This document shows positions 1 through 64,000 of a stretch of 64,000 nucleotides of DNA, one piece after another. The DNA is from an uncultured Phycisphaerales bacterium (lineage in GTDB: Bacteria; Planctomycetota; Phycisphaerae; Tepidisphaerales; Tepidisphaeraceae). The position numbers were made by a program, and so were the translations under genes. The number at the start of each line of letters is the position of its first letter. Within the stretch, counting starts at the first letter, position 1. The notes below the pieces were generated by a model, which was not told the DNA's origin, did not search any database, and worked only from the letters and a program-made list of their open reading frames with translations. The stretch spans positions 3,872,001-3,936,000 of the forward strand of contig CAVWLP010000002.1 in assembly GCA_963755915.1 (NCBI GenBank), in the 5' to 3' direction.

Positions 1-534
1 CGCCTCCGCATTGATATTCGACGCCGCCTTGATCTGCGCGATGATCGTCGCCACCCGCTGCGAATCGTATGTCGCGTGAAACGTCCCCTCCAGAAGCGAC
101 GGCCCCAGCGGATCGACCAGCATCCCATGGCAGCACTGCTTCTTCATCCAGGCCTTGCGGATTCTCACCTCCGCCCCGTCCGCGACGCCTTTCACTTCCA
201 CGAGCCCCGGCCCGCTATATTCCACCACCCCCGGCCCCGCCGGATTATTGCAGACAAAACACCACGAAACCGCCGCATTGGCGTTGCTCGGGCGGTCCGC
301 CTTCACCCCCGCCATCGGCGACCAGAAAATCCGGATATGCACCAACTGCCGCGGCTCCGAATCGCTTACCAGGGCAATGTCCGAATCCCCCGACTCACTG
401 TAAGCCACATAAGCCTGCGTGAAATTCTGCGTGAACTCATGCTTCTGATCTGAACTGAGCAAATGCAGATTCCCCTCGTCAGACGAGCACCCCACCAGCC
501 CAATCAGCGCCACAGCCAGCAGAAGGTTTCGCAC
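1..534 (-). CDS. Hypothetical lipoprotein, runs off left edge
   Basis: Own translation from GTG at 534: VRNLLLAVALIGLVGCSSDEG... (lipobox-like LVGC), open to position 1. Confidence 0.6.
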   Translation of the reverse strand, partial: MRNLLLAVALIGLVGCSSDEGNLHLLSSDQKHEFTQNFTQAYVAYSESGDSDIALVSDSEPRQLVHIRIFWSPMAGVKADRPSNANAAVSWCFVCNNPAGPGVVEYSGPGLVEVKGVADGAEVRIRKAWMKKQCCHGMLVDPLGPSLLEGTFHATYDSQRVATIIAQIKAASNINAEA

Positions 535-588
535 GATAGCAGTCCGAGAGTCAGCGAAGGATAAAAAAGACAACAGGCTACTCCAGAT

Positions 589-1467
589 TCATTCCAGTCC
601 CAGAAGTCCCAGGGTATCGCGTTCCACGATTCCACGGAGCGCCTCGCGGGGCACCACCGGAAGGTTTGTCCCCTGAGTCAGTTGGTTAATGCTGTAAAGC
701 GCCTCGATGCATTCGGTGATCTGGGTATACGGAAAATCGCTGCCAAAGAGGAGCTTTTCAATGACTTGCGATTCATACGCCGCCACCAGCGTGTTGTACG
801 CATGCCACGGCCGCGACAGCAGCCCGCTAACGTCCGCAAATACATGATCGTGCTTGCCCAGCAGGCAAACCGTCTCCTCCAGCCACGGCTGCCCAAGCTG
901 CGCAAAGACGATCCGAAGCTGCGGAAACGCCCGCGCCACCTCATCGAAAAGGAACGGCCTGGCATATTCCAGCTTGCTCTGCTCCGTGAATTGCCCCACC
1001 GGATGGATCAGGATCGGCATCCCCAGCTTCTCCGCCTCGGCATAAACCCGCATCGCCCGCGAATCGGTCGGATGGAAATCCTGGTTTGCCGGCGAAAGCG
1101 TAATCCCCCGAAGCTGAAGGTGCTCTTTTGCCGCCTTCATTTCATCGATAGCCGACCGCTCGGTCGGGTCAATCCCCGCGAATCCGATCAGCTTCTGCGG
1201 AAACCGATTCACATATTCCGCGACATAGGAATTGGGGATTTCCGCCTGAAGGTATTTGCTCTTGAACCCCAGCACGATGGCCTTATCAACCACCCTGGAT
1301 TGTGCCCAGTGGCTATCCGGGTCCCCAGCCGGCAGGCTGCGCCACGGCGACTTCCCCGAAGGCGTAAACCGCAACGGACGCTTCGACGGGCGCGCCGGGT
1401 CCCCCATGTCGAGCTGCCCAAGCTGCTCGGCCGATTGCCAGATGTGCGTATGACAGTCAACAATCAT
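589..1467 (-). CDS. Amidohydrolase family protein (Amidohydro_2-like)
   Basis: IVDCHTHI metal-binding motif, PILIH, LLFGSDFP. Confidence 0.85.
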   Translation of the reverse strand: MIVDCHTHIWQSAEQLGQLDMGDPARPSKRPLRFTPSGKSPWRSLPAGDPDSHWAQSRVVDKAIVLGFKSKYLQAEIPNSYVAEYVNRFPQKLIGFAGIDPTERSAIDEMKAAKEHLQLRGITLSPANQDFHPTDSRAMRVYAEAEKLGMPILIHPVGQFTEQSKLEYARPFLFDEVARAFPQLRIVFAQLGQPWLEETVCLLGKHDHVFADVSGLLSRPWHAYNTLVAAYESQVIEKLLFGSDFPYTQITECIEALYSINQLTQGTNLPVVPREALRGIVERDTLGLLGLE

Positions 1468-1682
1468 GCGTGCCTGCGATCATCCCTGTCAGCAGTCCGC
1501 CTAGTCTAAATTGACCTGCATGGGCCGTCAAAGGCGTAAATTATCCTGCCTGATGCAATACGCCGCCGAGAAGCCCAGGCGCATACGTGATTAATCGGAT
1601 ATTGCGGGCCAAAATCTAAAGCAAAAGTGACGTAAGTTATTTGATATCAGGGGCCTATACCCGACCCAGATTCCCATCGTGC

Positions 1683-1715
1683 AAAAAAAAAGCCCCCGCA
1701 TGGCGATGCGGGGGC
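1683..1715 (-). terminator. Rho-independent terminator downstream of DUF3300 gene
   Basis: Minus strand GCCCCCGCAT-cgcc-ATGCGGGGGC followed by T9. Confidence 0.8.
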
Positions 1716-1756
1716 CCTCATCTAAGGGATTTGGTAACAACACTTTCTTCAAATGT

Positions 1757-2896
1757 TCAATGTTTCTTCTCGTCAGAGCCGTCGGACCCCTGGGATCCGC
1801 CGGAATGCGCCGATTTCTGCTCGGGCTGCGGGTGTGGCCCCGGCTGGCCATGCGCCGCCGGCGGGGCGGCGTGCACCACGTCCGGCCGGGCGTTGCCATG
1901 TTCCGGCAACTGCCCCTGCCCTCGCAGATTGCGCACTTCCTCGCGATGGGCAGCTTCAACAGGATGCCACTGGCTGCGTGCCACTTCCGCCCGGAAGGCA
2001 AAATGGTCCACGTGCGGAGCGGGTCCCCAGCGGGCATCGCGTCCCCACGGATGGTAATAGGCCGGGGGGACCCAGTAGGGATCGCGCCGCCAGCCGTAGG
2101 GGCCGTGAATCCAACCACCGTGCCAATCGCCGTAAAAGATGTAGTGATTGTCCCAGTCGAACCCGTGGACGAGCCACGCACCCGCCACAAAGCGTACACC
2201 GAAGGTGATTGCATACGGCCCCTGATAGACAAGGACCGGATCGTAGGCGGGGACGTAGATCACATCGGGATCGGTTGGGATGATGTAAATGACCGGGTCG
2301 CCAACAACCACAACGCGCTGCTCGGGAGTATCATGCAGGCTTCCATCGGCGTAGGCCTGGGCCCGGAGATCCTGAATCGACGCCATCACGTCGGGCTGCT
2401 CATTGGCAATGGCCGATCCCAGCGACTGCGTCCAATCCATCTGGCTCGCCATGTAGCTCAGCACCGTCGGATAATGGCAAAGTGCCTGCACGGTCGGATC
2501 CCACGGCTGGGCGGCGATTTCCCCTTCGCTGGGGTCAGGGTAAGTCGCCAGCCACTGAGCAGCCGCTTGAATCTGATCCGGATACGTGGAAGCCGGCAAA
2601 ATATCCGCCAGCAGCGGGTCCGGATAAAGTGCGATCGGCGCCACCAGACGCTGCAGGTCATCGTTGCTTGAAACTGCCACCGGCGCCGGAGGCGGCGCTT
2701 GCTCATAAACCACCGTCGGCGGCGGAGGCGGGGGCGCATAATAAACCGGCGGCGGAGGCGCCACATATATGTCCGGCCGGAACGTCACAAAACCAGGCCC
2801 CGCCCTAACAACGCAGCCGGCAAGCGCTGCAATCGCGACAATGCCAACTGTGTTTCGAAGCCAATTCACAAACTTTACGGTGCTCCCTGAACTCAT
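1757..2896 (-). CDS. DUF3300 domain lipoprotein
   Basis: LQRLVAPIALYPDPLLADILPASTYPDQI and WDPTVQAL motifs; LAGC lipobox; Pro-rich linker. Confidence 0.85.
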   Translation of the reverse strand: MSSGSTVKFVNWLRNTVGIVAIAALAGCVVRAGPGFVTFRPDIYVAPPPPVYYAPPPPPPTVVYEQAPPPAPVAVSSNDDLQRLVAPIALYPDPLLADILPASTYPDQIQAAAQWLATYPDPSEGEIAAQPWDPTVQALCHYPTVLSYMASQMDWTQSLGSAIANEQPDVMASIQDLRAQAYADGSLHDTPEQRVVVVGDPVIYIIPTDPDVIYVPAYDPVLVYQGPYAITFGVRFVAGAWLVHGFDWDNHYIFYGDWHGGWIHGPYGWRRDPYWVPPAYYHPWGRDARWGPAPHVDHFAFRAEVARSQWHPVEAAHREEVRNLRGQGQLPEHGNARPDVVHAAPPAAHGQPGPHPQPEQKSAHSGGSQGSDGSDEKKH

Positions 2897-3094
2897 GCGA
2901 ACTTCCTTTTCTTTTAGAAATTATTTTTCCCCAAATGGAACTTCTCAGGCGGTCAGATCGACCATTGATAGATACGCGTCATCTTAGGCTCCGTTCCCTT
3001 TATATTCAGCGCACATTATTGGAAGCGTGGCAACAATTCGCAGGTTGACGTTAACTCCATCGCGGGCTACTGTTTGGTTCTGAAGGAGACCACC

Positions 3095-3711
3095 ATGCCA
3101 TTTACGCTTCCACCGCTTCCATTTCCATCAGACGCTCTTGAACCTCATATCGACAAGATGACGATGGAAATCCACCACGGCAAGCACCACGCTGCTTACG
3201 TGAACAACCTGAACAAAGCCCTCGAAGGCGCCCCCAAATTGCCAACAAGTCGCTAGAGGAACTCCTGGCGTCAAACCTCGCCATCGTCCCCGAAAACATA
3301 AAAACCCCCGTCCGCAACAACGCCGGCGGCCACCACAATCACTCCCTCTTCTGGCAGATTTTGAATCCCGCAGGCAAGCCCGGCGCGACCCCCGTCGGCC
3401 AACTCGGCACCGCCATCAGCAACGCCTTCGGCTCCTTCGACGGCTTCAAGGAAAAATTCACCGCCGCCGCCACCGGCCGCTTCGGCTCCGGCTGGGCCTG
3501 GCTCGTCAACAAGGGCGGAAAAATCGAAATCATCTCCACCGCCAACCAGGACAGCCCCGTGATGGAAGGTGCCTTCCCGATCATCGGCCTGGACGTCTGG
3601 GAGCATGCCTACTACCTCAAATACCAAAACCGCCGCCCCGACTACATCACCGCCTGGTGGAACGTCATCAACTGGAAAGTCGCGGATGAACGCTTCGCGA
3701 AGGGGAAATAG
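3095..3711 (+). CDS. sodA: Fe/Mn superoxide dismutase (frameshift near 3240, probable sequencing error)
   Basis: [50 protein letters not shown] across two frames. Confidence 0.9.
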
Positions 3712-3717
3712 CCAGCT

Positions 3718-6588
3718 TCAATCATTCGCATGCCAGGGTGTACTAAACCCCGCCTGCCCCGAGGGGAGGAAGTTCACGCTGAACCCGTTGATATTATTAA
3801 TCCCGTCGTGATAAACCGCGACCGACAGCGCAAACACATCAAACCTCCGGGTCACCGAAAGATAGGTAATCTCCGCCCGCGTTTGCCCGATATCCACCGC
3901 CTCCTCCAGCGCCAGCGAGTATTTCGTGGATAGATTATACGTCGCGTTAAAACTGATGACCTGCGACTCCAGCGCCTGGATATATGCATCGCCGAAGTAA
4001 TAGCTGAGCCGCGCCCCGCGATTGACGGCTATACCCGCTTCCGCGATCGCCGTCTCATGCGTATCGAGGTTCCACTGCCAGTCTGAGATGAAAGCCGTAT
4101 CGTCCCCAATATGCCAGGTGAGATCCGCATTAATCGCCTGCCGCGCCACCGATGTCTGCGGCTCCGACGGAAAAAACAGCCCGCGGAAGCTCACGGGATT
4201 CAGCAAATCCTGCGGCGGCGCGTGCGGATAAAAATCCCCCTCGATATCAAAATCCAGAAAATCCACGCTCTCCCACCGCCCCGGCCCCCCGCGCATCGTG
4301 TCCCAGTGCTGATGAATCGCCACCTGTGCCGCCGTGATGTCGCTGATGCTGTCGATGTTGGAATCGAAGTCGTACAGCTTCTGCGCGTCCACCGTCGTCC
4401 CCGATGTGAAAACATTGATCTCCGGCTGAATCACGTGCCGAATCCGATGCAGGTTCAGCAAATCTGAATCAATCGAATCATCCACGTCCCAGAACGTCGT
4501 CGTCGCCCGCACTCCCGGCCCGCCATAAAATCGCGTCTGCCCATCTCCGCCCGGACTGTTCGAATATGTCGTCAGCTCCCCCATCAGGTACGGAACCAAT
4601 TTGATCTGCCCCAGCGCAATCGGCCAATCCACTTCATCCCGTGTATCCCCCCGAAAAATCAGATCCCCCGTAAATCCCGTCAGCCCATTCGATGGCAATC
4701 CAGGCGACAACCCCGGATAAAATCCCTGATCCTCGAGCGAAAACTGGTTCCGATCGAACTTCAGCCCCGACCCAGTATTCGCGCTGAAAAACGTCAACTG
4801 ATCGTCCGCGAAACTGTCCCCAATCCGCTGATAAGAAATCTCCGGCAGCCGCGCCACGTCAAACTGATCCGGCTGCCGATCCGCGTTCGTCGTGAAATTC
4901 GTCGTGTCCGTCTGCACCAGAAACGACAGCACTTCCGTATCCCTCTGCCGCTTGGCGTAAAATTCCGCGTCATACGGCAGCGCGTTATCGAACGTGTTCT
5001 GGTAATACTCCTCCAGGTAAGTCGGATCCGAAACATATCCCAGCCGCACCTGCACCTGCCAGTCATCCGGGAAAAACTGCTGGTGCTGCCAGAGGAAAAA
5101 ACCGCGCTCTTCGGTAGGGGGGTCCACATTCAATCGAATCCCGCCAAGCTGATCCTGCCCATGATCGCTGATGAAGAACGACTGAAAATCCCCCTGAAAA
5201 TCCCAGGGCTGATCCGCGTCGGTGATGAACCCGCCCTTATACGTCGCATTCAATCCAATCCCCGGCCCGCGCTCAGAATAAAAATCGATCGGAATATCAA
5301 TACTCAAATCCTTCGGCGGCGTCTGTCCCAGCAACTGAAACAGCCCCCAGTCCGTCGTCACCCCGAACCCATACCGGCTCGAATTCCCCGCCGAAAAGTT
5401 CAACAGCGGCAGCGGATTGGTGTTATACACCCCCGACAACGCCGGCCAGTAAAACATCGGCACGCCGAAAATATGTATCGTGTCATTGTGGGTGACCACA
5501 TCGTAATTCGCCAAATCCTGCGGCTGCTGATGAATGTACGCATACCCAGCCCGAATGCTGAACGTCGGCACCGCAAACTGGCTGGTCGTAAATTCCGCGT
5601 TCCGCGCCGAAAATTCCGCGTGCGATATCTGCTGCATCGTCTGCGCCCGAACGATGAAGGGAATCTGCGTATCCGGGTCCACGCTGTGAAAAACAACGTT
5701 CGTCAGCACCGCCTTCTGCGTCCGAAAATCGTAATAAACCCGATCCGCCACCAGCCGCTGCTCCGGCGCTTTCGCCTTCGCCGGCACATAATCAATCCGC
5801 ACGTCCCCCTCCAAATACGCCGCCGTGATCGCGTTATGGATATCCGTCGGCTGCGTCGTCGGAGCATCCGCCCGCTCATTGGTGAAGACCACCACGTTAT
5901 CAGCCAGCAGCTCCACATAGTCCCCATTGCTCGCCGACTGCGTGATGCTCACCGCCCCGCTGAGCTGCAGCGCCTTGGTCCCATCCGGCGCAATCGTCGA
6001 CTCCGTCAGCTTCGCCGAAAAGTAAACCGGTCCGCCCTTTCCCATCCCCGGCTCCGGAATCCCCGATGCATTCGTCCCCCCGATGGCCGCCGGCAGCGAG
6101 GGCATCGTCGCCGTCAGCGGCGCCGCTTCGTCCATCATCTCGCTGGCACGCCGAATACTCAGCGCCTGCGCATAAATCGCTGACTTGGAAAAATCCTCGC
6201 ACGGCTTCACATCCGCCGTCAACTGAATCTTCCCCCGCACCACGGTATTGATCAGCAGCTTCGGCCCCGTGCGCAGCAGATGGTCTTCCTTCGCCGTCAG
6301 CTTCGCATGCCCCAGCAGAACGATATCGACCTGCTGTTCCCCCAGCACCCCGCGCGGATCTGGGGTCAGCCAGATTACCGCGTTATCCGCCCAGCACTGC
6401 TGTCCATCGAGCACAATCGCGACTTTCCCCCTCACCTCGATGATGCTCACCTGTTGATCCGACCCAATCGAAGCTTCATCCCCGTGAACGATCAGCTTCT
6501 CACTAAACGCAGAAATCTGCCCCCAGACAGGCGCCGCACCGCAGATCAAAACAAGTGAAAAAATCCCCCAGCCCAAGCCGGCACTCAC
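3718..6588 (-). CDS. LptD-like outer-membrane LPS-assembly beta-barrel protein
   Basis: Signal peptide, OstA-like N-terminus (LEGDVRI..ADRVYYD), SDPTYLEEYY, RHVIQPEI, long beta-strand C-terminus. Confidence 0.7.
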   Translation of the reverse strand: MSAGLGWGIFSLVLICGAAPVWGQISAFSEKLIVHGDEASIGSDQQVSIIEVRGKVAIVLDGQQCWADNAVIWLTPDPRGVLGEQQVDIVLLGHAKLTAKEDHLLRTGPKLLINTVVRGKIQLTADVKPCEDFSKSAIYAQALSIRRASEMMDEAAPLTATMPSLPAAIGGTNASGIPEPGMGKGGPVYFSAKLTESTIAPDGTKALQLSGAVSITQSASNGDYVELLADNVVVFTNERADAPTTQPTDIHNAITAAYLEGDVRIDYVPAKAKAPEQRLVADRVYYDFRTQKAVLTNVVFHSVDPDTQIPFIVRAQTMQQISHAEFSARNAEFTTSQFAVPTFSIRAGYAYIHQQPQDLANYDVVTHNDTIHIFGVPMFYWPALSGVYNTNPLPLLNFSAGNSSRYGFGVTTDWGLFQLLGQTPPKDLSIDIPIDFYSERGPGIGLNATYKGGFITDADQPWDFQGDFQSFFISDHGQDQLGGIRLNVDPPTEERGFFLWQHQQFFPDDWQVQVRLGYVSDPTYLEEYYQNTFDNALPYDAEFYAKRQRDTEVLSFLVQTDTTNFTTNADRQPDQFDVARLPEISYQRIGDSFADDQLTFFSANTGSGLKFDRNQFSLEDQGFYPGLSPGLPSNGLTGFTGDLIFRGDTRDEVDWPIALGQIKLVPYLMGELTTYSNSPGGDGQTRFYGGPGVRATTTFWDVDDSIDSDLLNLHRIRHVIQPEINVFTSGTTVDAQKLYDFDSNIDSISDITAAQVAIHQHWDTMRGGPGRWESVDFLDFDIEGDFYPHAPPQDLLNPVSFRGLFFPSEPQTSVARQAINADLTWHIGDDTAFISDWQWNLDTHETAIAEAGIAVNRGARLSYYFGDAYIQALESQVISFNATYNLSTKYSLALEEAVDIGQTRAEITYLSVTRRFDVFALSVAVYHDGINNINGFSVNFLPSGQAGFSTPWHAND

Positions 6589-6709
6589 CCTGGAGGTGAG
6601 GCGTTGCGAGATCGCGCTGACAGGCTCCTTCCCGATACGGCCACCATCCCAAAAGCGGTCGGCGGCATTATAGAAGTGGGCTCGGGTCCGTCAAAGCAGG
6701 AAGCGTCGA

Positions 6710-6846
6710 AAACCACAAACCAGAAACCAGAAATCCGAAATCAGAATCAAACCAGAATGACCGAATGACGAAGGCCCATTGGGTGCAATTCGTCATTCGG
6801 TCATTCGGATTTGATTCAGATTTCTGGTTTCGGAATTCGGATTTCG
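6710..6846. repeat. Imperfect palindrome built from short tandem repeats
   Basis: gaaatccgaaatcagaatcaaa..gaatgaccgaatgacgaa mirrored by ttcgtcattcggtcattc..tttgattcagatttc..ttcggatttc. Confidence 0.7.
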
Positions 6847-6850
6847 ACTA

Positions 6851-7273
6851 CTACGCTCCCGAAGCCGCCAACTCCGTCTTCCCCGTCGTCTCTCCCGCGC
6901 CCCCCTCGGCCTCTTCCTTCTTCCCCTTGCGCTTCTCCGTAAGCCGCGTCGCCTTGCCCACGCGATCGCGCAGGTAAAACAGTTTTGCCCGACGCGCCTC
7001 GCCGCTGCGCTTCACCGTCACCCGCGAGATGAACGGCGAATGGAGCGGGAATATGCGTTCCACGCCCTCATTATTCACGATTCGCCTCACCGTAAATGTC
7101 TCGTTGATCCCCGACCCCTTCTTCATGATCACCACCCCGGTGAACACCTGCACGCGCTCTTTTTCACCCTCGATGATTCTCGTAGCCACATCCACGGTGT
7201 CTCCCACCGCGAACTGCGGAACTTCCTTCTTCAAATGAGGCTGCTCGACATGCTGAATAAGTTTGTTGGTCAT
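6851..7273 (-). CDS. rplS: 50S ribosomal protein L19
   Basis: FAVGDTVDV..IIEGEKERVQVFTG, GVERIFPLHSP, RRAKLFYLR. Confidence 0.97.
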   Translation of the reverse strand: MTNKLIQHVEQPHLKKEVPQFAVGDTVDVATRIIEGEKERVQVFTGVVIMKKGSGINETFTVRRIVNNEGVERIFPLHSPFISRVTVKRSGEARRAKLFYLRDRVGKATRLTEKRKGKKEEAEGGAGETTGKTELAASGA

Positions 7274-7318
7274 GACCCTGCTCCGATCGACCGCTGCGAG
7301 GCGGGAAACACATTGTAA

Positions 7319-8035
7319 TCACTTATCGGCTTCCTCGCCTGAATCTTTGGCTAAAAACCGGTGCCAAAGGTCCAAACGTCTCAGCCGCGTCCGCTCTTTT
7401 CTCTGCTCAAGCCGCCACCGGGCGATCTCGGCATGATTGCCACTTAGCAAAATCTCCGGCACCCCCATTCCCCGGAACTCCCGGGGACGGGTGTACTGCG
7501 GATACTCCAGTAATCCATCGGCGAACGACTCATCGGCCGCCCCTTCTTCGGCCCCCAGTGCGCCCGGCAACAGCCGAACCACCGCGTCCACCACTATCAT
7601 CGCGGCCAATTCTCCGCCGCTCAATATGTAATCGCCGATGCTCAATTCCATCGGCTTCAATCCTTCCGATATCCTTTCATCAAACCCTTCATAATGCCCC
7701 GCGATCAGCAGCAATCGATCCTTCGCGGCCAATTCCTCGGCCACCGTTTGATCGAACTTCCTTCCTTGCGGGGTAAGCAGGACTCGAACCGGCGTAGCCG
7801 CGTCCTGTCGCTCAACCGCTTCGACTGCGTCGAACAGGGTCTGGCACATCATGACCATCCCCGGGCCGCCGCCGAATGGTTTGTCATCCACCGATTTGTG
7901 CGCATCTGTCGCAAAATCGCGGATGTTCGTCAGATGATAGCTGACCAATCCTTTCTCAGCGGCTCGTTTGGGAATCGAGGTTCCCAGCACCGCCTCAAAC
8001 ATTTCCGGAAACAGCGTGAGAATGTCAATCCGCAC
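7319..8035 (-). CDS. trmD: tRNA (guanine37-N1)-methyltransferase
   Basis: [43 protein letters not shown]. Confidence 0.97.
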
Positions 8036-8071
8036 GACACCACCACGCGAAACCTTGTCGCCAGACCAAAA

Positions 8072-8458
8072 CTATTTAGCTTCCGCCTCTTTCTTCTCTG
8101 CCGCAGGCTTGGCCTCTCCCTCAGCCTTCGGCGCCGCCTTCTTCTCCCCCTCCTTCGCCTCCACAGCCACAGGCTTTGGCTTCCCAGGCCTCGGCAGCCG
8201 AAGCTGCTTATGATCCACGCCGCTCTTCTTCAAGAGGGATGAAACCGTCTCGGAAGGAATCGCCCCGATATCGAGCCAGTGCTTGCACCGATCGAGCTTG
8301 GCCACAAACTGCTTGGCCTGCTCCTTCTCGCGCGGATCATAGAACCCCAGCTCTTCAATCACGCGTCCATTGCGCGGCGACCGCGAGTCGATCGCGCTCA
8401 GCCGAAAAAACGCCCGGTTGCTCCGTCCCATTCGCTTAAGTCTTAGCTTCACTGACAT
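8072..8458 (-). CDS. rpsP: 30S ribosomal protein S16
   Basis: MSVKLRLKRMG, DSRSPRNGRVIEELGFYDP. Confidence 0.97.
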   Translation of the reverse strand: MSVKLRLKRMGRSNRAFFRLSAIDSRSPRNGRVIEELGFYDPREKEQAKQFVAKLDRCKHWLDIGAIPSETVSSLLKKSGVDHKQLRLPRPGKPKPVAVEAKEGEKKAAPKAEGEAKPAAEKKEAEAK

Positions 8459-8956
8459 TTACAATCTCCGATTTCACGTAATTTTATGCGAATTGGTGAG
8501 TATAGCAATTCGCTCGCTCCCCGCAAGTTGCCCGCCGCACGCCCCAAAGCCCAAAAACCACGATTGAACCGCAACCTCGTTTATCAAATCCTTTGCATTC
8601 TCTCACCCCCGCAAAAAAACCGCGCGGATTTTTTCAAAAATAGGTCCAAAACGTTCACCTTTTGGACCTGTATATAGACGAGTACTATTTTTTCCCTGCG
8701 CCTCTTCGAATTCGGCATTTGGCAATCGGCAATCTTCACCGCGCCAACCAATCGCGGGTAAGACCACCAAACCCCCATTTCCTCAAAAAGTGGGGAATTT
8801 TGGGGAATTCTGGGGAATCGATTCTCTGCACATGCAGCCAGAAGGGAGAAAAATAGAGAAAAGAAATTCACGACAAAAAGCCGGTCAAAACCGGGCATTT
8901 TCGGACATCCGCCTCACGGCGATCTCCCCCGATCGAAATCGCCAGACATCGACGCA

Positions 8957-8988
8957 CCCGTTTAGCCGCAACCCCGCAGGGGTGCGCT
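8957..8988. repeat. REP-like intergenic repeat, family B, copy 1
   Basis: cccgtttagccgcaaccccgcaggggtgcgc resembles reverse complement of 62839-62870. Confidence 0.55.
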
Positions 8989-9058
8989 TTCCAGGACGGG
9001 TGAATTGCGCCGCCCGCTTCATAAGCCGCCGATTATTGCATATCATTCTTACACTAAA

Positions 9059-10532
9059 ATGTTCGACGCCCTAACCGACAAATTCTCCGGTGTATTCCGA
9101 TCCCTCTCAGGCCGCGGCCGCATCAGCGAAGAAAACATCCGCGAGTCCATGAACGACGTCCGCACCGCCCTCCTCGAGGCCGACGTCAATCTCAAGGTCG
9201 TCAACGATTTCACCGAGCACGTCGTCCAGAAAGCCATCGGCCAGGAGGTCATCAAGAGCCTCCAGCCCGGCGAGCTGATGGTCAAAATCTGCTACGACGA
9301 GCTCCTGAACCTCCTTGGCCCGGTCGACACCCGGATTTATTTCGTCCACCCCGGCCCCACCGTCCTGATGATGTGCGGCCTGCAGGGCTCCGGCAAAACC
9401 ACCACCTGCGGCAAGCTCGCTAAATTCCTGCTCTCGCAAGGCCATCATCCGCTGATGGCCGCCGCCGACCTCCAGCGTCCCGCCGCCGTCGAGCAGCTTC
9501 GCGTCATCGGCGAGCAGGTCGGTGTCCCCGTCTATATGGATGACTCAAAAGTCGCGCCCCACGGCCAAGTCGTGCGCGGCGCGGCCGTCGCTGTCTGTCG
9601 CGCCGCCATCAACCAGGCCAAATCCGGCGGCAACGATGTCATCATCCTCGACACCGCCGGCCGCCTCCATATCGACGACGAGCTCATGGGCGAGCTCCGC
9701 GAGATCAACTCCCAGCTCCAGCCCCACCAGATCTATCTCGTCCTCGACTCCATGAGCGGCCAGGACGCCGTCAATCAGCGCCAAAGCCTTCAACGACCAG
9801 CTGGAACTCGACGGCCTCATCCTCACGAAACTCGACAGCGACACCCGCGGCGGCGCGCTCCTCTCCGCCAAGATGGTCACCGGCAAACCCGTCAAATTCC
9901 TCGGCGTCGGTGAAAAGCTCGAAGCCCTCGAAGAATTCCGCCCCGAAGGAATGGCCTCCCGCATCCTCGGCATGGGCGACATCATCGGTCTCGTCACCGA
10001 AGCCCAGAAGCAGTTCGACATGGAGGAAGCCGCCAAGCTCCAGCAGAAAATGGAGAAGGGCACCTTCACCCTCGACGACTTCATGGCCCAGATGAGCCAG
10101 ATCAAAAAGCTCGGCTCCATCGGCAAGGTCATGGGCATGATCCCGGGCATGAGCAACCTCACCAAGTCCGTCAACATGAACGACTCTGACGTCGAGCGCC
10201 AGATGTCGCACATGCGGGCCATCTACGATTCCATGACCCGCGAAGAGCGCCGCAAGCCCGACATCATCGAGCACGCCCGCCGCCGCAGAATCTCCGCCGG
10301 CGCCGGCGTCGCCGTCCCGGAGGTGAACCAGTTCATCAAGCAATTCGAAGGCGCCCGCGACATGATGCGCGCCATTGGGGGTCAGGGCCTCATGGGTAAA
10401 ATGAAGTTCATGCAATCGGTGATGTCGGGTGGATTATCCAATCTGGGAATGCCGGGCGGCCCCATGCTCCGCACCAAAAAATCCGGGTTTATGGAGAAGA
10501 AGGATCGGAACAAGAAGAAAAAGCGGAGGTAG
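9059..10532 (+). CDS. ffh: Signal recognition particle protein Ffh (frameshift near 9775)
   Basis: ALLEADV, GLQGSGKTTT, DTAGRL, TKLDSDTRGG, GMGDI, M-domain FTLDDF. Confidence 0.95.
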
Positions 10533-10580
10533 CCTGATTCCTTCGGGAAGGGTTGGCGCAAATTGGGGCTGCCCGGGAAT

Positions 10581-10832
10581 TCACTCCGGGGGAGACAAAG
10601 GTACCTCTGCGGTTATTTCGCCTTGTTGATGCATCCAAACGATCACTTCAGGATCAACCCAAGCGTCCTTTACGTTCTCAATGGCATCGGCCATTGCTCG
10701 GAGAACGTTCGCAAACGCTCGGTTGTAGGTTTGGGGATTGGCACCGACGTAGCCTTCATATTTCTGTCGAAGAAGAATGATCGCATCGGTGCGCTTTGTG
10801 CGTCGTACGTTTGGTTTTTGTGGCTTGAACAT
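10581..10832 (-). CDS. Small hypothetical protein, lower GC
   Basis: ORF MFKPQKPNVRR..., TATAAT 8 nt upstream of ATG; no recognised family. Confidence 0.4.
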   Translation of the reverse strand: MFKPQKPNVRRTKRTDAIILLRQKYEGYVGANPQTYNRAFANVLRAMADAIENVKDAWVDPEVIVWMHQQGEITAEVPLSPPE

Positions 10833-11046
10833 GCGCCGCAATTATATTGTTTAATCGCTGGTTCCCACAATGCTCCCAAGCTTGAAGTGACGTGAGAAAG
10901 GAGGCATTGCTGATCAATTGCTTCGCCAGTCAGTTGTCCGCCCGGTTGAGCCCGAAAAACTCAACGGCGGATTTATCGCCCCGGATTCCTATTTCAACCG
11001 CCCCGCCGGCAACCGCTGAAGCCGCTGGTTCTGCGGCGCGTTTTTT

Positions 11047-11086
11047 CCCCCGCCCCCGGTACTCCGGGGGAGGGTTGGGGAGGGGG
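11047..11086. repeat. REP-like repeat, family A, copy 1
   Basis: cccccgcccccggtactccgggggagggttggggaggggg, near-identical to 29609-29647. Confidence 0.65.
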
Positions 11087-11210
11087 TTTCTCGTGACTGT
11101 CAAAAAAATCCCGTTTGTCCAACTCACGGCGGCGGCGAGAAATATGCTCCGGTAGTCGGAAGCTCGCTTAGGCGCTCCCGCGCCTTCGATCAACCCCGCC
11201 GCGTCATCCA

Positions 11211-12430
11211 TCAGGCTGAAAATCGCTGCTGGTCCACATCGCTTTGCGGATCATTCCAGCTCGCCGACATCGCATAATGCTTCCCGCTTCGGCTGTGCAG
11301 CAGCCAGGTCATACTCACCACGCCAGGCTCCGATCCGCCCTTGTATCCCACATAGGGAAATCCATCCGCGGAGAAATCGAGCCCCGGATTTACCGCCAGA
11401 ATCCCCAGCACCGTGGAATCGCGATGATCGTCGAACCATTTCATAATCCTGCAAAGATCCGCCGCGCTGGCGAACCATTCCACCGTATCGATGGCATTGG
11501 GCACATCGGTGGCAAACTGTTCGACCGAAGGCGCCGGTCGCGTCGCCGCTTCTTCCAGCACCTTCCGGCGCCCCGCGACATCGCCCGAAAGATATTTCCG
11601 CTGCAAATCCCGATCCGCCTTCAACTGGACAAGCTCCCTCGTGCTGAGAAATGGAATGTTTCGCGAAGGATCCTTCATCCCCACGCGCCCCAGCATTTGC
11701 TCCACCCGCTCGCGGCCCACCAGCGCCAGCACATGGTCCGCCGCCGTATTGTCGCTCTGGGAAATCATCTCCGTCGCCAGCGTTTCAACGGTAACGGGCG
11801 ATCCCGCCGGCCAGTTTCTCATCTCTCCCGATGGCAGAGATTTAAATCGATCTTCGATCCGCACCACCCGATCCCACGGAATCTTTTCATCAGCCAGCGT
11901 CGCCAGCACATAAAGCTTGAACGCTGACCCGATCGCCAGAACCTTGTCCGGATCTTTCGACGCCAATATCTTCCCGTCGTCCAGCCGCTCGACGAGAAAA
12001 TTCGCACCGCCCGGCAATTGCCCGATGGCGGCCGCAACGTCGTCCAGCGACCGCATCCGCGCCGTCGCCGGCGAGAAGAACAAACGAACGACTCGGTCGC
12101 CCGGCGGTTGCTCGATGCCCAGCGAAACCGGAATCACCACGTCCTTGAAAACGAAATTGAAATTTCCGTTCCGATATCCGCGCGTTCGCATCGCGACCGA
12201 AGCACCGGCCCGTATTGCGCCCGCATCGAAGTATAAAGCAGCGCCAACCGCGCTTGCGGCACATCGCTTAAGAACGCAGGAGTGTAAATGTCGCCGGAAA
12301 GTTTGGATGGGTCCGAGATTTGATCTGCGATTCTCTGTGTCGCGGTGGTCAGATCATCCGCGCGAGCCGAGGCGCACATAATCATCACCAGAATTGCAGC
12401 GATTCGTGAAAGCCTGGCGGCTAATTCCAC
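11211..12430 (-). CDS. Class A beta-lactamase-like serine hydrolase (frameshifted; C-terminus may extend past 11211)
   Basis: AIGSAFK (SxxK), SDN, KGG motifs; signal peptide in upstream frame. Confidence 0.8.
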
Positions 12431-14999
12431 GCGATCAGCCCCGGCTCAAACGGCGTCGCCAGATCCGGATTCCCCGGGACCACGCGCACCGCAAACCCTT
12501 GCCGCCCGCTGGTCCGGCATTCGAGCTGCCCGCTGAAAACGTGCCGCGGTCCGCCCACCAGCTTCGAGTGGTTCATTCGCAGCACCGTCGGCGCGCCGAT
12601 CTGCCCCGTCGCCGTGATCGGACCGGCATAAAGCTCGACCGCGATCTCCTTGGGATCGATGTCCGGCAGATCGATCAGCGCCTCGACCTCCATATTTTCA
12701 CCGACGTGATAATGCCCATTGCCGCTGACATGCACCCCAACGATCTTCACGCCGCCCCAGCGCGAACGAAGGATGTCCTTCGCCTTCGCCAGCGAGATCG
12801 AGCGCTCCAGGTTGTTCGCCGCCAGCTTTCGCCCGCGCACATCGCTCGGCACGTAATACCGATCCGCATACTCGCGCACCATCCGGTTCGTATTGAAAAC
12901 CGGCGCCAGCTTCCGCATGCAATTCTTCATCCGGGCGATCCATTCCCGCGGAATATTGTCCACGTTCCGCTTGTAGAACAGTGGGATAATCTGCTTCTCC
13001 AGGATGTCGTAAAGCGCCTGGCTCTCGAGCTGGTCCTGCACGTTTCCGTCCGTGTAGGTTTCACCCCGCCCTATCGCCCAGCCCAGGTCCGGCGCATATC
13101 CCTCAACCCACCACCCGTCGAGGATGGAGCAGTTGAGCACTCCATTGGCCGCCGCCTTCATGCCGCTGGTTCCGCTGGCTTCCATTCCGCGCTTTGGCGT
13201 GTTGAGCCACACGTCCACGCCCTGGACCATCATGCGGGCGATGTTGATGTCGTAATTCTCCAGGAAAAGGATCCGCCGGCGAACCGCCGGATTGCGGGCA
13301 AAATTCACCAGCGCCTTGATCAGCTCCTTCCCCTCATGGTCCGCCGGATGCGCCTTGCCCGCGAAGACGAACTGGATCGGGCGCTTGGCCTCCTCGATCA
13401 TCCGCTGCAATCGCCCCGGATCGCGCAGCAGTAGCGCCCGCGCTTGTAGCTGGCAAACCGCCGCGCAAACCCGATCGTCAGCGCCTCCGGATCCAGAATC
13501 TCATCGGCGGTCGCGATATCGTCAAACGACGCCCCGCGCCGCACCAACTGGTCCTTCAGCATCATCCGCGACCAGCTCACCAGCTTCTCCCGGCAGCGCT
13601 CGTGGCAACGCCACAATTCCTCGTCCGGAATCTGCGTTACGCCTTCCCAAACCGATTGATCTGTCGGATCCGACTGCCATTTACTGCTCAGATAGCGGTC
13701 CAGAACGTAAATGATCTCCGGCGCCAGCCACGAACGCACGTGAATCCCATTGGTCACGCTCTGGATCGGCACCTCATCCGGCGGCACCTGCGGCCAGAGG
13801 TTGTGCCACATCTTCCGGCTTACATCCCCGTGCAGCGCGCTCACCCCGTTCACACTGTCCGCCAGCCGGATCGCCAGCACCGCCATCGAGAATCCCTGCT
13901 TCTTATTGGTCACGTCCTCGCGCCCCAGCGCCAGGAATCCCTCTTCATCCAGCTTCAGCGAGGGATAATAGTTCTTGAAATACTTCGTCATCAGGTCCGG
14001 CGCAAACGTATCGATTCCCGCCGGCACCGGTGTATGCGTGGTGAACACGTTCGTCGCCATCACGAACTGCCTGGCCTGATCGAACGTCATCGGGCTGCGG
14101 TCGAGCAGAACGCGCGTCCGCTCCAGCGCCAGAAACGCGCTGTGCCCCTCGTTCATGTGAAACACGGTCGGCTTGATGTTCAGCGCTTCCAGCGCCCGCA
14201 CGCCGCCGATCCCCAGGACGATTTCCTGCTTGATTCGCATCTCCACGCCGCCGCCATACAGCCGGCTGGTGATGTCCCGATCGGCCGGAGCATTCTCCGG
14301 CAGGTTGGTGTCCAGCAGATAGAGCGGGATGCGCCCCACGTTCGCCTTCCAAACCTTCACGAAGACCGCGTTCTCCGGGAGATCGACTCGCACTTGGATC
14401 GGCGACCCGTCGTCATACTTCATCGCCTCGATTGCCAGGTTGTAGAAATCCAGCTCCGGGTAAGACTCTTGCTGCCAACCATCCGCCGAGAGGTACTGCT
14501 GGAAATAACCGTTACGATATAGCAGCCCCATCGCCACCAGCGGCAAACCAATTTCGCTGGCGCTTTTCAGATGATCGCCCGCCAAAACCCCCAAGCCGCC
14601 CGAATACATCGGCAGCGATTCGTGCAGCCCGAACTCCGCCGAAAAATAGGCCACCAGGAAGGGGTTGGCCTGTTTCGTCTGTTCGGAATAGGTCTTGCCG
14701 AACCACCCCAGTTCCTTCAGGTGAGCCTTGAACGAGCCATACACCCGGTCGAGCTGGGCGAGATATCCATCGTCATTGGCGATCGCCGCCAGGCGTTTCT
14801 GGTCGATGATTCCAAGCAATTTTACCGGATTATGGTTCACATCTGCCCAGAGGTTGCGGTCGAGCCGCCGAAACAGCTCCACCGCGTCCGGATGCCAAAC
14901 CCACCAAAGGTTTTGTGCTAATTCCAGAAGCGGCTGAAGCGCCGGGGGAACGTTGGGAAGCACCTGAAATGTCTTTAAGTTCGGAGTGGCAAAGTCCAT
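12421..14999 (-). CDS. glgP: Alpha-glucan phosphorylase (frameshift near 13420)
   Basis: YFSAEFG..YSGGLGVLAGDHLKSAS, NEGH, GFARRFASYKR, EASGTSGMK PLP-lysine motif. Confidence 0.95.
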
Positions 15000-15130
15000 A
15001 TCTACCTTCCAATAAACTAGAGAGCGGCGGTATATCTTCGGCTATTTCGGACCTTCGGTAAAGTCGCTACAGACGGTTAGTTCGGCAAATTCTCCCGTAA
15101 TTAACACGGCCTTTAGATATTCGGACGCGT

Positions 15131-15622
15131 CTATTTCACAGCGACCTCGAACCGCTTCACATAAAACTGCGAGTCGGCAGCCCGCTGGCCGATAAGGTGC
15201 AAACTCATCGGGTATTTCACCGGACTCTTCCGGAAAAAATCCCAGATCCTTTCCGAATGCTTCATCTGCCGCTCGAGGTTTTCCTCGACCTGGTCCTTTA
15301 ACTCCGGCGGGATCATTCGCTGCCGGTCGTAATCCCATTGCGCATCCACCCGCACCAGCAAATGAGCCTCTTCCCAGTCAATCGGATATCCATGAATGTA
15401 CCCCTCCCCCGTTCGCGGCGTGTAGAACCAGAAACACAAAAACCGGTCCTTCCAAACCGTCGAAGTCGCATCATCAACCCCCGTGATCAGTGCCGCGTGA
15501 GAGGTCCGGATCGCCTGCCCATTCAGCGGCTTGGCGACCCATACTTTCTTCTGGCTACAGTCGTACAACCCCACGAGCGGATATTTCCCGCTGAAGTGAT
15601 CGGTGCAGAGCTTGGAACTCAC
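15131..15622 (-). CDS. Hypothetical protein
   Basis: 163-aa ORF with protein-like composition, co-oriented with neighbours. Confidence 0.6.
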   Translation of the reverse strand: MSSKLCTDHFSGKYPLVGLYDCSQKKVWVAKPLNGQAIRTSHAALITGVDDATSTVWKDRFLCFWFYTPRTGEGYIHGYPIDWEEAHLLVRVDAQWDYDRQRMIPPELKDQVEENLERQMKHSERIWDFFRKSPVKYPMSLHLIGQRAADSQFYVKRFEVAVK

Positions 15623-15757
15623 GCGCCACCGTGATCCGCAGTATCGCGCTTACCGTACCCCAACATCCGTCATACCTTCATTGGCCTGCGGTTGGTTCAG
15701 ATGAAGGATATGCGCCCCCCTCAAAAACGCAACCAAGGCAACCGGCGCGGTGAGCCC

Positions 15758-15886
15758 TTATTGCCCCAGCAACTTGGCGATGATGTAAATCACTACCGCT
15801 CCCCCCAATCCTCCGCCGCATAGTAGGTATATCAATGAAAACCCAATCGCCCCCATCGGCATGATAACAGTCGCCAGCTCCGTCAT
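15758..15886 (-). CDS. Small membrane protein (42 aa)
   Basis: MTELATVIMPMGAIGFSLIYLLCGGGLGGAVVIYIIAKLLGQ with GAGGT RBS. Confidence 0.6.
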   Translation of the reverse strand: MTELATVIMPMGAIGFSLIYLLCGGGLGGAVVIYIIAKLLGQ

Positions 15887-15985
15887 TTGAACCTCGCTTT
15901 CATAGCGAGGTGTACAACAACGCCCATGCCGCCCCCGTTTTCGCGTGTAGTGGGCCAGCTTGCTCGACGCGCACGTCAAATTGTC

Positions 15986-17890
15986 CTACGGCACCACGAA
16001 AATAACCGGCGAAGCCAGGATCATCGGCCGGCTCTGAAGCAGCGAAAGCTCGGTCAGTTCCGTGCTCAGCGCCCGCTGCACCGGCTTGCCCATAAGGCTC
16101 AGCAGTCCCTGCGCCTCCGGCGAAAGCTGCAAAGGCAGCGGCATGCGCGAGGACGAGTCGTCATCGTCATCAGAGCCGTTGTTGTTCAGCAGATCGGCCA
16201 GAGTCTTGGGAGCCGGGAAAACCCGCACGTCATATTCGCCTATCGCCAGGTTCTCCTGCTTGGCCGCATAGGCGATTGCGTCCTGGATTCCGCCAATTTC
16301 GTCCACCATCCCCAGTTCCTTCGCTCGATCCGCGACGAAAATCCGCCCCCGCGCCACGGCGTCGATATCCTTGATCTTCCCCTTGCGCGTCGTCATCACC
16401 CGCTGGGTAAACTGGTCATACGTCTCGCGCATCCAGTGGGTTACCTGCTCGCGCTGCTGGTCGGTCCATTCGATCTCGGAGCTGAAAAGGTCGGCGTTTT
16501 TGCCCCGCGTAAACGCCTCTGCATTCAGGCCGAGCTTCCCGAAAAGGTCGCTGTAAACAAATTTGCCGCCGACGACGCCGATCGACCCGACGATCGCGGT
16601 CGGGTCGGCGAAAATGTAGTCCCCGCTGCACGCCAGATAATATCCCCCGCTGGCTGCCATTGAGCCGACGGAAATAAACACCGGCTTGGTCTTGGCGACC
16701 CGCCGCACCGACTGCCACATTGCTTCGCTGGCCAGCGCGCTGCCGCCGGGCGAGTCGATGCGGATCACCACGGCCTTGATCTTCGAATCCTTCTCCGCTG
16801 CCCGCAGCGCCTCGCGAATCGTATCCGACCCGACGTTCTCAGATTGCTGCAGCAGCCCCGAAGTGCTTGGCCCATCGACGATCACGCCCTCGGCATAGAT
16901 CAATCCAATCCCCGGCTTGGTCGATTCCACCGGCTTGCGCGTGAGCAGCGAGAAAAACGCAAACGGGCTGGATAGATCTACGTCGTCGTGCTTCTCGCTG
17001 CCGTAATCGAGCGCGAGGTCAAACTTTTTCCCGAGGCTGTCCGCCATCAAGTCGCGCATCCCGCCGATATCGACCAGATGGTCCACCATCCCCGCGGCCT
17101 TAGCCTCGTCCCCGGTTATCAGCGAATCATCCACCAGCGCCCGCACCTTATCGGGGTCAAGCCCGCGGCTCTTGCTGATCGTCGCGACAATCTGCGTGTA
17201 AAGCGCATCCGCCAGCTTATTGAGCTGCCCTTTCAGTTCGTCGCTGGCCTCGGTGCGCGTGTATTCCTCATCTGCCCCTTTGTATTCCCCGATCTGCACG
17301 AAATCGGCCTTCACCCCGAGCTTGTCCAGCAGCCCCTTGGCGAACATCGTCTCAAACCCGACGCCGGGGATCATGATGTCGCCCCCTTCGAGCATGCAGA
17401 TGTCGGTGGCGCTGCTGGCCGCGATGTACGAATCGGTATCGAACGAATCTGAATAAACAAACGTTCGCTTGTTTTCCTTTTTCAGAAGTGAAAGCTCATC
17501 GCGCACTTCCATCGCCTGCGAAAGGTTCAGCGCACCCTCCTGGAGACGGATCAGGACGGCGCTCACATCGCTGTCCTTGCGCGCCTTTTCCATCCGGTCG
17601 ATCAGCGAGCGCAGCGTCAACCCCCCCTGGTCCTGCGCGAACAGGCTGAAGTCGGCCGGTTTTTCCACCACCCCTTCCGAAAGATCGAAAAACGCGATCT
17701 TCGGCAGCGACTGGCTCTGAGTGTCATTCCCCTCCGCCGCCTTGATCCTGGCCATCAGTTCGGCCGGCGTGGGAAACTTGTCGTCCGGCTGCGTTGCCGG
17801 TGTTGAATCCGGCATGGTGGACGGCGTCTGGGCCGCCCCCGCGCAAACGCACAGTGTCACCGATACGAGCAACCCCAACCAGCGATTCAT
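15986..17890 (-). CDS. sppA: Signal peptide peptidase SppA (protease IV, two S49 domains)
   Basis: GEYKGA, RIDSPGGSALASE, AASGGYY, GSIGV. Confidence 0.92.
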   Translation of the reverse strand: MNRWLGLLVSVTLCVCAGAAQTPSTMPDSTPATQPDDKFPTPAELMARIKAAEGNDTQSQSLPKIAFFDLSEGVVEKPADFSLFAQDQGGLTLRSLIDRMEKARKDSDVSAVLIRLQEGALNLSQAMEVRDELSLLKKENKRTFVYSDSFDTDSYIAASSATDICMLEGGDIMIPGVGFETMFAKGLLDKLGVKADFVQIGEYKGADEEYTRTEASDELKGQLNKLADALYTQIVATISKSRGLDPDKVRALVDDSLITGDEAKAAGMVDHLVDIGGMRDLMADSLGKKFDLALDYGSEKHDDVDLSSPFAFFSLLTRKPVESTKPGIGLIYAEGVIVDGPSTSGLLQQSENVGSDTIREALRAAEKDSKIKAVVIRIDSPGGSALASEAMWQSVRRVAKTKPVFISVGSMAASGGYYLACSGDYIFADPTAIVGSIGVVGGKFVYSDLFGKLGLNAEAFTRGKNADLFSSEIEWTDQQREQVTHWMRETYDQFTQRVMTTRKGKIKDIDAVARGRIFVADRAKELGMVDEIGGIQDAIAYAAKQENLAIGEYDVRVFPAPKTLADLLNNNGSDDDDDSSSRMPLPLQLSPEAQGLLSLMGKPVQRALSTELTELSLLQSRPMILASPVIFVVP

Positions 17891-18017
17891 AGATGACTCC
17901 TTGATGCGAGCTACGGTCGGGAAATTATACCATTGGGAAGTAGAAAATTCTTGTATGGGAACTGGCAATTGGCTTTCTCCATTCGCGTTCGGGCCACCAG
18001 GCGCGCATAATCCCCTC

Positions 18018-18416
18018 GTGCTTGAATGGCTTAAGAATTTTCTTCAGCCCGCTCCCCAGCGCGACGCCCTGGGCCAGCGCGGTGAAAACGTCGCCGCCCG
18101 GTTTCTTCGCAACCAGGGGTACAAAATCATCGAGCGCAATTTCCGCTGCGAGGTCGGCGAAGTCGACATCATCGCCCGCGACGGCAAAACCCTCGTCTTC
18201 ATCGAGGTCAAAACCCGCGCTTATGACGATCCTACCCCCGAAGACCAGATCAACCAGGACAAGCGGCACCAGTTAACCAAAGCCGCGAAGTATTATCTCT
18301 CTCGTTACGGCTCGCCCCAGCCGCCGGCGAGGTTTGATGTCGTCGCCATCGTTTGGCCCACGGGCCGGGACCCGCAAATCCGGCACACGCCGGATGCCTT
18401 CGAAGCGACCTTCTGA
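18018..18416 (+). CDS. YraN family (UPF0102) nuclease-like protein
   Basis: GQRGENVAARFL..GY.IIERNFR..GEVDII..LVFIEVKTR, RFDVVAI. Confidence 0.92.
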   Translation: MLEWLKNFLQPAPQRDALGQRGENVAARFLRNQGYKIIERNFRCEVGEVDIIARDGKTLVFIEVKTRAYDDPTPEDQINQDKRHQLTKAAKYYLSRYGSPQPPARFDVVAIVWPTGRDPQIRHTPDAFEATF

Positions 18417-18423
18417 TTTCGAA

Positions 18424-19191
18424 ATGATCGACACCCATTGTCATCTGACCGACCCGCGCCTGCTGGATCAGATTGCCGCCGTTCTCGGTCGCGCGCAATC
18501 CGCGGGGATTCTGGAAATGGTCACCATCGGGACCGATCCCCCCGACTGGGATGCCGCTATTGCCCTGACGAAAAAATATCCCAACGTCCGCTGCGCCGTC
18601 GGCGTTCATCCCAACAATTGCCACGAGGTCCCATTCGAGCGGATCGCCGATCTTCGCAGCTATGCCCATGATGCTCGCGTCGTCGCCATCGGCGAGATCG
18701 GCATCGACCACCACCACAAAGACGCCTCTCCCGAACTTCAGACTAAATATTTTGAAGCCCAGCTCCACGTTGCCCAGGAATTGGATTTCCCCGTCGTGAT
18801 CCACTCCCGCGAATCCGTCGACGACTGCCTGGCCGTCCTGAAGAATTTCCCCAAGGTCCGCGCCGTCTTCCATTGTTTCACCGGCACCGCGGCCGAAGCC
18901 GCCCGAATCTGGGACGCCGGGCATCTCACCGGCTTAACCGGCGTGGTCACCTTCCGAAATGGCCGCTCACTCCTGGAAATCGCCGCGCAAGCGCCGGCCG
19001 ATCGGATCCTGGTTGAAACGGACGCCCCTTACCTGACCCCCGAGCCCATGCGCAAGCAAAAGATCAACGAACCCGCGATGGTCATTCACACTGCAACCGC
19101 CATCGCCCAAGCGCGGCGAACGTCACTCGAGGAATTCGACGCCCTCACCACAAAAAACGCTCACAACTTTTATCGCTGGCAATCCCCGTAA
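18424..19191 (+). CDS. tatD: TatD family deoxyribonuclease
   Basis: MIDTHCHL, GVHP, AIGEIGID, HSRES, HCFTG, ETDAPYL. Confidence 0.93.
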   Translation: MIDTHCHLTDPRLLDQIAAVLGRAQSAGILEMVTIGTDPPDWDAAIALTKKYPNVRCAVGVHPNNCHEVPFERIADLRSYAHDARVVAIGEIGIDHHHKDASPELQTKYFEAQLHVAQELDFPVVIHSRESVDDCLAVLKNFPKVRAVFHCFTGTAAEAARIWDAGHLTGLTGVVTFRNGRSLLEIAAQAPADRILVETDAPYLTPEPMRKQKINEPAMVIHTATAIAQARRTSLEEFDALTTKNAHNFYRWQSP

Positions 19192-19211
19192 ATCCGGTTC
19201 CGCACTCCCGC

Positions 19212-19670
19212 TCATCCCTCGAAGCTGATCTTCGCCTCCATCCGACTATCCGGGCTGGGAAAATCGAGCTTCGTTGCCGCCTCGGCAGCTTTCTTCTTTC
19301 CAAGCTGGTCCATTAGCAGCGCCCACGTCCGCCGCTGATATTTCAAGACGTTGGTCGCCTCGTCCAGCGACTGCATCTTGTGGTGTAGATTTGCATCCAC
19401 CAACCGGCGATAGGCAAAGGCGTACAGCCCCTTTAGTTTCGCGCACAATTCAGGCATCACGTCGGGCCGCAGGCTGCAAATAAGCTGATTCACAATCGCC
19501 TGCGCGCTGGAGAGCGCCTGGTGGCTTTGCTCAAAATTCTTTTTCTCCAGTGCCACCTTCCCCTGCTCGCAGAAACGCAGGGCGCCGTCGAAGAGCATCA
19601 TCTGCAACTGTTCAGGCGTCGCCGTCCGAACCTTGGTTTCCAGATATTTCTGCGCCGCCTGCTGGTTCAT
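19212..19670 (-). CDS. fliS: Flagellar export chaperone FliS
   Basis: TATPEQLQMMLFDGA, downstream of fliD. Confidence 0.9.
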   Translation of the reverse strand: MNQQAAQKYLETKVRTATPEQLQMMLFDGALRFCEQGKVALEKKNFEQSHQALSSAQAIVNQLICSLRPDVMPELCAKLKGLYAFAYRRLVDANLHHKMQSLDEATNVLKYQRRTWALLMDQLGKKKAAEAATKLDFPSPDSRMEAKISFEG

Positions 19671-19693
19671 ATCTTGATTTTGAGCGTCGGCTA

Positions 19694-22453
19694 TTAGCTG
19701 GATGAGCTGCTCGAACTGGATCCCTCGGTGCTCGTATCCGCCGTGGTTGTCTTCACGCCGCTCAGTGAGCTGAGAAGGCTTCCCTGACTTTGAAGAGTGG
19801 CCAGGGTTTCTTCCATCTGGTTAAACTCGGCTTCAAGCTGCTGCTTTTTCTCGGCCAGGATCGCATTGAGCTGGTTGATCTGGTCGTTGTATCCCGAAAT
19901 CTGCGTGTTCAGCGTATTCACCTGAAGCGTAATCGCGCCGTTAACGGGATCGACCAGCGAATCCATCGCGTTGGAGATCACTGCCCCGAGGCCGACGCTC
20001 GTCGTGCTGAATAGGTTTTGCACGGCGTTCGGATCAGTCGCAAACGCCTGCGCAAACGTGTTGGAATCAAAATTCAACTGCGTCCCATTCGAGGTATCCC
20101 CCGATGCGTTCACGGTGATGCCGATGTCAGCCAGATCCTTGAATTGCCCAACCCCCTGCACGACCGAATTGATCATCGTGTAAATCGAATTCTGCACCTG
20201 ATCGGTCGTCGCATCCCCGAGCAGGATGCCGCCGGTGTTGTTCGCCGCGTTGTAAGCCGTATCCGCGGTAATCGTCCCCACCAGCGAATTGAAATCCTGT
20301 ACGAAATTCTGAAGCTGCGCCGAGACGTTGCTTGGATCGGGCGTGATGCCCAGACTCACCGGCGACGTGCTTGCACTCAGCAGGCTGATCGTCACTCCGT
20401 TGATCACGTTCGAAAGCTGGTTCGAGTTCGATGTAATCAGCAGCGGCTGCGCGCCGTCCGATCCGCCATAATACACGGCGGCGTTCTGGGCGTTGACCAG
20501 ATTGCGAACCCCAAGGCTGGTCGTCCCGCTGTCGATAACCACCTGCCCCGCCGATCCCGAATTCACAGCCGTGAGCGAGAGCCGATACGGATCGGTGCTC
20601 GACCCATCGTTCACGATGCTCGCGATGACCCCGAACCCAAGCTGGTTGATCTTGTTCTGAAGCGTCGTCAGTGTGTCGGTGCTGGTGACCGTAATCGTCT
20701 TCTGCAGCGCCCCGTCGAGCGTTGTGCCCGTGGCCGTTCCCGCGATATTAAGATCTGCCGCCGTCGTTCCGCCGTTTAAGTCGCTGACGGCCAATGTTCC
20801 CGCTCCCCCGGCCGTATCCGTCAGCAGAATTCCGTTTCCGGTCTTGTCAATCGAGGCCGTCACCCCGATGTTCTTCGCGTTGATCGCGTTGATGACGTCC
20901 CCGATGGTGTTAAACGATCCCTGCGAGAGGTCGACCACGGCCGTCTGGCCCTTCGAATTCTGAATCTGAAACTGACCCAGCGCCACTCCTGCTCCACCGT
21001 TGAACTGCGTCAAAGGCGTATTCAGCGAAACGTACTGCGCCTGCAAATTCTTCCCCACCGCCACGGGCGAAGCCGCGCCAAACGTCCCCGCGATTCCCAG
21101 CGCCGCCGCCGTCGTCGAATTCACGTCCGAGATCACCAGGCTTCCCGAACCTCCGCTGTTGTCGGTGATCTGAATCCCCGTTCCGGCCTGGTTCATCGAC
21201 GCCGTAACGTCAATCCCCGCGTTGTTGATATCGGTAAGAATATCGCTGACGGAAGTTGCTCCCGCCAGGTTCACGTCTGCGTGTCCACCGTTGCCATTGG
21301 TGATCGAAATCGTCCCCAGCGGCAGGCCCGATCCGCCGTTCAGCGAGCTGATAAGCACCGAATCCAATCCCGCGATCAGCGGCGCTCCCTGGATCGTATT
21401 GCCGGTGACTCCATTCGGCAGCCCCAGGTCCTTCGCCGCCTCTGACCCGTTGTCCGCCACGATCGACATCGTCCCGCCGCCGCCGCTGGTGTCGGTAAGC
21501 GTGATCCCGTTTCCGGCCGTGTTAATCGCCGCGTGAAGCTTCGATCCCCCGGCCGTATTGATGTCGTTGATCACGTCCCCGATCGTGCTGGCCCCGTTGA
21601 GCTGCACATTGATCTGCGACCCATCGCTGGTGGTTACCGTGAAATCGTTCTGTCCCGCCGTCGTGGTCGCCACTCCATTGCCGTCGTTGAGCTGCCCCAG
21701 CGGCGTCGCATCGGTAATGAAATTGATGTTCGTCCCCGTCAAAACCCCGTTGGTCGCGGTTCCCGCAATCCCCAGCGCCTGCGCCGTCGTCCCGCCACTG
21801 AGATCGGTGATTGACATCGTCCCGGTCCCGCCGCTGGTGTCGGTGATCACCAGCCCGCTGTCCGTCACCTGTGCGTGTACGCTCACTCCCACGGCGTTGT
21901 TGATCTGGTTGACGACATCATCCAGTGTCACATCTCCCGAGGTATTGATTACCGAAGTATTCCCGCTCGCATCGGTGATTCGGAACTGCCCCTGCGGCAC
22001 CCCCGCGCCTCCGTTAAGCTGCGAAAGCTGCGTCTGCGACGACGCCAGGCCGCCTCCCTCCTCCAGCGTGATCGTCCCCGCTCCCACCGGGGCCGTAGTC
22101 GTATTCGCAAACCCGTTGCTGATGCTCTGCTGCGTGGTGACGAGCTGCGCCACCTGAAGCTGATAATTTCCCACCGCTGCGCCGGGCGCGGCTGTTGCCG
22201 TCAAGACGTTCGGATCGCTGCTGGTCGTCACGGCATTCTGAAAGGTCTGCGGCAGCGACAGATTCTGCCCGATCTGCTGCATTGCGGTCAGTTGCGTCTC
22301 GATCGAGTTATACGCCGCCTCCTGCTGCTGCGCGGAATTGATCTGCGTCTGAAGCAGCGTGACCGGGGCGGCATCGATCGAGATCAGCCCGTCGATGATC
22401 GCGCCGGTATTGATCCCGCTGATCAGACCGATATTTGACGTGATTTGCGCCAT
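19694..22453 (-). CDS. fliD: Flagellar filament cap protein FliD with long repeated internal insert
   Basis: GLISGINTGAII N-terminus, SNQLSNVINGVTISL, C-terminal coiled coil EFNQMEETLATLQSQ; repeated LNGGAGV/TLDDVVNQIN modules. Confidence 0.9.
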   Translation of the reverse strand: MAQITSNIGLISGINTGAIIDGLISIDAAPVTLLQTQINSAQQQEAAYNSIETQLTAMQQIGQNLSLPQTFQNAVTTSSDPNVLTATAAPGAAVGNYQLQVAQLVTTQQSISNGFANTTTAPVGAGTITLEEGGGLASSQTQLSQLNGGAGVPQGQFRITDASGNTSVINTSGDVTLDDVVNQINNAVGVSVHAQVTDSGLVITDTSGGTGTMSITDLSGGTTAQALGIAGTATNGVLTGTNINFITDATPLGQLNDGNGVATTTAGQNDFTVTTSDGSQINVQLNGASTIGDVINDINTAGGSKLHAAINTAGNGITLTDTSGGGGTMSIVADNGSEAAKDLGLPNGVTGNTIQGAPLIAGLDSVLISSLNGGSGLPLGTISITNGNGGHADVNLAGATSVSDILTDINNAGIDVTASMNQAGTGIQITDNSGGSGSLVISDVNSTTAAALGIAGTFGAASPVAVGKNLQAQYVSLNTPLTQFNGGAGVALGQFQIQNSKGQTAVVDLSQGSFNTIGDVINAINAKNIGVTASIDKTGNGILLTDTAGGAGTLAVSDLNGGTTAADLNIAGTATGTTLDGALQKTITVTSTDTLTTLQNKINQLGFGVIASIVNDGSSTDPYRLSLTAVNSGSAGQVVIDSGTTSLGVRNLVNAQNAAVYYGGSDGAQPLLITSNSNQLSNVINGVTISLLSASTSPVSLGITPDPSNVSAQLQNFVQDFNSLVGTITADTAYNAANNTGGILLGDATTDQVQNSIYTMINSVVQGVGQFKDLADIGITVNASGDTSNGTQLNFDSNTFAQAFATDPNAVQNLFSTTSVGLGAVISNAMDSLVDPVNGAITLQVNTLNTQISGYNDQINQLNAILAEKKQQLEAEFNQMEETLATLQSQGSLLSSLSGVKTTTADTSTEGSSSSSSSS

Positions 22454-22676
22454 GAATTCCTAATCGTCCAGAACGCTTCCGCGATAGAGCATCGACCAAT
22501 CGCGGTTGGCAAAATCGTTGAGCGCCTCATCGATGCGCACCTCCATCTCCTCCGCGAGCAGATGGCCGATAGCCCATCGATCCAGAAACAGTAAACAGGC
22601 GCGTCGTACTTCGCGCAACCGGCTCGCCGTCTCCACCCACGACCTTTGCTGCCTCTGTGAGCAACCCATGACCTAT

Positions 22677-22684
22677 TTATCGGA
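22677..22684 (-). promoter_or_regulatory. Sigma28 (FliA)-like -10 box upstream of fliD-fliS
   Basis: TCCGATAA on minus strand (consensus GCCGATAA). Confidence 0.45.
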
Positions 22685-22721
22685 ACTTGGGCGACGAGAA
22701 CATGAACCGGAGAGATTGCTC

Positions 22722-22803
22722 ATTTCCTATTGCCTATTTCCTATTGAAGTTCGCGTACCCACCTTGTTTTTCAATAGGCAATTGGAAATAGGCAATTGGA
22801 AAT
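22722..22803. repeat. Palindrome of heptamer repeats
   Basis: atttcctattgcctatttcctattgaa ... ttcaataggcaattggaaataggcaattggaaat. Confidence 0.65.
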
Positions 22804-22833
22804 GTACTACGCCCGCCATTACCCTACCCGCCC

Positions 22834-23622
22834 ATGCGTTCCCGTCCCCCCGACGCTCTCCGCCCCATCACCATCCAGCGCGGCTTCACGCAAACCCCGG
22901 CTGGCTCAGTCCTTTGGCAGCAGGGAAACACCATCGTCCTCTGCACCGCCTCCGTCACCGCCGACCTCCCTCCATGGTTCAACGACCAGCGCCCCGGCGG
23001 GTGGATCACGGCCGAATACGTCATGCTCCCCGCCTCCACCCCGCAGCGAAAGCCCTGGCCGAAGATCGGCCACACGGATTCCCGTGGCACCGAAATCCAG
23101 CGCCTCATCGGCCGCTCGCTACGCGCCGCCATCGACTTGACCAAAATCGGCCCCCACACCCTCTCCGTCGATTGCCAAGTGCTCCAAGCCGACGGCGGCA
23201 CCCGCACCGCCTGCATCTCCGCCGCCTATATTGCCCTGCACGACGCCATCGCAAAGCTGCCCGATCAAATGCCCATGCCCAGGGTAATCTCCAAAACTAC
23301 TAACGATCCCTCCACCGGCAAACCCCTCCCGCGATACGACACAAGTCTCTACGTCCCTCGCCAGGCATTGGTCGACCAGCTCGCCGCCATCAGCGTCGGG
23401 CTTGTCGACGGCGAGGTCCTCCTCGATCTCGATTACAACGACGATTCCCGCGCCGAGGTCGACATGAACATCGCCTGCACCGCGAGCGGTAAATTCGTCG
23501 AAGTCCAGGCCAGCGCCGAAAACGGCCAGGGTTTCGACCGCAACCAAATGAACGATTTGCTGGAAATGGCCACCCTGGGCTGCAAAAAAATAATGGACCA
23601 CCAGCGCAGCGCGCTGAAGTGA
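22834..23622 (+). CDS. rph: Ribonuclease PH
   Basis: GWITAEYVMLP, RGTEIQRLIGRSLRA, LQADGGTRTA, DLDY.DDS.AEVDMN. Confidence 0.95.
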   Translation: MRSRPPDALRPITIQRGFTQTPAGSVLWQQGNTIVLCTASVTADLPPWFNDQRPGGWITAEYVMLPASTPQRKPWPKIGHTDSRGTEIQRLIGRSLRAAIDLTKIGPHTLSVDCQVLQADGGTRTACISAAYIALHDAIAKLPDQMPMPRVISKTTNDPSTGKPLPRYDTSLYVPRQALVDQLAAISVGLVDGEVLLDLDYNDDSRAEVDMNIACTASGKFVEVQASAENGQGFDRNQMNDLLEMATLGCKKIMDHQRSALK

Positions 23623-23632
23623 CGGAACTCCC

Positions 23633-26527
23633 TCACGTCCCGTACTTATCCGTCTTCCACGGATCCACCCCGTTGGCGCGCATCACCGGATCCGCCCATA
23701 TCCGCTCGCGCGGATAGTTGAAATATCCGGTGAGCCGTTTGAGATACGAAATTGCCCGCGCCGTTTGTCCGCGATCGATCAAGTATCGTCCCATCAGCCC
23801 CAGAATCGCCTGCTGGTCTGAGTCGGGCCGCCCTTTCATCAGCTTCTCAACCGCATTCGCATCCGGTCCGTCGGGCGAATTCGATTCCATTGCCGTCCGA
23901 AACAAATCCATGAAATCGCAAAGCGGCGCCTCGGTCCGCGGAAGCACTGAAATCTGATCCAGCGCGGCATTCCGGGCCGTCGTATCGTGCAGCTCATCCT
24001 CAATGCACGCGACATACATTGCCGACACCGGACCCGGAACCTGCCTCATGCGCTGCCTGTACGTCGCCAGGGCGTCCGTCAATTGATCCTGACTAAGCCG
24101 AATGTCCCCCATGATCATCAGCTCGTCGAGATCCAGATTCCCACGGCCCGCATAATAATCCATGAGCCCCCGCCGCGCCGAAGCGAGATCGCCATGCCCG
24201 GTCCGGCTGCACCAGCAGAACCAGTTCAGCGGCGTCTCCGAATAGTGGCTCATCTCCTCGGTGAACATCTGCTCGGCCGTCGAAAAATCGCCGATGCCCG
24301 AGTGCGCCTGCGCCGCCGTGAACATGCCCGGCGCCGAGGCCGTCTGCGCCGCCGCGTCCGCGTAGGGAAGTGCGCTGCGAAAGTCGTGGTTGTCCATGTA
24401 ATACCCGGCGATTTCCTCCTGAACCTGCGAAGCTTGAAGCCCGTAATCCACCCCGTGATTCAGGTAGTCGTTCAATGTCGCCAGCCACTTGTCGTTTTTC
24501 TTCTGATCCTTAAAAACGTTGGCCAGATCTTCATATCCGTCCCGGTCGGGCGAGACCGCGATATATTTGCGGAAACAGCGCTCCGCGTCGGCCCAGCGGC
24601 GCTGATGGTAATACGCCAGTCCCAGCGCCATTGAGACCGAGGGATAATCTCCGTGCTGCGCCTCATATTGCGCTGCCTTTGCCGCGTTGAATCCTTGCGT
24701 GATATCAAACGCCTGCAGCGTCGGCGACCGGGGACTCACCTTCCGCAGATGGGCCAGCTCATCAGTAATCCAGGGATAGGCTGCCGACTCCCGGGCCCAG
24801 TAAATCAGCCCCTCGATATCCGTCGCATCGTAATCCGAGTTCCTTATGATTTGCTGCCAGAACGCAGCAGAACTGGGCGCGCCCTTGCCCTGGTAACCGC
24901 TTTCCACGGTATAGATCGGAAGCTGCCTGCGCGTGCACGTCGCCAGCACGAATTTCGGTTCCATGAGCGCGAGCCCCACGCCCTTCGGGTTGGGTGCGTT
25001 GAAGTACGCCATGCCTAACGCGTCGATGAAATATTTAAACGGATGGTCCATGATCAACGCGCGCGCCTGCGAAACATAATCGCACGCGTCCACGCCCCAT
25101 TGCTGCGAAATCAGATTTGCCTGCCGGAAAACGTGCACGAACGTCGTCTCCTGCACCAGTCTCCCCAGCGCCGCCCATGACGGCTCGGCATTGTCGGTCT
25201 GCGGCGAGCCCCTCCGAATCAGCTCCTGGCAAATGATCTCCCGCGCGTCGCCTTTTGGATTGCCCCCGGGCTTTCTAAACCCCTCGATCTGGTCGGTCAT
25301 ATCCTGCGGAAACGCCGGCATCGCCTCCAGCCGCTGCACGAGCAGCGGGCTGAATACTTGCGCCCCTTCATAGCTCAATTGGTTCAGCATCCCCGGCCCG
25401 GTTTGATCGCACATCGCGTCGATCAGCCGCTGGCAGGATGGATTTACCGTAAACGCCGCCTGGGCGAAGTTCATAATCGCCCCCTGGCTTCCGCTGTTCT
25501 CCACCGTAAGAAATGCCATGAACGTTCCCAGGTGCGAAAGCGCCGGGTCCCCCGTCGCCAGGTCGACGAGCCTCCCCGTCTTGTAATCGCACAGCGGCTC
25601 CAGCAACGCCACCCATTTCGGCGGCGTTTCAGCCGGCAACTGTTTCGCCGCTTCCAAATCCTTCGATGCATCCCCCATCATCCCCGCCATCGCCCGCGCA
25701 TAGGCCCGGTCCCACAGCGCCGCGCCGAGTTCGGCTGCTCGACCACCAGCCGCTGCGCATACAGCAGAGACCGCGCTGTGTAGACCGCATATTCCAGGCT
25801 CCAGTGATATCGCGTCAGTTGCCCCAGGTTGGCGTACGCCAGAATCAGCGCTTCCATACGCGCCGGCGATTCGCCGTCGCTCTTGATCGCCGCATGCGTT
25901 TCCCGCAGGAGCCCAAACTGCGACAGCTCCTCCATATCATCCAGCCGTTGCGCCGCATCCGCCGGCGCCGGCGCGTCCGCTTTCACTGCGATCGGATTTC
26001 CCGTCCACCCCGCGCCTTGGAGGCGCTGATACGAATTCCTTTCGCGACATCGCCTCCGCCACCTCAGTCAGCGCATCCAGGTCGGCCGGCCAGGTCTTTT
26101 CGTCATAGACAAGATGCATCCGCACGTACGCCGGCTCCTGGACATCGTGCAAAATCACCTCCGGGTCCTTGAAATCCATCTCCAGCGCATCCCCCGGCGG
26201 GGGATTATCAGGCCACTCGCGCAGCGACGCATCCCGGGTCTGAAGCCCCATCTGATCGCGCGCCGCGATCAGCAACCCCTGCCGAAACAATTCCTTCGCC
26301 AGGTTCCCGCGGAATCGGAACGGAATGTCCACCTGGTTTGCCGCCAGAAAGAGGGTCGATCCCCGCGGCCGCGCCGGACCGGTCAGGTCCTTGGGCCCTG
26401 GCGCGGGCGTCACCATCTCAGCAACAATCATAACCCGATATGTATAAACCGCTCCCCCAACACACAGCAGAAACAAGAGCAGCAAAATCGCCAACCGCCA
26501 CTTCGACCGTCGATTCTTCGATTCCAT
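23633..26527 (-). CDS. Large membrane-anchored TPR-repeat protein (frameshifts near 25990 and 25700)
   Basis: Three consecutive ORFs forming one protein; N-terminal TM; TPR-like ALGLAYY..RWADAERCFRKYIAVSP. Confidence 0.6.
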
Positions 26528-26560
26528 CGCCTGCCTCCGACATGCCCCAGCCGCTGGCGA

Positions 26561-27103
26561 TCATACCACAAAGCCCAAAAACTCCACCCGCATCGACCCA
26601 TAGTCTCTCACATCCACTGCCCGCAGATTCTCGAACGCTAGTTCATCTCCCCCCTCATGCCGAAACACAACCAGCCCGCCGGTGGAAATTGGAATTCTTC
26701 GCATCAGCTCCGCAAGCTCCCGCGCTTTCTCAGTCACGAATCGGTAGGGGGGATCCAGAAAAACGAGATCCGCCTTCTCCCCCTCAAATCTCGCGCCAAA
26801 TACATCTCCCCTCGCCACCTTCGCCCGATTTCCCACCCTCAGGGCCGCGATATTCTTCTCCAGAAGCCCGATCGCGGATCGGTCCGATTCAAAAAACGTC
26901 GCCCGCATGCACCCCCGGCTCAGCGCCTCCAGCCCCAGGCTCCCCGTCCCCGCAAACAAATCGTAAACAATAGCCTCCTGCAGATACGGCATCAGCACAT
27001 CAAACACCGATTGCTTCGCCCGATCGGTAATCGGCCGGGTTGCCTCCGAAGCCGGTGGCAGGATCTTCCTCCCGCGAAACTCCCCCGCGATGATACGCAT
27101 CAC
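26561..27103 (-). CDS. rsmD: 16S rRNA m2G966 methyltransferase
   Basis: MRIIAGEFRGRK, TRP.TDR, DLFAGTGSLGLEALSRG, DPPY. Confidence 0.93.
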   Translation of the reverse strand: MMRIIAGEFRGRKILPPASEATRPITDRAKQSVFDVLMPYLQEAIVYDLFAGTGSLGLEALSRGCMRATFFESDRSAIGLLEKNIAALRVGNRAKVARGDVFGARFEGEKADLVFLDPPYRFVTEKARELAELMRRIPISTGGLVVFRHEGGDELAFENLRAVDVRDYGSMRVEFLGFVV

Positions 27104-27149
27104 ACAAATGTATCCAACTTTTCCCCTCTTCCGCTAGAATCTGCACCCA

Positions 27150-27647
27150 ATGGCCGACCGCTCCGTCCATTACGAAGCCGCCTTCGAAGCCTTCCTTCGC
27201 GACCGCGGTATCCCCTACGTCGCCGTCGACGAAGCCAAAAAAGCCCTCTTCGCCAACGCCCGCCTCAAATCCTTCGACTTCGTCGTCTACAGCAAAAGAG
27301 GCCCAAATCTCCTTGTCGACGTCAAAGGCCGCTCCTGCCGAAACCGGTCCGATCGCGCCGGCTTCGAAACCTGGGCCACCGAGCAGGACGTCAGAGACCT
27401 CATGGAATGGGAGCAAGTGTTCGGCGACGGCTTCAAAGCCGTATTCATCTTCGTCTACTGGATCGAGCCACCCCTCAGCGCCGACGCCGGCATGTACCAG
27501 CATCATGACAAATGGTACCTGATGATGGGCATTGACCTCGCCGAATACCGCTCCCACATGCGCCGGCGTTCTCCCAAGTGGGAAACGGTCTCCCTTCCCG
27601 CCCAGGAATTTCGCTCGCTTGCCCGCCCGCTGGAAAACTGGTTATGA
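27150..27647 (+). CDS. HYExAFE family protein (PD-(D/E)xK-like)
   Basis: HYEAAFEAFLR, KSFDFVV..LLVDVKGR. Confidence 0.85.
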   Translation: MADRSVHYEAAFEAFLRDRGIPYVAVDEAKKALFANARLKSFDFVVYSKRGPNLLVDVKGRSCRNRSDRAGFETWATEQDVRDLMEWEQVFGDGFKAVFIFVYWIEPPLSADAGMYQHHDKWYLMMGIDLAEYRSHMRRRSPKWETVSLPAQEFRSLARPLENWL

Positions 27648-27898
27648 TTAGGCTCATGCGCAGGAAGTTACTGGCCTTGGTCGTCATGTTTACCATGGTG
27701 GGAGTCGCTCCCCTCTCGGCTCGCGCCGACGATGAGAATTCCACCCCCAAAGACTACGACGGCCGCCTCGACAATTTCGGCAAGAGTGTGACCCTCGACA
27801 ACGGCGGCGCCTCGTTAACCTACTTCGTCTGGGCAGGCCTTGGCGTCCTCGCCTGCATCGGCTTTTTCAAGGACGCCAAGCGGTCTCACCTGGATTGA
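27644..27898 (+). CDS. Small membrane protein
   Basis: Signal peptide, C-terminal TM, FKDAKRSHLD. Confidence 0.6.
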   Translation: MIRLMRRKLLALVVMFTMVGVAPLSARADDENSTPKDYDGRLDNFGKSVTLDNGGASLTYFVWAGLGVLACIGFFKDAKRSHLD

Positions 27899-27989
27899 CG
27901 CCATTAGTTCGTGCTCCCATGTTTATCTCCGGCACCGAATATTCAGCAGCTCAATAAATTCTTCCCCCAACGAGAGGAGGCATCTTCCA

Positions 27990-28283
27990 ATGAAGTCCAC
28001 CATCTTCTGGGCCCTTTTGGGCCTCAACGCCGTCCTGTTGTTCATGTTCGCCGGCCAATTCAATCGCGTCCCCCGCGCTGACGCCCAGTTCCGCCGGCCG
28101 GCGGATTATTTGCTCATCCCCGGCGCCATCAGCACCGGCTCAACGTCCCTCGTCTACATCATCGACGCCACCAACGGCAAACTCGGCGCGATGGCTTATG
28201 ACGACTCCAGCCACACCCTGCAGACGATGCCGTCGATTGACCTGAACCGCATCTACGCCATCGCCCAGGAACAGCAGCACTAA
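27990..28283 (+). CDS. Small exported hypothetical protein
   Basis: GAGGAGG RBS; DYLLIPG..LVYIIDATNGKL. Confidence 0.6.
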   Translation: MKSTIFWALLGLNAVLLFMFAGQFNRVPRADAQFRRPADYLLIPGAISTGSTSLVYIIDATNGKLGAMAYDDSSHTLQTMPSIDLNRIYAIAQEQQH

Positions 28284-28325
28284 AACGACGATTGTCAATC
28301 TCTTAAACGAATCCCGAGGCTCACC

Positions 28326-28595
28326 ATGGACAAAAAACTCACCGCAATCTGTATCATGACCATCTCGGCCGTCGCCCTGATGATCGCCAATTTCCTCACG
28401 CCCCCGCCCGCCCACGCCGAGGCCCAGGCCATGAACCGCGACTACCAGGCGGTCACCGCCATGATCCCAAGCGGCGGCGAAGGGCTCTACATCGTCGACA
28501 ACCGCACCGGCCTGATCGCCATTTTCACCTACGACCCCAACTCCCGCTCCGTCGTCCCCCGCGCCGCCCGCCCGGTCACCGACGCCTTTAAATGA
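28326..28595 (+). CDS. Small exported hypothetical protein, paralog of preceding gene
   Basis: [19 protein letters not shown]. Confidence 0.6.
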
Positions 28596-29593
28596 ATACG
28601 ACAACTTCCATCCGCACCGACTGGACGCTTGACGAAATCCGCGAGTTGGCCAACCTCGGCCTGCTCGATCTCGTCTTCCGCGCCGCCGCCCTCCATCGCC
28701 AGTTTCATGACCCCGGCGAAGTCCAGATTTGCAAGCTGATCTCCGTCAAAACCGGCGCCTGCCCTGAAGACTGTGCCTATTGCTCCCAGTCTTCCCGCTA
28801 CGAAACCGAGATCAAGCCCACCGCCCTGATGCCGCGCGAGGAAGTCCTGGAGATCGCCCGCCGCGCCCAGGCCGCCGGCGCCAGCCGCGTTTGCCTCGGC
28901 GCCGCCTGGCGCGAGGTCAAGGACAACCAGCAGTTCGAGCGCATCCTGGAAATGGTCCGCGACGTCACCGCCATGGGCCTGGAAGTCTGCTGCACGCTGG
29001 GAATGCTCAGCGAACCCCAGGCCCGCCGCCTCGAAGAAGCCGGCCTGTACGCCTACAACCACAACATCGACACCTCCGAGCATTTCTACGAAACGATCAT
29101 CACCACCCGAAAATTCGCCGACCGCATCAACACCATCCGCCAGGTCCGCAAAACCAACGTCACCGTCTGTTGCGGCGGAATCATCGGCATGGGCGAATCC
29201 CTCGAAGATCGCCTCTCCATGCTGCAAACCCTGGCCACGATGAACCCCCACCCCGAATCCGTACCGATCAACATCCTCGCCAAAGTCCCCGGCACTCCCC
29301 TTGGCGACCGCCCCGACCTCCCCATCTGGGAAACCGTCCGCATGATCGCCCTGGCCCGGCTCCTCATGCCCGCCAGCGTCGTGCGCCTTTCCGCCGGCCG
29401 CGCCAGACTTTCCGTCTCCGATCAGGCCCTGTGCTTCCTTGCGGGTGCAAACTCGATTTTCTCCAGCGACAACGGCCAGATGCTGACGACGGCAGTGCCT
29501 TCCCCGAAATACGATGCCGATGCAAAGCTGATGGAAATCTTCGGCCTGCAGCCCCGCGAGTCGGCCCTCCGCAGCCCAACCCCAACCGCCTAG
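28592..29593 (+). CDS. bioB: Biotin synthase
   Basis: [15 protein letters not shown] radical-SAM motif, [31 protein letters not shown]. Confidence 0.97.
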
Positions 29594-29608
29594 CGCCCCG
29601 CGAATTTT

Positions 29609-29647
29609 CCCCGCCCCCGGTCACCCGGGGGAGGGTCGGGGAGGGGG
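29609..29647. repeat. REP-like repeat, family A, copy 2
   Basis: ccccgcccccggtcacccgggggagggtcggggaggggg. Confidence 0.65.
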
Positions 29648-29715
29648 CCGGAGCAGACAAGCCGTTTGATCTACTACAAACGCCCAGTAAAATGCGTACA
29701 CGCGGCCTGCAGCTC

Positions 29716-30187
29716 CGGCATTATCTCCTCCTCCGCGCGCTCCCTCACCGACGGCTTCCGCTACGGCGTCGGCTGGGCCGATTGCAAAGACGGTGTCGTC
29801 TCCGGCCTCACCTCCGGCCGCATCGAAATCAAATACACCCTCCTCGGCGACGCCAACCTCGACGGCACCGTCAACGGCTCCGACTTCAGCATCCTCGCCG
29901 CCAATTTCGGCAAGGGCCTCACCAACTGGGACCAGGGTAATTTCCTCTACGGCTCCTCCGTCAACGGCTCCGATTTCTCCGCCCTCGCCGCCAACTTCGG
30001 CCAGGGCGACAGCGGCGCGGATGTCGCTGTCTCCCCAGCCGACATCGCCGCGCTGGATGCGTTTGCTATCTCCAACGGCTTGCCGCTGCCGGTGATCGAC
30101 GCGGTGCCGGAGCCGGCGTGCGCAATGACGATGGTCATGGCGATTTCAGGAATCCTTTGTAGGCGGCGACGACCATCGCTCCGTTAG
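29716..30187 (+). pseudogene. Orphan C-terminal fragment (dockerin-like + PEP-CTERM) of a surface protein
   Basis: YTLLGDANLDGTVNGSDF..GNFLY..VNGSDF, VPEPA+TM+RRRR; no N-terminus or signal peptide; parallels 33127-33530. Confidence 0.65.
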
Positions 30188-30463
30188 CCTGCAAAAAGCA
30201 AAGTCAGTTTTTTGCTTGAGTTCCGTGGTTCGTCCTGTAGGATGCTGCGCCAGAAGCGACTTTTCTCTGTTTCATCCGAAGGACGATCGGCTTTTCTTAA
30301 GGGGTCGGTGTGTCCCTTGGATTCTGCTCCGTATCTCCGGGCCCTTGCGGCCGAAGTGTACCCTGAAGGGTTGCAATCGGCCGCGTTTCTCATCGTTGTT
30401 CAATTGATTTGAGTCTGTCCGTGTCCCATGGGACCCCGACTGCTCATTTTAAAAAGGGGAGTT

Positions 30464-33400
30464 ATGAGGTTTCCTGAATTTCGCGGCGTCCATTCGTCAC
30501 GGTCCCGGACATCCCGCAAGTACGACGGCAAGTTAAGGAACGGTCAGTGGGCGCTGGCTTCGATTGTGGGGGCGATTGCCGCCTCCGCACACGCACAGGC
30601 CGTAAGTTGGGATGTCGATGCCAGCGGCTTATGGACCACCGCCGCCGACTGGTCCTCCAGTCCCTCGCTCCCCGGCCCCACCGATAATGTCACCATCGAC
30701 CAGCCCGGATCCGTCACCGTCACGCTCTCCTCGGGCAGTTGGGCGATTGACTCCCTCGTCGAGGATGACACCCTGACCTTCTCCGCCGGAACCCTTGCCG
30801 TCGCCACCTCACTCCAAGTCAACGGCGTCGTCAACTTCAGCGGCGGAACGCTCGAAAATGCCACTCTCTCCACCGGTGCCGCTGGCACAGTCAACATTGC
30901 TTCCTCCATTTTCGATGATGTAGCCCTCGCCTCAAGCTTGGCCCCGAATGGCAATATGTTCATTGAGAACGGCCTGACCCTCGCCGACAGCTCCAAGTTG
31001 AGCATCGAGAACGGGAACAATTTATATATCTATAATGGCAGCCAGAGCATCACCGAGACCGACGGTGGGTCGGGCATCGTGGAGTTCGACGGCACGGGCG
31101 CCGGCAATATCGGCCCTTATCTTGGCTCACCGACACTGACCATCGGCTCAAGCATTACCGTGCAAACCGGCACGGGTTCGGGCAGCATCAGCACCGCCGG
31201 CCTCATTAACCAGGGGATTATCTCCTCCCAGACCAGCGGAAAGACCCTCGCCATTAGCAGCGCGACCCTCACCAATTCGGGCACCCTTGAGGCCACCAAC
31301 GGCGGTGTGTTAAATATTTCGGGGGCAGCCTTCACCAATTCCGGAAGCCTTCTGGCCAGCGATGGCGCGCTGGTTGACTTTACAACCGCCACCGTCAGCC
31401 TCTCGCAACTTGGCAGTTTCAGCGCCGACCCCGCCGGCGCCACCAGCGCCGGCACCATTGAAATCGCCGGCACCCTCAATAACACTGGATTGACTCTCGC
31501 TCTCACTGGCGGAGCCGACTCCCTGCTGATCCCCGGCACCATCCAGGGTGGAACCATTTCCACCCTCACTGGGCTGACATTCACCGGCACCACCATCTTC
31601 GACGGCGTGACTCTTGGCACGAGCCTGGCGATGAATGCAAATTTGTTCATCGAGGATGGCCTCACCCTGGCCAACAGTTCCAAGTTGAGCATCGAGAACG
31701 GGGAGAGTTTGTATATCTATAACGGCAGCCAGAGCATCACCGAGACAGACGGCGGGTCCGGCATCGTGGAGTTCGACGGCACGGGCGCCGGCAATATCGG
31801 TCCTTACATTGGCTCACCGACCCTGACGATCGGCTCAAGCATCACCGTGCAAACCGGCACCGGCTCCGGCAGCATCAGCACCGCGGGCCTGATCAACCAG
31901 GGAATCATCTCCTCCCAGACCAATGGAAAGACCCTCACCATCAGCAGCGCGACCTTCACCAATTTCGGCGCCCTCCAGGCCACCAATGGGAGTGTGCTTG
32001 ATTTTACGGGTGCGACCTTCACGAATTCCGGAACCCTTCTGGTCGGCGATGGCGCGCTGGATGACCTCACAACCGCTACCGTCTCCCTCTCGCAACTTGG
32101 CACCTTCAGCGCCGACCCCGCCGGCGCGACCAGCCCCGGCACCATCGAAATCGCCGGCACGCTCAACAACACCGGATCGACACTCGCCCTTACCGGCGGA
32201 GCCGACTCCCTGCTGATCCCCGGCACCATCGAGGGCGGAACCATCTCCACCCTCACGGGGCTGACATTCACCGGCACCACCACCCTCAGCGACGTGACTC
32301 TCGGCGCCAACCTGCCGATGAACGCCAATTTGTTCATCGAGAATGGCCTGACCCTCGCCGACAGTTCCAAGTTGAGCATTGAGAACGGGGATGAATTGTA
32401 TATCTATAACGGCAGCCAGAGCATCACCGAGACCGACGGTGGGTCGGGCATTGTGGAGTTCGACGGCACGGGCGCCGGCAATATCGCTCCTTACATTGGC
32501 TCACCGACCCTGACGATCGGCTCAAGCATCACCGTGCAAACCGGGACCGGCTCCGGCAGCATCAGCACCGCCGGCCTGATCAACCAGGGGATTATCTCTT
32601 CCCAGACCAGCGGAAAGACCCTCACCATCAGTAGCACCACCTTCACCAATTCCGGCACTGTTGAGACCTCCAATGGCGGAGTGCTAAGCATTTCAAGCAG
32701 TACATCCGTAACCAACACGGGCCAGTTCACCAACGCCGGTACGACCTCCCTGAATACCATCAGCAATTCCGGCACCTTCACCCAAACCGGCACGCTGACC
32801 GAAGCCGGCAACTTCCTCAACAGCGGCACCGCCAGCTTCGGTGGCACGCAAAACTGGACCAAAGGCACGACGCTCACCAACAGCGCCGGCCTGGCCACTT
32901 TCGAATCCGATGCCGGCTCTGCCTCCGCATACGATCTGAACATGAACGTCACCGGCGGGCTCGTCACCCTCGAAACCCCGCAGCACTGGCAAGGCCTGAC
33001 CGTTTCCGGCAGCGGCGTCCTGGATATCACCAACAATCACATCATTATCACCTACACCGGCGCCGACCCGGTCTCCTCCATCGCCGCTTATATCAAGAGC
33101 GGATACAACGGCGGCTTCTGGAACGGGCCCGGCGTGATTTCCTCAACCGCACAGACGCTTACCGACGGGCTGCGGTATGGCGTCGGGTGGGCCGACGGCT
33201 CAGACAAAATCGTCACCGGCCTCACCAGCGGCGAGATCGAACTCAAATACACCCTCCTCGGCGACGCCAACCTCGACGGCACCGTTAACGGCTCCGACTT
33301 CAGCATCCTCGCCGCCAACTTCGGCCTCGGCGTCACCAACTGGGATCAGGGCAACTTCCTTTTCAGCTCATCCGTGAATGGCTCCGATTTCTCCGCCCTC

Positions 33401-33643
33401 GCCGCCAACTTCGGCCAGGGAGACAACGGCGCGGATTTAGCCGTGTCCCCAGCCGATATCGCCGCGCTCGACGCCTTCGCGGTCGCGAACGATTTGCCCC
33501 TGCCCACATTCGCCTCCGTCCCCGAGCCCGGCTGCGCTTCTTCTCTTCACCGCCGCAAGCGCCGCACTAGTGCGCCGTCGCAGAAGATGATTCCCGGCTC
33601 GTGTATTTTCAATTTCCTCCCTCTAAATCTTCTTCGTGGTTAG
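30464..33643 (+). CDS. Large beta-helical repeat surface protein with dockerin-like and PEP-CTERM C-terminus (tail probably frameshifted)
   Basis: G/T/S/N-rich repeats, 229-aa internal repeat, GDANLDG, VPEPG. Confidence 0.8.
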   Translation: MRFPEFRGVHSSRSRTSRKYDGKLRNGQWALASIVGAIAASAHAQAVSWDVDASGLWTTAADWSSSPSLPGPTDNVTIDQPGSVTVTLSSGSWAIDSLVEDDTLTFSAGTLAVATSLQVNGVVNFSGGTLENATLSTGAAGTVNIASSIFDDVALASSLAPNGNMFIENGLTLADSSKLSIENGNNLYIYNGSQSITETDGGSGIVEFDGTGAGNIGPYLGSPTLTIGSSITVQTGTGSGSISTAGLINQGIISSQTSGKTLAISSATLTNSGTLEATNGGVLNISGAAFTNSGSLLASDGALVDFTTATVSLSQLGSFSADPAGATSAGTIEIAGTLNNTGLTLALTGGADSLLIPGTIQGGTISTLTGLTFTGTTIFDGVTLGTSLAMNANLFIEDGLTLANSSKLSIENGESLYIYNGSQSITETDGGSGIVEFDGTGAGNIGPYIGSPTLTIGSSITVQTGTGSGSISTAGLINQGIISSQTNGKTLTISSATFTNFGALQATNGSVLDFTGATFTNSGTLLVGDGALDDLTTATVSLSQLGTFSADPAGATSPGTIEIAGTLNNTGSTLALTGGADSLLIPGTIEGGTISTLTGLTFTGTTTLSDVTLGANLPMNANLFIENGLTLADSSKLSIENGDELYIYNGSQSITETDGGSGIVEFDGTGAGNIAPYIGSPTLTIGSSITVQTGTGSGSISTAGLINQGIISSQTSGKTLTISSTTFTNSGTVETSNGGVLSISSSTSVTNTGQFTNAGTTSLNTISNSGTFTQTGTLTEAGNFLNSGTASFGGTQNWTKGTTLTNSAGLATFESDAGSASAYDLNMNVTGGLVTLETPQHWQGLTVSGSGVLDITNNHIIITYTGADPVSSIAAYIKSGYNGGFWNGPGVISSTAQTLTDGLRYGVGWADGSDKIVTGLTSGEIELKYTLLGDANLDGTVNGSDFSILAANFGLGVTNWDQGNFLFSSSVNGSDFSALAANFGQGDNGADLAVSPADIAALDAFAVANDLPLPTFASVPEPGCASSLHRRKRRTSAPSQKMIPGSCIFNFLPLNLLRG

Positions 33644-34445
33644 CTTTTCTTCAGCCCCGGTAATGGCGCCGGCGGATAAGTCGTAAACGGCGTCTCACCC
33701 CGCAACCTCCGGGCAATATCCGCCAGAATTCGATCATCTGCCATCGCGTTCGAATGCGATATCAAAATCGAATCGCTGGCTAGCCAGTAAGGCGTCATCC
33801 CCGGCGGGGCGGCATATATCTCTCCCACAATATCATCGTTCAGAAGCGTATAAGGATAAATCCTGTAGTTCGCCGTCGCGTCCGACGCCGCCAACGCGCT
33901 CAGGAATTTCGACCCCGGCCGAATCTTCCGGTGAAACTCCGTAAACCCCGCCGTTTCCGCCAGCTTCGCTCCCGACTGCGGACTGCTGATGCTGAAGAGC
34001 CGAAAATTCTCAGCCGCCGCGGATGCCCTGCATCCGGCGCCGGCGCCGCCGCATATCGCGCAACCAGCCCTCCCAAAGACACGCCGACCACATCGACTTC
34101 GCTGGTCCAAACCGGGTCGTGGCTTGGGCACGCCGCATCGACCGCCGCGAGCACCTTTTCCCGGCACTCCGCAAAGCTGTTGCAAAACCCAATCGAAACC
34201 GGAATCAGCGTCGCATGTTCCGAAACGCTGCTAAAAAACCACTGCTCATAAGTCGCCGCGACCGCCGGGTCGGCAAATCCTCCGATCAAAACCAGCGGCC
34301 GTTGCAACTCCCGCCGGTCGGTGCGCATCACGGAGATAGCCGCCTTCGCCTGCCCTTCGGTAATGTTAAACGAAGGATTCACCGGCCCCGCCGCGCACCC
34401 CCACGCCGCAACCAGAACCAGCATCCCAGGCCAACCGCATCGCAT
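33640..34445 (-). CDS. Alpha/beta-hydrolase lipoprotein, paralog 1 (frameshift near 34000)
   Basis: VDVVGVSLGG nucleophile elbow, LNDDIV, SH. Confidence 0.75.
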
Positions 34446-34690
34446 TCACGTAACATAGCACACGCTAACATGACGTTCAACCGCCAATCCGTCAGTACCG
34501 ATCCATTCCGCAAATAGCAGTGAACTCGCCAGCCTCGCAATCGCACTTGCCGCTGTTTTCCTCAGCGCTCGCCGCCGACGGCGATTTTGACTTGCAACTC
34601 GCAACTACTTTCACACCTTTCGCACTTTTCACACGTTTCACATCCTCCCCCATCCGGCATTCCCTCGCCCCGAATCCACCCTGCTCCTCA

Positions 34691-36090
34691 TCAAGCCGCG
34701 ATCGCCCTTGGCGTATATCCCCCATGCGCCAGATAAACCTTCAGCGCATCGAACACCTCCGGACAGATTCCCTCACCAGCCGCGCGTGCGAGAATGCTCA
34801 TCACTTCTTCCGACGTCAGGTCTTTGCGGTAAGGCCGCTTTGCCGCCAGGGCTTCGAACATATCCGCCACGCACAGCACTCGATCCGCCGTGGATAATTG
34901 GTCGCCGGGCAATCCGCGATGGTATCCCTTCCCATCCAGCCGTTCATGGTGCGAAGCTGCCAGCGATGCCAAATCTCGAAACCCGCTGACCTGTTGTAGC
35001 AATTGATACGTATACGCCGGATGCTTTCGCATTTCCGCCAGCTCTTCCGCCGTAAGCTTTCCGGGCTTGTCCAGAATCAGGTTCGAAATCCCCAGTTTTC
35101 CGATGTCGTGCAGCAATCCGGCGCGGCGTAGAATTTGACTCTCCGTCCGGCCAAAACCCATCGTCGTCGCGATGCCGCCCGCGATTTCGGCAACGCCTTC
35201 CGAATGTTGAAACGTCCACGGACTTTTCGCGTCGATCACCTGGGCGAACCCATGGGCAATCCGATCCAGCGTGGCGGCGTCCGCCGTCACCGACCGATCC
35301 TGCGGTTCAACCGCCGACACCGCGCCCCTCGGATCTTCCGTGAAAAACGTTTCCCAGAATTGTTCGTCGTTTCGGAAGGATATCATCGCCTGCACCAGTT
35401 CCGGATCGAACCATGTGCCGCTGCGCTCGTTCGCCATTTCATAGGCCGTTTCGATTCCCTCCTCGCGCGAAAACCTCCACCGTCTGCGCCAGCCCGAGAA
35501 TCCGCGCCAGCAGTGGAATGGCATCCCCGCGCAAACCTTCCGGATGCCCATGCCCGTCCCAGTGTTCGTCCAGCGAGCGAATCGCTTCCGCCGTCGCCTC
35601 GGGAAAATGCAGCTCGCGCGCAATCTTCGCCCCGCGCTCGCACGCGCAATTCAATCAGCTCCCGCGCCCCCTTCGGCCCCGCCAGGGCGACCTTCGCCAG
35701 TCGCCCTGCCTTTTGCAACAACGATCCTTCCGGCGCTACGGCCCCCGCGGCATAGGCAAGCGCGGACGGCATGCTCGACCAGTTCACCGTCTTGATCCCC
35801 CCCTTCACTTTCCGATCGTCCGCGCCGAACAGAAAGCACATCTTCGAAGCGTTCGTCGAACACCCCAGATCTTTCATCAACAGCGCGTAAAATAGCGCCG
35901 CGCTCTGGTCCAGCGGCAGCTTCAATTCCCGCGCTAACCGCATCCCGAAATAACAACTCCGCGCCGCATGTCCTTGTGGCTGCCCCTCTGTCAAATCCAG
36001 CGCATACGACAGCGCACCGATGACCTCCGAAAATCTAATTTCAACATTTTTTATCGAACCGATTGCGTCGAGGTGTGCTAACGAAGTCAT
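34691..36090 (-). CDS. Tandem HD / HD-GYP family phosphohydrolase (frameshifted)
   Basis: LMKDLGC, HWDGHGHPEGL, LLHDIGK, HHERLDGKGY. Confidence 0.85.
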
Positions 36091-36244
36091 TGCCGATATT
36101 TCATCGACGGGATGAGTCGTCGTGATCGTTCCCCCCCGCCCCTTCTATCGCGAACAACCCGTCCAGATGGCTCTTCAGCCCCCTACATCCTGCCCAATCG
36201 CTACAATCCTCTCAGACCGGCAGTCCCCATGCCCCCGAACAATT

Positions 36245-37040
36245 TCATTTCACATCCGGCAACGGCGCCGCCGGCGGGTGCGAAAACGGTGTCTCATCGC
36301 GCAACCGCAAAGCGATATCCGCCAGAATCCGATCGTCCACCATCGCCGCCGGGTGTGGTGGCAATAGCGAATCGTTCGCGAGCCACAGAGCCGTTTCTCC
36401 CGGCGGAGCCGCATACTCCTCGCCGATGATGTCGTCGTTCAGAAGTACATAAGGATAGATCTTGTAACTCGCCGTGGCGTCCGCGGCCGCTACTTCTTTA
36501 AGGAAATACGACCCCGGTCGAAGCTGCCGGTCAAATTCCGTGACCGCCGCGCTCTCGGCAAATTTCGCCCCCGATTGCGGGCTGCTGATGCAGAACAGCC
36601 GCCCGATTCGCAGCCGCCGCGGATGCGCCAAATCGGGCGACGGCGCCGCCGCATACCGCGCCACCAATCCTCCCAGCGAAACTCCCACCACATCCACTTC
36701 GCTCGTCCAGACCGGATCGTGATTCGGGCACGCCTCGTCCACCGCTTCGATCACCTTATCCCGGCAATCCCCGAAACTGTTGCAGAACCCCACCGAAACC
36801 GGAATCAGCAGCGCATTGCTCGAAACCTTTTCAAAAAACAATTTCTGATACGTCGGTACGACATTCGGATCCATGTAGCCGCCTACCAGCAGCACCGGCC
36901 GCTGAAGCGGCCGAGGATCCGCGCATCTGATCGATCGCCTGCTGCGCTTCTTTGTCGGTCACCGGAAACGAAGGATTCACCGGCGCGGCCGAGCACCCCG
37001 CAAGCAGCAGCACTAAAACCCCGACGCGTACAATCCACAT
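36245..37040 (-). CDS. Alpha/beta-hydrolase lipoprotein, paralog 2 (frameshift near 36910)
   Basis: LAGC lipobox, VDVVGVSLGGLVARYAAAP, LLNDDIIGE. Confidence 0.75.
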
Positions 37041-37134
37041 AAGCGGCCGATATAGCCGCACAGCGCCGAAGCGTCAACGGGTTTACCCGCTTCCAATCCC
37101 GCGCGATTTTTCTAATCGCCCTCCGGAGCAATGG

Positions 37135-37317
37135 TCAGGCAGAAGTATCGATCTTCTGCCCTTTGTCCATGTCTCCCGCGGACGAAACTTCCAGGCCGTC
37201 TCCGCCGCCTTTTTCGTTTTCCATCGCGACTGGCGGTTGTGCCGGCTGGCTGGGCGCTTGCTTGTCAATCTGAACGAGCCGCGCTTCTAACTGACTCGCA
37301 ACACTCGGAATTTCCAT
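37135..37317 (-). CDS. Small protein, YjfB/motility-protein-like tail
   Basis: GGAGGT RBS; ends DKGQKIDTSA; TCCGATAA sigma28-like box at 37347-37354. Confidence 0.5.
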   Translation of the reverse strand: MEIPSVASQLEARLVQIDKQAPSQPAQPPVAMENEKGGGDGLEVSSAGDMDKGQKIDTSA

Positions 37318-37432
37318 AAGACCTCCCGTAAAACACGACAACCGTGTTATCGGATCAGTCACGCGGTTCCGATAAACTGAATATAGAATGAAGGGATGAC
37401 AATCTAATAAGCGGTGAGCCCCAATTTGCGCG

Positions 37433-39169
37433 TTATCTCGCTGCCGGCCCGTGCGTATGCGACGGGTCCGACATCGTCGCCGCGTAAACCGGCAGGCGGA
37501 TCGTAAACGCCGTCCCCTCCCCCTGTTTGCTCTTCACGCTGATCGACCCGTCGTGCTCATCGATGATTTTTTTCGCCACTGCCAACCCCAGCCCCGTGCC
37601 CCGGTTTCCTTTTGTCGAGTGGAACAGCTCAAACATGTGGCTCATCAGATTTGGCGGAATCCCCACGCCATTGTCGATCACTTCGATAATCATCTGCTTG
37701 GCTTCGCCGTTATACCGACTCACCACGCGAATGAGCCCCTTCTGCGGCTCGACCGCGTCGAGCGAATTGATGAGCAGATTCATCAAAACCTGGTGCAGCC
37801 CGTCCGGATCGGCTGGCACCGCCGGGATGTCCGGCTCGACGTCGGCGACCACCATAACGCCTTTGTCGTTGGCGCCGGAGGCGATCAACTCGACGCATTC
37901 GTCAACCACGACCTTCGGGTTGATCTGCTCCAGCTTGGGCTCGCGCGGGCGGCTGTAGGCGAGGAGGTTCATCGTCAGATTGTAGATTTTCTCAAGGTTG
38001 CGATCGACGATGCGCCAGCCCTTGGCCGCCTGGGGAAGGTTTGAAGTTCGCAGGCCGATCTCGACGACATCGGCCCCGCCGCGGAGGGCCTGGAGGATAT
38101 TCTTGATGGAGTGGGAGAGCGCTGCCGTGGTTTCACCAATGGCGGCGAGACGCTCGGCATGCAGACCGGCGTGATAGAGCCGGGCGTTGGTTGCGGCAAG
38201 GCCGGCCTGAAGTCCAATTGCGGTCAGAAGACGCAACTGGTCTGGGGCATAGGTGTAATTCTTTACGGAGCTGTCGATGTATATCACGCCGAGGATTTCG
38301 AATTCATTTTTACCGGAAAGCTTCGCGGCCTTGATCGGAACGCAGAGCGCGCTGCGGATGCCCAGGCTGTGAACGCTCTTGCCGGCGCTGAACCGGCGGT
38401 CGGCCATCGCGTTGCTGGAAAGAACGCCTTCGCCGCTGGAGAGGACGTGATTGATGATCGTCCGCGAGGCGTGGATCTTTTCCGGCTGCGGCTTGGGGCC
38501 GTTTTCGGTTTCGACCGCGATTTTGTCGTCCTCGCCCTTGGCTTTTGCGTTTCCGCGATCGGTGTCCTCGCGCGTGCGCACGACCTTGGGAATCAGTTCG
38601 CCCTTTTCCCCGACCAGGAAAATGATCCCCCGATCGGCTTTGACGTGCTCGAAGACCAGGTCCATGACCACTTCCATCACCTGGTCGATGCCGAAGCTGC
38701 TGCCGAGGGCGGCGCCGAGCTGGTAGAGGATTTTGAGGTTGGTCATCGCGACGGCAGCCGGTTCGGGAACGGCGAGGACCATGGAATCGTCGGCGGAGGT
38801 GACGGTGTGCATGATGGAGCTGTCCATGCCGGCTTCGGCGCCGGTGAGGGAGACGTTACCGCCGCTGGTGCGGGTGACGCCGGGCTGGGCGCCGAAGACC
38901 ATGAGGGTTCGGCCGACGCGAATCTGGTCTCCGAGCTTCAGGGCATAGCGGTTGTTGACGCGGGTCCCGTTGACGTAGCTGCCGTTGGAGCTGCCCATGT
39001 CTTTCAGGACCCATTTGCCCTCATCGGGGAGGAGCTCGGCATGGCGGCGGCTGACGGTGTTGTCGGTGATGGGAAGCTGGCGGCTCTCGCGGCCGATCAG
39101 CACGGGGGCATCGGGCAGCTCAAATCGGCGTCCCTTGTCGGGGCCTTGTAGAACCAGAAGGGTGAGCAC
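37433..39169 (-). CDS. FHA-GAF-histidine kinase
   Basis: IGR..VSRRHA..DMGSSNGSYVNG (FHA), GAF, SHSIKN H-box, DNGVG, GTGLGL. Confidence 0.9.
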   Translation of the reverse strand: MLTLLVLQGPDKGRRFELPDAPVLIGRESRQLPITDNTVSRRHAELLPDEGKWVLKDMGSSNGSYVNGTRVNNRYALKLGDQIRVGRTLMVFGAQPGVTRTSGGNVSLTGAEAGMDSSIMHTVTSADDSMVLAVPEPAAVAMTNLKILYQLGAALGSSFGIDQVMEVVMDLVFEHVKADRGIIFLVGEKGELIPKVVRTREDTDRGNAKAKGEDDKIAVETENGPKPQPEKIHASRTIINHVLSSGEGVLSSNAMADRRFSAGKSVHSLGIRSALCVPIKAAKLSGKNEFEILGVIYIDSSVKNYTYAPDQLRLLTAIGLQAGLAATNARLYHAGLHAERLAAIGETTAALSHSIKNILQALRGGADVVEIGLRTSNLPQAAKGWRIVDRNLEKIYNLTMNLLAYSRPREPKLEQINPKVVVDECVELIASGANDKGVMVVADVEPDIPAVPADPDGLHQVLMNLLINSLDAVEPQKGLIRVVSRYNGEAKQMIIEVIDNGVGIPPNLMSHMFELFHSTKGNRGTGLGLAVAKKIIDEHDGSISVKSKQGEGTAFTIRLPVYAATMSDPSHTHGPAAR

Positions 39170-39255
39170 GGATTCAGTTTATCTCGCGCCGCGGCGGGTT
39201 GACCAGAAATCTTCGCGGACGCAGAATGGCAGTCGAAAATTCTCAAGGAGTCGCC

Positions 39256-40050
39256 ATGAGCCTTCTAGCCGGTAAAAAAGGATTAATCCTCAACATCGCC
39301 AACGACCGCAGCATCGCGGCGCACATTGCCCAGCATGCCGTGCGAGAGGGGGCCAAGTGCGGGTTTGGGTTTCTGCCGATGGATAATCCGGAAAAGTCGG
39401 AGCGGCGCGTCCGCAAGGCGATGGAGGAGATGGGGTTTCCGGATGAATGGCTCTTTCCTATCGACGTCTCGAAGGATGAGCGGATTGATAAGTTTTTTGC
39501 GGCGGCGCGGGAGAAGTTCGACAAGATCGATTTTCTGGTGCACTCGCTGGCGTTTGCGGATCGGGCCTATCTTCAGAAAAACTATGGGAACTTCACATCG
39601 ACGCCACGAGCGGCGTTTGCGCAGGCGGTGGATATCAGCGCGTATAGCCTGCTGGCGCTGGCACGGGCGGCGGCGCCGCTGATGACGGAGGGGGGATCGA
39701 TCATCGCGCTGACTTATCTGGGCGGCGAAAAGGTTGTGCCGGGGTATAACGTGATGGGTGTGGCGAAGGCGGCGCTGGAGGCAACGGCGCGGTATCTGGC
39801 GTTTGATCTTGGGCCGAAGAGAATTCGGGTGAATACGGTGTCGGCGGGGCCGGTGCGGACGCTGTCGGCGATGGCGGTGGGGGGGATCGATGAGATGTTT
39901 GCGCATGTGGAGCGGAAGGCGCCGCTGCAGCGGAATATTTCCGCGGAGGAAGTGGGGAAGACGGCGGTATACCTTTTGAGCGATTTATCCAGCGGGGTGA
40001 CGGGGGAGAATATTTATGTGGATGGGGGGTTCAGTACCGTGGGGTTATGA
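39256..40050 (+). CDS. fabI: Enoyl-ACP reductase
   Basis: ANDRSIA, DFLVHSLAFA, YNVMGVAKAALE, SAGPVRTL. Confidence 0.95.
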   Translation: MSLLAGKKGLILNIANDRSIAAHIAQHAVREGAKCGFGFLPMDNPEKSERRVRKAMEEMGFPDEWLFPIDVSKDERIDKFFAAAREKFDKIDFLVHSLAFADRAYLQKNYGNFTSTPRAAFAQAVDISAYSLLALARAAAPLMTEGGSIIALTYLGGEKVVPGYNVMGVAKAALEATARYLAFDLGPKRIRVNTVSAGPVRTLSAMAVGGIDEMFAHVERKAPLQRNISAEEVGKTAVYLLSDLSSGVTGENIYVDGGFSTVGL

Positions 40051-40239
40051 AGGGCACTGAACAGAACTGAACAAAACTGAACACTTTTTCGATTTTGATT
40101 AGTGAATGCTAGCTTGATAGAGCGGCGTAGGTGATGATGGGGGAAGGGGTTGGGGCGTTTTCTGGCTGATGGTCGGTTTTGGGCTGGAAAAAGTGTTCAG
40201 TTTGATGGGAAGTTGCGGTTTTGGCGGTTGGGGCGGGTG

Positions 40240-40351
40240 AAAAAAAAGATGCCCCGTCTTTGGGACGTGGCATCGGGTTGCTCCGTAGAGCAGTGCCTGC
40301 GAATCTTTCGTCTTGTTGCGAAAAGTCTCGCAGGACGGGATTGAATAGACT
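40240..40351 (-). ncRNA. tracrRNA
   Basis: Anti-repeat 40315-40351 pairs with the CRISPR repeat; followed by hairpins and GATGCCACGTC-GACGGGGCATC-T8 terminator; TATTCT -10 box 7 nt upstream. Confidence 0.85.
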
Positions 40352-40412
40352 GGATAGTAGAATAACTCCGGCTAGAGAGAGATGGGTCAAGGGCGCAAAA
40401 GCGGGAGTTCGG

Positions 40413-43400
40413 ATGGGACATAGGGTTCTTGGTTTGGATGTTGGTGCGAATTCGATCGGGTGGGTTTTGGTGGATCCCGATGAGGGAACGATCATCGCGA
40501 CGGGGGTTCGGGTTTTTCCGGAGGGGGTGGATAACTTCGATACGAAGAAGGAGAAGCCGAAGATGGAGGGGCGGCGGGTTGCGCGGGGGATGAGACGGCA
40601 GATTGCGCGGCGGGCGGGGCGGAAAAGAGAGCTTCGGCGATTGTTGACCGCGAAGGGTTTCCTGCCGCAGGATTCAGCCGAGCAGCGCGATCTCGATGGG
40701 GTTGATCCGTACGATCTCAGGCGACGAGCGCTGAGCGAAAAATTAACCGTGCATGAGATCGGGCGTCTTCTCGTTCATCTGAATCAACGTAGGGGATTTA
40801 AGTCGAACCGGAAGTCGGACCGCGGGAGGAAGGCGGACGACAAGGGGTTGCTGGGGGAAATCAATGCGCTGGCTGCGAAAATAAAGGAGGCGAATTGTCA
40901 GACGCTTGGTGAATACATGTCGGAGCTGCATGAGGACGCTCACACGCGGATTCGGAATCAGCATACGCGGCGCGACATGTTTGATACGGAATTCAAGGTT
41001 TGCTGGCAAAAGCAGCGGGAGCATCATCCGGAGGTATTGACGGATGAACTGAAGAAAGAGGTTCATCGGGTGATCTTTTTTCAGCGGGAGATTTATTGGC
41101 CGAAATCGGTGGTGGGGCGGTGCGAGCTGGAGCCGCGGGAGGCGCGGCGCCGCGGGCGGATCGGCTGGCGCAGCGGTTTCGGCTTCTGCAAGAGGTAAAC
41201 AATCTGCGGTACTTTGATCCTGGCACGGGAGGAGAGAGGGCTCAGTGCGGAGCAGCGGATGCTCTTGCTGGATAAATTGTCGCGTGTTGAAAAGATGGAT
41301 TTTGAACGGATTCGCAAGGCAATGGGATTCATCGATTCGATTGCATTTAATCTGGAGCGCGGGAATCGCAAGGCGCTGAAGGGGATGCCGACGGATTATG
41401 CGCTGGCAAAGAAAGAGTTGTTTGGGCCGGCGTGGCACGAATTTTCGGAATCGAAGAAGAACAAAATCGTTCGAGAATTGATTGATGTGAAGGATGAGGA
41501 ATTGCCGGCGCTGGCGGCGAAATGGGGCTTGCCGGCGGAGTCTGTGGAGTGTCTGGGGGCGGTGGATTTTCCGGATGGGTATGCGGCGCTGAGCCGGGTG
41601 GCGCTGGAGAAACTGGTCCCGCACATGGTGCGTGGGCTGCTTTATATGACGGATGATGAGACGCCGTGTGCGCTGACGGAGGCGGGTTACCTTCGGCCGG
41701 ATAAGAGGGAGCGGAAGGTGTTGGCGGAGCTTGGGGAGCCGCCGGAGATTGCCAATCCGGTGGTGAGGCAGGCGATGTTCGAGTTTCGGAAACTTGTGAA
41801 TGCGATTATCCGGGAGCACGGGAAGCCGGCACGGATTCATATTGAGCTGGCGCGCAACGCGACGATGTCGTCGGAGGAGAGGCAGAAGGCGTCGAAGCGG
41901 AGGCAGGAAAACGAAAAGTTGCGGGATGAGGCGGCGGAGATGATTCGTTCGGCGGGGATTAGGGTTTCGCGCGACGGGATAGACCGGGTTATTTTGTGGC
42001 GTGAGCAGGGGGCTAACTGCGTTTACAGCGGGCGAGCGATCAGCCTGACGCAATTGCTCCAGGGTGAGGTGGACATCGACCATATTCTTCCGCGGTCGCG
42101 ATGCCTGGACGATTCAATGGCGAACAAGGTGGTGGCCTTTCGGGAGTTGAACCACTTGAAGGGGAATCGGACGCCGCGAGAGTGGCTGGAGAGTGAACCT
42201 GAGCGATACAACCAGGTGCTGCTACAAGCAGCGGGGCTTGCATATGCCAAGCGCAAGCGTTTTGCGCAGAAAGAGCTGGAGCTGGATAAGTTCGTTCTTC
42301 GGCAGTTGAACGATACGCGATACATCGCGCGGGAAGCGGCGCGGTATCTTCGGACGATTGTCGATGAGCCGCATCATGTTTTGTGTCCGAAGGGGAGCCA
42401 TACGGCGGAGCTTCGGAGACACTGGGGGCTGAACACGGTGCTGCGGGAACTGGCGGACAGTCCGGGGTGGAGCGCGGAAAGCGATTTGCGCGATGGGGAG
42501 AAGGATAGGTCGGACCATCGACATCATACGATCGATGCGCTGGTTGTTGCGCTGACGGACCAATCGCGGTTGCAGCAATTGGCGAGGATTCAGCGGGAAG
42601 GGGGGACGGAGACGACGGGTGAGGTATTGCCTGAACCATGGCCGCACTTCCGCAGCCTCGTAGTTGGGGCACTGCAGCAAATTTGCGTATCGCATCGTGT
42701 TCAAAGGCGTGTTAGCGGAGCGCTCCATGAGGAGACGATTTATGGTCCTATCCGACGGCGGGATGTTCATGGCGAGTTGGTGGCGAAACCCGACGAGTTT
42801 GCGGTTCGCAAGCCGTTGGAGGCGCTTACGATTTCCATGGTCCATAACATCCGGGATAAGGCGATCCGGGCGCTCGTCTGGGGGCATTGAAAGAGCGAGG
42901 TATTGAGTTCGCTAATGGGGCCAAGGGGACGATTCCGAAGGAAGTTTGGAACCCCCAACTGAGGATGGCGTCGGGCGTGCCGATCAAGCGGGTCCGGATT
43001 TGCGTGGCGATGGGTTCCGAGAGTGTTGCGCACCTGAAAGACGGAAGAATTGTGGCGAAGGGGAGCAATCACCACGTTGAGATTTTCAAGGACGGGCGCG
43101 GCCATCGAATGGCACGCATTGTTTCTACATTTGACGCTGCCCGGCGGATCGTACAACGGCAGCCCGTGATCGATCGAAGTGCGCCGCCCGGCTTTGAATT
43201 CGTGATGTCGCTTTCGATAAATGAGATGATTTTGGTTCCAGACTTACCCGTGGGCAGGGCGTTGCATCGTGTTCAGAAAATGGATGTAAATGGGTCGGTA
43301 ATCTTACGACCACATACGTATGCGGGACGCGCAAAAGATACGGATAAACCGCCACTGATTTTGCGGAGAAGCGGCACAACCCTTCGCGGGCAAAAGGTAA

Positions 43401-43441
43401 CCGTCGATACCCTTGGGCGGGTTCATCGGGCAAATGATTAA
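40413..43441 (+). CDS. cas9: Type II-C Cas9, ~1,000 aa (frameshifts near 41150, 41230, 42885)
   Basis: RuvC-I LGLDVGANSIGW, Arg-rich bridge helix, RuvC-II IHIELAR, HNH DIDHILP..DDSMANKV..N..KGN, RuvC-III HHTIDALVV. Confidence 0.95.
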
Positions 43442-44375
43442 GCGCACGATCGACATCTCGGAAGGTCCGACCTATCTGTCGATCGAGAACGATCAGTTGG
43501 TGCTGAAGCGCGGTGCGGATCGGATCGGGACGGTGCCGTGCGAGGACGTTGGGGTTTTGCTGGTGGATAATTTGGCGACGACGTATACGCACGCGGTGTT
43601 TACGCGGCTGGTGCATTTTGGGGCGGTGATTGTGCTGTGCGGTGCGAACCATTTGCCGGTGGGGATGGTGATGCCGATGGAGTCGAATGAACTGACGGCG
43701 CGGCGGATGCGGTTGCAGGCGTCGGCGGCGCTGCCGATGAGGAAGAGGTTGTGGAAGCAGATCGTGGAGGAGAAGGTGAGGCGGCAGGCGATGAACCTGG
43801 AGGCGGGGAGCGCAATGAGGCGGAGATTGGAGGCGATGGCGGGGGAAGTGAAGAGCGGGGACCGGACGAATGTGGAGGGACAGGCGGCGCGGTTTTACTG
43901 GCCGGCGCTGCTGGGGGCGGATTTTCGGAGGGATCCGGAGGGATTGCCGCCGAACAATCTGTTGAATTATGGGTATATCGTTTTGCGCAGCGCGGTGGCG
44001 CGTGCGCTGGTGGGAGCCGGCTTGCACCCGGTTTTTTCGCTTCAGCATTCGCATCGGAACAATGCGTTTGCGCTGGCGGACGATCTGCTGGAGGTTTTGC
44101 GGCCGCGGGTGGACCGGGCGGTGGTAGAACTGATGAGGGGGGGAGGGGGGTTTATTGACCGGGGATCGAAGGAGAAGCTGCTGGGGATATTGGCGGAGGA
44201 GGTTGAGCTGGGGGAGCAATCGGGGCCGCTGATGGTGCAACTGCACCGGATGGCGGCGTCGCTGTTGCGGTGTTATGAGGGGACGGGGAAGAGGCTGGAA
44301 TTGCCGGTATTTAAGGAAAAGTCGGGTCTGGATTCACAGGGAAAGGGGGAAATTGAAGCGCCAGACGTAGAATAA
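43434..44375 (+). CDS. cas1: Type II Cas1
   Basis: NVEGQAARFYW, NNLLNYGYIVLRS, HSHRNNAFALADDLLE. Confidence 0.95.
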   Translation: MIKRTIDISEGPTYLSIENDQLVLKRGADRIGTVPCEDVGVLLVDNLATTYTHAVFTRLVHFGAVIVLCGANHLPVGMVMPMESNELTARRMRLQASAALPMRKRLWKQIVEEKVRRQAMNLEAGSAMRRRLEAMAGEVKSGDRTNVEGQAARFYWPALLGADFRRDPEGLPPNNLLNYGYIVLRSAVARALVGAGLHPVFSLQHSHRNNAFALADDLLEVLRPRVDRAVVELMRGGGGFIDRGSKEKLLGILAEEVELGEQSGPLMVQLHRMAASLLRCYEGTGKRLELPVFKEKSGLDSQGKGEIEAPDVE

Positions 44376-44377
44376 GG

Positions 44378-44743
44378 TTGGTGAAGTGGGGCGCTGAGCC
44401 GGAGAATCAGGGCGTGGACCTGAGCGCGTACCGGCTTATGTGGCTGTTCGTAATGTTCGATCTTCCGGTGGATACGAAGGCGGCGCGGCGGGCGTATGCG
44501 CAGTTTCGGAAGTTTTTGCTGCGGGACGGGTTTGCGCAGGTACAATACAGCGTGTATGCCCGGGTGTGTCCGAGCGAGGAGAACATGCGGGTGCATGCAC
44601 GGCGGGTGGAGGGGCGTGTGCCGGATGATGGGGAGGTGAGGCTGATATGTATCACGGACAAACAGTTCGAGCGTCAGCTCATTTTCTGGGGGAAAATGAG
44701 GAAACGGCCGTTGGCGGCGCCGAAGCAGCTCGAGTTTTTCTGA
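44378..44743 (+). CDS. cas2: Cas2
   Basis: YRLMWLFVMFDLPV, FRKFLLRDGF..QYSVYAR, ITDKQFE. Confidence 0.95.
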   Translation: MVKWGAEPENQGVDLSAYRLMWLFVMFDLPVDTKAARRAYAQFRKFLLRDGFAQVQYSVYARVCPSEENMRVHARRVEGRVPDDGEVRLICITDKQFERQLIFWGKMRKRPLAAPKQLEFF

Positions 44744-44792
44744 GTCCGAATTGCGTTAACCTCCGTATCTACTGCGGGTTGCGGGCGGGAGG

Positions 44793-44946
44793 AGTCTATT
44801 CAATCCCGGCCTGAGAGCAATCCGCAACCGGGGCCCTTCGCTTCCGGCTTCGGTCGCAGAGTCTATTCAATCCCGGCCTGAGAGCAATCCGCAACGGATG
44901 ATCCGCCGCATAGCTGGCGCTGGCCGAGTCTATTCAATCCCGGCCT
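44793..44946 (-). CRISPR. Minimal CRISPR array: two full 36-nt repeats, one 20-nt partial repeat, two 31-nt spacers
   Basis: AGTCTATTCAATCCCGGCCTGAGAGCAATCCGCAAC at 44793-44828 and 44860-44895, partial 44927-44946; a shared flanking G could make it 37+30. Confidence 0.9.
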
Positions 44947-45027
44947 TGCCCGCATGGGGCGAACGCCGGAGGGGTGGGACATGGAGTTAGGGGGTGGCGT
45001 TCGCCCCATGCGGGCAAGGCCGGGATT
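44936..45027. repeat. Perfect 32-bp inverted repeat with 28-nt loop
   Basis: aatcccggccttgcccgcatggggcgaacgcc (44936-44967) / ggcgttcgccccatgcgggcaaggccgggatt (44996-45027). Confidence 0.9.
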
Positions 45028-45177
45028 TGGGGTGAGACGGGGAGCGCTTCGCGAGAGAGTGGAGCAGTAGAAAGTAGAGCAGTAGATGAAAGCGGAGTGG
45101 GATCTGCGGCATATCTGAGATTTGAGCATAGCGGTTCGACGGCGCTCAGCGAAATCTTCGACCGGGGTGGGTTCGAT

Positions 45178-45474
45178 TTATCGCCAGCGTGGGGCTCCAT
45201 TGCTGGGCGATGGGGAATCGTCTTGTTTTTGATCTGGATGGGGAGGCGTGCGTCTTGGGTCAGCCTTGCGTCCGAAGGTAATGTTGGCGGGGGCTCTGAC
45301 GAACTTGTTTGGGACGCACCAGGTTTGGCCGTTGTCGTCGAGATCGATAATCCAAATCATATCGTCGTCACGATGGCCGGGTTCGAGGAAGTTGGCGACG
45401 CCCTTGCCGGTGGGGCCGGACCAGCCGGGACCGCCGACAATGATGCGAACGAGGGGGGGATTGAGTTGTAGCAT
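45178..45474 (-). CDS. Hypothetical protein (MLQLNPPL...NITFGR type)
   Basis: Compact ORF with W/D-rich core MIWIIDLDDNGQTWCVPN. Confidence 0.55.
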   Translation of the reverse strand: MLQLNPPLVRIIVGGPGWSGPTGKGVANFLEPGHRDDDMIWIIDLDDNGQTWCVPNKFVRAPANITFGRKADPRRTPPHPDQKQDDSPSPSNGAPRWR

Positions 45475-45647
45475 GGGATGATCCGTGGTGGGGACGCAAA
45501 TGGAAGACGCCCCGCGGTTCGACTGAGCTCACCGAAGTCAAGCCGGGCCGCTAAACATTGTGCGGTTTCAGAATTTGGGACTGCAACGGTTGGGCCAATA
45601 CAGACCCGGGCGTCGCGTGCGGCGGAGTCTGGATTCAAGTACCGCAT

Positions 45648-45833
45648 TCAGCGAGACTGTTTTCGTTTGGGAACTTTAGCTCCGGCCTTTCGGGCCTCGG
45701 CGAGGCCGATTGCGATGGCTTGCTTGCGGCTGGTGACTTTTTTTCCGGATCGGCCGCTTTTCAGGGTGCCAAGTTTACGTTCGTGCATGGCCCTTTCGAC
45801 TTTGCTGGATGCTTTCCTGCTGTATTTCGCCAT
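45648..45833 (-). CDS. DUF6496-like small basic protein
   Basis: KVERAMHE.K.GTLKSGRSGKKVTSRKQAIAIGLAEAR. Confidence 0.8.
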   Translation of the reverse strand: MAKYSRKASSKVERAMHERKLGTLKSGRSGKKVTSRKQAIAIGLAEARKAGAKVPKRKQSR

Positions 45834-46088
45834 GGGGCTCCTTTGCCGTTGGTACAGTAACGAGAATAAGCAATAGACGTGCCGGTCGAGGTGCGGAAAT
45901 CTATGGCGGTGAATGTGTCGGGGGCGATTGCGTGCAGGTAGGCGTTTACATTGGAGGAGCCGATGGGATGGCGAAGCTCATTTTCGTCGAGATACTGGAA
46001 TGTTCGCAGAAACCCCCCGGATGAGCCGATAAAATGTCGATGCTTGAAATCCGGGGCATCGACTTATAGACTTTGCGGCCGGAAACTC

Positions 46089-46160
46089 GCGGGCGTAGCT
46101 CAGTGGTAGAGCGTCACGTTGCCAACGTGAATGTCGAGGGTTCGACCCCCTTCGCCCGCT
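46089..46160 (+). tRNA. tRNA-Gly(GCC), CCA not encoded
   Basis: GCGGGCG/CGCCCGC acceptor stem, TCACG-TTGCCAA-CGTGA anticodon arm, GGTTCGA T-loop. Confidence 0.97.
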
Positions 46161-47487
46161 TGAAAACCCCATCCCTGCCGGATGGGGTTTTTTGTTGCCT
46201 ATCCCCGCCAGTTACAAGAGATAACGACGAGTCGCGGTGAGGGGTATCAATGCCGCTGACTGCCGAACAAAACCCTATTGCAGCCGATCTTGTAGTGACG
46301 CTTTCACGCCACCCAGGAACCACGTTGGCATCGGGCCGAGTACTTGGCAACGCCGGAAGTTTCTCCACGGCACCGGCAAGATCAAAGATTCTCGGATCGG
46401 TGTACACGTTCATCGTCAACCGCATATCGGTGTGACGCATCAGGCTCATGGCTACACGCGGAGCAACGCCAGCCTTGGCCAGCAGACTGCCGTAAGTGTG
46501 ACGGAGCGAATGGAAATCCGCTCGGCGGCGGTCCGCATCCTCAAAGGGGATTCCGGCTTTTGTCAGATATCGCTTGTGCGTATCCATCGACGGCAAGGTG
46601 CGGCACACCGATGCGGAATCGTCCGCGTCGCCACGCGATTCTTTCAGCAGCTTTGCCAGGTCATTTCGTAGCGGCAGTGCGTCGCCACGCTTGCCCTTGG
46701 TCGTTTCCGCCCGCAATTGAATGCAGGGCATCGGTGCATCGAGCTTCACGTCACCCCATCGCAATTGCCGCAGCTCATCGCGTCGCAAGCCCGTCCCCAG
46801 GATGATTCGATAGGCGAGTTGATGCCGGGCATGCACCGCGTCCATCAAGGCCGCTATTTCTGTTTGCGTCAGTGCCCGCCGCTGGCGGCGTAAGTGGCCC
46901 GTGGTTTCCACCGGAGTCACATCAGCGAGCGGATGAACCGCGAGGCGTTTCCGTTTGATCGACCATTTGCAGAAGGCTCGTACGGTTTCCAAGTAATGGT
47001 TTTGTGTTCGTGCCCCCATCCGCAGGATTGTGCCGCCATCCTTGGCAGTATGCCCCATCGTGATCGTCGCGGTATCTCGCCAGCGGATGAAGCTATCCGC
47101 CGAGACGCTCGAAAAAGTCTTCCAATCGCAGTCGGCAATCAACCGGGCCATCCGGGATTCGCACAGCCCAACATAAATCTCATCACGCCCCAATTGCCGG
47201 AGTTCCGCAATCCAGTCAGCGACGTGTTCGCAAAGCCGTCGATTCCGGTGTGCCTTGAACGGGTCCTCCAACCCTTCCGCCCCTTGGGCTTTTGCACGCT
47301 CAATTTTCGCCCCCAATTGCTCGGAAGCGGCTCTATCGGTGTAGCCTTTGATCCGTCTGATTCTCCCGTCAACGTTGACCTGGACAGTGTAGAATCGGCT
47401 CTCTGCCCAATTCGCACCCGGAGTGTGCTTCGTGCATTTTCGTCCGTTAGCATCAATCCATCTTCCGCGTTTGAAAATACTGGCCAT
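46114..47487 (-). CDS. Tyrosine recombinase/integrase whose frame crosses attL
   Basis: GLRRDEL, TTKG, DFHSLRHT, MRHTDMRLTMNVYT (R-K-H-R-H-Y); GGAG RBS; stop codon lies inside the tRNA antisense. Confidence 0.93.
   Translation of the reverse strand: MASIFKRGRWIDANGRKCTKHTPGANWAESRFYTVQVNVDGRIRRIKGYTDRAASEQLGAKIERAKAQGAEGLEDPFKAHRNRRLCEHVADWIAELRQLGRDEIYVGLCESRMARLIADCDWKTFSSVSADSFIRWRDTATITMGHTAKDGGTILRMGARTQNHYLETVRAFCKWSIKRKRLAVHPLADVTPVETTGHLRRQRRALTQTEIAALMDAVHARHQLAYRIILGTGLRRDELRQLRWGDVKLDAPMPCIQLRAETTKGKRGDALPLRNDLAKLLKESRGDADDSASVCRTLPSMDTHKRYLTKAGIPFEDADRRRADFHSLRHTYGSLLAKAGVAPRVAMSLMRHTDMRLTMNVYTDPRIFDLAGAVEKLPALPSTRPDANVVPGWRESVTTRSAAIGFCSAVSGIDTPHRDSSLSLVTGGDRQQKTPSGRDGVFKRAKGVEPSTFTLAT
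46163..46193 (+). terminator. Terminator for tRNA-Gly, supplied by the element within int
   Basis: AAAACCCCATCC-ctgcc-GGATGGGGTTTTTT. Confidence 0.8.
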
Positions 47488-47507
47488 AGGACTCCATCGC
47501 TTTCGCA

Positions 47508-47738
47508 CTATTCTACACCGGCCCGCACCGCATTGGACTCGATCCACGTTTCAACTGTTTCGCGTTTCCATAACCGCAGCTTGCCGCCTATGCCAATGTC
47601 GGCCTTGGGAAATCGCCCCGACGAAATCAGCCGGAACAGGGTGCGGGACGCAATCGGAAGATAATAGCGCCGGATCATCGCCAAGGTCAGTAGAGCAGGC
47701 GGATTTTCCGTTTGCATATGGACCGTTTGAACCTGCAT
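47508..47738 (-). CDS. AlpA-type HTH excisionase candidate
   Basis: SRTLFRLISSGRFPK...RLWKRETVETWI, GGAG RBS, directly upstream of int. Confidence 0.8.
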   Translation of the reverse strand: MQVQTVHMQTENPPALLTLAMIRRYYLPIASRTLFRLISSGRFPKADIGIGGKLRLWKRETVETWIESNAVRAGVE

Positions 47739-48041
47739 CGTGAAATCTCCATTGTTCGATAACCGCCGCGCGAAACCGCGCGGCCTTGATTCCATTGACT
47801 GTACAATCTGGTCGGACGCTGCCCGTGGCCGCAGAACACACCCTAAGACTATTTGCGTCAAAGGGCGGAAATCTTTCACTAAAAATCATCAAGCGACCTG
47901 AATAGACCGGCAAATCTCCGGTCGCCGCAACGCGGCGTGTGCCTGTTCGGGTCGAATCCTGTAATGCCAGGGGCCAATTTCTCAATGACATTCCGCCTCA
48001 AATGCCGTTATAATGTGCGAAAGCCGTTAAGGATGAGGTCT

Positions 48042-48323
48042 ATGCAGCAAGTTCAATTGCCTGATCAACTCTACCGCGTAGCACAGCGACGCGCGTCGGA
48101 AGCTGGGTTTGCCACCGTCGAGGAATACATTGCCGATGTCGTAACCCAGGATGTCGCCGACGATACGGAGAATTTTGACCATTTGTTCACGCCGCAGGTA
48201 GTAAGCGAGCTTGAACAGATTTCCGCAGCGGCCAAGGCTGGCGGGAAAACTTACACGTCCGAGGAAGTCCGCGAACATTTCCGAAAGAAATCGGACGCAT
48301 GGCGAGCAAGCCACCCCGAATGA
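48042..48323 (+). CDS. Putative antitoxin
   Basis: QVQLPDQL..AGFATVEEYI RHH-like, acidic; stop overlaps toxin start. Confidence 0.7.
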   Translation: MQQVQLPDQLYRVAQRRASEAGFATVEEYIADVVTQDVADDTENFDHLFTPQVVSELEQISAAAKAGGKTYTSEEVREHFRKKSDAWRASHPE

Positions 48324-48628
48324 TCGTTGACTACACGCCGGAAGCTCTGGCCAATCTCGACGAGATTTGGGATTGGAACGCGGAGCAGCACGGTAGGGTA
48401 CACGCTGATTCGTACGTCGAATTCCTGCGAAAACGAACGGATCGCTTATCCACCGACTATGCCAGCGGCAAACCCGTGCCGACTAATCTATCGCTGTTTT
48501 ATCGCGTGATTCAAAAAAGGAAGAAGCATCACGGCCATATTGTCGTTTACGAAGTGAATGACAACGATGTTGTTCGCATCCTGCGTTATTTCCACACCGC
48601 CCAAGACTGGCAGAACAAGCTCAGATAA
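48320..48628 (+). CDS. RelE/ParE family toxin
   Basis: YTPEALANLDEIWDW...HIVVYEV..VRILRYFH. Confidence 0.85.
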   Translation: MIVDYTPEALANLDEIWDWNAEQHGRVHADSYVEFLRKRTDRLSTDYASGKPVPTNLSLFYRVIQKRKKHHGHIVVYEVNDNDVVRILRYFHTAQDWQNKLR

Positions 48629-48689
48629 ACGCGAGGCGAAATAATTTCCCTGCCCCCAATTCCGACATTGTACGCTCCACGAATCGGCC

Positions 48690-49130
48690 TCAAGGTACTA
48701 CTCCATGAGTACACGGAGCCTCTTCTCCGACGGTTCCACCTTGACACCGATTCGCTCCGCTGAAAGCAATTCTGTCCACCATCGGGGGCAGGGAAAAAGA
48801 TGGTTCAGGAAGAAAGACAATCGAATCATCCGGCAGCCAGGCCGACGCGTCGAATTCTGCCACGGCGTCGAATATCGTGACCCGGTACGCACATCCGATC
48901 CGTTTTGGGGCGGAACGCCTTCGCCGTAATCGTTCCCGCACGATAGCCCGAATTTGATCCTCATCTTTTCCGGCAAACCGTTGCGTTTGATATCCGCCTC
49001 CGACACGACCGTAGCGGATGCTGAGTGTCCAATCGTCAAGCAAATCCCGGCCAACGGTGATTTCGTAGCGGCGATGATGATTGAGATCGTCGTTATGCGC
49101 TTCTAATGCAATCGTGAGCAGGTTTTCCAT
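48690..49130 (-). CDS. WGR-domain protein
   Basis: RRYEITVGRDLLDDWTLSIRYGRVG. Confidence 0.7.
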   Translation of the reverse strand: MENLLTIALEAHNDDLNHHRRYEITVGRDLLDDWTLSIRYGRVGGGYQTQRFAGKDEDQIRAIVRERLRRRRSAPKRIGCAYRVTIFDAVAEFDASAWLPDDSIVFLPEPSFSLPPMVDRIAFSGANRCQGGTVGEEAPCTHGVVP

Positions 49131-49249
49131 GCGGCGAGATATTTCTCTTGTCCCCTTCGATGAATCGTGATACGCCTTGACCTGACCATAAACTATAGTT
49201 TTTGGCCGATGTAAAGGGGTTTTTGCAAGCAGTTGATTTGTCGAGGGGC

Positions 49250-49870
49250 ATGACCGGAAATCAGGGGGAGGTTTTTGGCCAGGGGGCGAACGACCGTTTA
49301 CGCGTCGGGCTGTATGCACGTGTTTCGACTCACGACCAGCAGACATTGCCACTGCAAATTTCCGCAATGCGGGAATACGCCGAGCGACGGGGCTGGACCA
49401 TCGCAATGCAAATCGAGGAAGTCGGTAGCGGGGCGAAGGATCGACCAGCCCGCGGTGAAATTTTACGAGCCGCGATGCGACGGGAGATTGATATCGTCCT
49501 GGTCTGGAAGCTCGACCGGTGGGGCCGGTCGTTGCTCGACCTTGTGACGACGTTGAAGGAATTGCATGCTGTCGGCGTCAATTTCGTTTCGCTGAATGAT
49601 TCACTGGATTTCACGACCCCGAGCGGTCAAGCAATGGCGGGGATGCTGGCAGTATTCGCTCAATATGAGCGGGACATCCTTCGGGATCGCGTCAAGGCTG
49701 GCATTGCCGAGGCCAGGAAGAACGGTAAGCCGCATGGCAGGCCCGCGACGGTGACCGGCCTTGCGGATGAGGCAAACAAGCTGTTTCTTTCAGGAATCAG
49801 CAAGAGCCAGATCGCCCAGCGGCTCGGTATTGGGAGAACTTCGGTGCGGAGGCTTCTTACGGCTGTATAA
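49250..49870 (+). CDS. Serine recombinase (resolvase/invertase)
   Basis: YARVSTHDQ, VWKLDRWGRS, C-terminal HTH SQIAQRLGIGRTSVRR. Confidence 0.93.
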   Translation: MTGNQGEVFGQGANDRLRVGLYARVSTHDQQTLPLQISAMREYAERRGWTIAMQIEEVGSGAKDRPARGEILRAAMRREIDIVLVWKLDRWGRSLLDLVTTLKELHAVGVNFVSLNDSLDFTTPSGQAMAGMLAVFAQYERDILRDRVKAGIAEARKNGKPHGRPATVTGLADEANKLFLSGISKSQIAQRLGIGRTSVRRLLTAV

Positions 49871-50622
49871 TCGTGAGATTTGGGGGGCCGAACACCTGAG
49901 CCAGTGGGCGGATTAGAGTCAGGTCGTGCGTGGCAATGGCGTCAACGCGAGATAAGAAAGCAAGGTAGGTCAGATCTGCAAGATCGTTTGCCAGCTTCTT
50001 ATCTCCCAAGTGGCAGGCGTGGTTTCCGTTAAGACGGTAATGGAACGCTAGAAAATTGCGTAGGCGGTGCCAGTCGTATATCAGCCACCCAGGCTCCGGC
50101 ACGTCCTTCATCTGATAGTATTTCGCAATTGTTTCCCCCCTAACCTTTTTTGCTTCGGGCGGTGCAAACAGCTCAAGGTACTTGTTTGCACCCGTTACAA
50201 TATCTACCGACCTGCAACTTGCGAAAGTGCCGTTGTGTTTTTCATTCCACAGTCGTTCAAGCGCATTTTTGAACTCTTGCGGCTCGTCTCTCTCGAAAAA
50301 GTCTCGAACCTCTTGCACAGCGCCGATCCCTCGTGCGCTGATCGCGGCGTCGATTAATTCCTTACTGTTGGGATGTACCACGTCCTCTATCCGCTCACTC
50401 GTCCTGACTTCTTCTTTGAGCAAATTGACCAGCGCGCGAGTGAGCAAGGTTAAGCCCCGCGAGTTTTTTGAAGTACGTACAAGAATCGCTTCCATCGGAG
50501 CTAGTTGATATCTCGTATATCAATTCAAAGGTAAGCAAAACGGTATATTCGCGGAGGTCATTTTGCACCGATTCGCGTCCGGATGCTCTGAGATAGGACA
50601 AATCAACGATCGCGGTTGGCAT
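49857..50622 (-). CDS. Hypothetical protein, possible PIN-like nuclease (frameshift near 50490)
   Basis: AIVDLSYL..ELIYE N-terminus; NDLADLTY..AIATHD C-terminus. Confidence 0.45.
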
Positions 50623-50825
50623 GATTCATCCTCCTTTTTCTTCTTGAGGAGTTTAACGTCATTCCCCTTCTCACTTCACCGCCCGGGTTTTGGCCTACCT
50701 GTAAGCGGCTCTCAATCCGACATCCAGGGCCAACTTTATCTTTAAGCAGCAAGGGAATTTGATGAAGGCTCGGCGGTTTGACTGTCCGTTCCAACCTTTG
50801 TGGCCACACCGAATGGGTTGGGTTT

Positions 50826-51455
50826 TCAGATTTGTTCCAGGCATTTGATAATGCTTATGTAGTCTGGTTTATCCTTCATTATTTCGTTCTGCAAGCCGCC
50901 TATTACTGATTGCCTGCGGAGGGCACAGCCGCACCACGCCATATAGACCTGTAGTGCCCCTAGCACAGCTACCGAGATTAAGATCGTGCTGCTAAAGAAG
51001 TGGCTTACGACAACAAACAACGTCACATAGACTGTTAACACCACAATTGCCGTAGGCGTGTTGTGATGCGAAGGTTTTCCGTTGATCCTCTTTTGTCTGC
51101 ATCGGACGTAGGGTATGTGGTTCAGAAGCTCGCCAATAACCGGAGAATCAAGATACCCCTTCACCAGATCGTCGGCGGAAAGGTGCATCTTATTATTACA
51201 ATCGCACCAGCTTGCCACTCCCATTCCGATGCTCAGAATCGCTACGACAATCAAAACGGTGCCGCCGAAAAAGTAGTTTGCCGTGTAAAAGATTGCCGCT
51301 TCGGTTATCAGGAGCAGAATGCCAGAAATCACCATGTCGCGTGATTTATACGGATGGATGTCGTCGAAAGAGTGCTTATATTGATGCACAGCTTCTTTTT
51401 CCTTCGATTTTGCTGCGGACTTGGCGTCCCTGGTGTAGATCGGCAACGCGGGCAA
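50826..51455 (-). CDS. Four-TM membrane protein with internal duplication
   Basis: Two hydrophobic hairpins each ending WCxC; low GC. Confidence 0.55.
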   Translation of the reverse strand: MPALPIYTRDAKSAAKSKEKEAVHQYKHSFDDIHPYKSRDMVISGILLLITEAAIFYTANYFFGGTVLIVVAILSIGMGVASWCDCNNKMHLSADDLVKGYLDSPVIGELLNHIPYVRCRQKRINGKPSHHNTPTAIVVLTVYVTLFVVVSHFFSSTILISVAVLGALQVYMAWCGCALRRQSVIGGLQNEIMKDKPDYISIIKCLEQI

Positions 51456-51680
51456 AGCCTATTACAAATACGACGATTGCCGGTTGTGTCTCCAATTGGC
51501 TGATAACAAGCCGTGGCGCCGTGCAAAGCCGCCCCAGCGAATTCATGGCCGATAACTGCGGGAAAGGATGGTAATGGCCACATGCAAAGCAGATGTCGCG
51601 AGAAGGCAGCCATGGGGGGTTTGGCTCTGCTCTTCTGCGGCAAATCTCAAGCAGACCGTCTCATCGTCCGAAACAACCTG

Positions 51681-52193
51681 ATGGGAAGTTTTTATTTCGT
51701 GTTCGTTGCGCTGGCTGCGATCGCTGCGTGGAAAATTCCCGCTTTAGTAAAACTCACCCGGGCGTGGCATGCCGGTGTCTCGGCGATGAGGAGGGTTAAA
51801 TCGCTGATGCCTGCACATTCCGAAAACGAAATTTGCGCCGCTAAATGGGTTGTTGAAGATTGGTTGCGGTGTGCGCAGGCACACATGGCTGTTTCTTTTC
51901 TCGAAGAAAAGATCGGCGTGGGTGCAGATGTGATTGGCGATTTGCTGTTTCGATCCTCGGCGGAGGCTATAACTAATGGGCCGGACGAATTCGGCGACGT
52001 TCTCGGCCACACCTTGCTAAAGCCGATAACCGACGCTGACGCGAAGTTAGACATTGCAAACAGAACTCAGAATTGGGAGAAGCTTAAAAAGGAAGCAGAA
52101 ACGCTCGCTATGTGTCTTAGGGCGATGGACGAGGGCCGGAATTCAGCAGCCTGTCGCAATGCGGATTCGGGTGCGGTTGTAGTTAATAGTTAG
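51681..52193 (+). CDS. Hypothetical protein with N-terminal TM
   Basis: MGSFYFVFVALAAIAAWKIP..., open to 52193. Confidence 0.45.
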   Translation: MGSFYFVFVALAAIAAWKIPALVKLTRAWHAGVSAMRRVKSLMPAHSENEICAAKWVVEDWLRCAQAHMAVSFLEEKIGVGADVIGDLLFRSSAEAITNGPDEFGDVLGHTLLKPITDADAKLDIANRTQNWEKLKKEAETLAMCLRAMDEGRNSAACRNADSGAVVVNS

Positions 52194-52301
52194 TCGAATC
52201 TGTAATTGTCGTTTGGTCTGCCAACCATTCATGTGAGTGACGTGTCCTTCGGTCACCAGTCTCACCTTTCACGAATCAGTGGCCGTTGGCATGCTCGGAA
52301 A

Positions 52302-52679
52302 TTACCAAACGATTTCCTCAATAATTGCCGTCTTTTCATTTGTTTTCAGGCTATTGGGTCTGTCCCCTTCCTGCACCCACGCCACGCGGTGACGGGCGAT
52401 TCCTTGAAACAACCGAACTTCGGGCCGGACTTCTGCGTTCAGACTCCGGCCTTTGATATGAATTACATCGCCGTGAACTTGTAGGGTGATGCCATCCGTG
52501 GGGTTGAATTCGACGCGTTCGATCCATGAATATGCAACGGCCAACACATTGCCGGATTTCTTTCGCAATTCCAGCATCGAGGCCCGCTCGCGAACACCCC
52601 GCAGCCAGCCAAACGAATGAAAATCATCCACGGCGCCACCGTCGCCGGAGGGGGTCAGGTCGAACCGATCCTCACTCAA
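52302..52679 (-). CDS. Hypothetical protein downstream of relaxase
   Basis: MLELRKKSG..AVAYSWIERVEFNPTDGITL..IKGRSL; co-oriented with mob. Confidence 0.6.
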   Translation of the reverse strand: MSEDRFDLTPSGDGGAVDDFHSFGWLRGVRERASMLELRKKSGNVLAVAYSWIERVEFNPTDGITLQVHGDVIHIKGRSLNAEVRPEVRLFQGIARHRVAWVQEGDRPNSLKTNEKTAIIEEIVW

Positions 52680-52702
52680 GCCCAGGGCGATGATGCAGAA
52701 AC

Positions 52703-55339
52703 TTATCTGTCATACTCAATCCCCTCGCGGGTGGGCGTCCTCTCATCCCGTGCCCGCGTTATTTCCGCCATTCGTTCCATTTGCATCATGCGAGCGCGAT
52801 AATCCCGATCCATGACGAACTCCGTTGCCGACAACCGCTCATCGGGACGACTAACGGCTTCGAGCAGCGATTCCCTATCATCCGTATAGATCGTGGCCTG
52901 TTGCCTTCCCCTCGAAACCGACACATAGAATTGCTCACGCGATGAAGCTGGGAACGACTCGGAGGATTGCCCGATGAACACGCGGTCCACGGTTTTTCCC
53001 TGGCTCGCATGGCTCGTGACGACGTACCCATAGTCCAGATGCCCGAAGTTTTTGTTGATGGTCCAACCGTTATCGAGCCGAATATCGCCTTGCCGGGTGA
53101 ATCCGTCCACCACGTATTGCGCGCCGTTATTGAGCCGGTGCTTGCCATCGGCGGTTTTCCCGTTTTGCGTGACACGGAGGAGATCGCCCTCAGCGATGGT
53201 AATGGTTCGGGTGCGGTACTTCTGGAATTTGTTTGCCTGATCTAGTGGTAGCTCGCCTTTTCCGACGATGATGCGCTCGCCCTTGCGATACCCTTTGGCG
53301 TTTTGCTGAAACACAAGCACGTCGCCGGGAGCATAATTCACCGCGTCGCCACGCTCCGCTTGCGTCAGGTTTGTCTTTTGAAGAATCGAAAACTCGCGGT
53401 CCTCTGCATCCAACCGTCCCAAATCTTTCAGCGATTCGCGGATATGACCCGTAATGCGTTCGCCTTCCACATGGGTGGGGCTGACAACCAGAGCCGATTT
53501 CCCGGCGGCAACCGTCGCAACGTAATCGTCGGCCAGGGCTTTGTGCCGTTCGCCTTCGGGGACCTCTTTGATCCAGCCCAAGCGGTCAAGTTGCTGGAAT
53601 CCCTTTTCGGTGCGGCCATCGCTCAGCGATTGCACCGCCTGTTTGTATTCCCCCTTTTGCCGCTGAATCTCTTTAATTTCAGCGGCAACGCATCCGGCCT
53701 CGGATTCCAGCAGCCGTAACGCGGCACCATGTTCGACTGAGCCATGTTGCCTGCGGTCGCCGGAGAGTATTACGCGAGCTTCCAGTTTGTCGGCCAGGCC
53801 GAATACTTGGCCCATCGTTTTCGTTCCAATCAGCCCGGCCTCATCGATCCAGATAACTTGATCTTTGATTTGACCCTGTAATTCCTCATCGACGAGCAGC
53901 CGGGCAACAGTATCCGCGTTCTCAAACCCCTCACTTGCCAGTACGCCCCGGCTGGCGTCGGCGGAGGGTGCGAACGTGAAGACTTTGCTTCCACCCGCCT
54001 CGATAGCGTCCACCGCCTCACGCATCATGGTAGTTTTGCCGACGCCGGCGGCGCCGTTGACGATAATCACGCGATCGGAGGAATTCAGCACATGCTCGAC
54101 CGCCCGACGTTGCCCGGCGTTGAGCTTAGAATCGCCGAAGTAATGGGAGCCGTTGCCCAGGCGGGAGCACGTACCCCGTCCATCGCGGGCAAATTTGAGC
54201 ATCCGCGTTTCTTCCATCAGCACGTCATTGGACGTAACCAATTTCCGGCCATCCCGCTCGCCGAAGACCAGATCGTGTTTCCGAAACGCGGACTCCACCG
54301 ATTGCAAACTCGCCTTCCCTACCCCATGCTTCAATGCCTTCGCCAACACCGTTCGCTCCGGCACGACCGAATTGCGCTCGAACCAGTGATTGGTGGCGAA
54401 TGTCACCGCCTCTTTGGCCAGCGTGGGATCTTCCGGCAATGCCGGACCACCTATGCTTGCCGCAACGCGGTTAATGGCGTCCTGATCCTCGACAGGCAAT
54501 CGGGACCGCCATTCTGCTTGCAATTCCGAAAACGGCATATCCTTCTTTTTGCTTTCCCGTGTCCGGGCACCAAGGGAATCTTTATCCGCCGGGTTAGTAA
54601 TGCCAGCGTCTTTCGCTGTTTGCTCAATTTGTGCTGTCCGGCGTGAAAAGGTCTTGATGACCGATTTCGGCATATCAGCCAGTTCCCATCCGGCTTTGGT
54701 CCGCTCAACCTCAAGTCCCAATTCCTCCATTCGCCGGGCGAACCGGGAATGGAATGCGGCCTCAAAGAAGGGGGCGTCACGCTTGAGTTCCCGGAACTGA
54801 CCCGCCTTCCAACGGTTTTCGCTTTCGTCGAACGTCGCATTGAAGACGAAGCAATGGGCATGAAGATGCGGATCGGGTATGCCGTCCACGGGTCGGGACG
54901 TGAAGTGGGTAAACTCGCCCCAGGCCATATTGCCGGTCGTGCGTTCCTCATTCTTACCGTTCACGCGCACGCGGGTTTTCATTTCCCGCTCGATTTCCCG
55001 CATTGTCTCATCGACGGAGGTTTGGAATGCTTCCAGAATCCGATCATCGCGTGTCAGACCGTAGAGCACGGACACGCTCTTGGGGACGTGGAAGTTGAAG
55101 TCGTAGCCGACGGTACGATCCTGATTGCGACGGGCAGTCAGAGGCAGCCCCGTTGCCGGGTCGCGGTTATCGCACAGGGCATCCCATGCCGCCTTGTCGA
55201 TGCCGCCAGTCAGGCCAAGCCGTTCGGCACCCTGCCCGCGCCACTGGCCGAGTAGCTCTTGGCCCTCGCTGTAATAGTCCGCCGTGCTGTAATAGCTCAT
55301 AGCCCCGGCGGCGGAATTGCTCTGAATGATACGAAGCAT
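52703..55339 (-). CDS. MOBF (TrwC/TraI-type) relaxase-helicase
   Basis: SYYSTADYY tyrosines, DFNFHVPKSVS, HFTSR..DPHLHAH (HUH), GAAGVGKTT, DEAG, SHASQGKT. Confidence 0.95.
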   Translation of the reverse strand: MLRIIQSNSAAGAMSYYSTADYYSEGQELLGQWRGQGAERLGLTGGIDKAAWDALCDNRDPATGLPLTARRNQDRTVGYDFNFHVPKSVSVLYGLTRDDRILEAFQTSVDETMREIEREMKTRVRVNGKNEERTTGNMAWGEFTHFTSRPVDGIPDPHLHAHCFVFNATFDESENRWKAGQFRELKRDAPFFEAAFHSRFARRMEELGLEVERTKAGWELADMPKSVIKTFSRRTAQIEQTAKDAGITNPADKDSLGARTRESKKKDMPFSELQAEWRSRLPVEDQDAINRVAASIGGPALPEDPTLAKEAVTFATNHWFERNSVVPERTVLAKALKHGVGKASLQSVESAFRKHDLVFGERDGRKLVTSNDVLMEETRMLKFARDGRGTCSRLGNGSHYFGDSKLNAGQRRAVEHVLNSSDRVIIVNGAAGVGKTTMMREAVDAIEAGGSKVFTFAPSADASRGVLASEGFENADTVARLLVDEELQGQIKDQVIWIDEAGLIGTKTMGQVFGLADKLEARVILSGDRRQHGSVEHGAALRLLESEAGCVAAEIKEIQRQKGEYKQAVQSLSDGRTEKGFQQLDRLGWIKEVPEGERHKALADDYVATVAAGKSALVVSPTHVEGERITGHIRESLKDLGRLDAEDREFSILQKTNLTQAERGDAVNYAPGDVLVFQQNAKGYRKGERIIVGKGELPLDQANKFQKYRTRTITIAEGDLLRVTQNGKTADGKHRLNNGAQYVVDGFTRQGDIRLDNGWTINKNFGHLDYGYVVTSHASQGKTVDRVFIGQSSESFPASSREQFYVSVSRGRQQATIYTDDRESLLEAVSRPDERLSATEFVMDRDYRARMMQMERMAEITRARDERTPTREGIEYDR

Positions 55340-55786
55340 CTGCCAGTTTACCCCAAGATTGCTTTACAAATCGTTAAGGTGGAGGTGTGCAGATGCACGC
55401 CACCCGCCTACCATCTATTGGCTTGAAAGACCTGATTATTTCATTTTGTGGCGACTGATTTGTGGCGGATTCGCACCGATTCGCGATGCCCTTCGGAACC
55501 CGTGGCCCCGTTTAGACACAATTAGTGGAAAATTCTTGAGTACCCACAGACATCTTCCCTTAGCACTGCTAAGGAGGATTTTCCCCGGGAAAACGACTTT
55601 GCGACGAAGCGCAAACCCGTTTCAACGACGCTACGGAGCGTCGTAAATCTGCATAAACGATTCCCCGGAAATACGACCCATCGGCAGACTGCCGATCAGT
55701 GCCATCGCTTCAGAATCTTATTGACCGAACGCGTGAACCGGCGTAACCAGAAATGAGAATCGTAAAATCGTAATCACGACGGATCA

Positions 55787-56425
55787 GTGCCCAAGGTCAT
55801 TGCAATTCTTAACCAAAAAGGCGGCGTCGGTAAGACCACTCTGGCGGTCCATCTGGCTACGGCATTGGCCCGCAAGAAACGGGCCGTCATATTGCTGGAT
55901 GCCGATCCGCAGGGCAGTGCCCTCGATTGGGCCGCCGCCCGGCATGGCGATCCGCTGTTTCCCGTTGTTGGGTTGCCGAAATCATCAATCCACAAGGAAC
56001 TACCCGCCCTGGCCGCCAGCTATGAGTTGGTCATCATCGACGGCCCGCCGCGTGTCTACGATGTGGCCCGCTCGGCCATCATGGCCGCTGACCTGGTATT
56101 GGTGCCGGTGCAGCCGTCACCCTATGACGTGTGGGCCGCCAAGGAAATCATCGACTTGCTGACCGAGGCATCCATTTACAAGCCGAACCTCCGCAAGGCA
56201 TTCATCATCAATCGTAAAATCGCAAATACGGCGATAGGCCGGGACGTGGCCGAGGCCCTCAGCGAGTATCCCATCCCGGTGCTGGAATCGGCTATTTGCC
56301 AGCGGGTTGCTTTTGCGGAAAGTGCCACGCAGGGCCTCACCGTCTATGAATTGGACCCGGAGATGCTGGCCAGCCAGGAGATGGACACGTTGGCCGAAGA
56401 AGTGGAAAGGATGCTCCGCAAATGA
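55787..56425 (+). CDS. parA: ParA/ParF family partition ATPase
   Basis: NQKGGVGKTT, DADPQGSA, IIDGPP, PVQPSPYD. Confidence 0.93.
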   Translation: MPKVIAILNQKGGVGKTTLAVHLATALARKKRAVILLDADPQGSALDWAAARHGDPLFPVVGLPKSSIHKELPALAASYELVIIDGPPRVYDVARSAIMAADLVLVPVQPSPYDVWAAKEIIDLLTEASIYKPNLRKAFIINRKIANTAIGRDVAEALSEYPIPVLESAICQRVAFAESATQGLTVYELDPEMLASQEMDTLAEEVERMLRK

Positions 56426-56583
56426 AGAAGGTGACATTTGGCGGCAAACGGCCCAGCACAGTGTCACGGGGCGCGCCAAAACCAGCCAGGGCGGGGCGCT
56501 TCAAAACCGGCCAATGTGCTGACGTATTCTATACCGCATCCGTTCTATCCGACGCAACTGTTCCTTGAGTTATTGGTCCCCGT

Positions 56584-57474
56584 TCACGCCGTCTGGCCGG
56601 CGGATACCCCCACATCAGAAGACAACGGCGGCTCTGTCACGGTGTCTTCCGGGGGGGAGCACCCTTCATCGCCGGCGGTACTCCGCCGTCCTTTTGGATT
56701 TGTCTTTTCCGGTGTCCCGGATTGGCCTGCCGTGAGCGAAGTCGAATGGCCCCCATGCCGAAGGCGGTAGCTCTTGCCGGTGATGTTGATGATCGTGGCG
56801 TGCTGCAGGAACCGATCCAGAATGGCCGTGGCCGCCGGCACGTCGCCGATCAGCTTGGCCCAGTCCTCCAGTGGACGGTTGCTGGTCATCATCGTCGAGC
56901 GGTTCTCGTGCCGGCGCATGACGATCTCCAGCAGGCATTCGCCGCTGCGCCGCGGAAGCTGCTTCATTCCCATGTCGTCGATGATAAGCAGATCAGGCTT
57001 GAGATACCGGGCCAGCGTCTTGTCCTGGGCTCCCAGATCCTCGTCGCCTAAAAAGTCGCGGGCCAGGTCGAAGATGGATCGGTACAGGACCACCAAGCCG
57101 CTCTTGATCGCCTGGTGTCCGATGGCCTGGGCCAAAAACGATTTGCCCACGCCGGGCGGACCCAGCAAGAGCACGTCACGTTTGTCACGAATGAACTGGC
57201 CGGCGGCCAGATCGTGAATCTGTTTGCGTTTGATGGAGGTGTTGAAGGAGAAGTCGAACTCGTCGAGGTTTTTGGTGTCGCGGAACATCGCCGCCTTGAC
57301 GCGCCGGCCGATCTGCCGGCTGGATCGGACGTTCAGTTCATCCTGAAGGATCAGTTCCAAAAACTCACTGTGGTCGAGCCGATTGCCGGCCGCCTCGCTC
57401 AGGCGAACTTCAAGGCTGCTCGCCAGACCTGAAAGCCGAAGTTGCTTGAGCGTCTGCATCAACGAAGGTCTCAT
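56584..57474 (-). CDS. istB: IS21 helper AAA+ ATPase
   Basis: GPPGVGKS, LLIIDDMG, TSNRP, AILDRFL. Confidence 0.95.
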   Translation of the reverse strand: MRPSLMQTLKQLRLSGLASSLEVRLSEAAGNRLDHSEFLELILQDELNVRSSRQIGRRVKAAMFRDTKNLDEFDFSFNTSIKRKQIHDLAAGQFIRDKRDVLLLGPPGVGKSFLAQAIGHQAIKSGLVVLYRSIFDLARDFLGDEDLGAQDKTLARYLKPDLLIIDDMGMKQLPRRSGECLLEIVMRRHENRSTMMTSNRPLEDWAKLIGDVPAATAILDRFLQHATIINITGKSYRLRHGGHSTSLTAGQSGTPEKTNPKGRRSTAGDEGCSPPEDTVTEPPLSSDVGVSAGQTA

Positions 57475-59272
57475 GGGGTGGACTCCCTTCGGCTCTGCTC
57501 AGGGCAGGCCTGTAAAGGTTGTGCGGCAGGCAAAGCCTCCGCTTGGGTGATTGCGTCGCGTACGAACTGTCCGTAATCGGCCAGTCCGCGGATGATTGGA
57601 TGTTCCTGAACAAACTCGAAGTGTTGTTGAACCGGCGCGCCGTTTTGGTGTTCGATGAGCTGCCGCAGGGAGCGCAGGTGATACGCGCCATGCCCCAGAG
57701 CAATCTCGCAGGCTCGTTCCACGGCCGGTCGCGGCTGCTGATTGGCCAGCGACAGCAGCCCCATCAACACGCGCACGCCTTCGATGCCGCGATGCTGAAG
57801 CATTGACTGCGCCCACTGCGTGGCGTGCGGCCCGATGCATTCGATCCGCTGGAGAAGCCAGGTCGTTCCACGCTCGATGCCGCTGATCTTCTCCGGCAGG
57901 ATATGGGCGTCTTGCGTCGAGAACCTGCCCGGCGGACGCTGCGCGTGCAGAGCGATCGCACGCATCTTCTGATCGAACAGCCGGACCGTGCGCCGTTCCA
58001 CCGCGCCCAGACCCGCTGGCCCAAAAACTCCGGCGGGACCGAATAGTACGCCCCCTTGATCTCCACGTGCCCGTCGCGGTGAACACTGCGCAACGCCTCG
58101 GTGAAAAGATCGAATCGCACCGGCGGCAGAGCCAACAGTGCCGGCTTCTCTACCTGCTCGAAGACTTCCTTCACCTGCCGCCGCGTCGTGCCGTGGATGC
58201 GCGTGTCGGCCACGCTCTTCTCCCACGTCAGCAGATGCGCGTTCTGATCCGAGAGCGAGGCGAATTGCCGGCCTTTGAGAGCATTGCTCTTCACATAGCC
58301 GATGCCCCGCTCGATCTTCCCCTTGTGCCGCGGCGTGTACGGCTTGGTGGGCAGAATGGCGATTCCATAATGTTCGGCGAACGACCGGACCTTGGGACAC
58401 AACTCCGCCTCGAACCAGTCCGCCCGCGTCACCGCCGCGCGAAGATTGTCGATCACCAGCGCTGACGGCATCCCGCCGAAGTGCGTAAAGGCATTTTCCA
58501 GACAACGCAGAAAATCATCGGTCGTCTGCCGCTCCACCGCCTCGGCGTACCCCTTGCGGCTGTGGCTCAGCACAATGCGGAAGACCCAGGTTGCTTTGCG
58601 TTTGCCGTCAGGACCGACCAGGGCGCACCCCGGCCGAAGTCCACCTGCGCCTCGGCTCCCGGCTCGCATTCCATCCGGCGAAAGGGCGCCGGCGCGGCAG
58701 CCGAGAGCTTCTTGATGAACCGGCGCACGCTGTAATAGCTGCCGGCATAGCCGTGATCGCTGGAGATGTCTTGATAAATCCGCTGGGCCGTCAGCCCGGC
58801 TTCCAACTTCTGAACAATGACCTCACGCCAGGGCGATGCCGTACTGACCGACCCGATGGGCGCGCCGGATAACCCGGTGGGCGCGCTCTCCGAGCCGCCT
58901 GCGGCGAGCACCGTCGAGCCGCCTGCGGCGAGCACCGTCGAGCCGCCTGCGGCGAGCACCGTCGAGCCGCCTGCGGCGAGCACCGTCGAGCCGCCTGCGG
59001 CGAGCACCGTCGAGCCGCCTGCGGCGAGCACCGTCGAGCCGCCTGCGGCGAGCACCGTCGAGCCGCCTGCGGCGAGCACCGTCGAGCCGAGGGCGCGCTG
59101 GCCGGTTTTGAATCCGATCCGGGCGCCGCAGGATCGCCGCCCGACAACCGGATGTGGCGTCCAACGGTCTCCCGGTGAACGCCGAGTTGGCGGGCGATGT
59201 TCCGATTGGACCAGCCGCTGGCGCAAGTGCCAAAATTGCTTGTACTTCCGCCATCTTGAGTTGATTGGCCAT
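57471..59272 (-). CDS. istA: IS21 transposase (frameshifted)
   Basis: HTH NIARQLGVHRETV, EAQVDFG, IDNLRA, KGKIER, RIHGTT, YYSVP. Confidence 0.9.
58892..59089. repeat. 24-bp tandem repeat, 8 perfect copies plus 6 nt, within istA
   Basis: GAGCCGCCTGCGGCGAGCACCGTC x8. Confidence 0.95.
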
Positions 59273-59627
59273 CCCACCATTGGCTTGCGGCAACCGCCGA
59301 AAGCCAAGGTCGATAACCCAATCTCCTGTGCCTCAAAATGGCCGGTTTTGGCGCGCCCTCAATTGGCCGGTTTTGCGCGCCCCATGACAGCACCGCACCA
59401 ACCGGCAATGCCGACGCTTGGGTACATAACCGAGAGGCAGGGGAGCCGGAACCCATGAAGCGGCTCACTATTGACGTGCCGCTAAGCCTGCACAAGCGAA
59501 TCAAGAGTCAGTGTGCGATTGAAAACCTCATCATGGCGGATGTTGTCCGCGACTTGCTGGAAAAACGATTCCCGCCCGGCGGGCCACAATCGTAAATACG
59601 ATTTGTCGTGAATACGACGATACGGCT

Positions 59628-60248
59628 TTAGTTGTTGACAGGTTCCGGCAGGGCAGGGGCCGGTAATGCCAGAGTATCGTCGAGCGGCAATTCCTGCTGG
59701 CGGCTCGCGCCCTTCAAATGGTACGTCCGCACGAACGCGAGCCGGTCCCCGTTGAACATGAAACGTATGTTGATGAAGAAGACGCCGTCGCTGGTGCTAC
59801 GGTAAAGGAATTCTTTTTCGAGCAATTCACGCAGGCCCCGGCGGAAGGTGCGTTCATTCAAGCCGCGATCCTGTGCCATGTATTGGCTCAGTTCGATCTT
59901 GTCATTTCCGTGGTTTTCCCTGATTTGGTGGTAAACCAGTTCAAAGACCGCCATGCCCGATTTGGAAAGCCCGCAGGCTTGTTTGATGCCGTCCAGAAAC
60001 AGTTTCACGAACCGGCTGGCGTCCACTTCCTCCTGCCACCAGAAGCCCATGCCGCCGATGCCTTTGATTTCGCCGGTGCCGTTGTCCACGATGACGGCAG
60101 CCTTGCCACCAGGCACCTCGAAACGCTTCTGTCGCGTAGCCAGACCATTTGCCGGTGGCAGGCTGGGATTCTCACGATACACCGGGAGTCCGCGTTTCGT
60201 GGCGACATGGTTGGTTTCCGCTCGCAACTTTTGTCCGTTTTCGGCCAT
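59628..60248 (-). CDS. Plasmid replication protein, RepL-like winged helix
   Basis: EVDASRFVKLF, RTFRRGLRELLEKEFL..GVFFIN.RFMFNGDRL; GAGGGGG RBS. Confidence 0.7.
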   Translation of the reverse strand: MAENGQKLRAETNHVATKRGLPVYRENPSLPPANGLATRQKRFEVPGGKAAVIVDNGTGEIKGIGGMGFWWQEEVDASRFVKLFLDGIKQACGLSKSGMAVFELVYHQIRENHGNDKIELSQYMAQDRGLNERTFRRGLRELLEKEFLYRSTSDGVFFINIRFMFNGDRLAFVRTYHLKGASRQQELPLDDTLALPAPALPEPVNN

Positions 60249-60582
60249 TTTACCCCCTCTTTTTTGGTCAGGAACTACCAGCACCCTGTCACTATTCGGC
60301 CAATTTTGCAACTGGTTTTTGACCGTTGACGACCACAAATTGTCCGTTCTCGGACAGAAACTGTCCGTCGCGATCCAGATAAATCAAAGCGTTAAGCCGT
60401 TCCTCTTTCTTATACTAAAAAGCCTCTTTTTTTTGCCCCGACGCCGCGCAATGCAATTGAGCGCCGTAGGCGGCGGGGCCAAACCTTCCTGATGAGAACG
60501 CGATGCCCTGTGGATAAGCCGTGCAACGAACAGATGAGTCCGGTGCCAATCAGCACCGCTTTACCGTGTGGAACGGAGACGC

Positions 60583-61821
60583 TCAGCAGAAGAACTTAGG
60601 AGAGAGCCATTTCCTGAGCATGCGTTTGCCCGGCACCTCGATGATGCGATAGGTGCAAGTGGCCGCGACGGTGGTGACAACCAAGTAAAGAAGCAGTTTC
60701 AGGAGCGACACGGCGTATGCGAGCGTCGATGGAACATACGCGACGTATTGGGGCAGTACGTTGCTGAAAATCCAAAACTGCACGATGTAGACCGAATAGC
60801 TGATTTCACCGCCACCCTGCATGGCATGCGTGCTGCACAGTCGGGTCAGCAGGTTCGGGTGCCGGGAAGAGGCGTAGAGGAGGTACGCCAGAAAAGGCGC
60901 CCATCCGAAATTGTGTGCGAGGAACGGCAAAAAGCTTGTCGCAGGTAACAGGCCCGCGTCGCCAATCGCCAGGATGGCGATGGCTGCGAGACAGCAGAGG
61001 GAAAAAAGACCGCTGTGCCTGCGGCCACTCGGCGACTCGCCGCTGTGCTGAGTGAGCATGTACATTCGGGCGGCGAACGAACCCAAGATGAACTCGCCAA
61101 GCCGCACGTAGGGTGAGGCGTAGGTGAACCAGTTCCAGACATCCCCGCGGCCGGTAATGGCGAGGGCGGAGAGAAACGCCGTCACCTCCGTTTGTTTTGC
61201 AAATAGGGCGGCGAGAAGCGGAAAGCAGCCAGCCGAAAGCAGGATGGCGTTGCGCCGGATTTGAGGGATGGAAGCGGTGCGCCGGGGACGGCGGATCAAG
61301 TACAGGGCGAAACACAGGTAGAAGAAGCATTCGGTGCTGATAGACCAAGCCGGGCGGAAGGTAACCCACTGCACGTTCCACCAGCTCTGTGTCAGCGTGA
61401 AATAGCTGAGCTTCTGTGGCCAGGTGGCATGGCGGAACAGCGGCTTGTAGTTCTGACGACTGCACAGAAGGAATGTGATATAGAGCGGATAGAGTCGGGC
61501 GAACCTCGCCACCGCAAAGTCGCGAGCGGCCTGTCGCCAAGGCAGCCGAACGAAGCGGTCATAGTAGCCGTAGGTGATGACAAAGCCGCTGAGCACAAAG
61601 AAGAGCGACATGCCCAGGTGGGCAAGGCACACCACGTATTTGTGAGCGACAGAGTCCAATTGGCCGTAGGCGAATGTGGTGTCAGCACTGTGGGACACCA
61701 AGACCAGGTACGCGGCGATCGCTCGAACGCCGGTCAGATGGGGAATCGGCGGTCGCTTTACATATCCCGAGTTGGCCATGTCAATCGCGTCGAGGGTGTG
61801 TTGCTCGAATCGGCTTAGCAC
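60583..61821 (-). CDS. Acyltransferase family 3 (OafA-like) membrane protein
   Basis: LTGVRAIAA..V..SH, FFVLSGFVI, RFARLYP, WSISTE.FFY, ISYSVY. Confidence 0.9.
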   Translation of the reverse strand: MLSRFEQHTLDAIDMANSGYVKRPPIPHLTGVRAIAAYLVLVSHSADTTFAYGQLDSVAHKYVVCLAHLGMSLFFVLSGFVITYGYYDRFVRLPWRQAARDFAVARFARLYPLYITFLLCSRQNYKPLFRHATWPQKLSYFTLTQSWWNVQWVTFRPAWSISTECFFYLCFALYLIRRPRRTASIPQIRRNAILLSAGCFPLLAALFAKQTEVTAFLSALAITGRGDVWNWFTYASPYVRLGEFILGSFAARMYMLTQHSGESPSGRRHSGLFSLCCLAAIAILAIGDAGLLPATSFLPFLAHNFGWAPFLAYLLYASSRHPNLLTRLCSTHAMQGGGEISYSVYIVQFWIFSNVLPQYVAYVPSTLAYAVSLLKLLLYLVVTTVAATCTYRIIEVPGKRMLRKWLSPKFFC

Positions 61822-62238
61822 ATCCTTTGACGAATCCGCAAGCGGTTATCGGTGGCTCGGTGCTTGTCGCATCAACGGATTGTAACTGCTTGGAATCGTC
61901 CCCGCTTAGATTTGCAGTATCGTTGCCAACTGAACTAAAGCGATGCCTTGACCATCGCCACAATCCCGGATTTAATCGCCTTGTGGAGAGTTGGCCACGC
62001 AAGAGCCACGGCCAAGAAATCCTCATCCATCGGAAATGGCAACGAGGGAGGTGGTGCCGCTTTCACGCCACCCGTTTCCGAAATCGCTTTATTTCCGCCG
62101 GAATTCTCGGGTTTTGTCGAGGGTTCGACCCCCTTCGCCCGCTTTCAGGTTTTTCGCAGTCACTTCTCGCTACCGATTCCGAGTTTCATTTTTTGTTCGA
62201 CCACTGCTACACTGCCCCCGACTTAAATTTGGAGACTC

Positions 62239-62703
62239 ATGCCCGACAAGAAATCATCCGCATTGAAGCAGTTGATCGACGGATTACAGGAAGACCTTTC
62301 ACGGGAATATCAGGCGGTGATCGCCTATACGGTGTACAGCAACGTGCTCTCCGGTGCACAGTGGATGGATATCGCCCGGGAACTGAAGAAGCATGCATCG
62401 GAAGAGCTGCAACATGCGATGATCATCGCGGATCAACTGGATTACCTGGGCGAGATGCCGAACGCTTCGCCGAAGACGGTGAAATTGTCGAAGAAGGCTG
62501 AGGATATGCTTCGGTTTGACCTGGAGAACGAAACGGTAACGATCAAGGCATATCGCGAGCGGGTTCGGCAGGCGGAGGCGCTGGGGCACTATGCGTTGGC
62601 GGAGCAAATCCGGAAAATCATCGCGCAGGAACAGGAACACCAACATGATCTGGCGACGGCGCTGGGGATTGATGTGCCCAAGGTGCTGGAAGACGGGGCT
62701 TGA
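62239..62703 (+). CDS. Ferritin/bacterioferritin-like protein
   Basis: EYQAVIAY, EELQHA, DLENE, EQEH di-iron motifs. Confidence 0.85.
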   Translation: MPDKKSSALKQLIDGLQEDLSREYQAVIAYTVYSNVLSGAQWMDIARELKKHASEELQHAMIIADQLDYLGEMPNASPKTVKLSKKAEDMLRFDLENETVTIKAYRERVRQAEALGHYALAEQIRKIIAQEQEHQHDLATALGIDVPKVLEDGA

Positions 62704-62838
62704 ATCCGCCTCGATCGGTTTTAGGGGAAGGGCATTTTTCGCTTTACATCCGCAATGAGAGGCGCTAATGGGATTTACCGGGCTTTCTCCTGGTTTTTTA
62801 AGTTTGGAGGGTGCAGCGGAAATGTCAGCATCGGAGCG

Positions 62839-62870
62839 AAGCGCTCCCCTTCGGGTCGCGGCTAAACGGG
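62839..62870. repeat. REP-like repeat, family B, copy 2
   Basis: aagcgctccccttcgggtcgcggctaaacggg. Confidence 0.55.
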
Positions 62871-62919
62871 GAAGGGGTGGTCATCCCACCGCGGTTTGGG
62901 GTTTTGTGGTTTGGACGGT

Positions 62920-64000
62920 TCTGATGTTTATGGTTTGGGTGCGCGCGGCGGGGGCCGCGGATTGGCAGTGGATCACCAGCACCGATACCCAGCGGTGGGT
63001 GCCGCAGGCGCCGGTGATTCCGATGAACGCCGCGGTTCCGCAGGTTTCGCCGGCGGCGATTTCGGCGACGCAGCCGGACCTTGAAGGGGATCGGCTTCCG
63101 GCTTCGGGGCCGCTGACGATTGTGATTGATCCGGATGCCACGGGCCAGCGCATCGACGGGTTTGGGGGGTGCTTTAATGAGATTGGGTGGCGGGCGCTGC
63201 TGCGGCTGGATGATGTGGATCGGGAAAGGGTGCTTAAGTCGCTGTTCGATTCCAAGGAGGGATTGGATTTCAATATTTGTCGGGTGCCGATTGGGTCGAG
63301 CGATTTTGGGCTCAGTCCGTATTCGCTGGATGACGTGGCGGGGGATGTGGGGCTGGAGCATTTTTCGATTGAGCGGGATCGGTTCATGCTGATTCCGTAT
63401 ATCAAGGCGGCGATGGGGGTTCGGCCGGATTTGCGAGTGTGGGGGTGTCCATGGAGTCCGCCGGCCTGGATGAAGACCTCGGGGACTTACAACGGGGGGA
63501 AGATTCGGTGGGAGCCGGCGATCTTGAACGCGTATGCCAACTATCTGGCGCGATTTGTTGAGGCGTATCGGGGGGAGGGGATCGATTTGTTCGCCGTGGC
63601 GGTGCAGAACGAGCCTACGCAGGATACGAAGTATCCATCGTGCGTGTGGCCGGATGCGGGGACGATGCGGGATTTTATTCGGGATTATGCTGGGCCGGTG
63701 TTTGCGCAAAGGAATGTGCAGGCGAAATTGTGGCTGGGGACGATTACCAATAATCGGTTTGATTGGTTCAAGACGATTCTGGACGATCCGGGGGTGATGC
63801 GGACGATCGGAGGGGTGGGGATTCAATACTGGAGCGGGGATGTGGCGGCGCGGCTTCATGCGACGTATCCGAATCTGCCGCTGATGGAGACGGAGACGAA
63901 ATGCTTCAACGGGCATAACGACTGGTATGACGCGGAGGAGACGTTTCGGCAGATGATGGTGTTTTTTCGCGGAGGGGTGAGTGCGTATATGTATTGGAAT
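62920..64000 (+). CDS. Glycoside hydrolase family 30, runs off right edge; start uncertain
   Basis: Own translation: QRIDGFGGCFNE, RVPIGSSDF, WSPPAWMKT, VQNEP. Confidence 0.85.

Follow-up and report, generated by a model that had tools for sequence, protein, structure and literature searches.

The 64,000-nucleotide stretch of DNA analysed here (the window) very probably harbors an integrative, mobilizable, plasmid-like planctomycete element whose attP core and candidate arm-type sites are embedded in the 3' part of its own integrase gene (int), with excision rebuilding the full gene and integration leaving a tail-less Int. The element is 15,983 bp long, is bounded by an exact 30-bp direct repeat (copies at 46132-46161 and 62115-62144) and is inserted in a tRNA-Gly(gcc) gene, the last 29 bases of which come from the element-side copy of the core. 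The features involved, in window coordinates, are the following:

46089..46160, plus strand: tRNA-Gly (gcc), the integration target (ARAGORN).
46114..47487, minus strand: tyrosine integrase, tail-less integrated form, 457 aa from ATG (ORF, translation, Pfam).
46132..46161: attL copy of the 30-bp core, within the int ORF (exact repeat, translation, phase 0, empty-site contig).
46165..46198, plus strand: stem-loop and T-run, resembling a terminator on the strand of the tRNA.
46292..46314: candidate P-arm site (arm-type), within the int coding sequence (repeat D5, 91%, 16 exact bases).
61935..62114, minus strand: stored C-terminal extension of Int, 59 codons plus stop (translation, 75 short relatives, alignment).
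61941..62024, minus strand: AWP two-helix hairpin, residues 41-68 of the 69-aa read (AlphaFold2, codon-position signature).
62051..62073: candidate P'-arm site (arm-type), about 71 nt past the core start (repeat with 46292..46314).
62115..62144: attR copy of the 30-bp core, i.e., the displaced tRNA 3' end (exact repeat, empty-site contig).

An empty version of the site is present in a 719-nt soil-metagenome contig, in which position 46131 is joined to 62115 across the 30 shared bases with 0 mismatches; the crossover can thus be placed within the 30-bp core. The search for sequences spanning the circular (attP) junction, proposed in a previous sequence-only reading of this DNA, was not successful: none was seen in the contigs from four public runs, and since contigs drop rare forms, this absence represents weak evidence. 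The same reading had named an indel upstream of the core as an argument against its proposal; none of the indels listed for the public-run contigs affects the int 3' end or the tail, and the contigs spanning 46128-46451 and 46186-46437 show 0 differences. The element also supplies, directly behind the rebuilt tRNA, a terminator-like site (46171-46188, followed by TTTTTTGTTG), which was scored on the plus strand only. The stem-loop region lies inside the int ORF, where it is translated as QQKTPSGRDG, a peptide that recurs in relatives. Being located just before the core, the stem-loop could halt some int transcripts; its terminator-like score is found only on the tRNA strand.

The int ORF (46114-47547, minus strand) contains a Phage_integrase domain at residues 225-385 (E 3e-20). 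The window integrase (P0001) scores 73.1 bits against PF00589, whose cut-off is 27.1, and thus belongs to the tyrosine recombinase superfamily; the fused Int-tail relatives described below score 56-76 bits. Translation confirmed that no stop precedes the core, which begins at codon 464 of the ORF, is read in the int frame as KRAKGVEPST and is followed by FTLAT and a stop (46114-46116) located within the tRNA antisense. The C-terminal end is therefore ...KRAKGVEPSTFTLAT, and the protein, counted from the ATG at 47487 (MASIFK...), is 457 aa long. In an alignment of 75 sequences, R255, K284, R349, H372 and Y382 are invariant and H346 is nearly so; judging from the motifs TGLR, HxLRH, RH and Y, these residues would be the catalytic R-K-H-R-H/W-Y set. 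All six lie before the core, in the part shared by the two forms, as had been claimed, and since the cut falls after all of them, the integrated copy keeps a complete catalytic protein. A lambda-Int-like fold of the core-binding and catalytic domains was found on a relative, P0156, rather than on the window's own protein: the AlphaFold2 model of P0156 matches lambda Int (1z19_B) with a Z of 18.4 and an rmsd of 3.2 over 262 residues, and full-length lambda Int can be aligned over model residues 19-364 with an rmsd of 7.3-8.7.

At the opposite end of the element, the translation from 62144 to 61935 gives KRAKGVEPST, then KPENSG...AWPTLHKAIKSGIVAMVKASL and a stop. The phase across the identical core is 0 at both attL and attR, so that the circle would encode 457 - 5 + 59 = 511 aa, in agreement with the 59-aa tail and the 511-aa circular product that had been anticipated. 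The tail is composed of a disordered linker followed by the AWP module. When modelled alone (AlphaFold2, alignment A1), it shows helices at residues 41-52 and 55-68 with a pLDDT of 95-98; in the AlphaFold2 model of the fused P0156, a disordered stretch (residues 385-482) is followed by two helices (residues 485-511). The D-L...AWP...AMV motif, which the sequence-only reading had put forward, turned out to be real, the consensus over 40 relatives being ADxDLxxxxxAWPxLPxAxRAGIxAMVxA.

The pairing of an integrase with a tail at the other end of the element is found also outside the window. In five of the six Int/tail pairs of this genome, Int and tail share a strand and are placed at the two ends of an element of 7.7-16 kb, with an exact 18-30 bp repeat that falls within the two open frames, in phase in all cases (5/5); the remaining pair is on opposite strands, and no repeat was found. 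Fifteen other genomes gave eight candidate pairs, seven of which possess an exact 25-57 bp repeat inside both frames (7/7 in phase), no repeat being found for the eighth (L042). A metagenomic element (n=1) is also in phase. Hence, the core can be mapped in 13 elements (5 from this genome, 7 from other genomes and 1 metagenomic), and in 13/13 it falls within the two open frames at one and the same phase; these elements are partly dependent, the tails of E2 and E3 being near-identical, L037 and L038 belonging to one genus and L050 being close to E1. The tRNA targets called are Gly, Cys, Val, Met, Ser, Ala, Asn and Leu, among others, in both sense and antisense. At about 56% GC, a 59-codon open frame is expected by chance about 1 time in 10 per given frame (our own arithmetic); that 13/13 elements keep both frames open and in phase across differing cores is more than chance would give.

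Moreover, the tail terminates 14/126 Int-sized relatives, i.e., natural fusions, most of which carry a tRNA-arm-like peptide in the linker, and five other Int-sized relatives end in ...VEPSTFTLAT like the window Int. All the long tail matches (proteins of 325-2000 aa) contain PF00589 (7/7). In 10 full-length fusions, identity is highest in the tail (0.53), followed by the catalytic domain (0.43) and the linker (0.13), and the integrases with the conserved tail share only about 30-40% identity. The expectation that the motif would be either fused to tyrosine integrases or placed in frame at attR was thus borne out on both counts, and the idea that the tail at attR would be the integrase's own C-terminus is supported by these comparisons of sequences.

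A phmmer search (E<=1e-3, 1.84 billion representatives) retrieved 75 relatives of the tail, all of 31-185 aa, and nearly all of them match at their C-terminal end. In the phylum, tail matches occur in 77/401 genomes and 73/288 genera; no model in Pfam or NCBIfam covers the tail, and in genomes G001 and G397 tails are present with no Int of the window-integrase family found. In the short predicted proteins, the part upstream is either variable flanking sequence or the antisense of a tRNA, and a tRNA T-loop-like word is located upstream, in frame, in 25/36 tail frames, which agrees with the earlier suggestion of orphan AWP micro-ORFs beside att sites. The residue before the motif is M, V, L or I (Met in about a quarter of the aligned relatives), and in the tails E2, E3 and E4 of this genome the stretch from the core to the motif lacks a Met.

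The hairpin is under protein-level selection, and the tail is a real protein module. In the motif columns of the 36 tail frames, the mean pairwise nucleotide identity is 0.57/0.67/0.42 at codon positions 1/2/3; in several columns, position 2 does not vary and position 3 is close to background, and the only columns fixed at position 3 are Trp and Met codons. The corresponding values for the linker are 0.37/0.44/0.30, with little periodicity. The aligned tails show conservative substitutions (I/V/L, K/R), and the indels in the linker are whole codons.

As for the candidate arm-type sites, that of the P arm precedes the core by about 153 nt when int is followed in its own direction, and that of the P' arm is translated as GGVKAA in the frame of the tail, the copy paired with it in int falling in another frame. 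A near-identical repeat pair with the same spacing is present in L050, and comparable pairs were disclosed in E6, L037, L038 and L039; the direct repeats are located about 137-171 nt before and 70-105 nt after the core start (E1, E6, L037, L038, L039, L050). The conservation of the GAAKA stretch of the linker probably reflects a DNA site rather than the protein. The partner copy of this stretch in int sits in another reading frame.

The remaining genes of the element are these:

52703..55339, minus strand: TrwC-type relaxase with helicase domains, for mobilization (PF08751 1.8e-71, PF13604 1.2e-46).
55787..56425, plus strand: ParA-type partition ATPase (PF13614, PF01656).
56462..59392: IS21-family insertion within the element, IstB and IstA pieces (Pfam, word depth, skipping contig).
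59628..60338, minus strand: RepL-like putative replication protein (PF05732 4.8e-05, a weak match).
60583..61821, minus strand: Acyltransferase_3 cargo gene (PF01757 6.7e-18).

The TrwC relaxase, the ParA and the RepL-like gene fit the description of a mobilizable plasmid-like element given beforehand. No type IV secretion family scored above the cut-off among the 19 ORFs scanned, small ORFs being only partly covered; possessing its own int, att sites and a relaxase, and with no mating-pore match in those 19 ORFs, it is an integrative mobilizable element. The IS21-family insertion, whose word depth is about 135 versus about 5 and which one contig skips (from 56453 to 59388), is no part of the int switch. 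In the circle, the Acyltransferase_3 gene would come first after the tail.

In the free circle, the whole gene would encode a 511-aa protein made up of N-terminal and core-binding parts, the catalytic domain, a disordered linker of about 100 aa carrying the tRNA-like core, and the AWP hairpin. Recombination with tRNA-Gly would cut int within the linker; the integrated copy would then encode a catalytically complete, tail-less Int of 457 aa with 5 new residues, the remainder of the linker and the hairpin being parked at the opposite end of the element, where they would be untranslatable alone, and excision would restore the full int. Since the recombination site lies inside its own int, the conserved helical end-piece would be carried only by the integrase of the free circle. 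By analogy with IntP/IntX of Mx8, the hairpin may be needed for efficient integrative recombination and might bridge Int protomers or recruit a conserved partner; its loss upon integration would damp or redirect the activity of Int, and we propose that the integrated state would thus be stabilised. If true, this would be a self-resetting control set by the element's own state. On a larger scale, we tentatively suggest, as something quite possible, that the AWP hairpin might be a portable, free-state-only module in a large set of bacterial integrases that probably spans Planctomycetota, with the full-length Int driving integration (e.g., by protomer bridging or through a conserved host partner) and the tail-less Int held back until excision is triggered. 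If so, with attP placed within the disordered linker, the hairpin would be made only in the circle and no separate state sensor would be needed.

The small size of all 75 relatives, and the fact that gene callers give the AWP module as a separate small protein, might suggest that it is an independent micro-protein gene (e.g., a small regulator or directionality factor of the integrated state) whose being in frame with int is incidental. A 31-aa database entry (P0005) begins at an internal Met of the window tail, a Met directly precedes the motif in about a quarter of the relatives, and the hairpin is predicted to fold alone. However, the phase with int is kept in 13/13 elements with different cores, the start is not conserved, as the tails E2, E3 and E4 testify, and the fourteen natural fusions, together with the variable or tRNA-antisense nature of the upstream parts of the short proteins, render this explanation very unlikely. 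Even harder to believe is that attR is conserved as DNA, for its P' arm and host-factor sites, with an open frame that arises from G+C-rich sequence and a tail that is neither made nor needed. Such a constraint would account for the direct repeats that flank the core in the int and tail region of the six elements, for the copies that fall in different frames in E1, L038, L039 and L050, and for the slight periodicity of the linker, but it does not match the coding pattern of the motif columns (position 2 > position 1 >> position 3), the conservative substitutions, the whole-codon indels in the aligned linker, or the conservation of the tail above that of the catalytic domain in the fused proteins.

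It is also conceivable, though unlikely, that the fused protein is made and that its tail serves another step of the circular state (replication, partition, transfer, protein turnover) or has little effect. The relaxase, ParA and RepL-like genes act on the circle, and a tail conserved over integrases that are themselves so diverged is more easily explained by a conserved partner outside Int than by a surface co-evolving on it; nevertheless, the tail is found on the recombinase and on no other protein, as the seven long matches show, and for Mx8, the only studied case of such an architecture, a review reports an altered integrase behaviour (PMC6070905).

The preferred reading, i.e., an integrase that loses and regains its C-terminal hairpin with the state of the element, can be compared with three known systems. 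The lambda-type systems resemble it in the fold (via P0156), in the tRNA target regenerated by the element and in repeats placed like arm-type sites. In classical lambda-type tRNA-targeting islands, attP lies beside int and the same protein is made in both states. Lambda-type enzymes lack the disordered linker of about 100 aa and the C-terminal hairpin, both of which are present here. In the SSV1-type "suicidal" integrases, according to a review (PMC8371274), att lies within the int gene, which is complete only when the element is free and can then be viewed as its own directionality control; integration partitions the integrase, the split enzyme might be inactive, and these integrases are stated to be exclusively archaeal. 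The location of the att site in int and the restriction of the complete gene to the free element are shared, whereas here the integrated ORF retains the PF00589 domain in full along with the catalytic Tyr, and AWP-tailed integrases are bacterial. If the broader suggestion of a free-state-only module is true, it would give the archaeal idea of the "complete gene as directionality factor" a counterpart in bacteria, with a catalytic protein working in both states.

The closest architecture is that of Myxococcus phage Mx8 (also Mx9), in which, according to the review PMC6070905, the attP core is placed in the int coding sequence after the catalytic Tyr and integration creates a new int 3' end with altered behaviour, yielding two state-dependent forms, IntP and IntX. 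The precedent had been invoked in the sequence-only reading, and it stands, a tRNA-like core being present within the Mx8 Int ORF (sequence record; PMC6070905). In that record, the catalytic Tyr is followed by a linker, the tRNA-arm-like peptide STGLEP and about 110 further residues. The attB of Mx8 is reportedly a tRNA gene, the primary papers being those of Tojo (1996) and Magrini (1999). The likeness consists of an att core in the int ORF downstream of the catalytic Tyr, with integration swapping the C-terminus, as in 13/13 elements here. No relation was detected between P0156 and Mx8 Int by BLASTP (best E 0.044, a mis-registered stretch), and the tail profile compared with Mx8 Int gave an hhalign probability of 0.09%; the likeness is thus one of architecture and working principle rather than of family. 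The Mx8 tail lacks the AWP motif present in the tails described here, Mx8 is a phage whereas a relaxase/ParA/RepL-type element in a planctomycete is concerned here, and, unlike that of Mx8, the tail is a short module common to many diverged integrases, many tRNAs and both orientations. The principle is known from Mx8, and the AWP-tailed integrases look like an undescribed, widespread family.

The integrase gene of the 15,983-bp element E1 runs through the attachment core into the tRNA gene that the element targets. The features of the element and of its left border are the following:

46089-46160, plus strand: tRNA-Gly(gcc) (ARAGORN), the sole tRNA found in the window
46114-47547, minus strand: integrase ORF (int), with a Phage_integrase domain (73.1 bits, residues 225-385)
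46132-46161 and 62115-62144: exact 30-bp direct repeat (core; attL and attR)
46171-46188 plus a T-run: stem-loop, terminator-like on the tRNA strand only, inside the int ORF just before the core
52703-55339: TrwC relaxase with helicase domains, between the repeats
55787-56425: ParA, between the repeats
56462-59392: IS21-family insertion, inside the element
56584-57474: IstB, in the IS21-family insertion
57764-58669 and 58791-59504: IstA, in pieces, in the IS21-family insertion
59628-60338: RepL-like gene (weak match), between the repeats
60583-61821: acyltransferase_3 gene, between the repeats
between the repeats: WGR-domain ORF

The analysis of the int ORF revealed that it crosses the repeat without any prior stop, reading KRAKGVEPST, and ends with FTLAT* in the antisense of the tRNA gene. 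Since homologues begin at the position of an internal MASIFK, the integrase (Int) is 457 aa long, as the sequence-only reading had proposed. On the minus strand, from 62144 to 61935, KRAKGVEPST is read again and is followed by 59 more codons ending in ...AWPTLHKAIKSGIVAMVKASL*. The core lies in phase 0 of both the int and the tail frame, and therefore the circular form would encode a protein of 511 aa; the continuity of the two frames across the core, with this same product, had been claimed by the earlier reading and is borne out. The terminator for the rebuilt tRNA gene is evidently supplied by the element. Immediately upstream of int, a 146-aa frame (47551-47991, minus strand) without Pfam or NCBIfam match represents, by its position, a candidate excisionase or regulator.

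The borders of the element were compared with contigs from four soil-metagenome runs of one study (X1-X4), mapped onto 45700-62600. A 719-nt contig joins 46131 to 62115 over the 30 shared bases with 0 mismatches; it corresponds to the unoccupied tRNA-Gly site and confines the crossover to the 30-bp core. The only other joint found in these contigs belongs to one X2 contig that passes over the insertion sequence (56453->59388), corresponding to the element without it; the joint of the circle was not found in the X1-X4 contigs over 45700-62600, which cannot show rare forms. The stretches 46128-46451 and 46186-46437 are covered by contigs with zero differences, so that the 3' end of int is not the outcome of an assembly slip, and the indel or stop upstream of the core that had been named as evidence against the proposed architecture is absent from these contigs. 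The listed indels relative to low-depth contigs of the same study (1-2 bases) are found in other genes of the element (49140, 49244, 50431, 52679 and 55445-55449), none of them within int or the tail; these could be strain variants or assembly errors.

The IS21-family insertion shows a word depth of ~135 vs ~5 elsewhere, and the high-depth contigs carry one additional base with respect to the window at each of 57992, 58620, 59090 and 59220; the broken IstA frame may represent either a decayed copy or an assembly slip. Between the two IstA pieces (58843-59130) there is a 24-nt tandem repeat of ~9 copies, several of which are identical. A ferritin/Dps-like gene is located beyond the right repeat, outside the element. 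In 1-kb windows, the GC skew is unusually strong in the chromosomal flanks (+0.17 to +0.40 over 40000-45500 and 62500-64000) and near 0 in the element, a difference that fits a foreign origin of the latter.

The tail stored at attR represents a conserved protein module. When the 69-aa read served as query in a full phmmer scan of 1.84 billion representatives, 75 proteins were retrieved at E<=1e-3, all of 31-185 aa, with the match at the C-terminal end in nearly all of them. The consensus of 40 aligned relatives (RxKGxEPxxNPxxSxxxxxxSxxGAAKAxxxxSxPxPADxDLxxxxxAWPxLPxAxRAGIxAMVxA) confirms the AWP motif put forward by the sequence-only reading. The tail profile matches 77/401 genomes and 73/288 genera sampled within a single phylum (the source genome being counted). 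This is probably the Planctomycetota, since the tail protein nearest to the window's comes from a Tepidisphaeraceae MAG, one integrase relative comes from a Phycisphaerales MAG, and the neighbours in the ESM Atlas are planctomycetal. No model in Pfam or NCBIfam covers the tail. The nearest ESM Atlas clusters, 54-64-aa Planctomycetota "hypothetical proteins", score 0.85-0.88, under the 0.9 mark, and are a lead only. Among phage and plasmid records, no match spanning the tail was obtained with the protein P0077 or the tail protein P0026 as queries, the latter giving only chance-level matches (E 0.1-1); an Aquisphaera plasmid integrase (H27) is 330 aa long and lacks the tail.

A conserved stretch next to an attachment site might be either a DNA site or a coding sequence, and the codon positions distinguish between the two. 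In 36 tail frames, the mean pairwise nucleotide identity of the motif columns is 0.57, 0.67 and 0.42 for the first, second and third codon position, respectively; in several columns position 2 does not vary at all and position 3 is close to background. Position 3 is fixed in the Trp and Met codons only. This pattern therefore points to selection on the protein and not on a DNA site; the same signature is almost absent in the linker (0.37/0.44/0.30). From the tail alignment, AlphaFold2 predicts a hairpin of two helices (residues 41-52 and 55-68, pLDDT 95-98), preceded by the linker, which is modelled with low confidence. A post-Tyr segment of Int, DLAGAVEKLPALP, was considered as an internal repeat of the tail DLxxVVxAWPxLP and rejected, the hhalign match being too weak (13 columns, probability 10.7%, P 0.0029).

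The same arrangement recurs in other elements. The source genome harbors six integrases of the family and as many tail matches, which form five Int/tail pairs lying on the same strand at opposite ends of 7.7-16 kb segments; in each pair an exact repeat of 18-30 bp is embedded within both open frames, in the same phase in 5/5 cases. The cores differ, corresponding to the antisense 3' end of tRNA-Gly and tRNA-Met, to the sense 5' end of tRNA-Cys and tRNA-Val and, in the remaining case, to a tRNA-5'-like sequence where no tRNA was called. The sixth integrase (C2:3565429-3566583, plus strand), a 385-aa frame with a stop soon past the catalytic domain, and the sixth tail (C2:3575371-3575712, minus strand) are 9 kb apart, share no repeat and may belong to a rearranged or decaying element. 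In 15 other tail-bearing genomes, the integrase profile disclosed eight candidate same-strand pairs; an exact repeat of 25-57 bp lies within both frames, in phase, in seven of them (7/7), and no repeat was found in the eighth. The targets called in these genomes include tRNA-Ser, Ala, Asn and Leu. The core is in phase also in L050, a metagenomic element at a tRNA-Asn. Overall, the phase is kept across the core in 13/13 elements, against a chance expectation of 1 in 3, these elements being partly related and not all independent (E2/E3, L037/L038, L050/E1); the in-frame position beside attR, which the sequence-only reading had proposed to test with a tail profile, is thus general among them.

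In 25/36 tail frames a T-loop-like 9-mer is located upstream in the same open frame, the chance rate of such a word being estimated at ~0.04 per 300 nt. In three further elements of the source genome (E2, E3 and E4) there is no Met from the core to the motif, and the residue preceding the motif may be M, V, L or I, so that the start is not conserved. The hairpin is under selection at the protein level and is translatable only within Int. Some loci show additional features. In L018, a contig of another genome, two AWP frames lie head to tail (919-1617 and 1621-2022) and may have been left behind by successive integrations into the same site. In L037 (1067-1139/6009-6081) and L038 (1087-1159/9212-9285), from two genomes of one genus, the duplicated core spans most of the tRNA, and both flanking copies are called as full tRNA-Ala(tgc). 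In the tail-side flank of L050, upstream of the core (2600-2720), a stem-loop-like peptide (EQKNTSGRDR) is also encoded that is similar to the peptide on the int side; this stretch may be a tRNA terminator native to the site or a scar left by a previous element.

Natural fusions of the two parts exist as well. The tail profile gave seven matches among proteins of 325-2000 aa, and all seven carry PF00589, a fusion to tyrosine integrases being one of the two outcomes that the sequence-only reading had proposed to look for. The tail is present at the end of 14/126 integrase-sized relatives examined, while five others end in ...VEPSTFTLAT, the integrated tRNA-Gly form of the window. Most fused proteins contain in the linker a tRNA-arm-like peptide, sense or antisense. 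The window's own Int subfamily is represented in fused form by P0156 (518 aa), in which the stem-loop peptide occurs together with a GLEPT core and the hairpin. The AlphaFold2 model of P0156 (mean pLDDT 79.3) has a confident body to about residue 370, a disordered region (385-482) and two terminal helices (485-511); the fold of the body corresponds to that of lambda integrase (1z19_B, Z 18.4, rmsd 3.2, 262 residues) and also to that of the Tn1549 integrase. In 10 full-length fusions, the mean pairwise identity is 0.31 in the N-terminal half, 0.43 in the catalytic part, 0.13 in the linker and 0.53 in the hairpin, which is therefore better conserved than any other segment; the linker, where the core and the arm-like repeats are located, can change freely according to the target. 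That the tail has a high pLDDT when modelled in the full-length protein was discarded as an indication of docking, since the tail alone scores equally high, and a complex prediction of Int residues 21-405 with tail residues 30-69 (score 0.00, run without controls) speaks neither for nor against binding.

Among the long tail-holding frames of genome assemblies, L049 represents the only partial Int-tail fusion. The others were rejected: L010 is the antisense of another gene; no Pfam family was found in L043, L044, L047 and L048; L046 carries a primase domain; L045 is an integrase, but with only a weak tail-like match directly after the catalytic domain. When metagenomes were scanned for DNA encoding fused forms, three loci were disclosed, none of them fused, L050 being an integrated pair.

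In E1, a 16-23-bp repeat occurs inside int (46292-46314, ~153 nt before the core) and in the tail linker (62051-62073, ~71 nt past the core start), the two copies being in different reading frames. The pair present in L050 is nearly identical and equally spaced, and E6, L037, L038 and L039 have pairs of their own, located 137-171 nt ahead of the core start and 75-105 nt past it. We infer that these are candidate arm-type sites for the N-terminal domain of Int; such a role of the copies would account for the conservation of the GAAKA stretch in the linker.

The architecture noted at the outset, with the core inside int and the tail stored at attR, is hence supported and holds for a family that is widespread. 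The int gene is whole in the circle only; integration takes away the hairpin and keeps all the catalytic residues. The hairpin would favour integrative recombination or another step of the circle state, and once it is lost on integration the enzyme would be damped or redirected. A review of myxophages reports such a change for Mx8, a Myxococcus phage with attP inside int, in which int acquires a new 3' end on integration and the integrase behaves differently (PMC6070905). By analogy, there are good grounds to infer that Int would undergo a hairpin-dependent functional switch.

The stored tail also explains the orphan AWP micro-ORFs near att sites, a class so far called "hypothetical" beside tRNA fragments. 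An integrase running into a tRNA and an AWP frame in the same phase mark both ends of an element, which provides a simple mapping rule for poorly studied genomes, and the long and short forms of Int offer a clean system to ask how the direction of a recombinase can depend on the physical state in which its gene exists. To our knowledge, genetic tools for planctomycetes are scarce, and integration vectors for them could be developed from integrases whose tRNA targets are defined. The int-attP of Mx8 already serves in this way for Myxococcus, according to the same review (PMC6070905).

In the family described here, the location of attP inside int is a rule. This arrangement has been taken for a peculiarity of archaeal viruses and for an oddity of two myxophages, Mx8 and Mx9. 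The accessible parts of the literature on Mx8, attP-in-integrase and planctomycete elements, and of a plasmidome preprint, contain no description of this Int family or of its tail; in one review, integrases with att inside the gene are termed exclusive to archaea (PMC8371274). The archaeal suicidal integrases have att inside the gene as here, but in that case the enzyme is partitioned by integration. The Int of Mx8 has its parts in the same order as the Int-tail protein, although it has no detectable sequence relation with the family and lacks the AWP motif.
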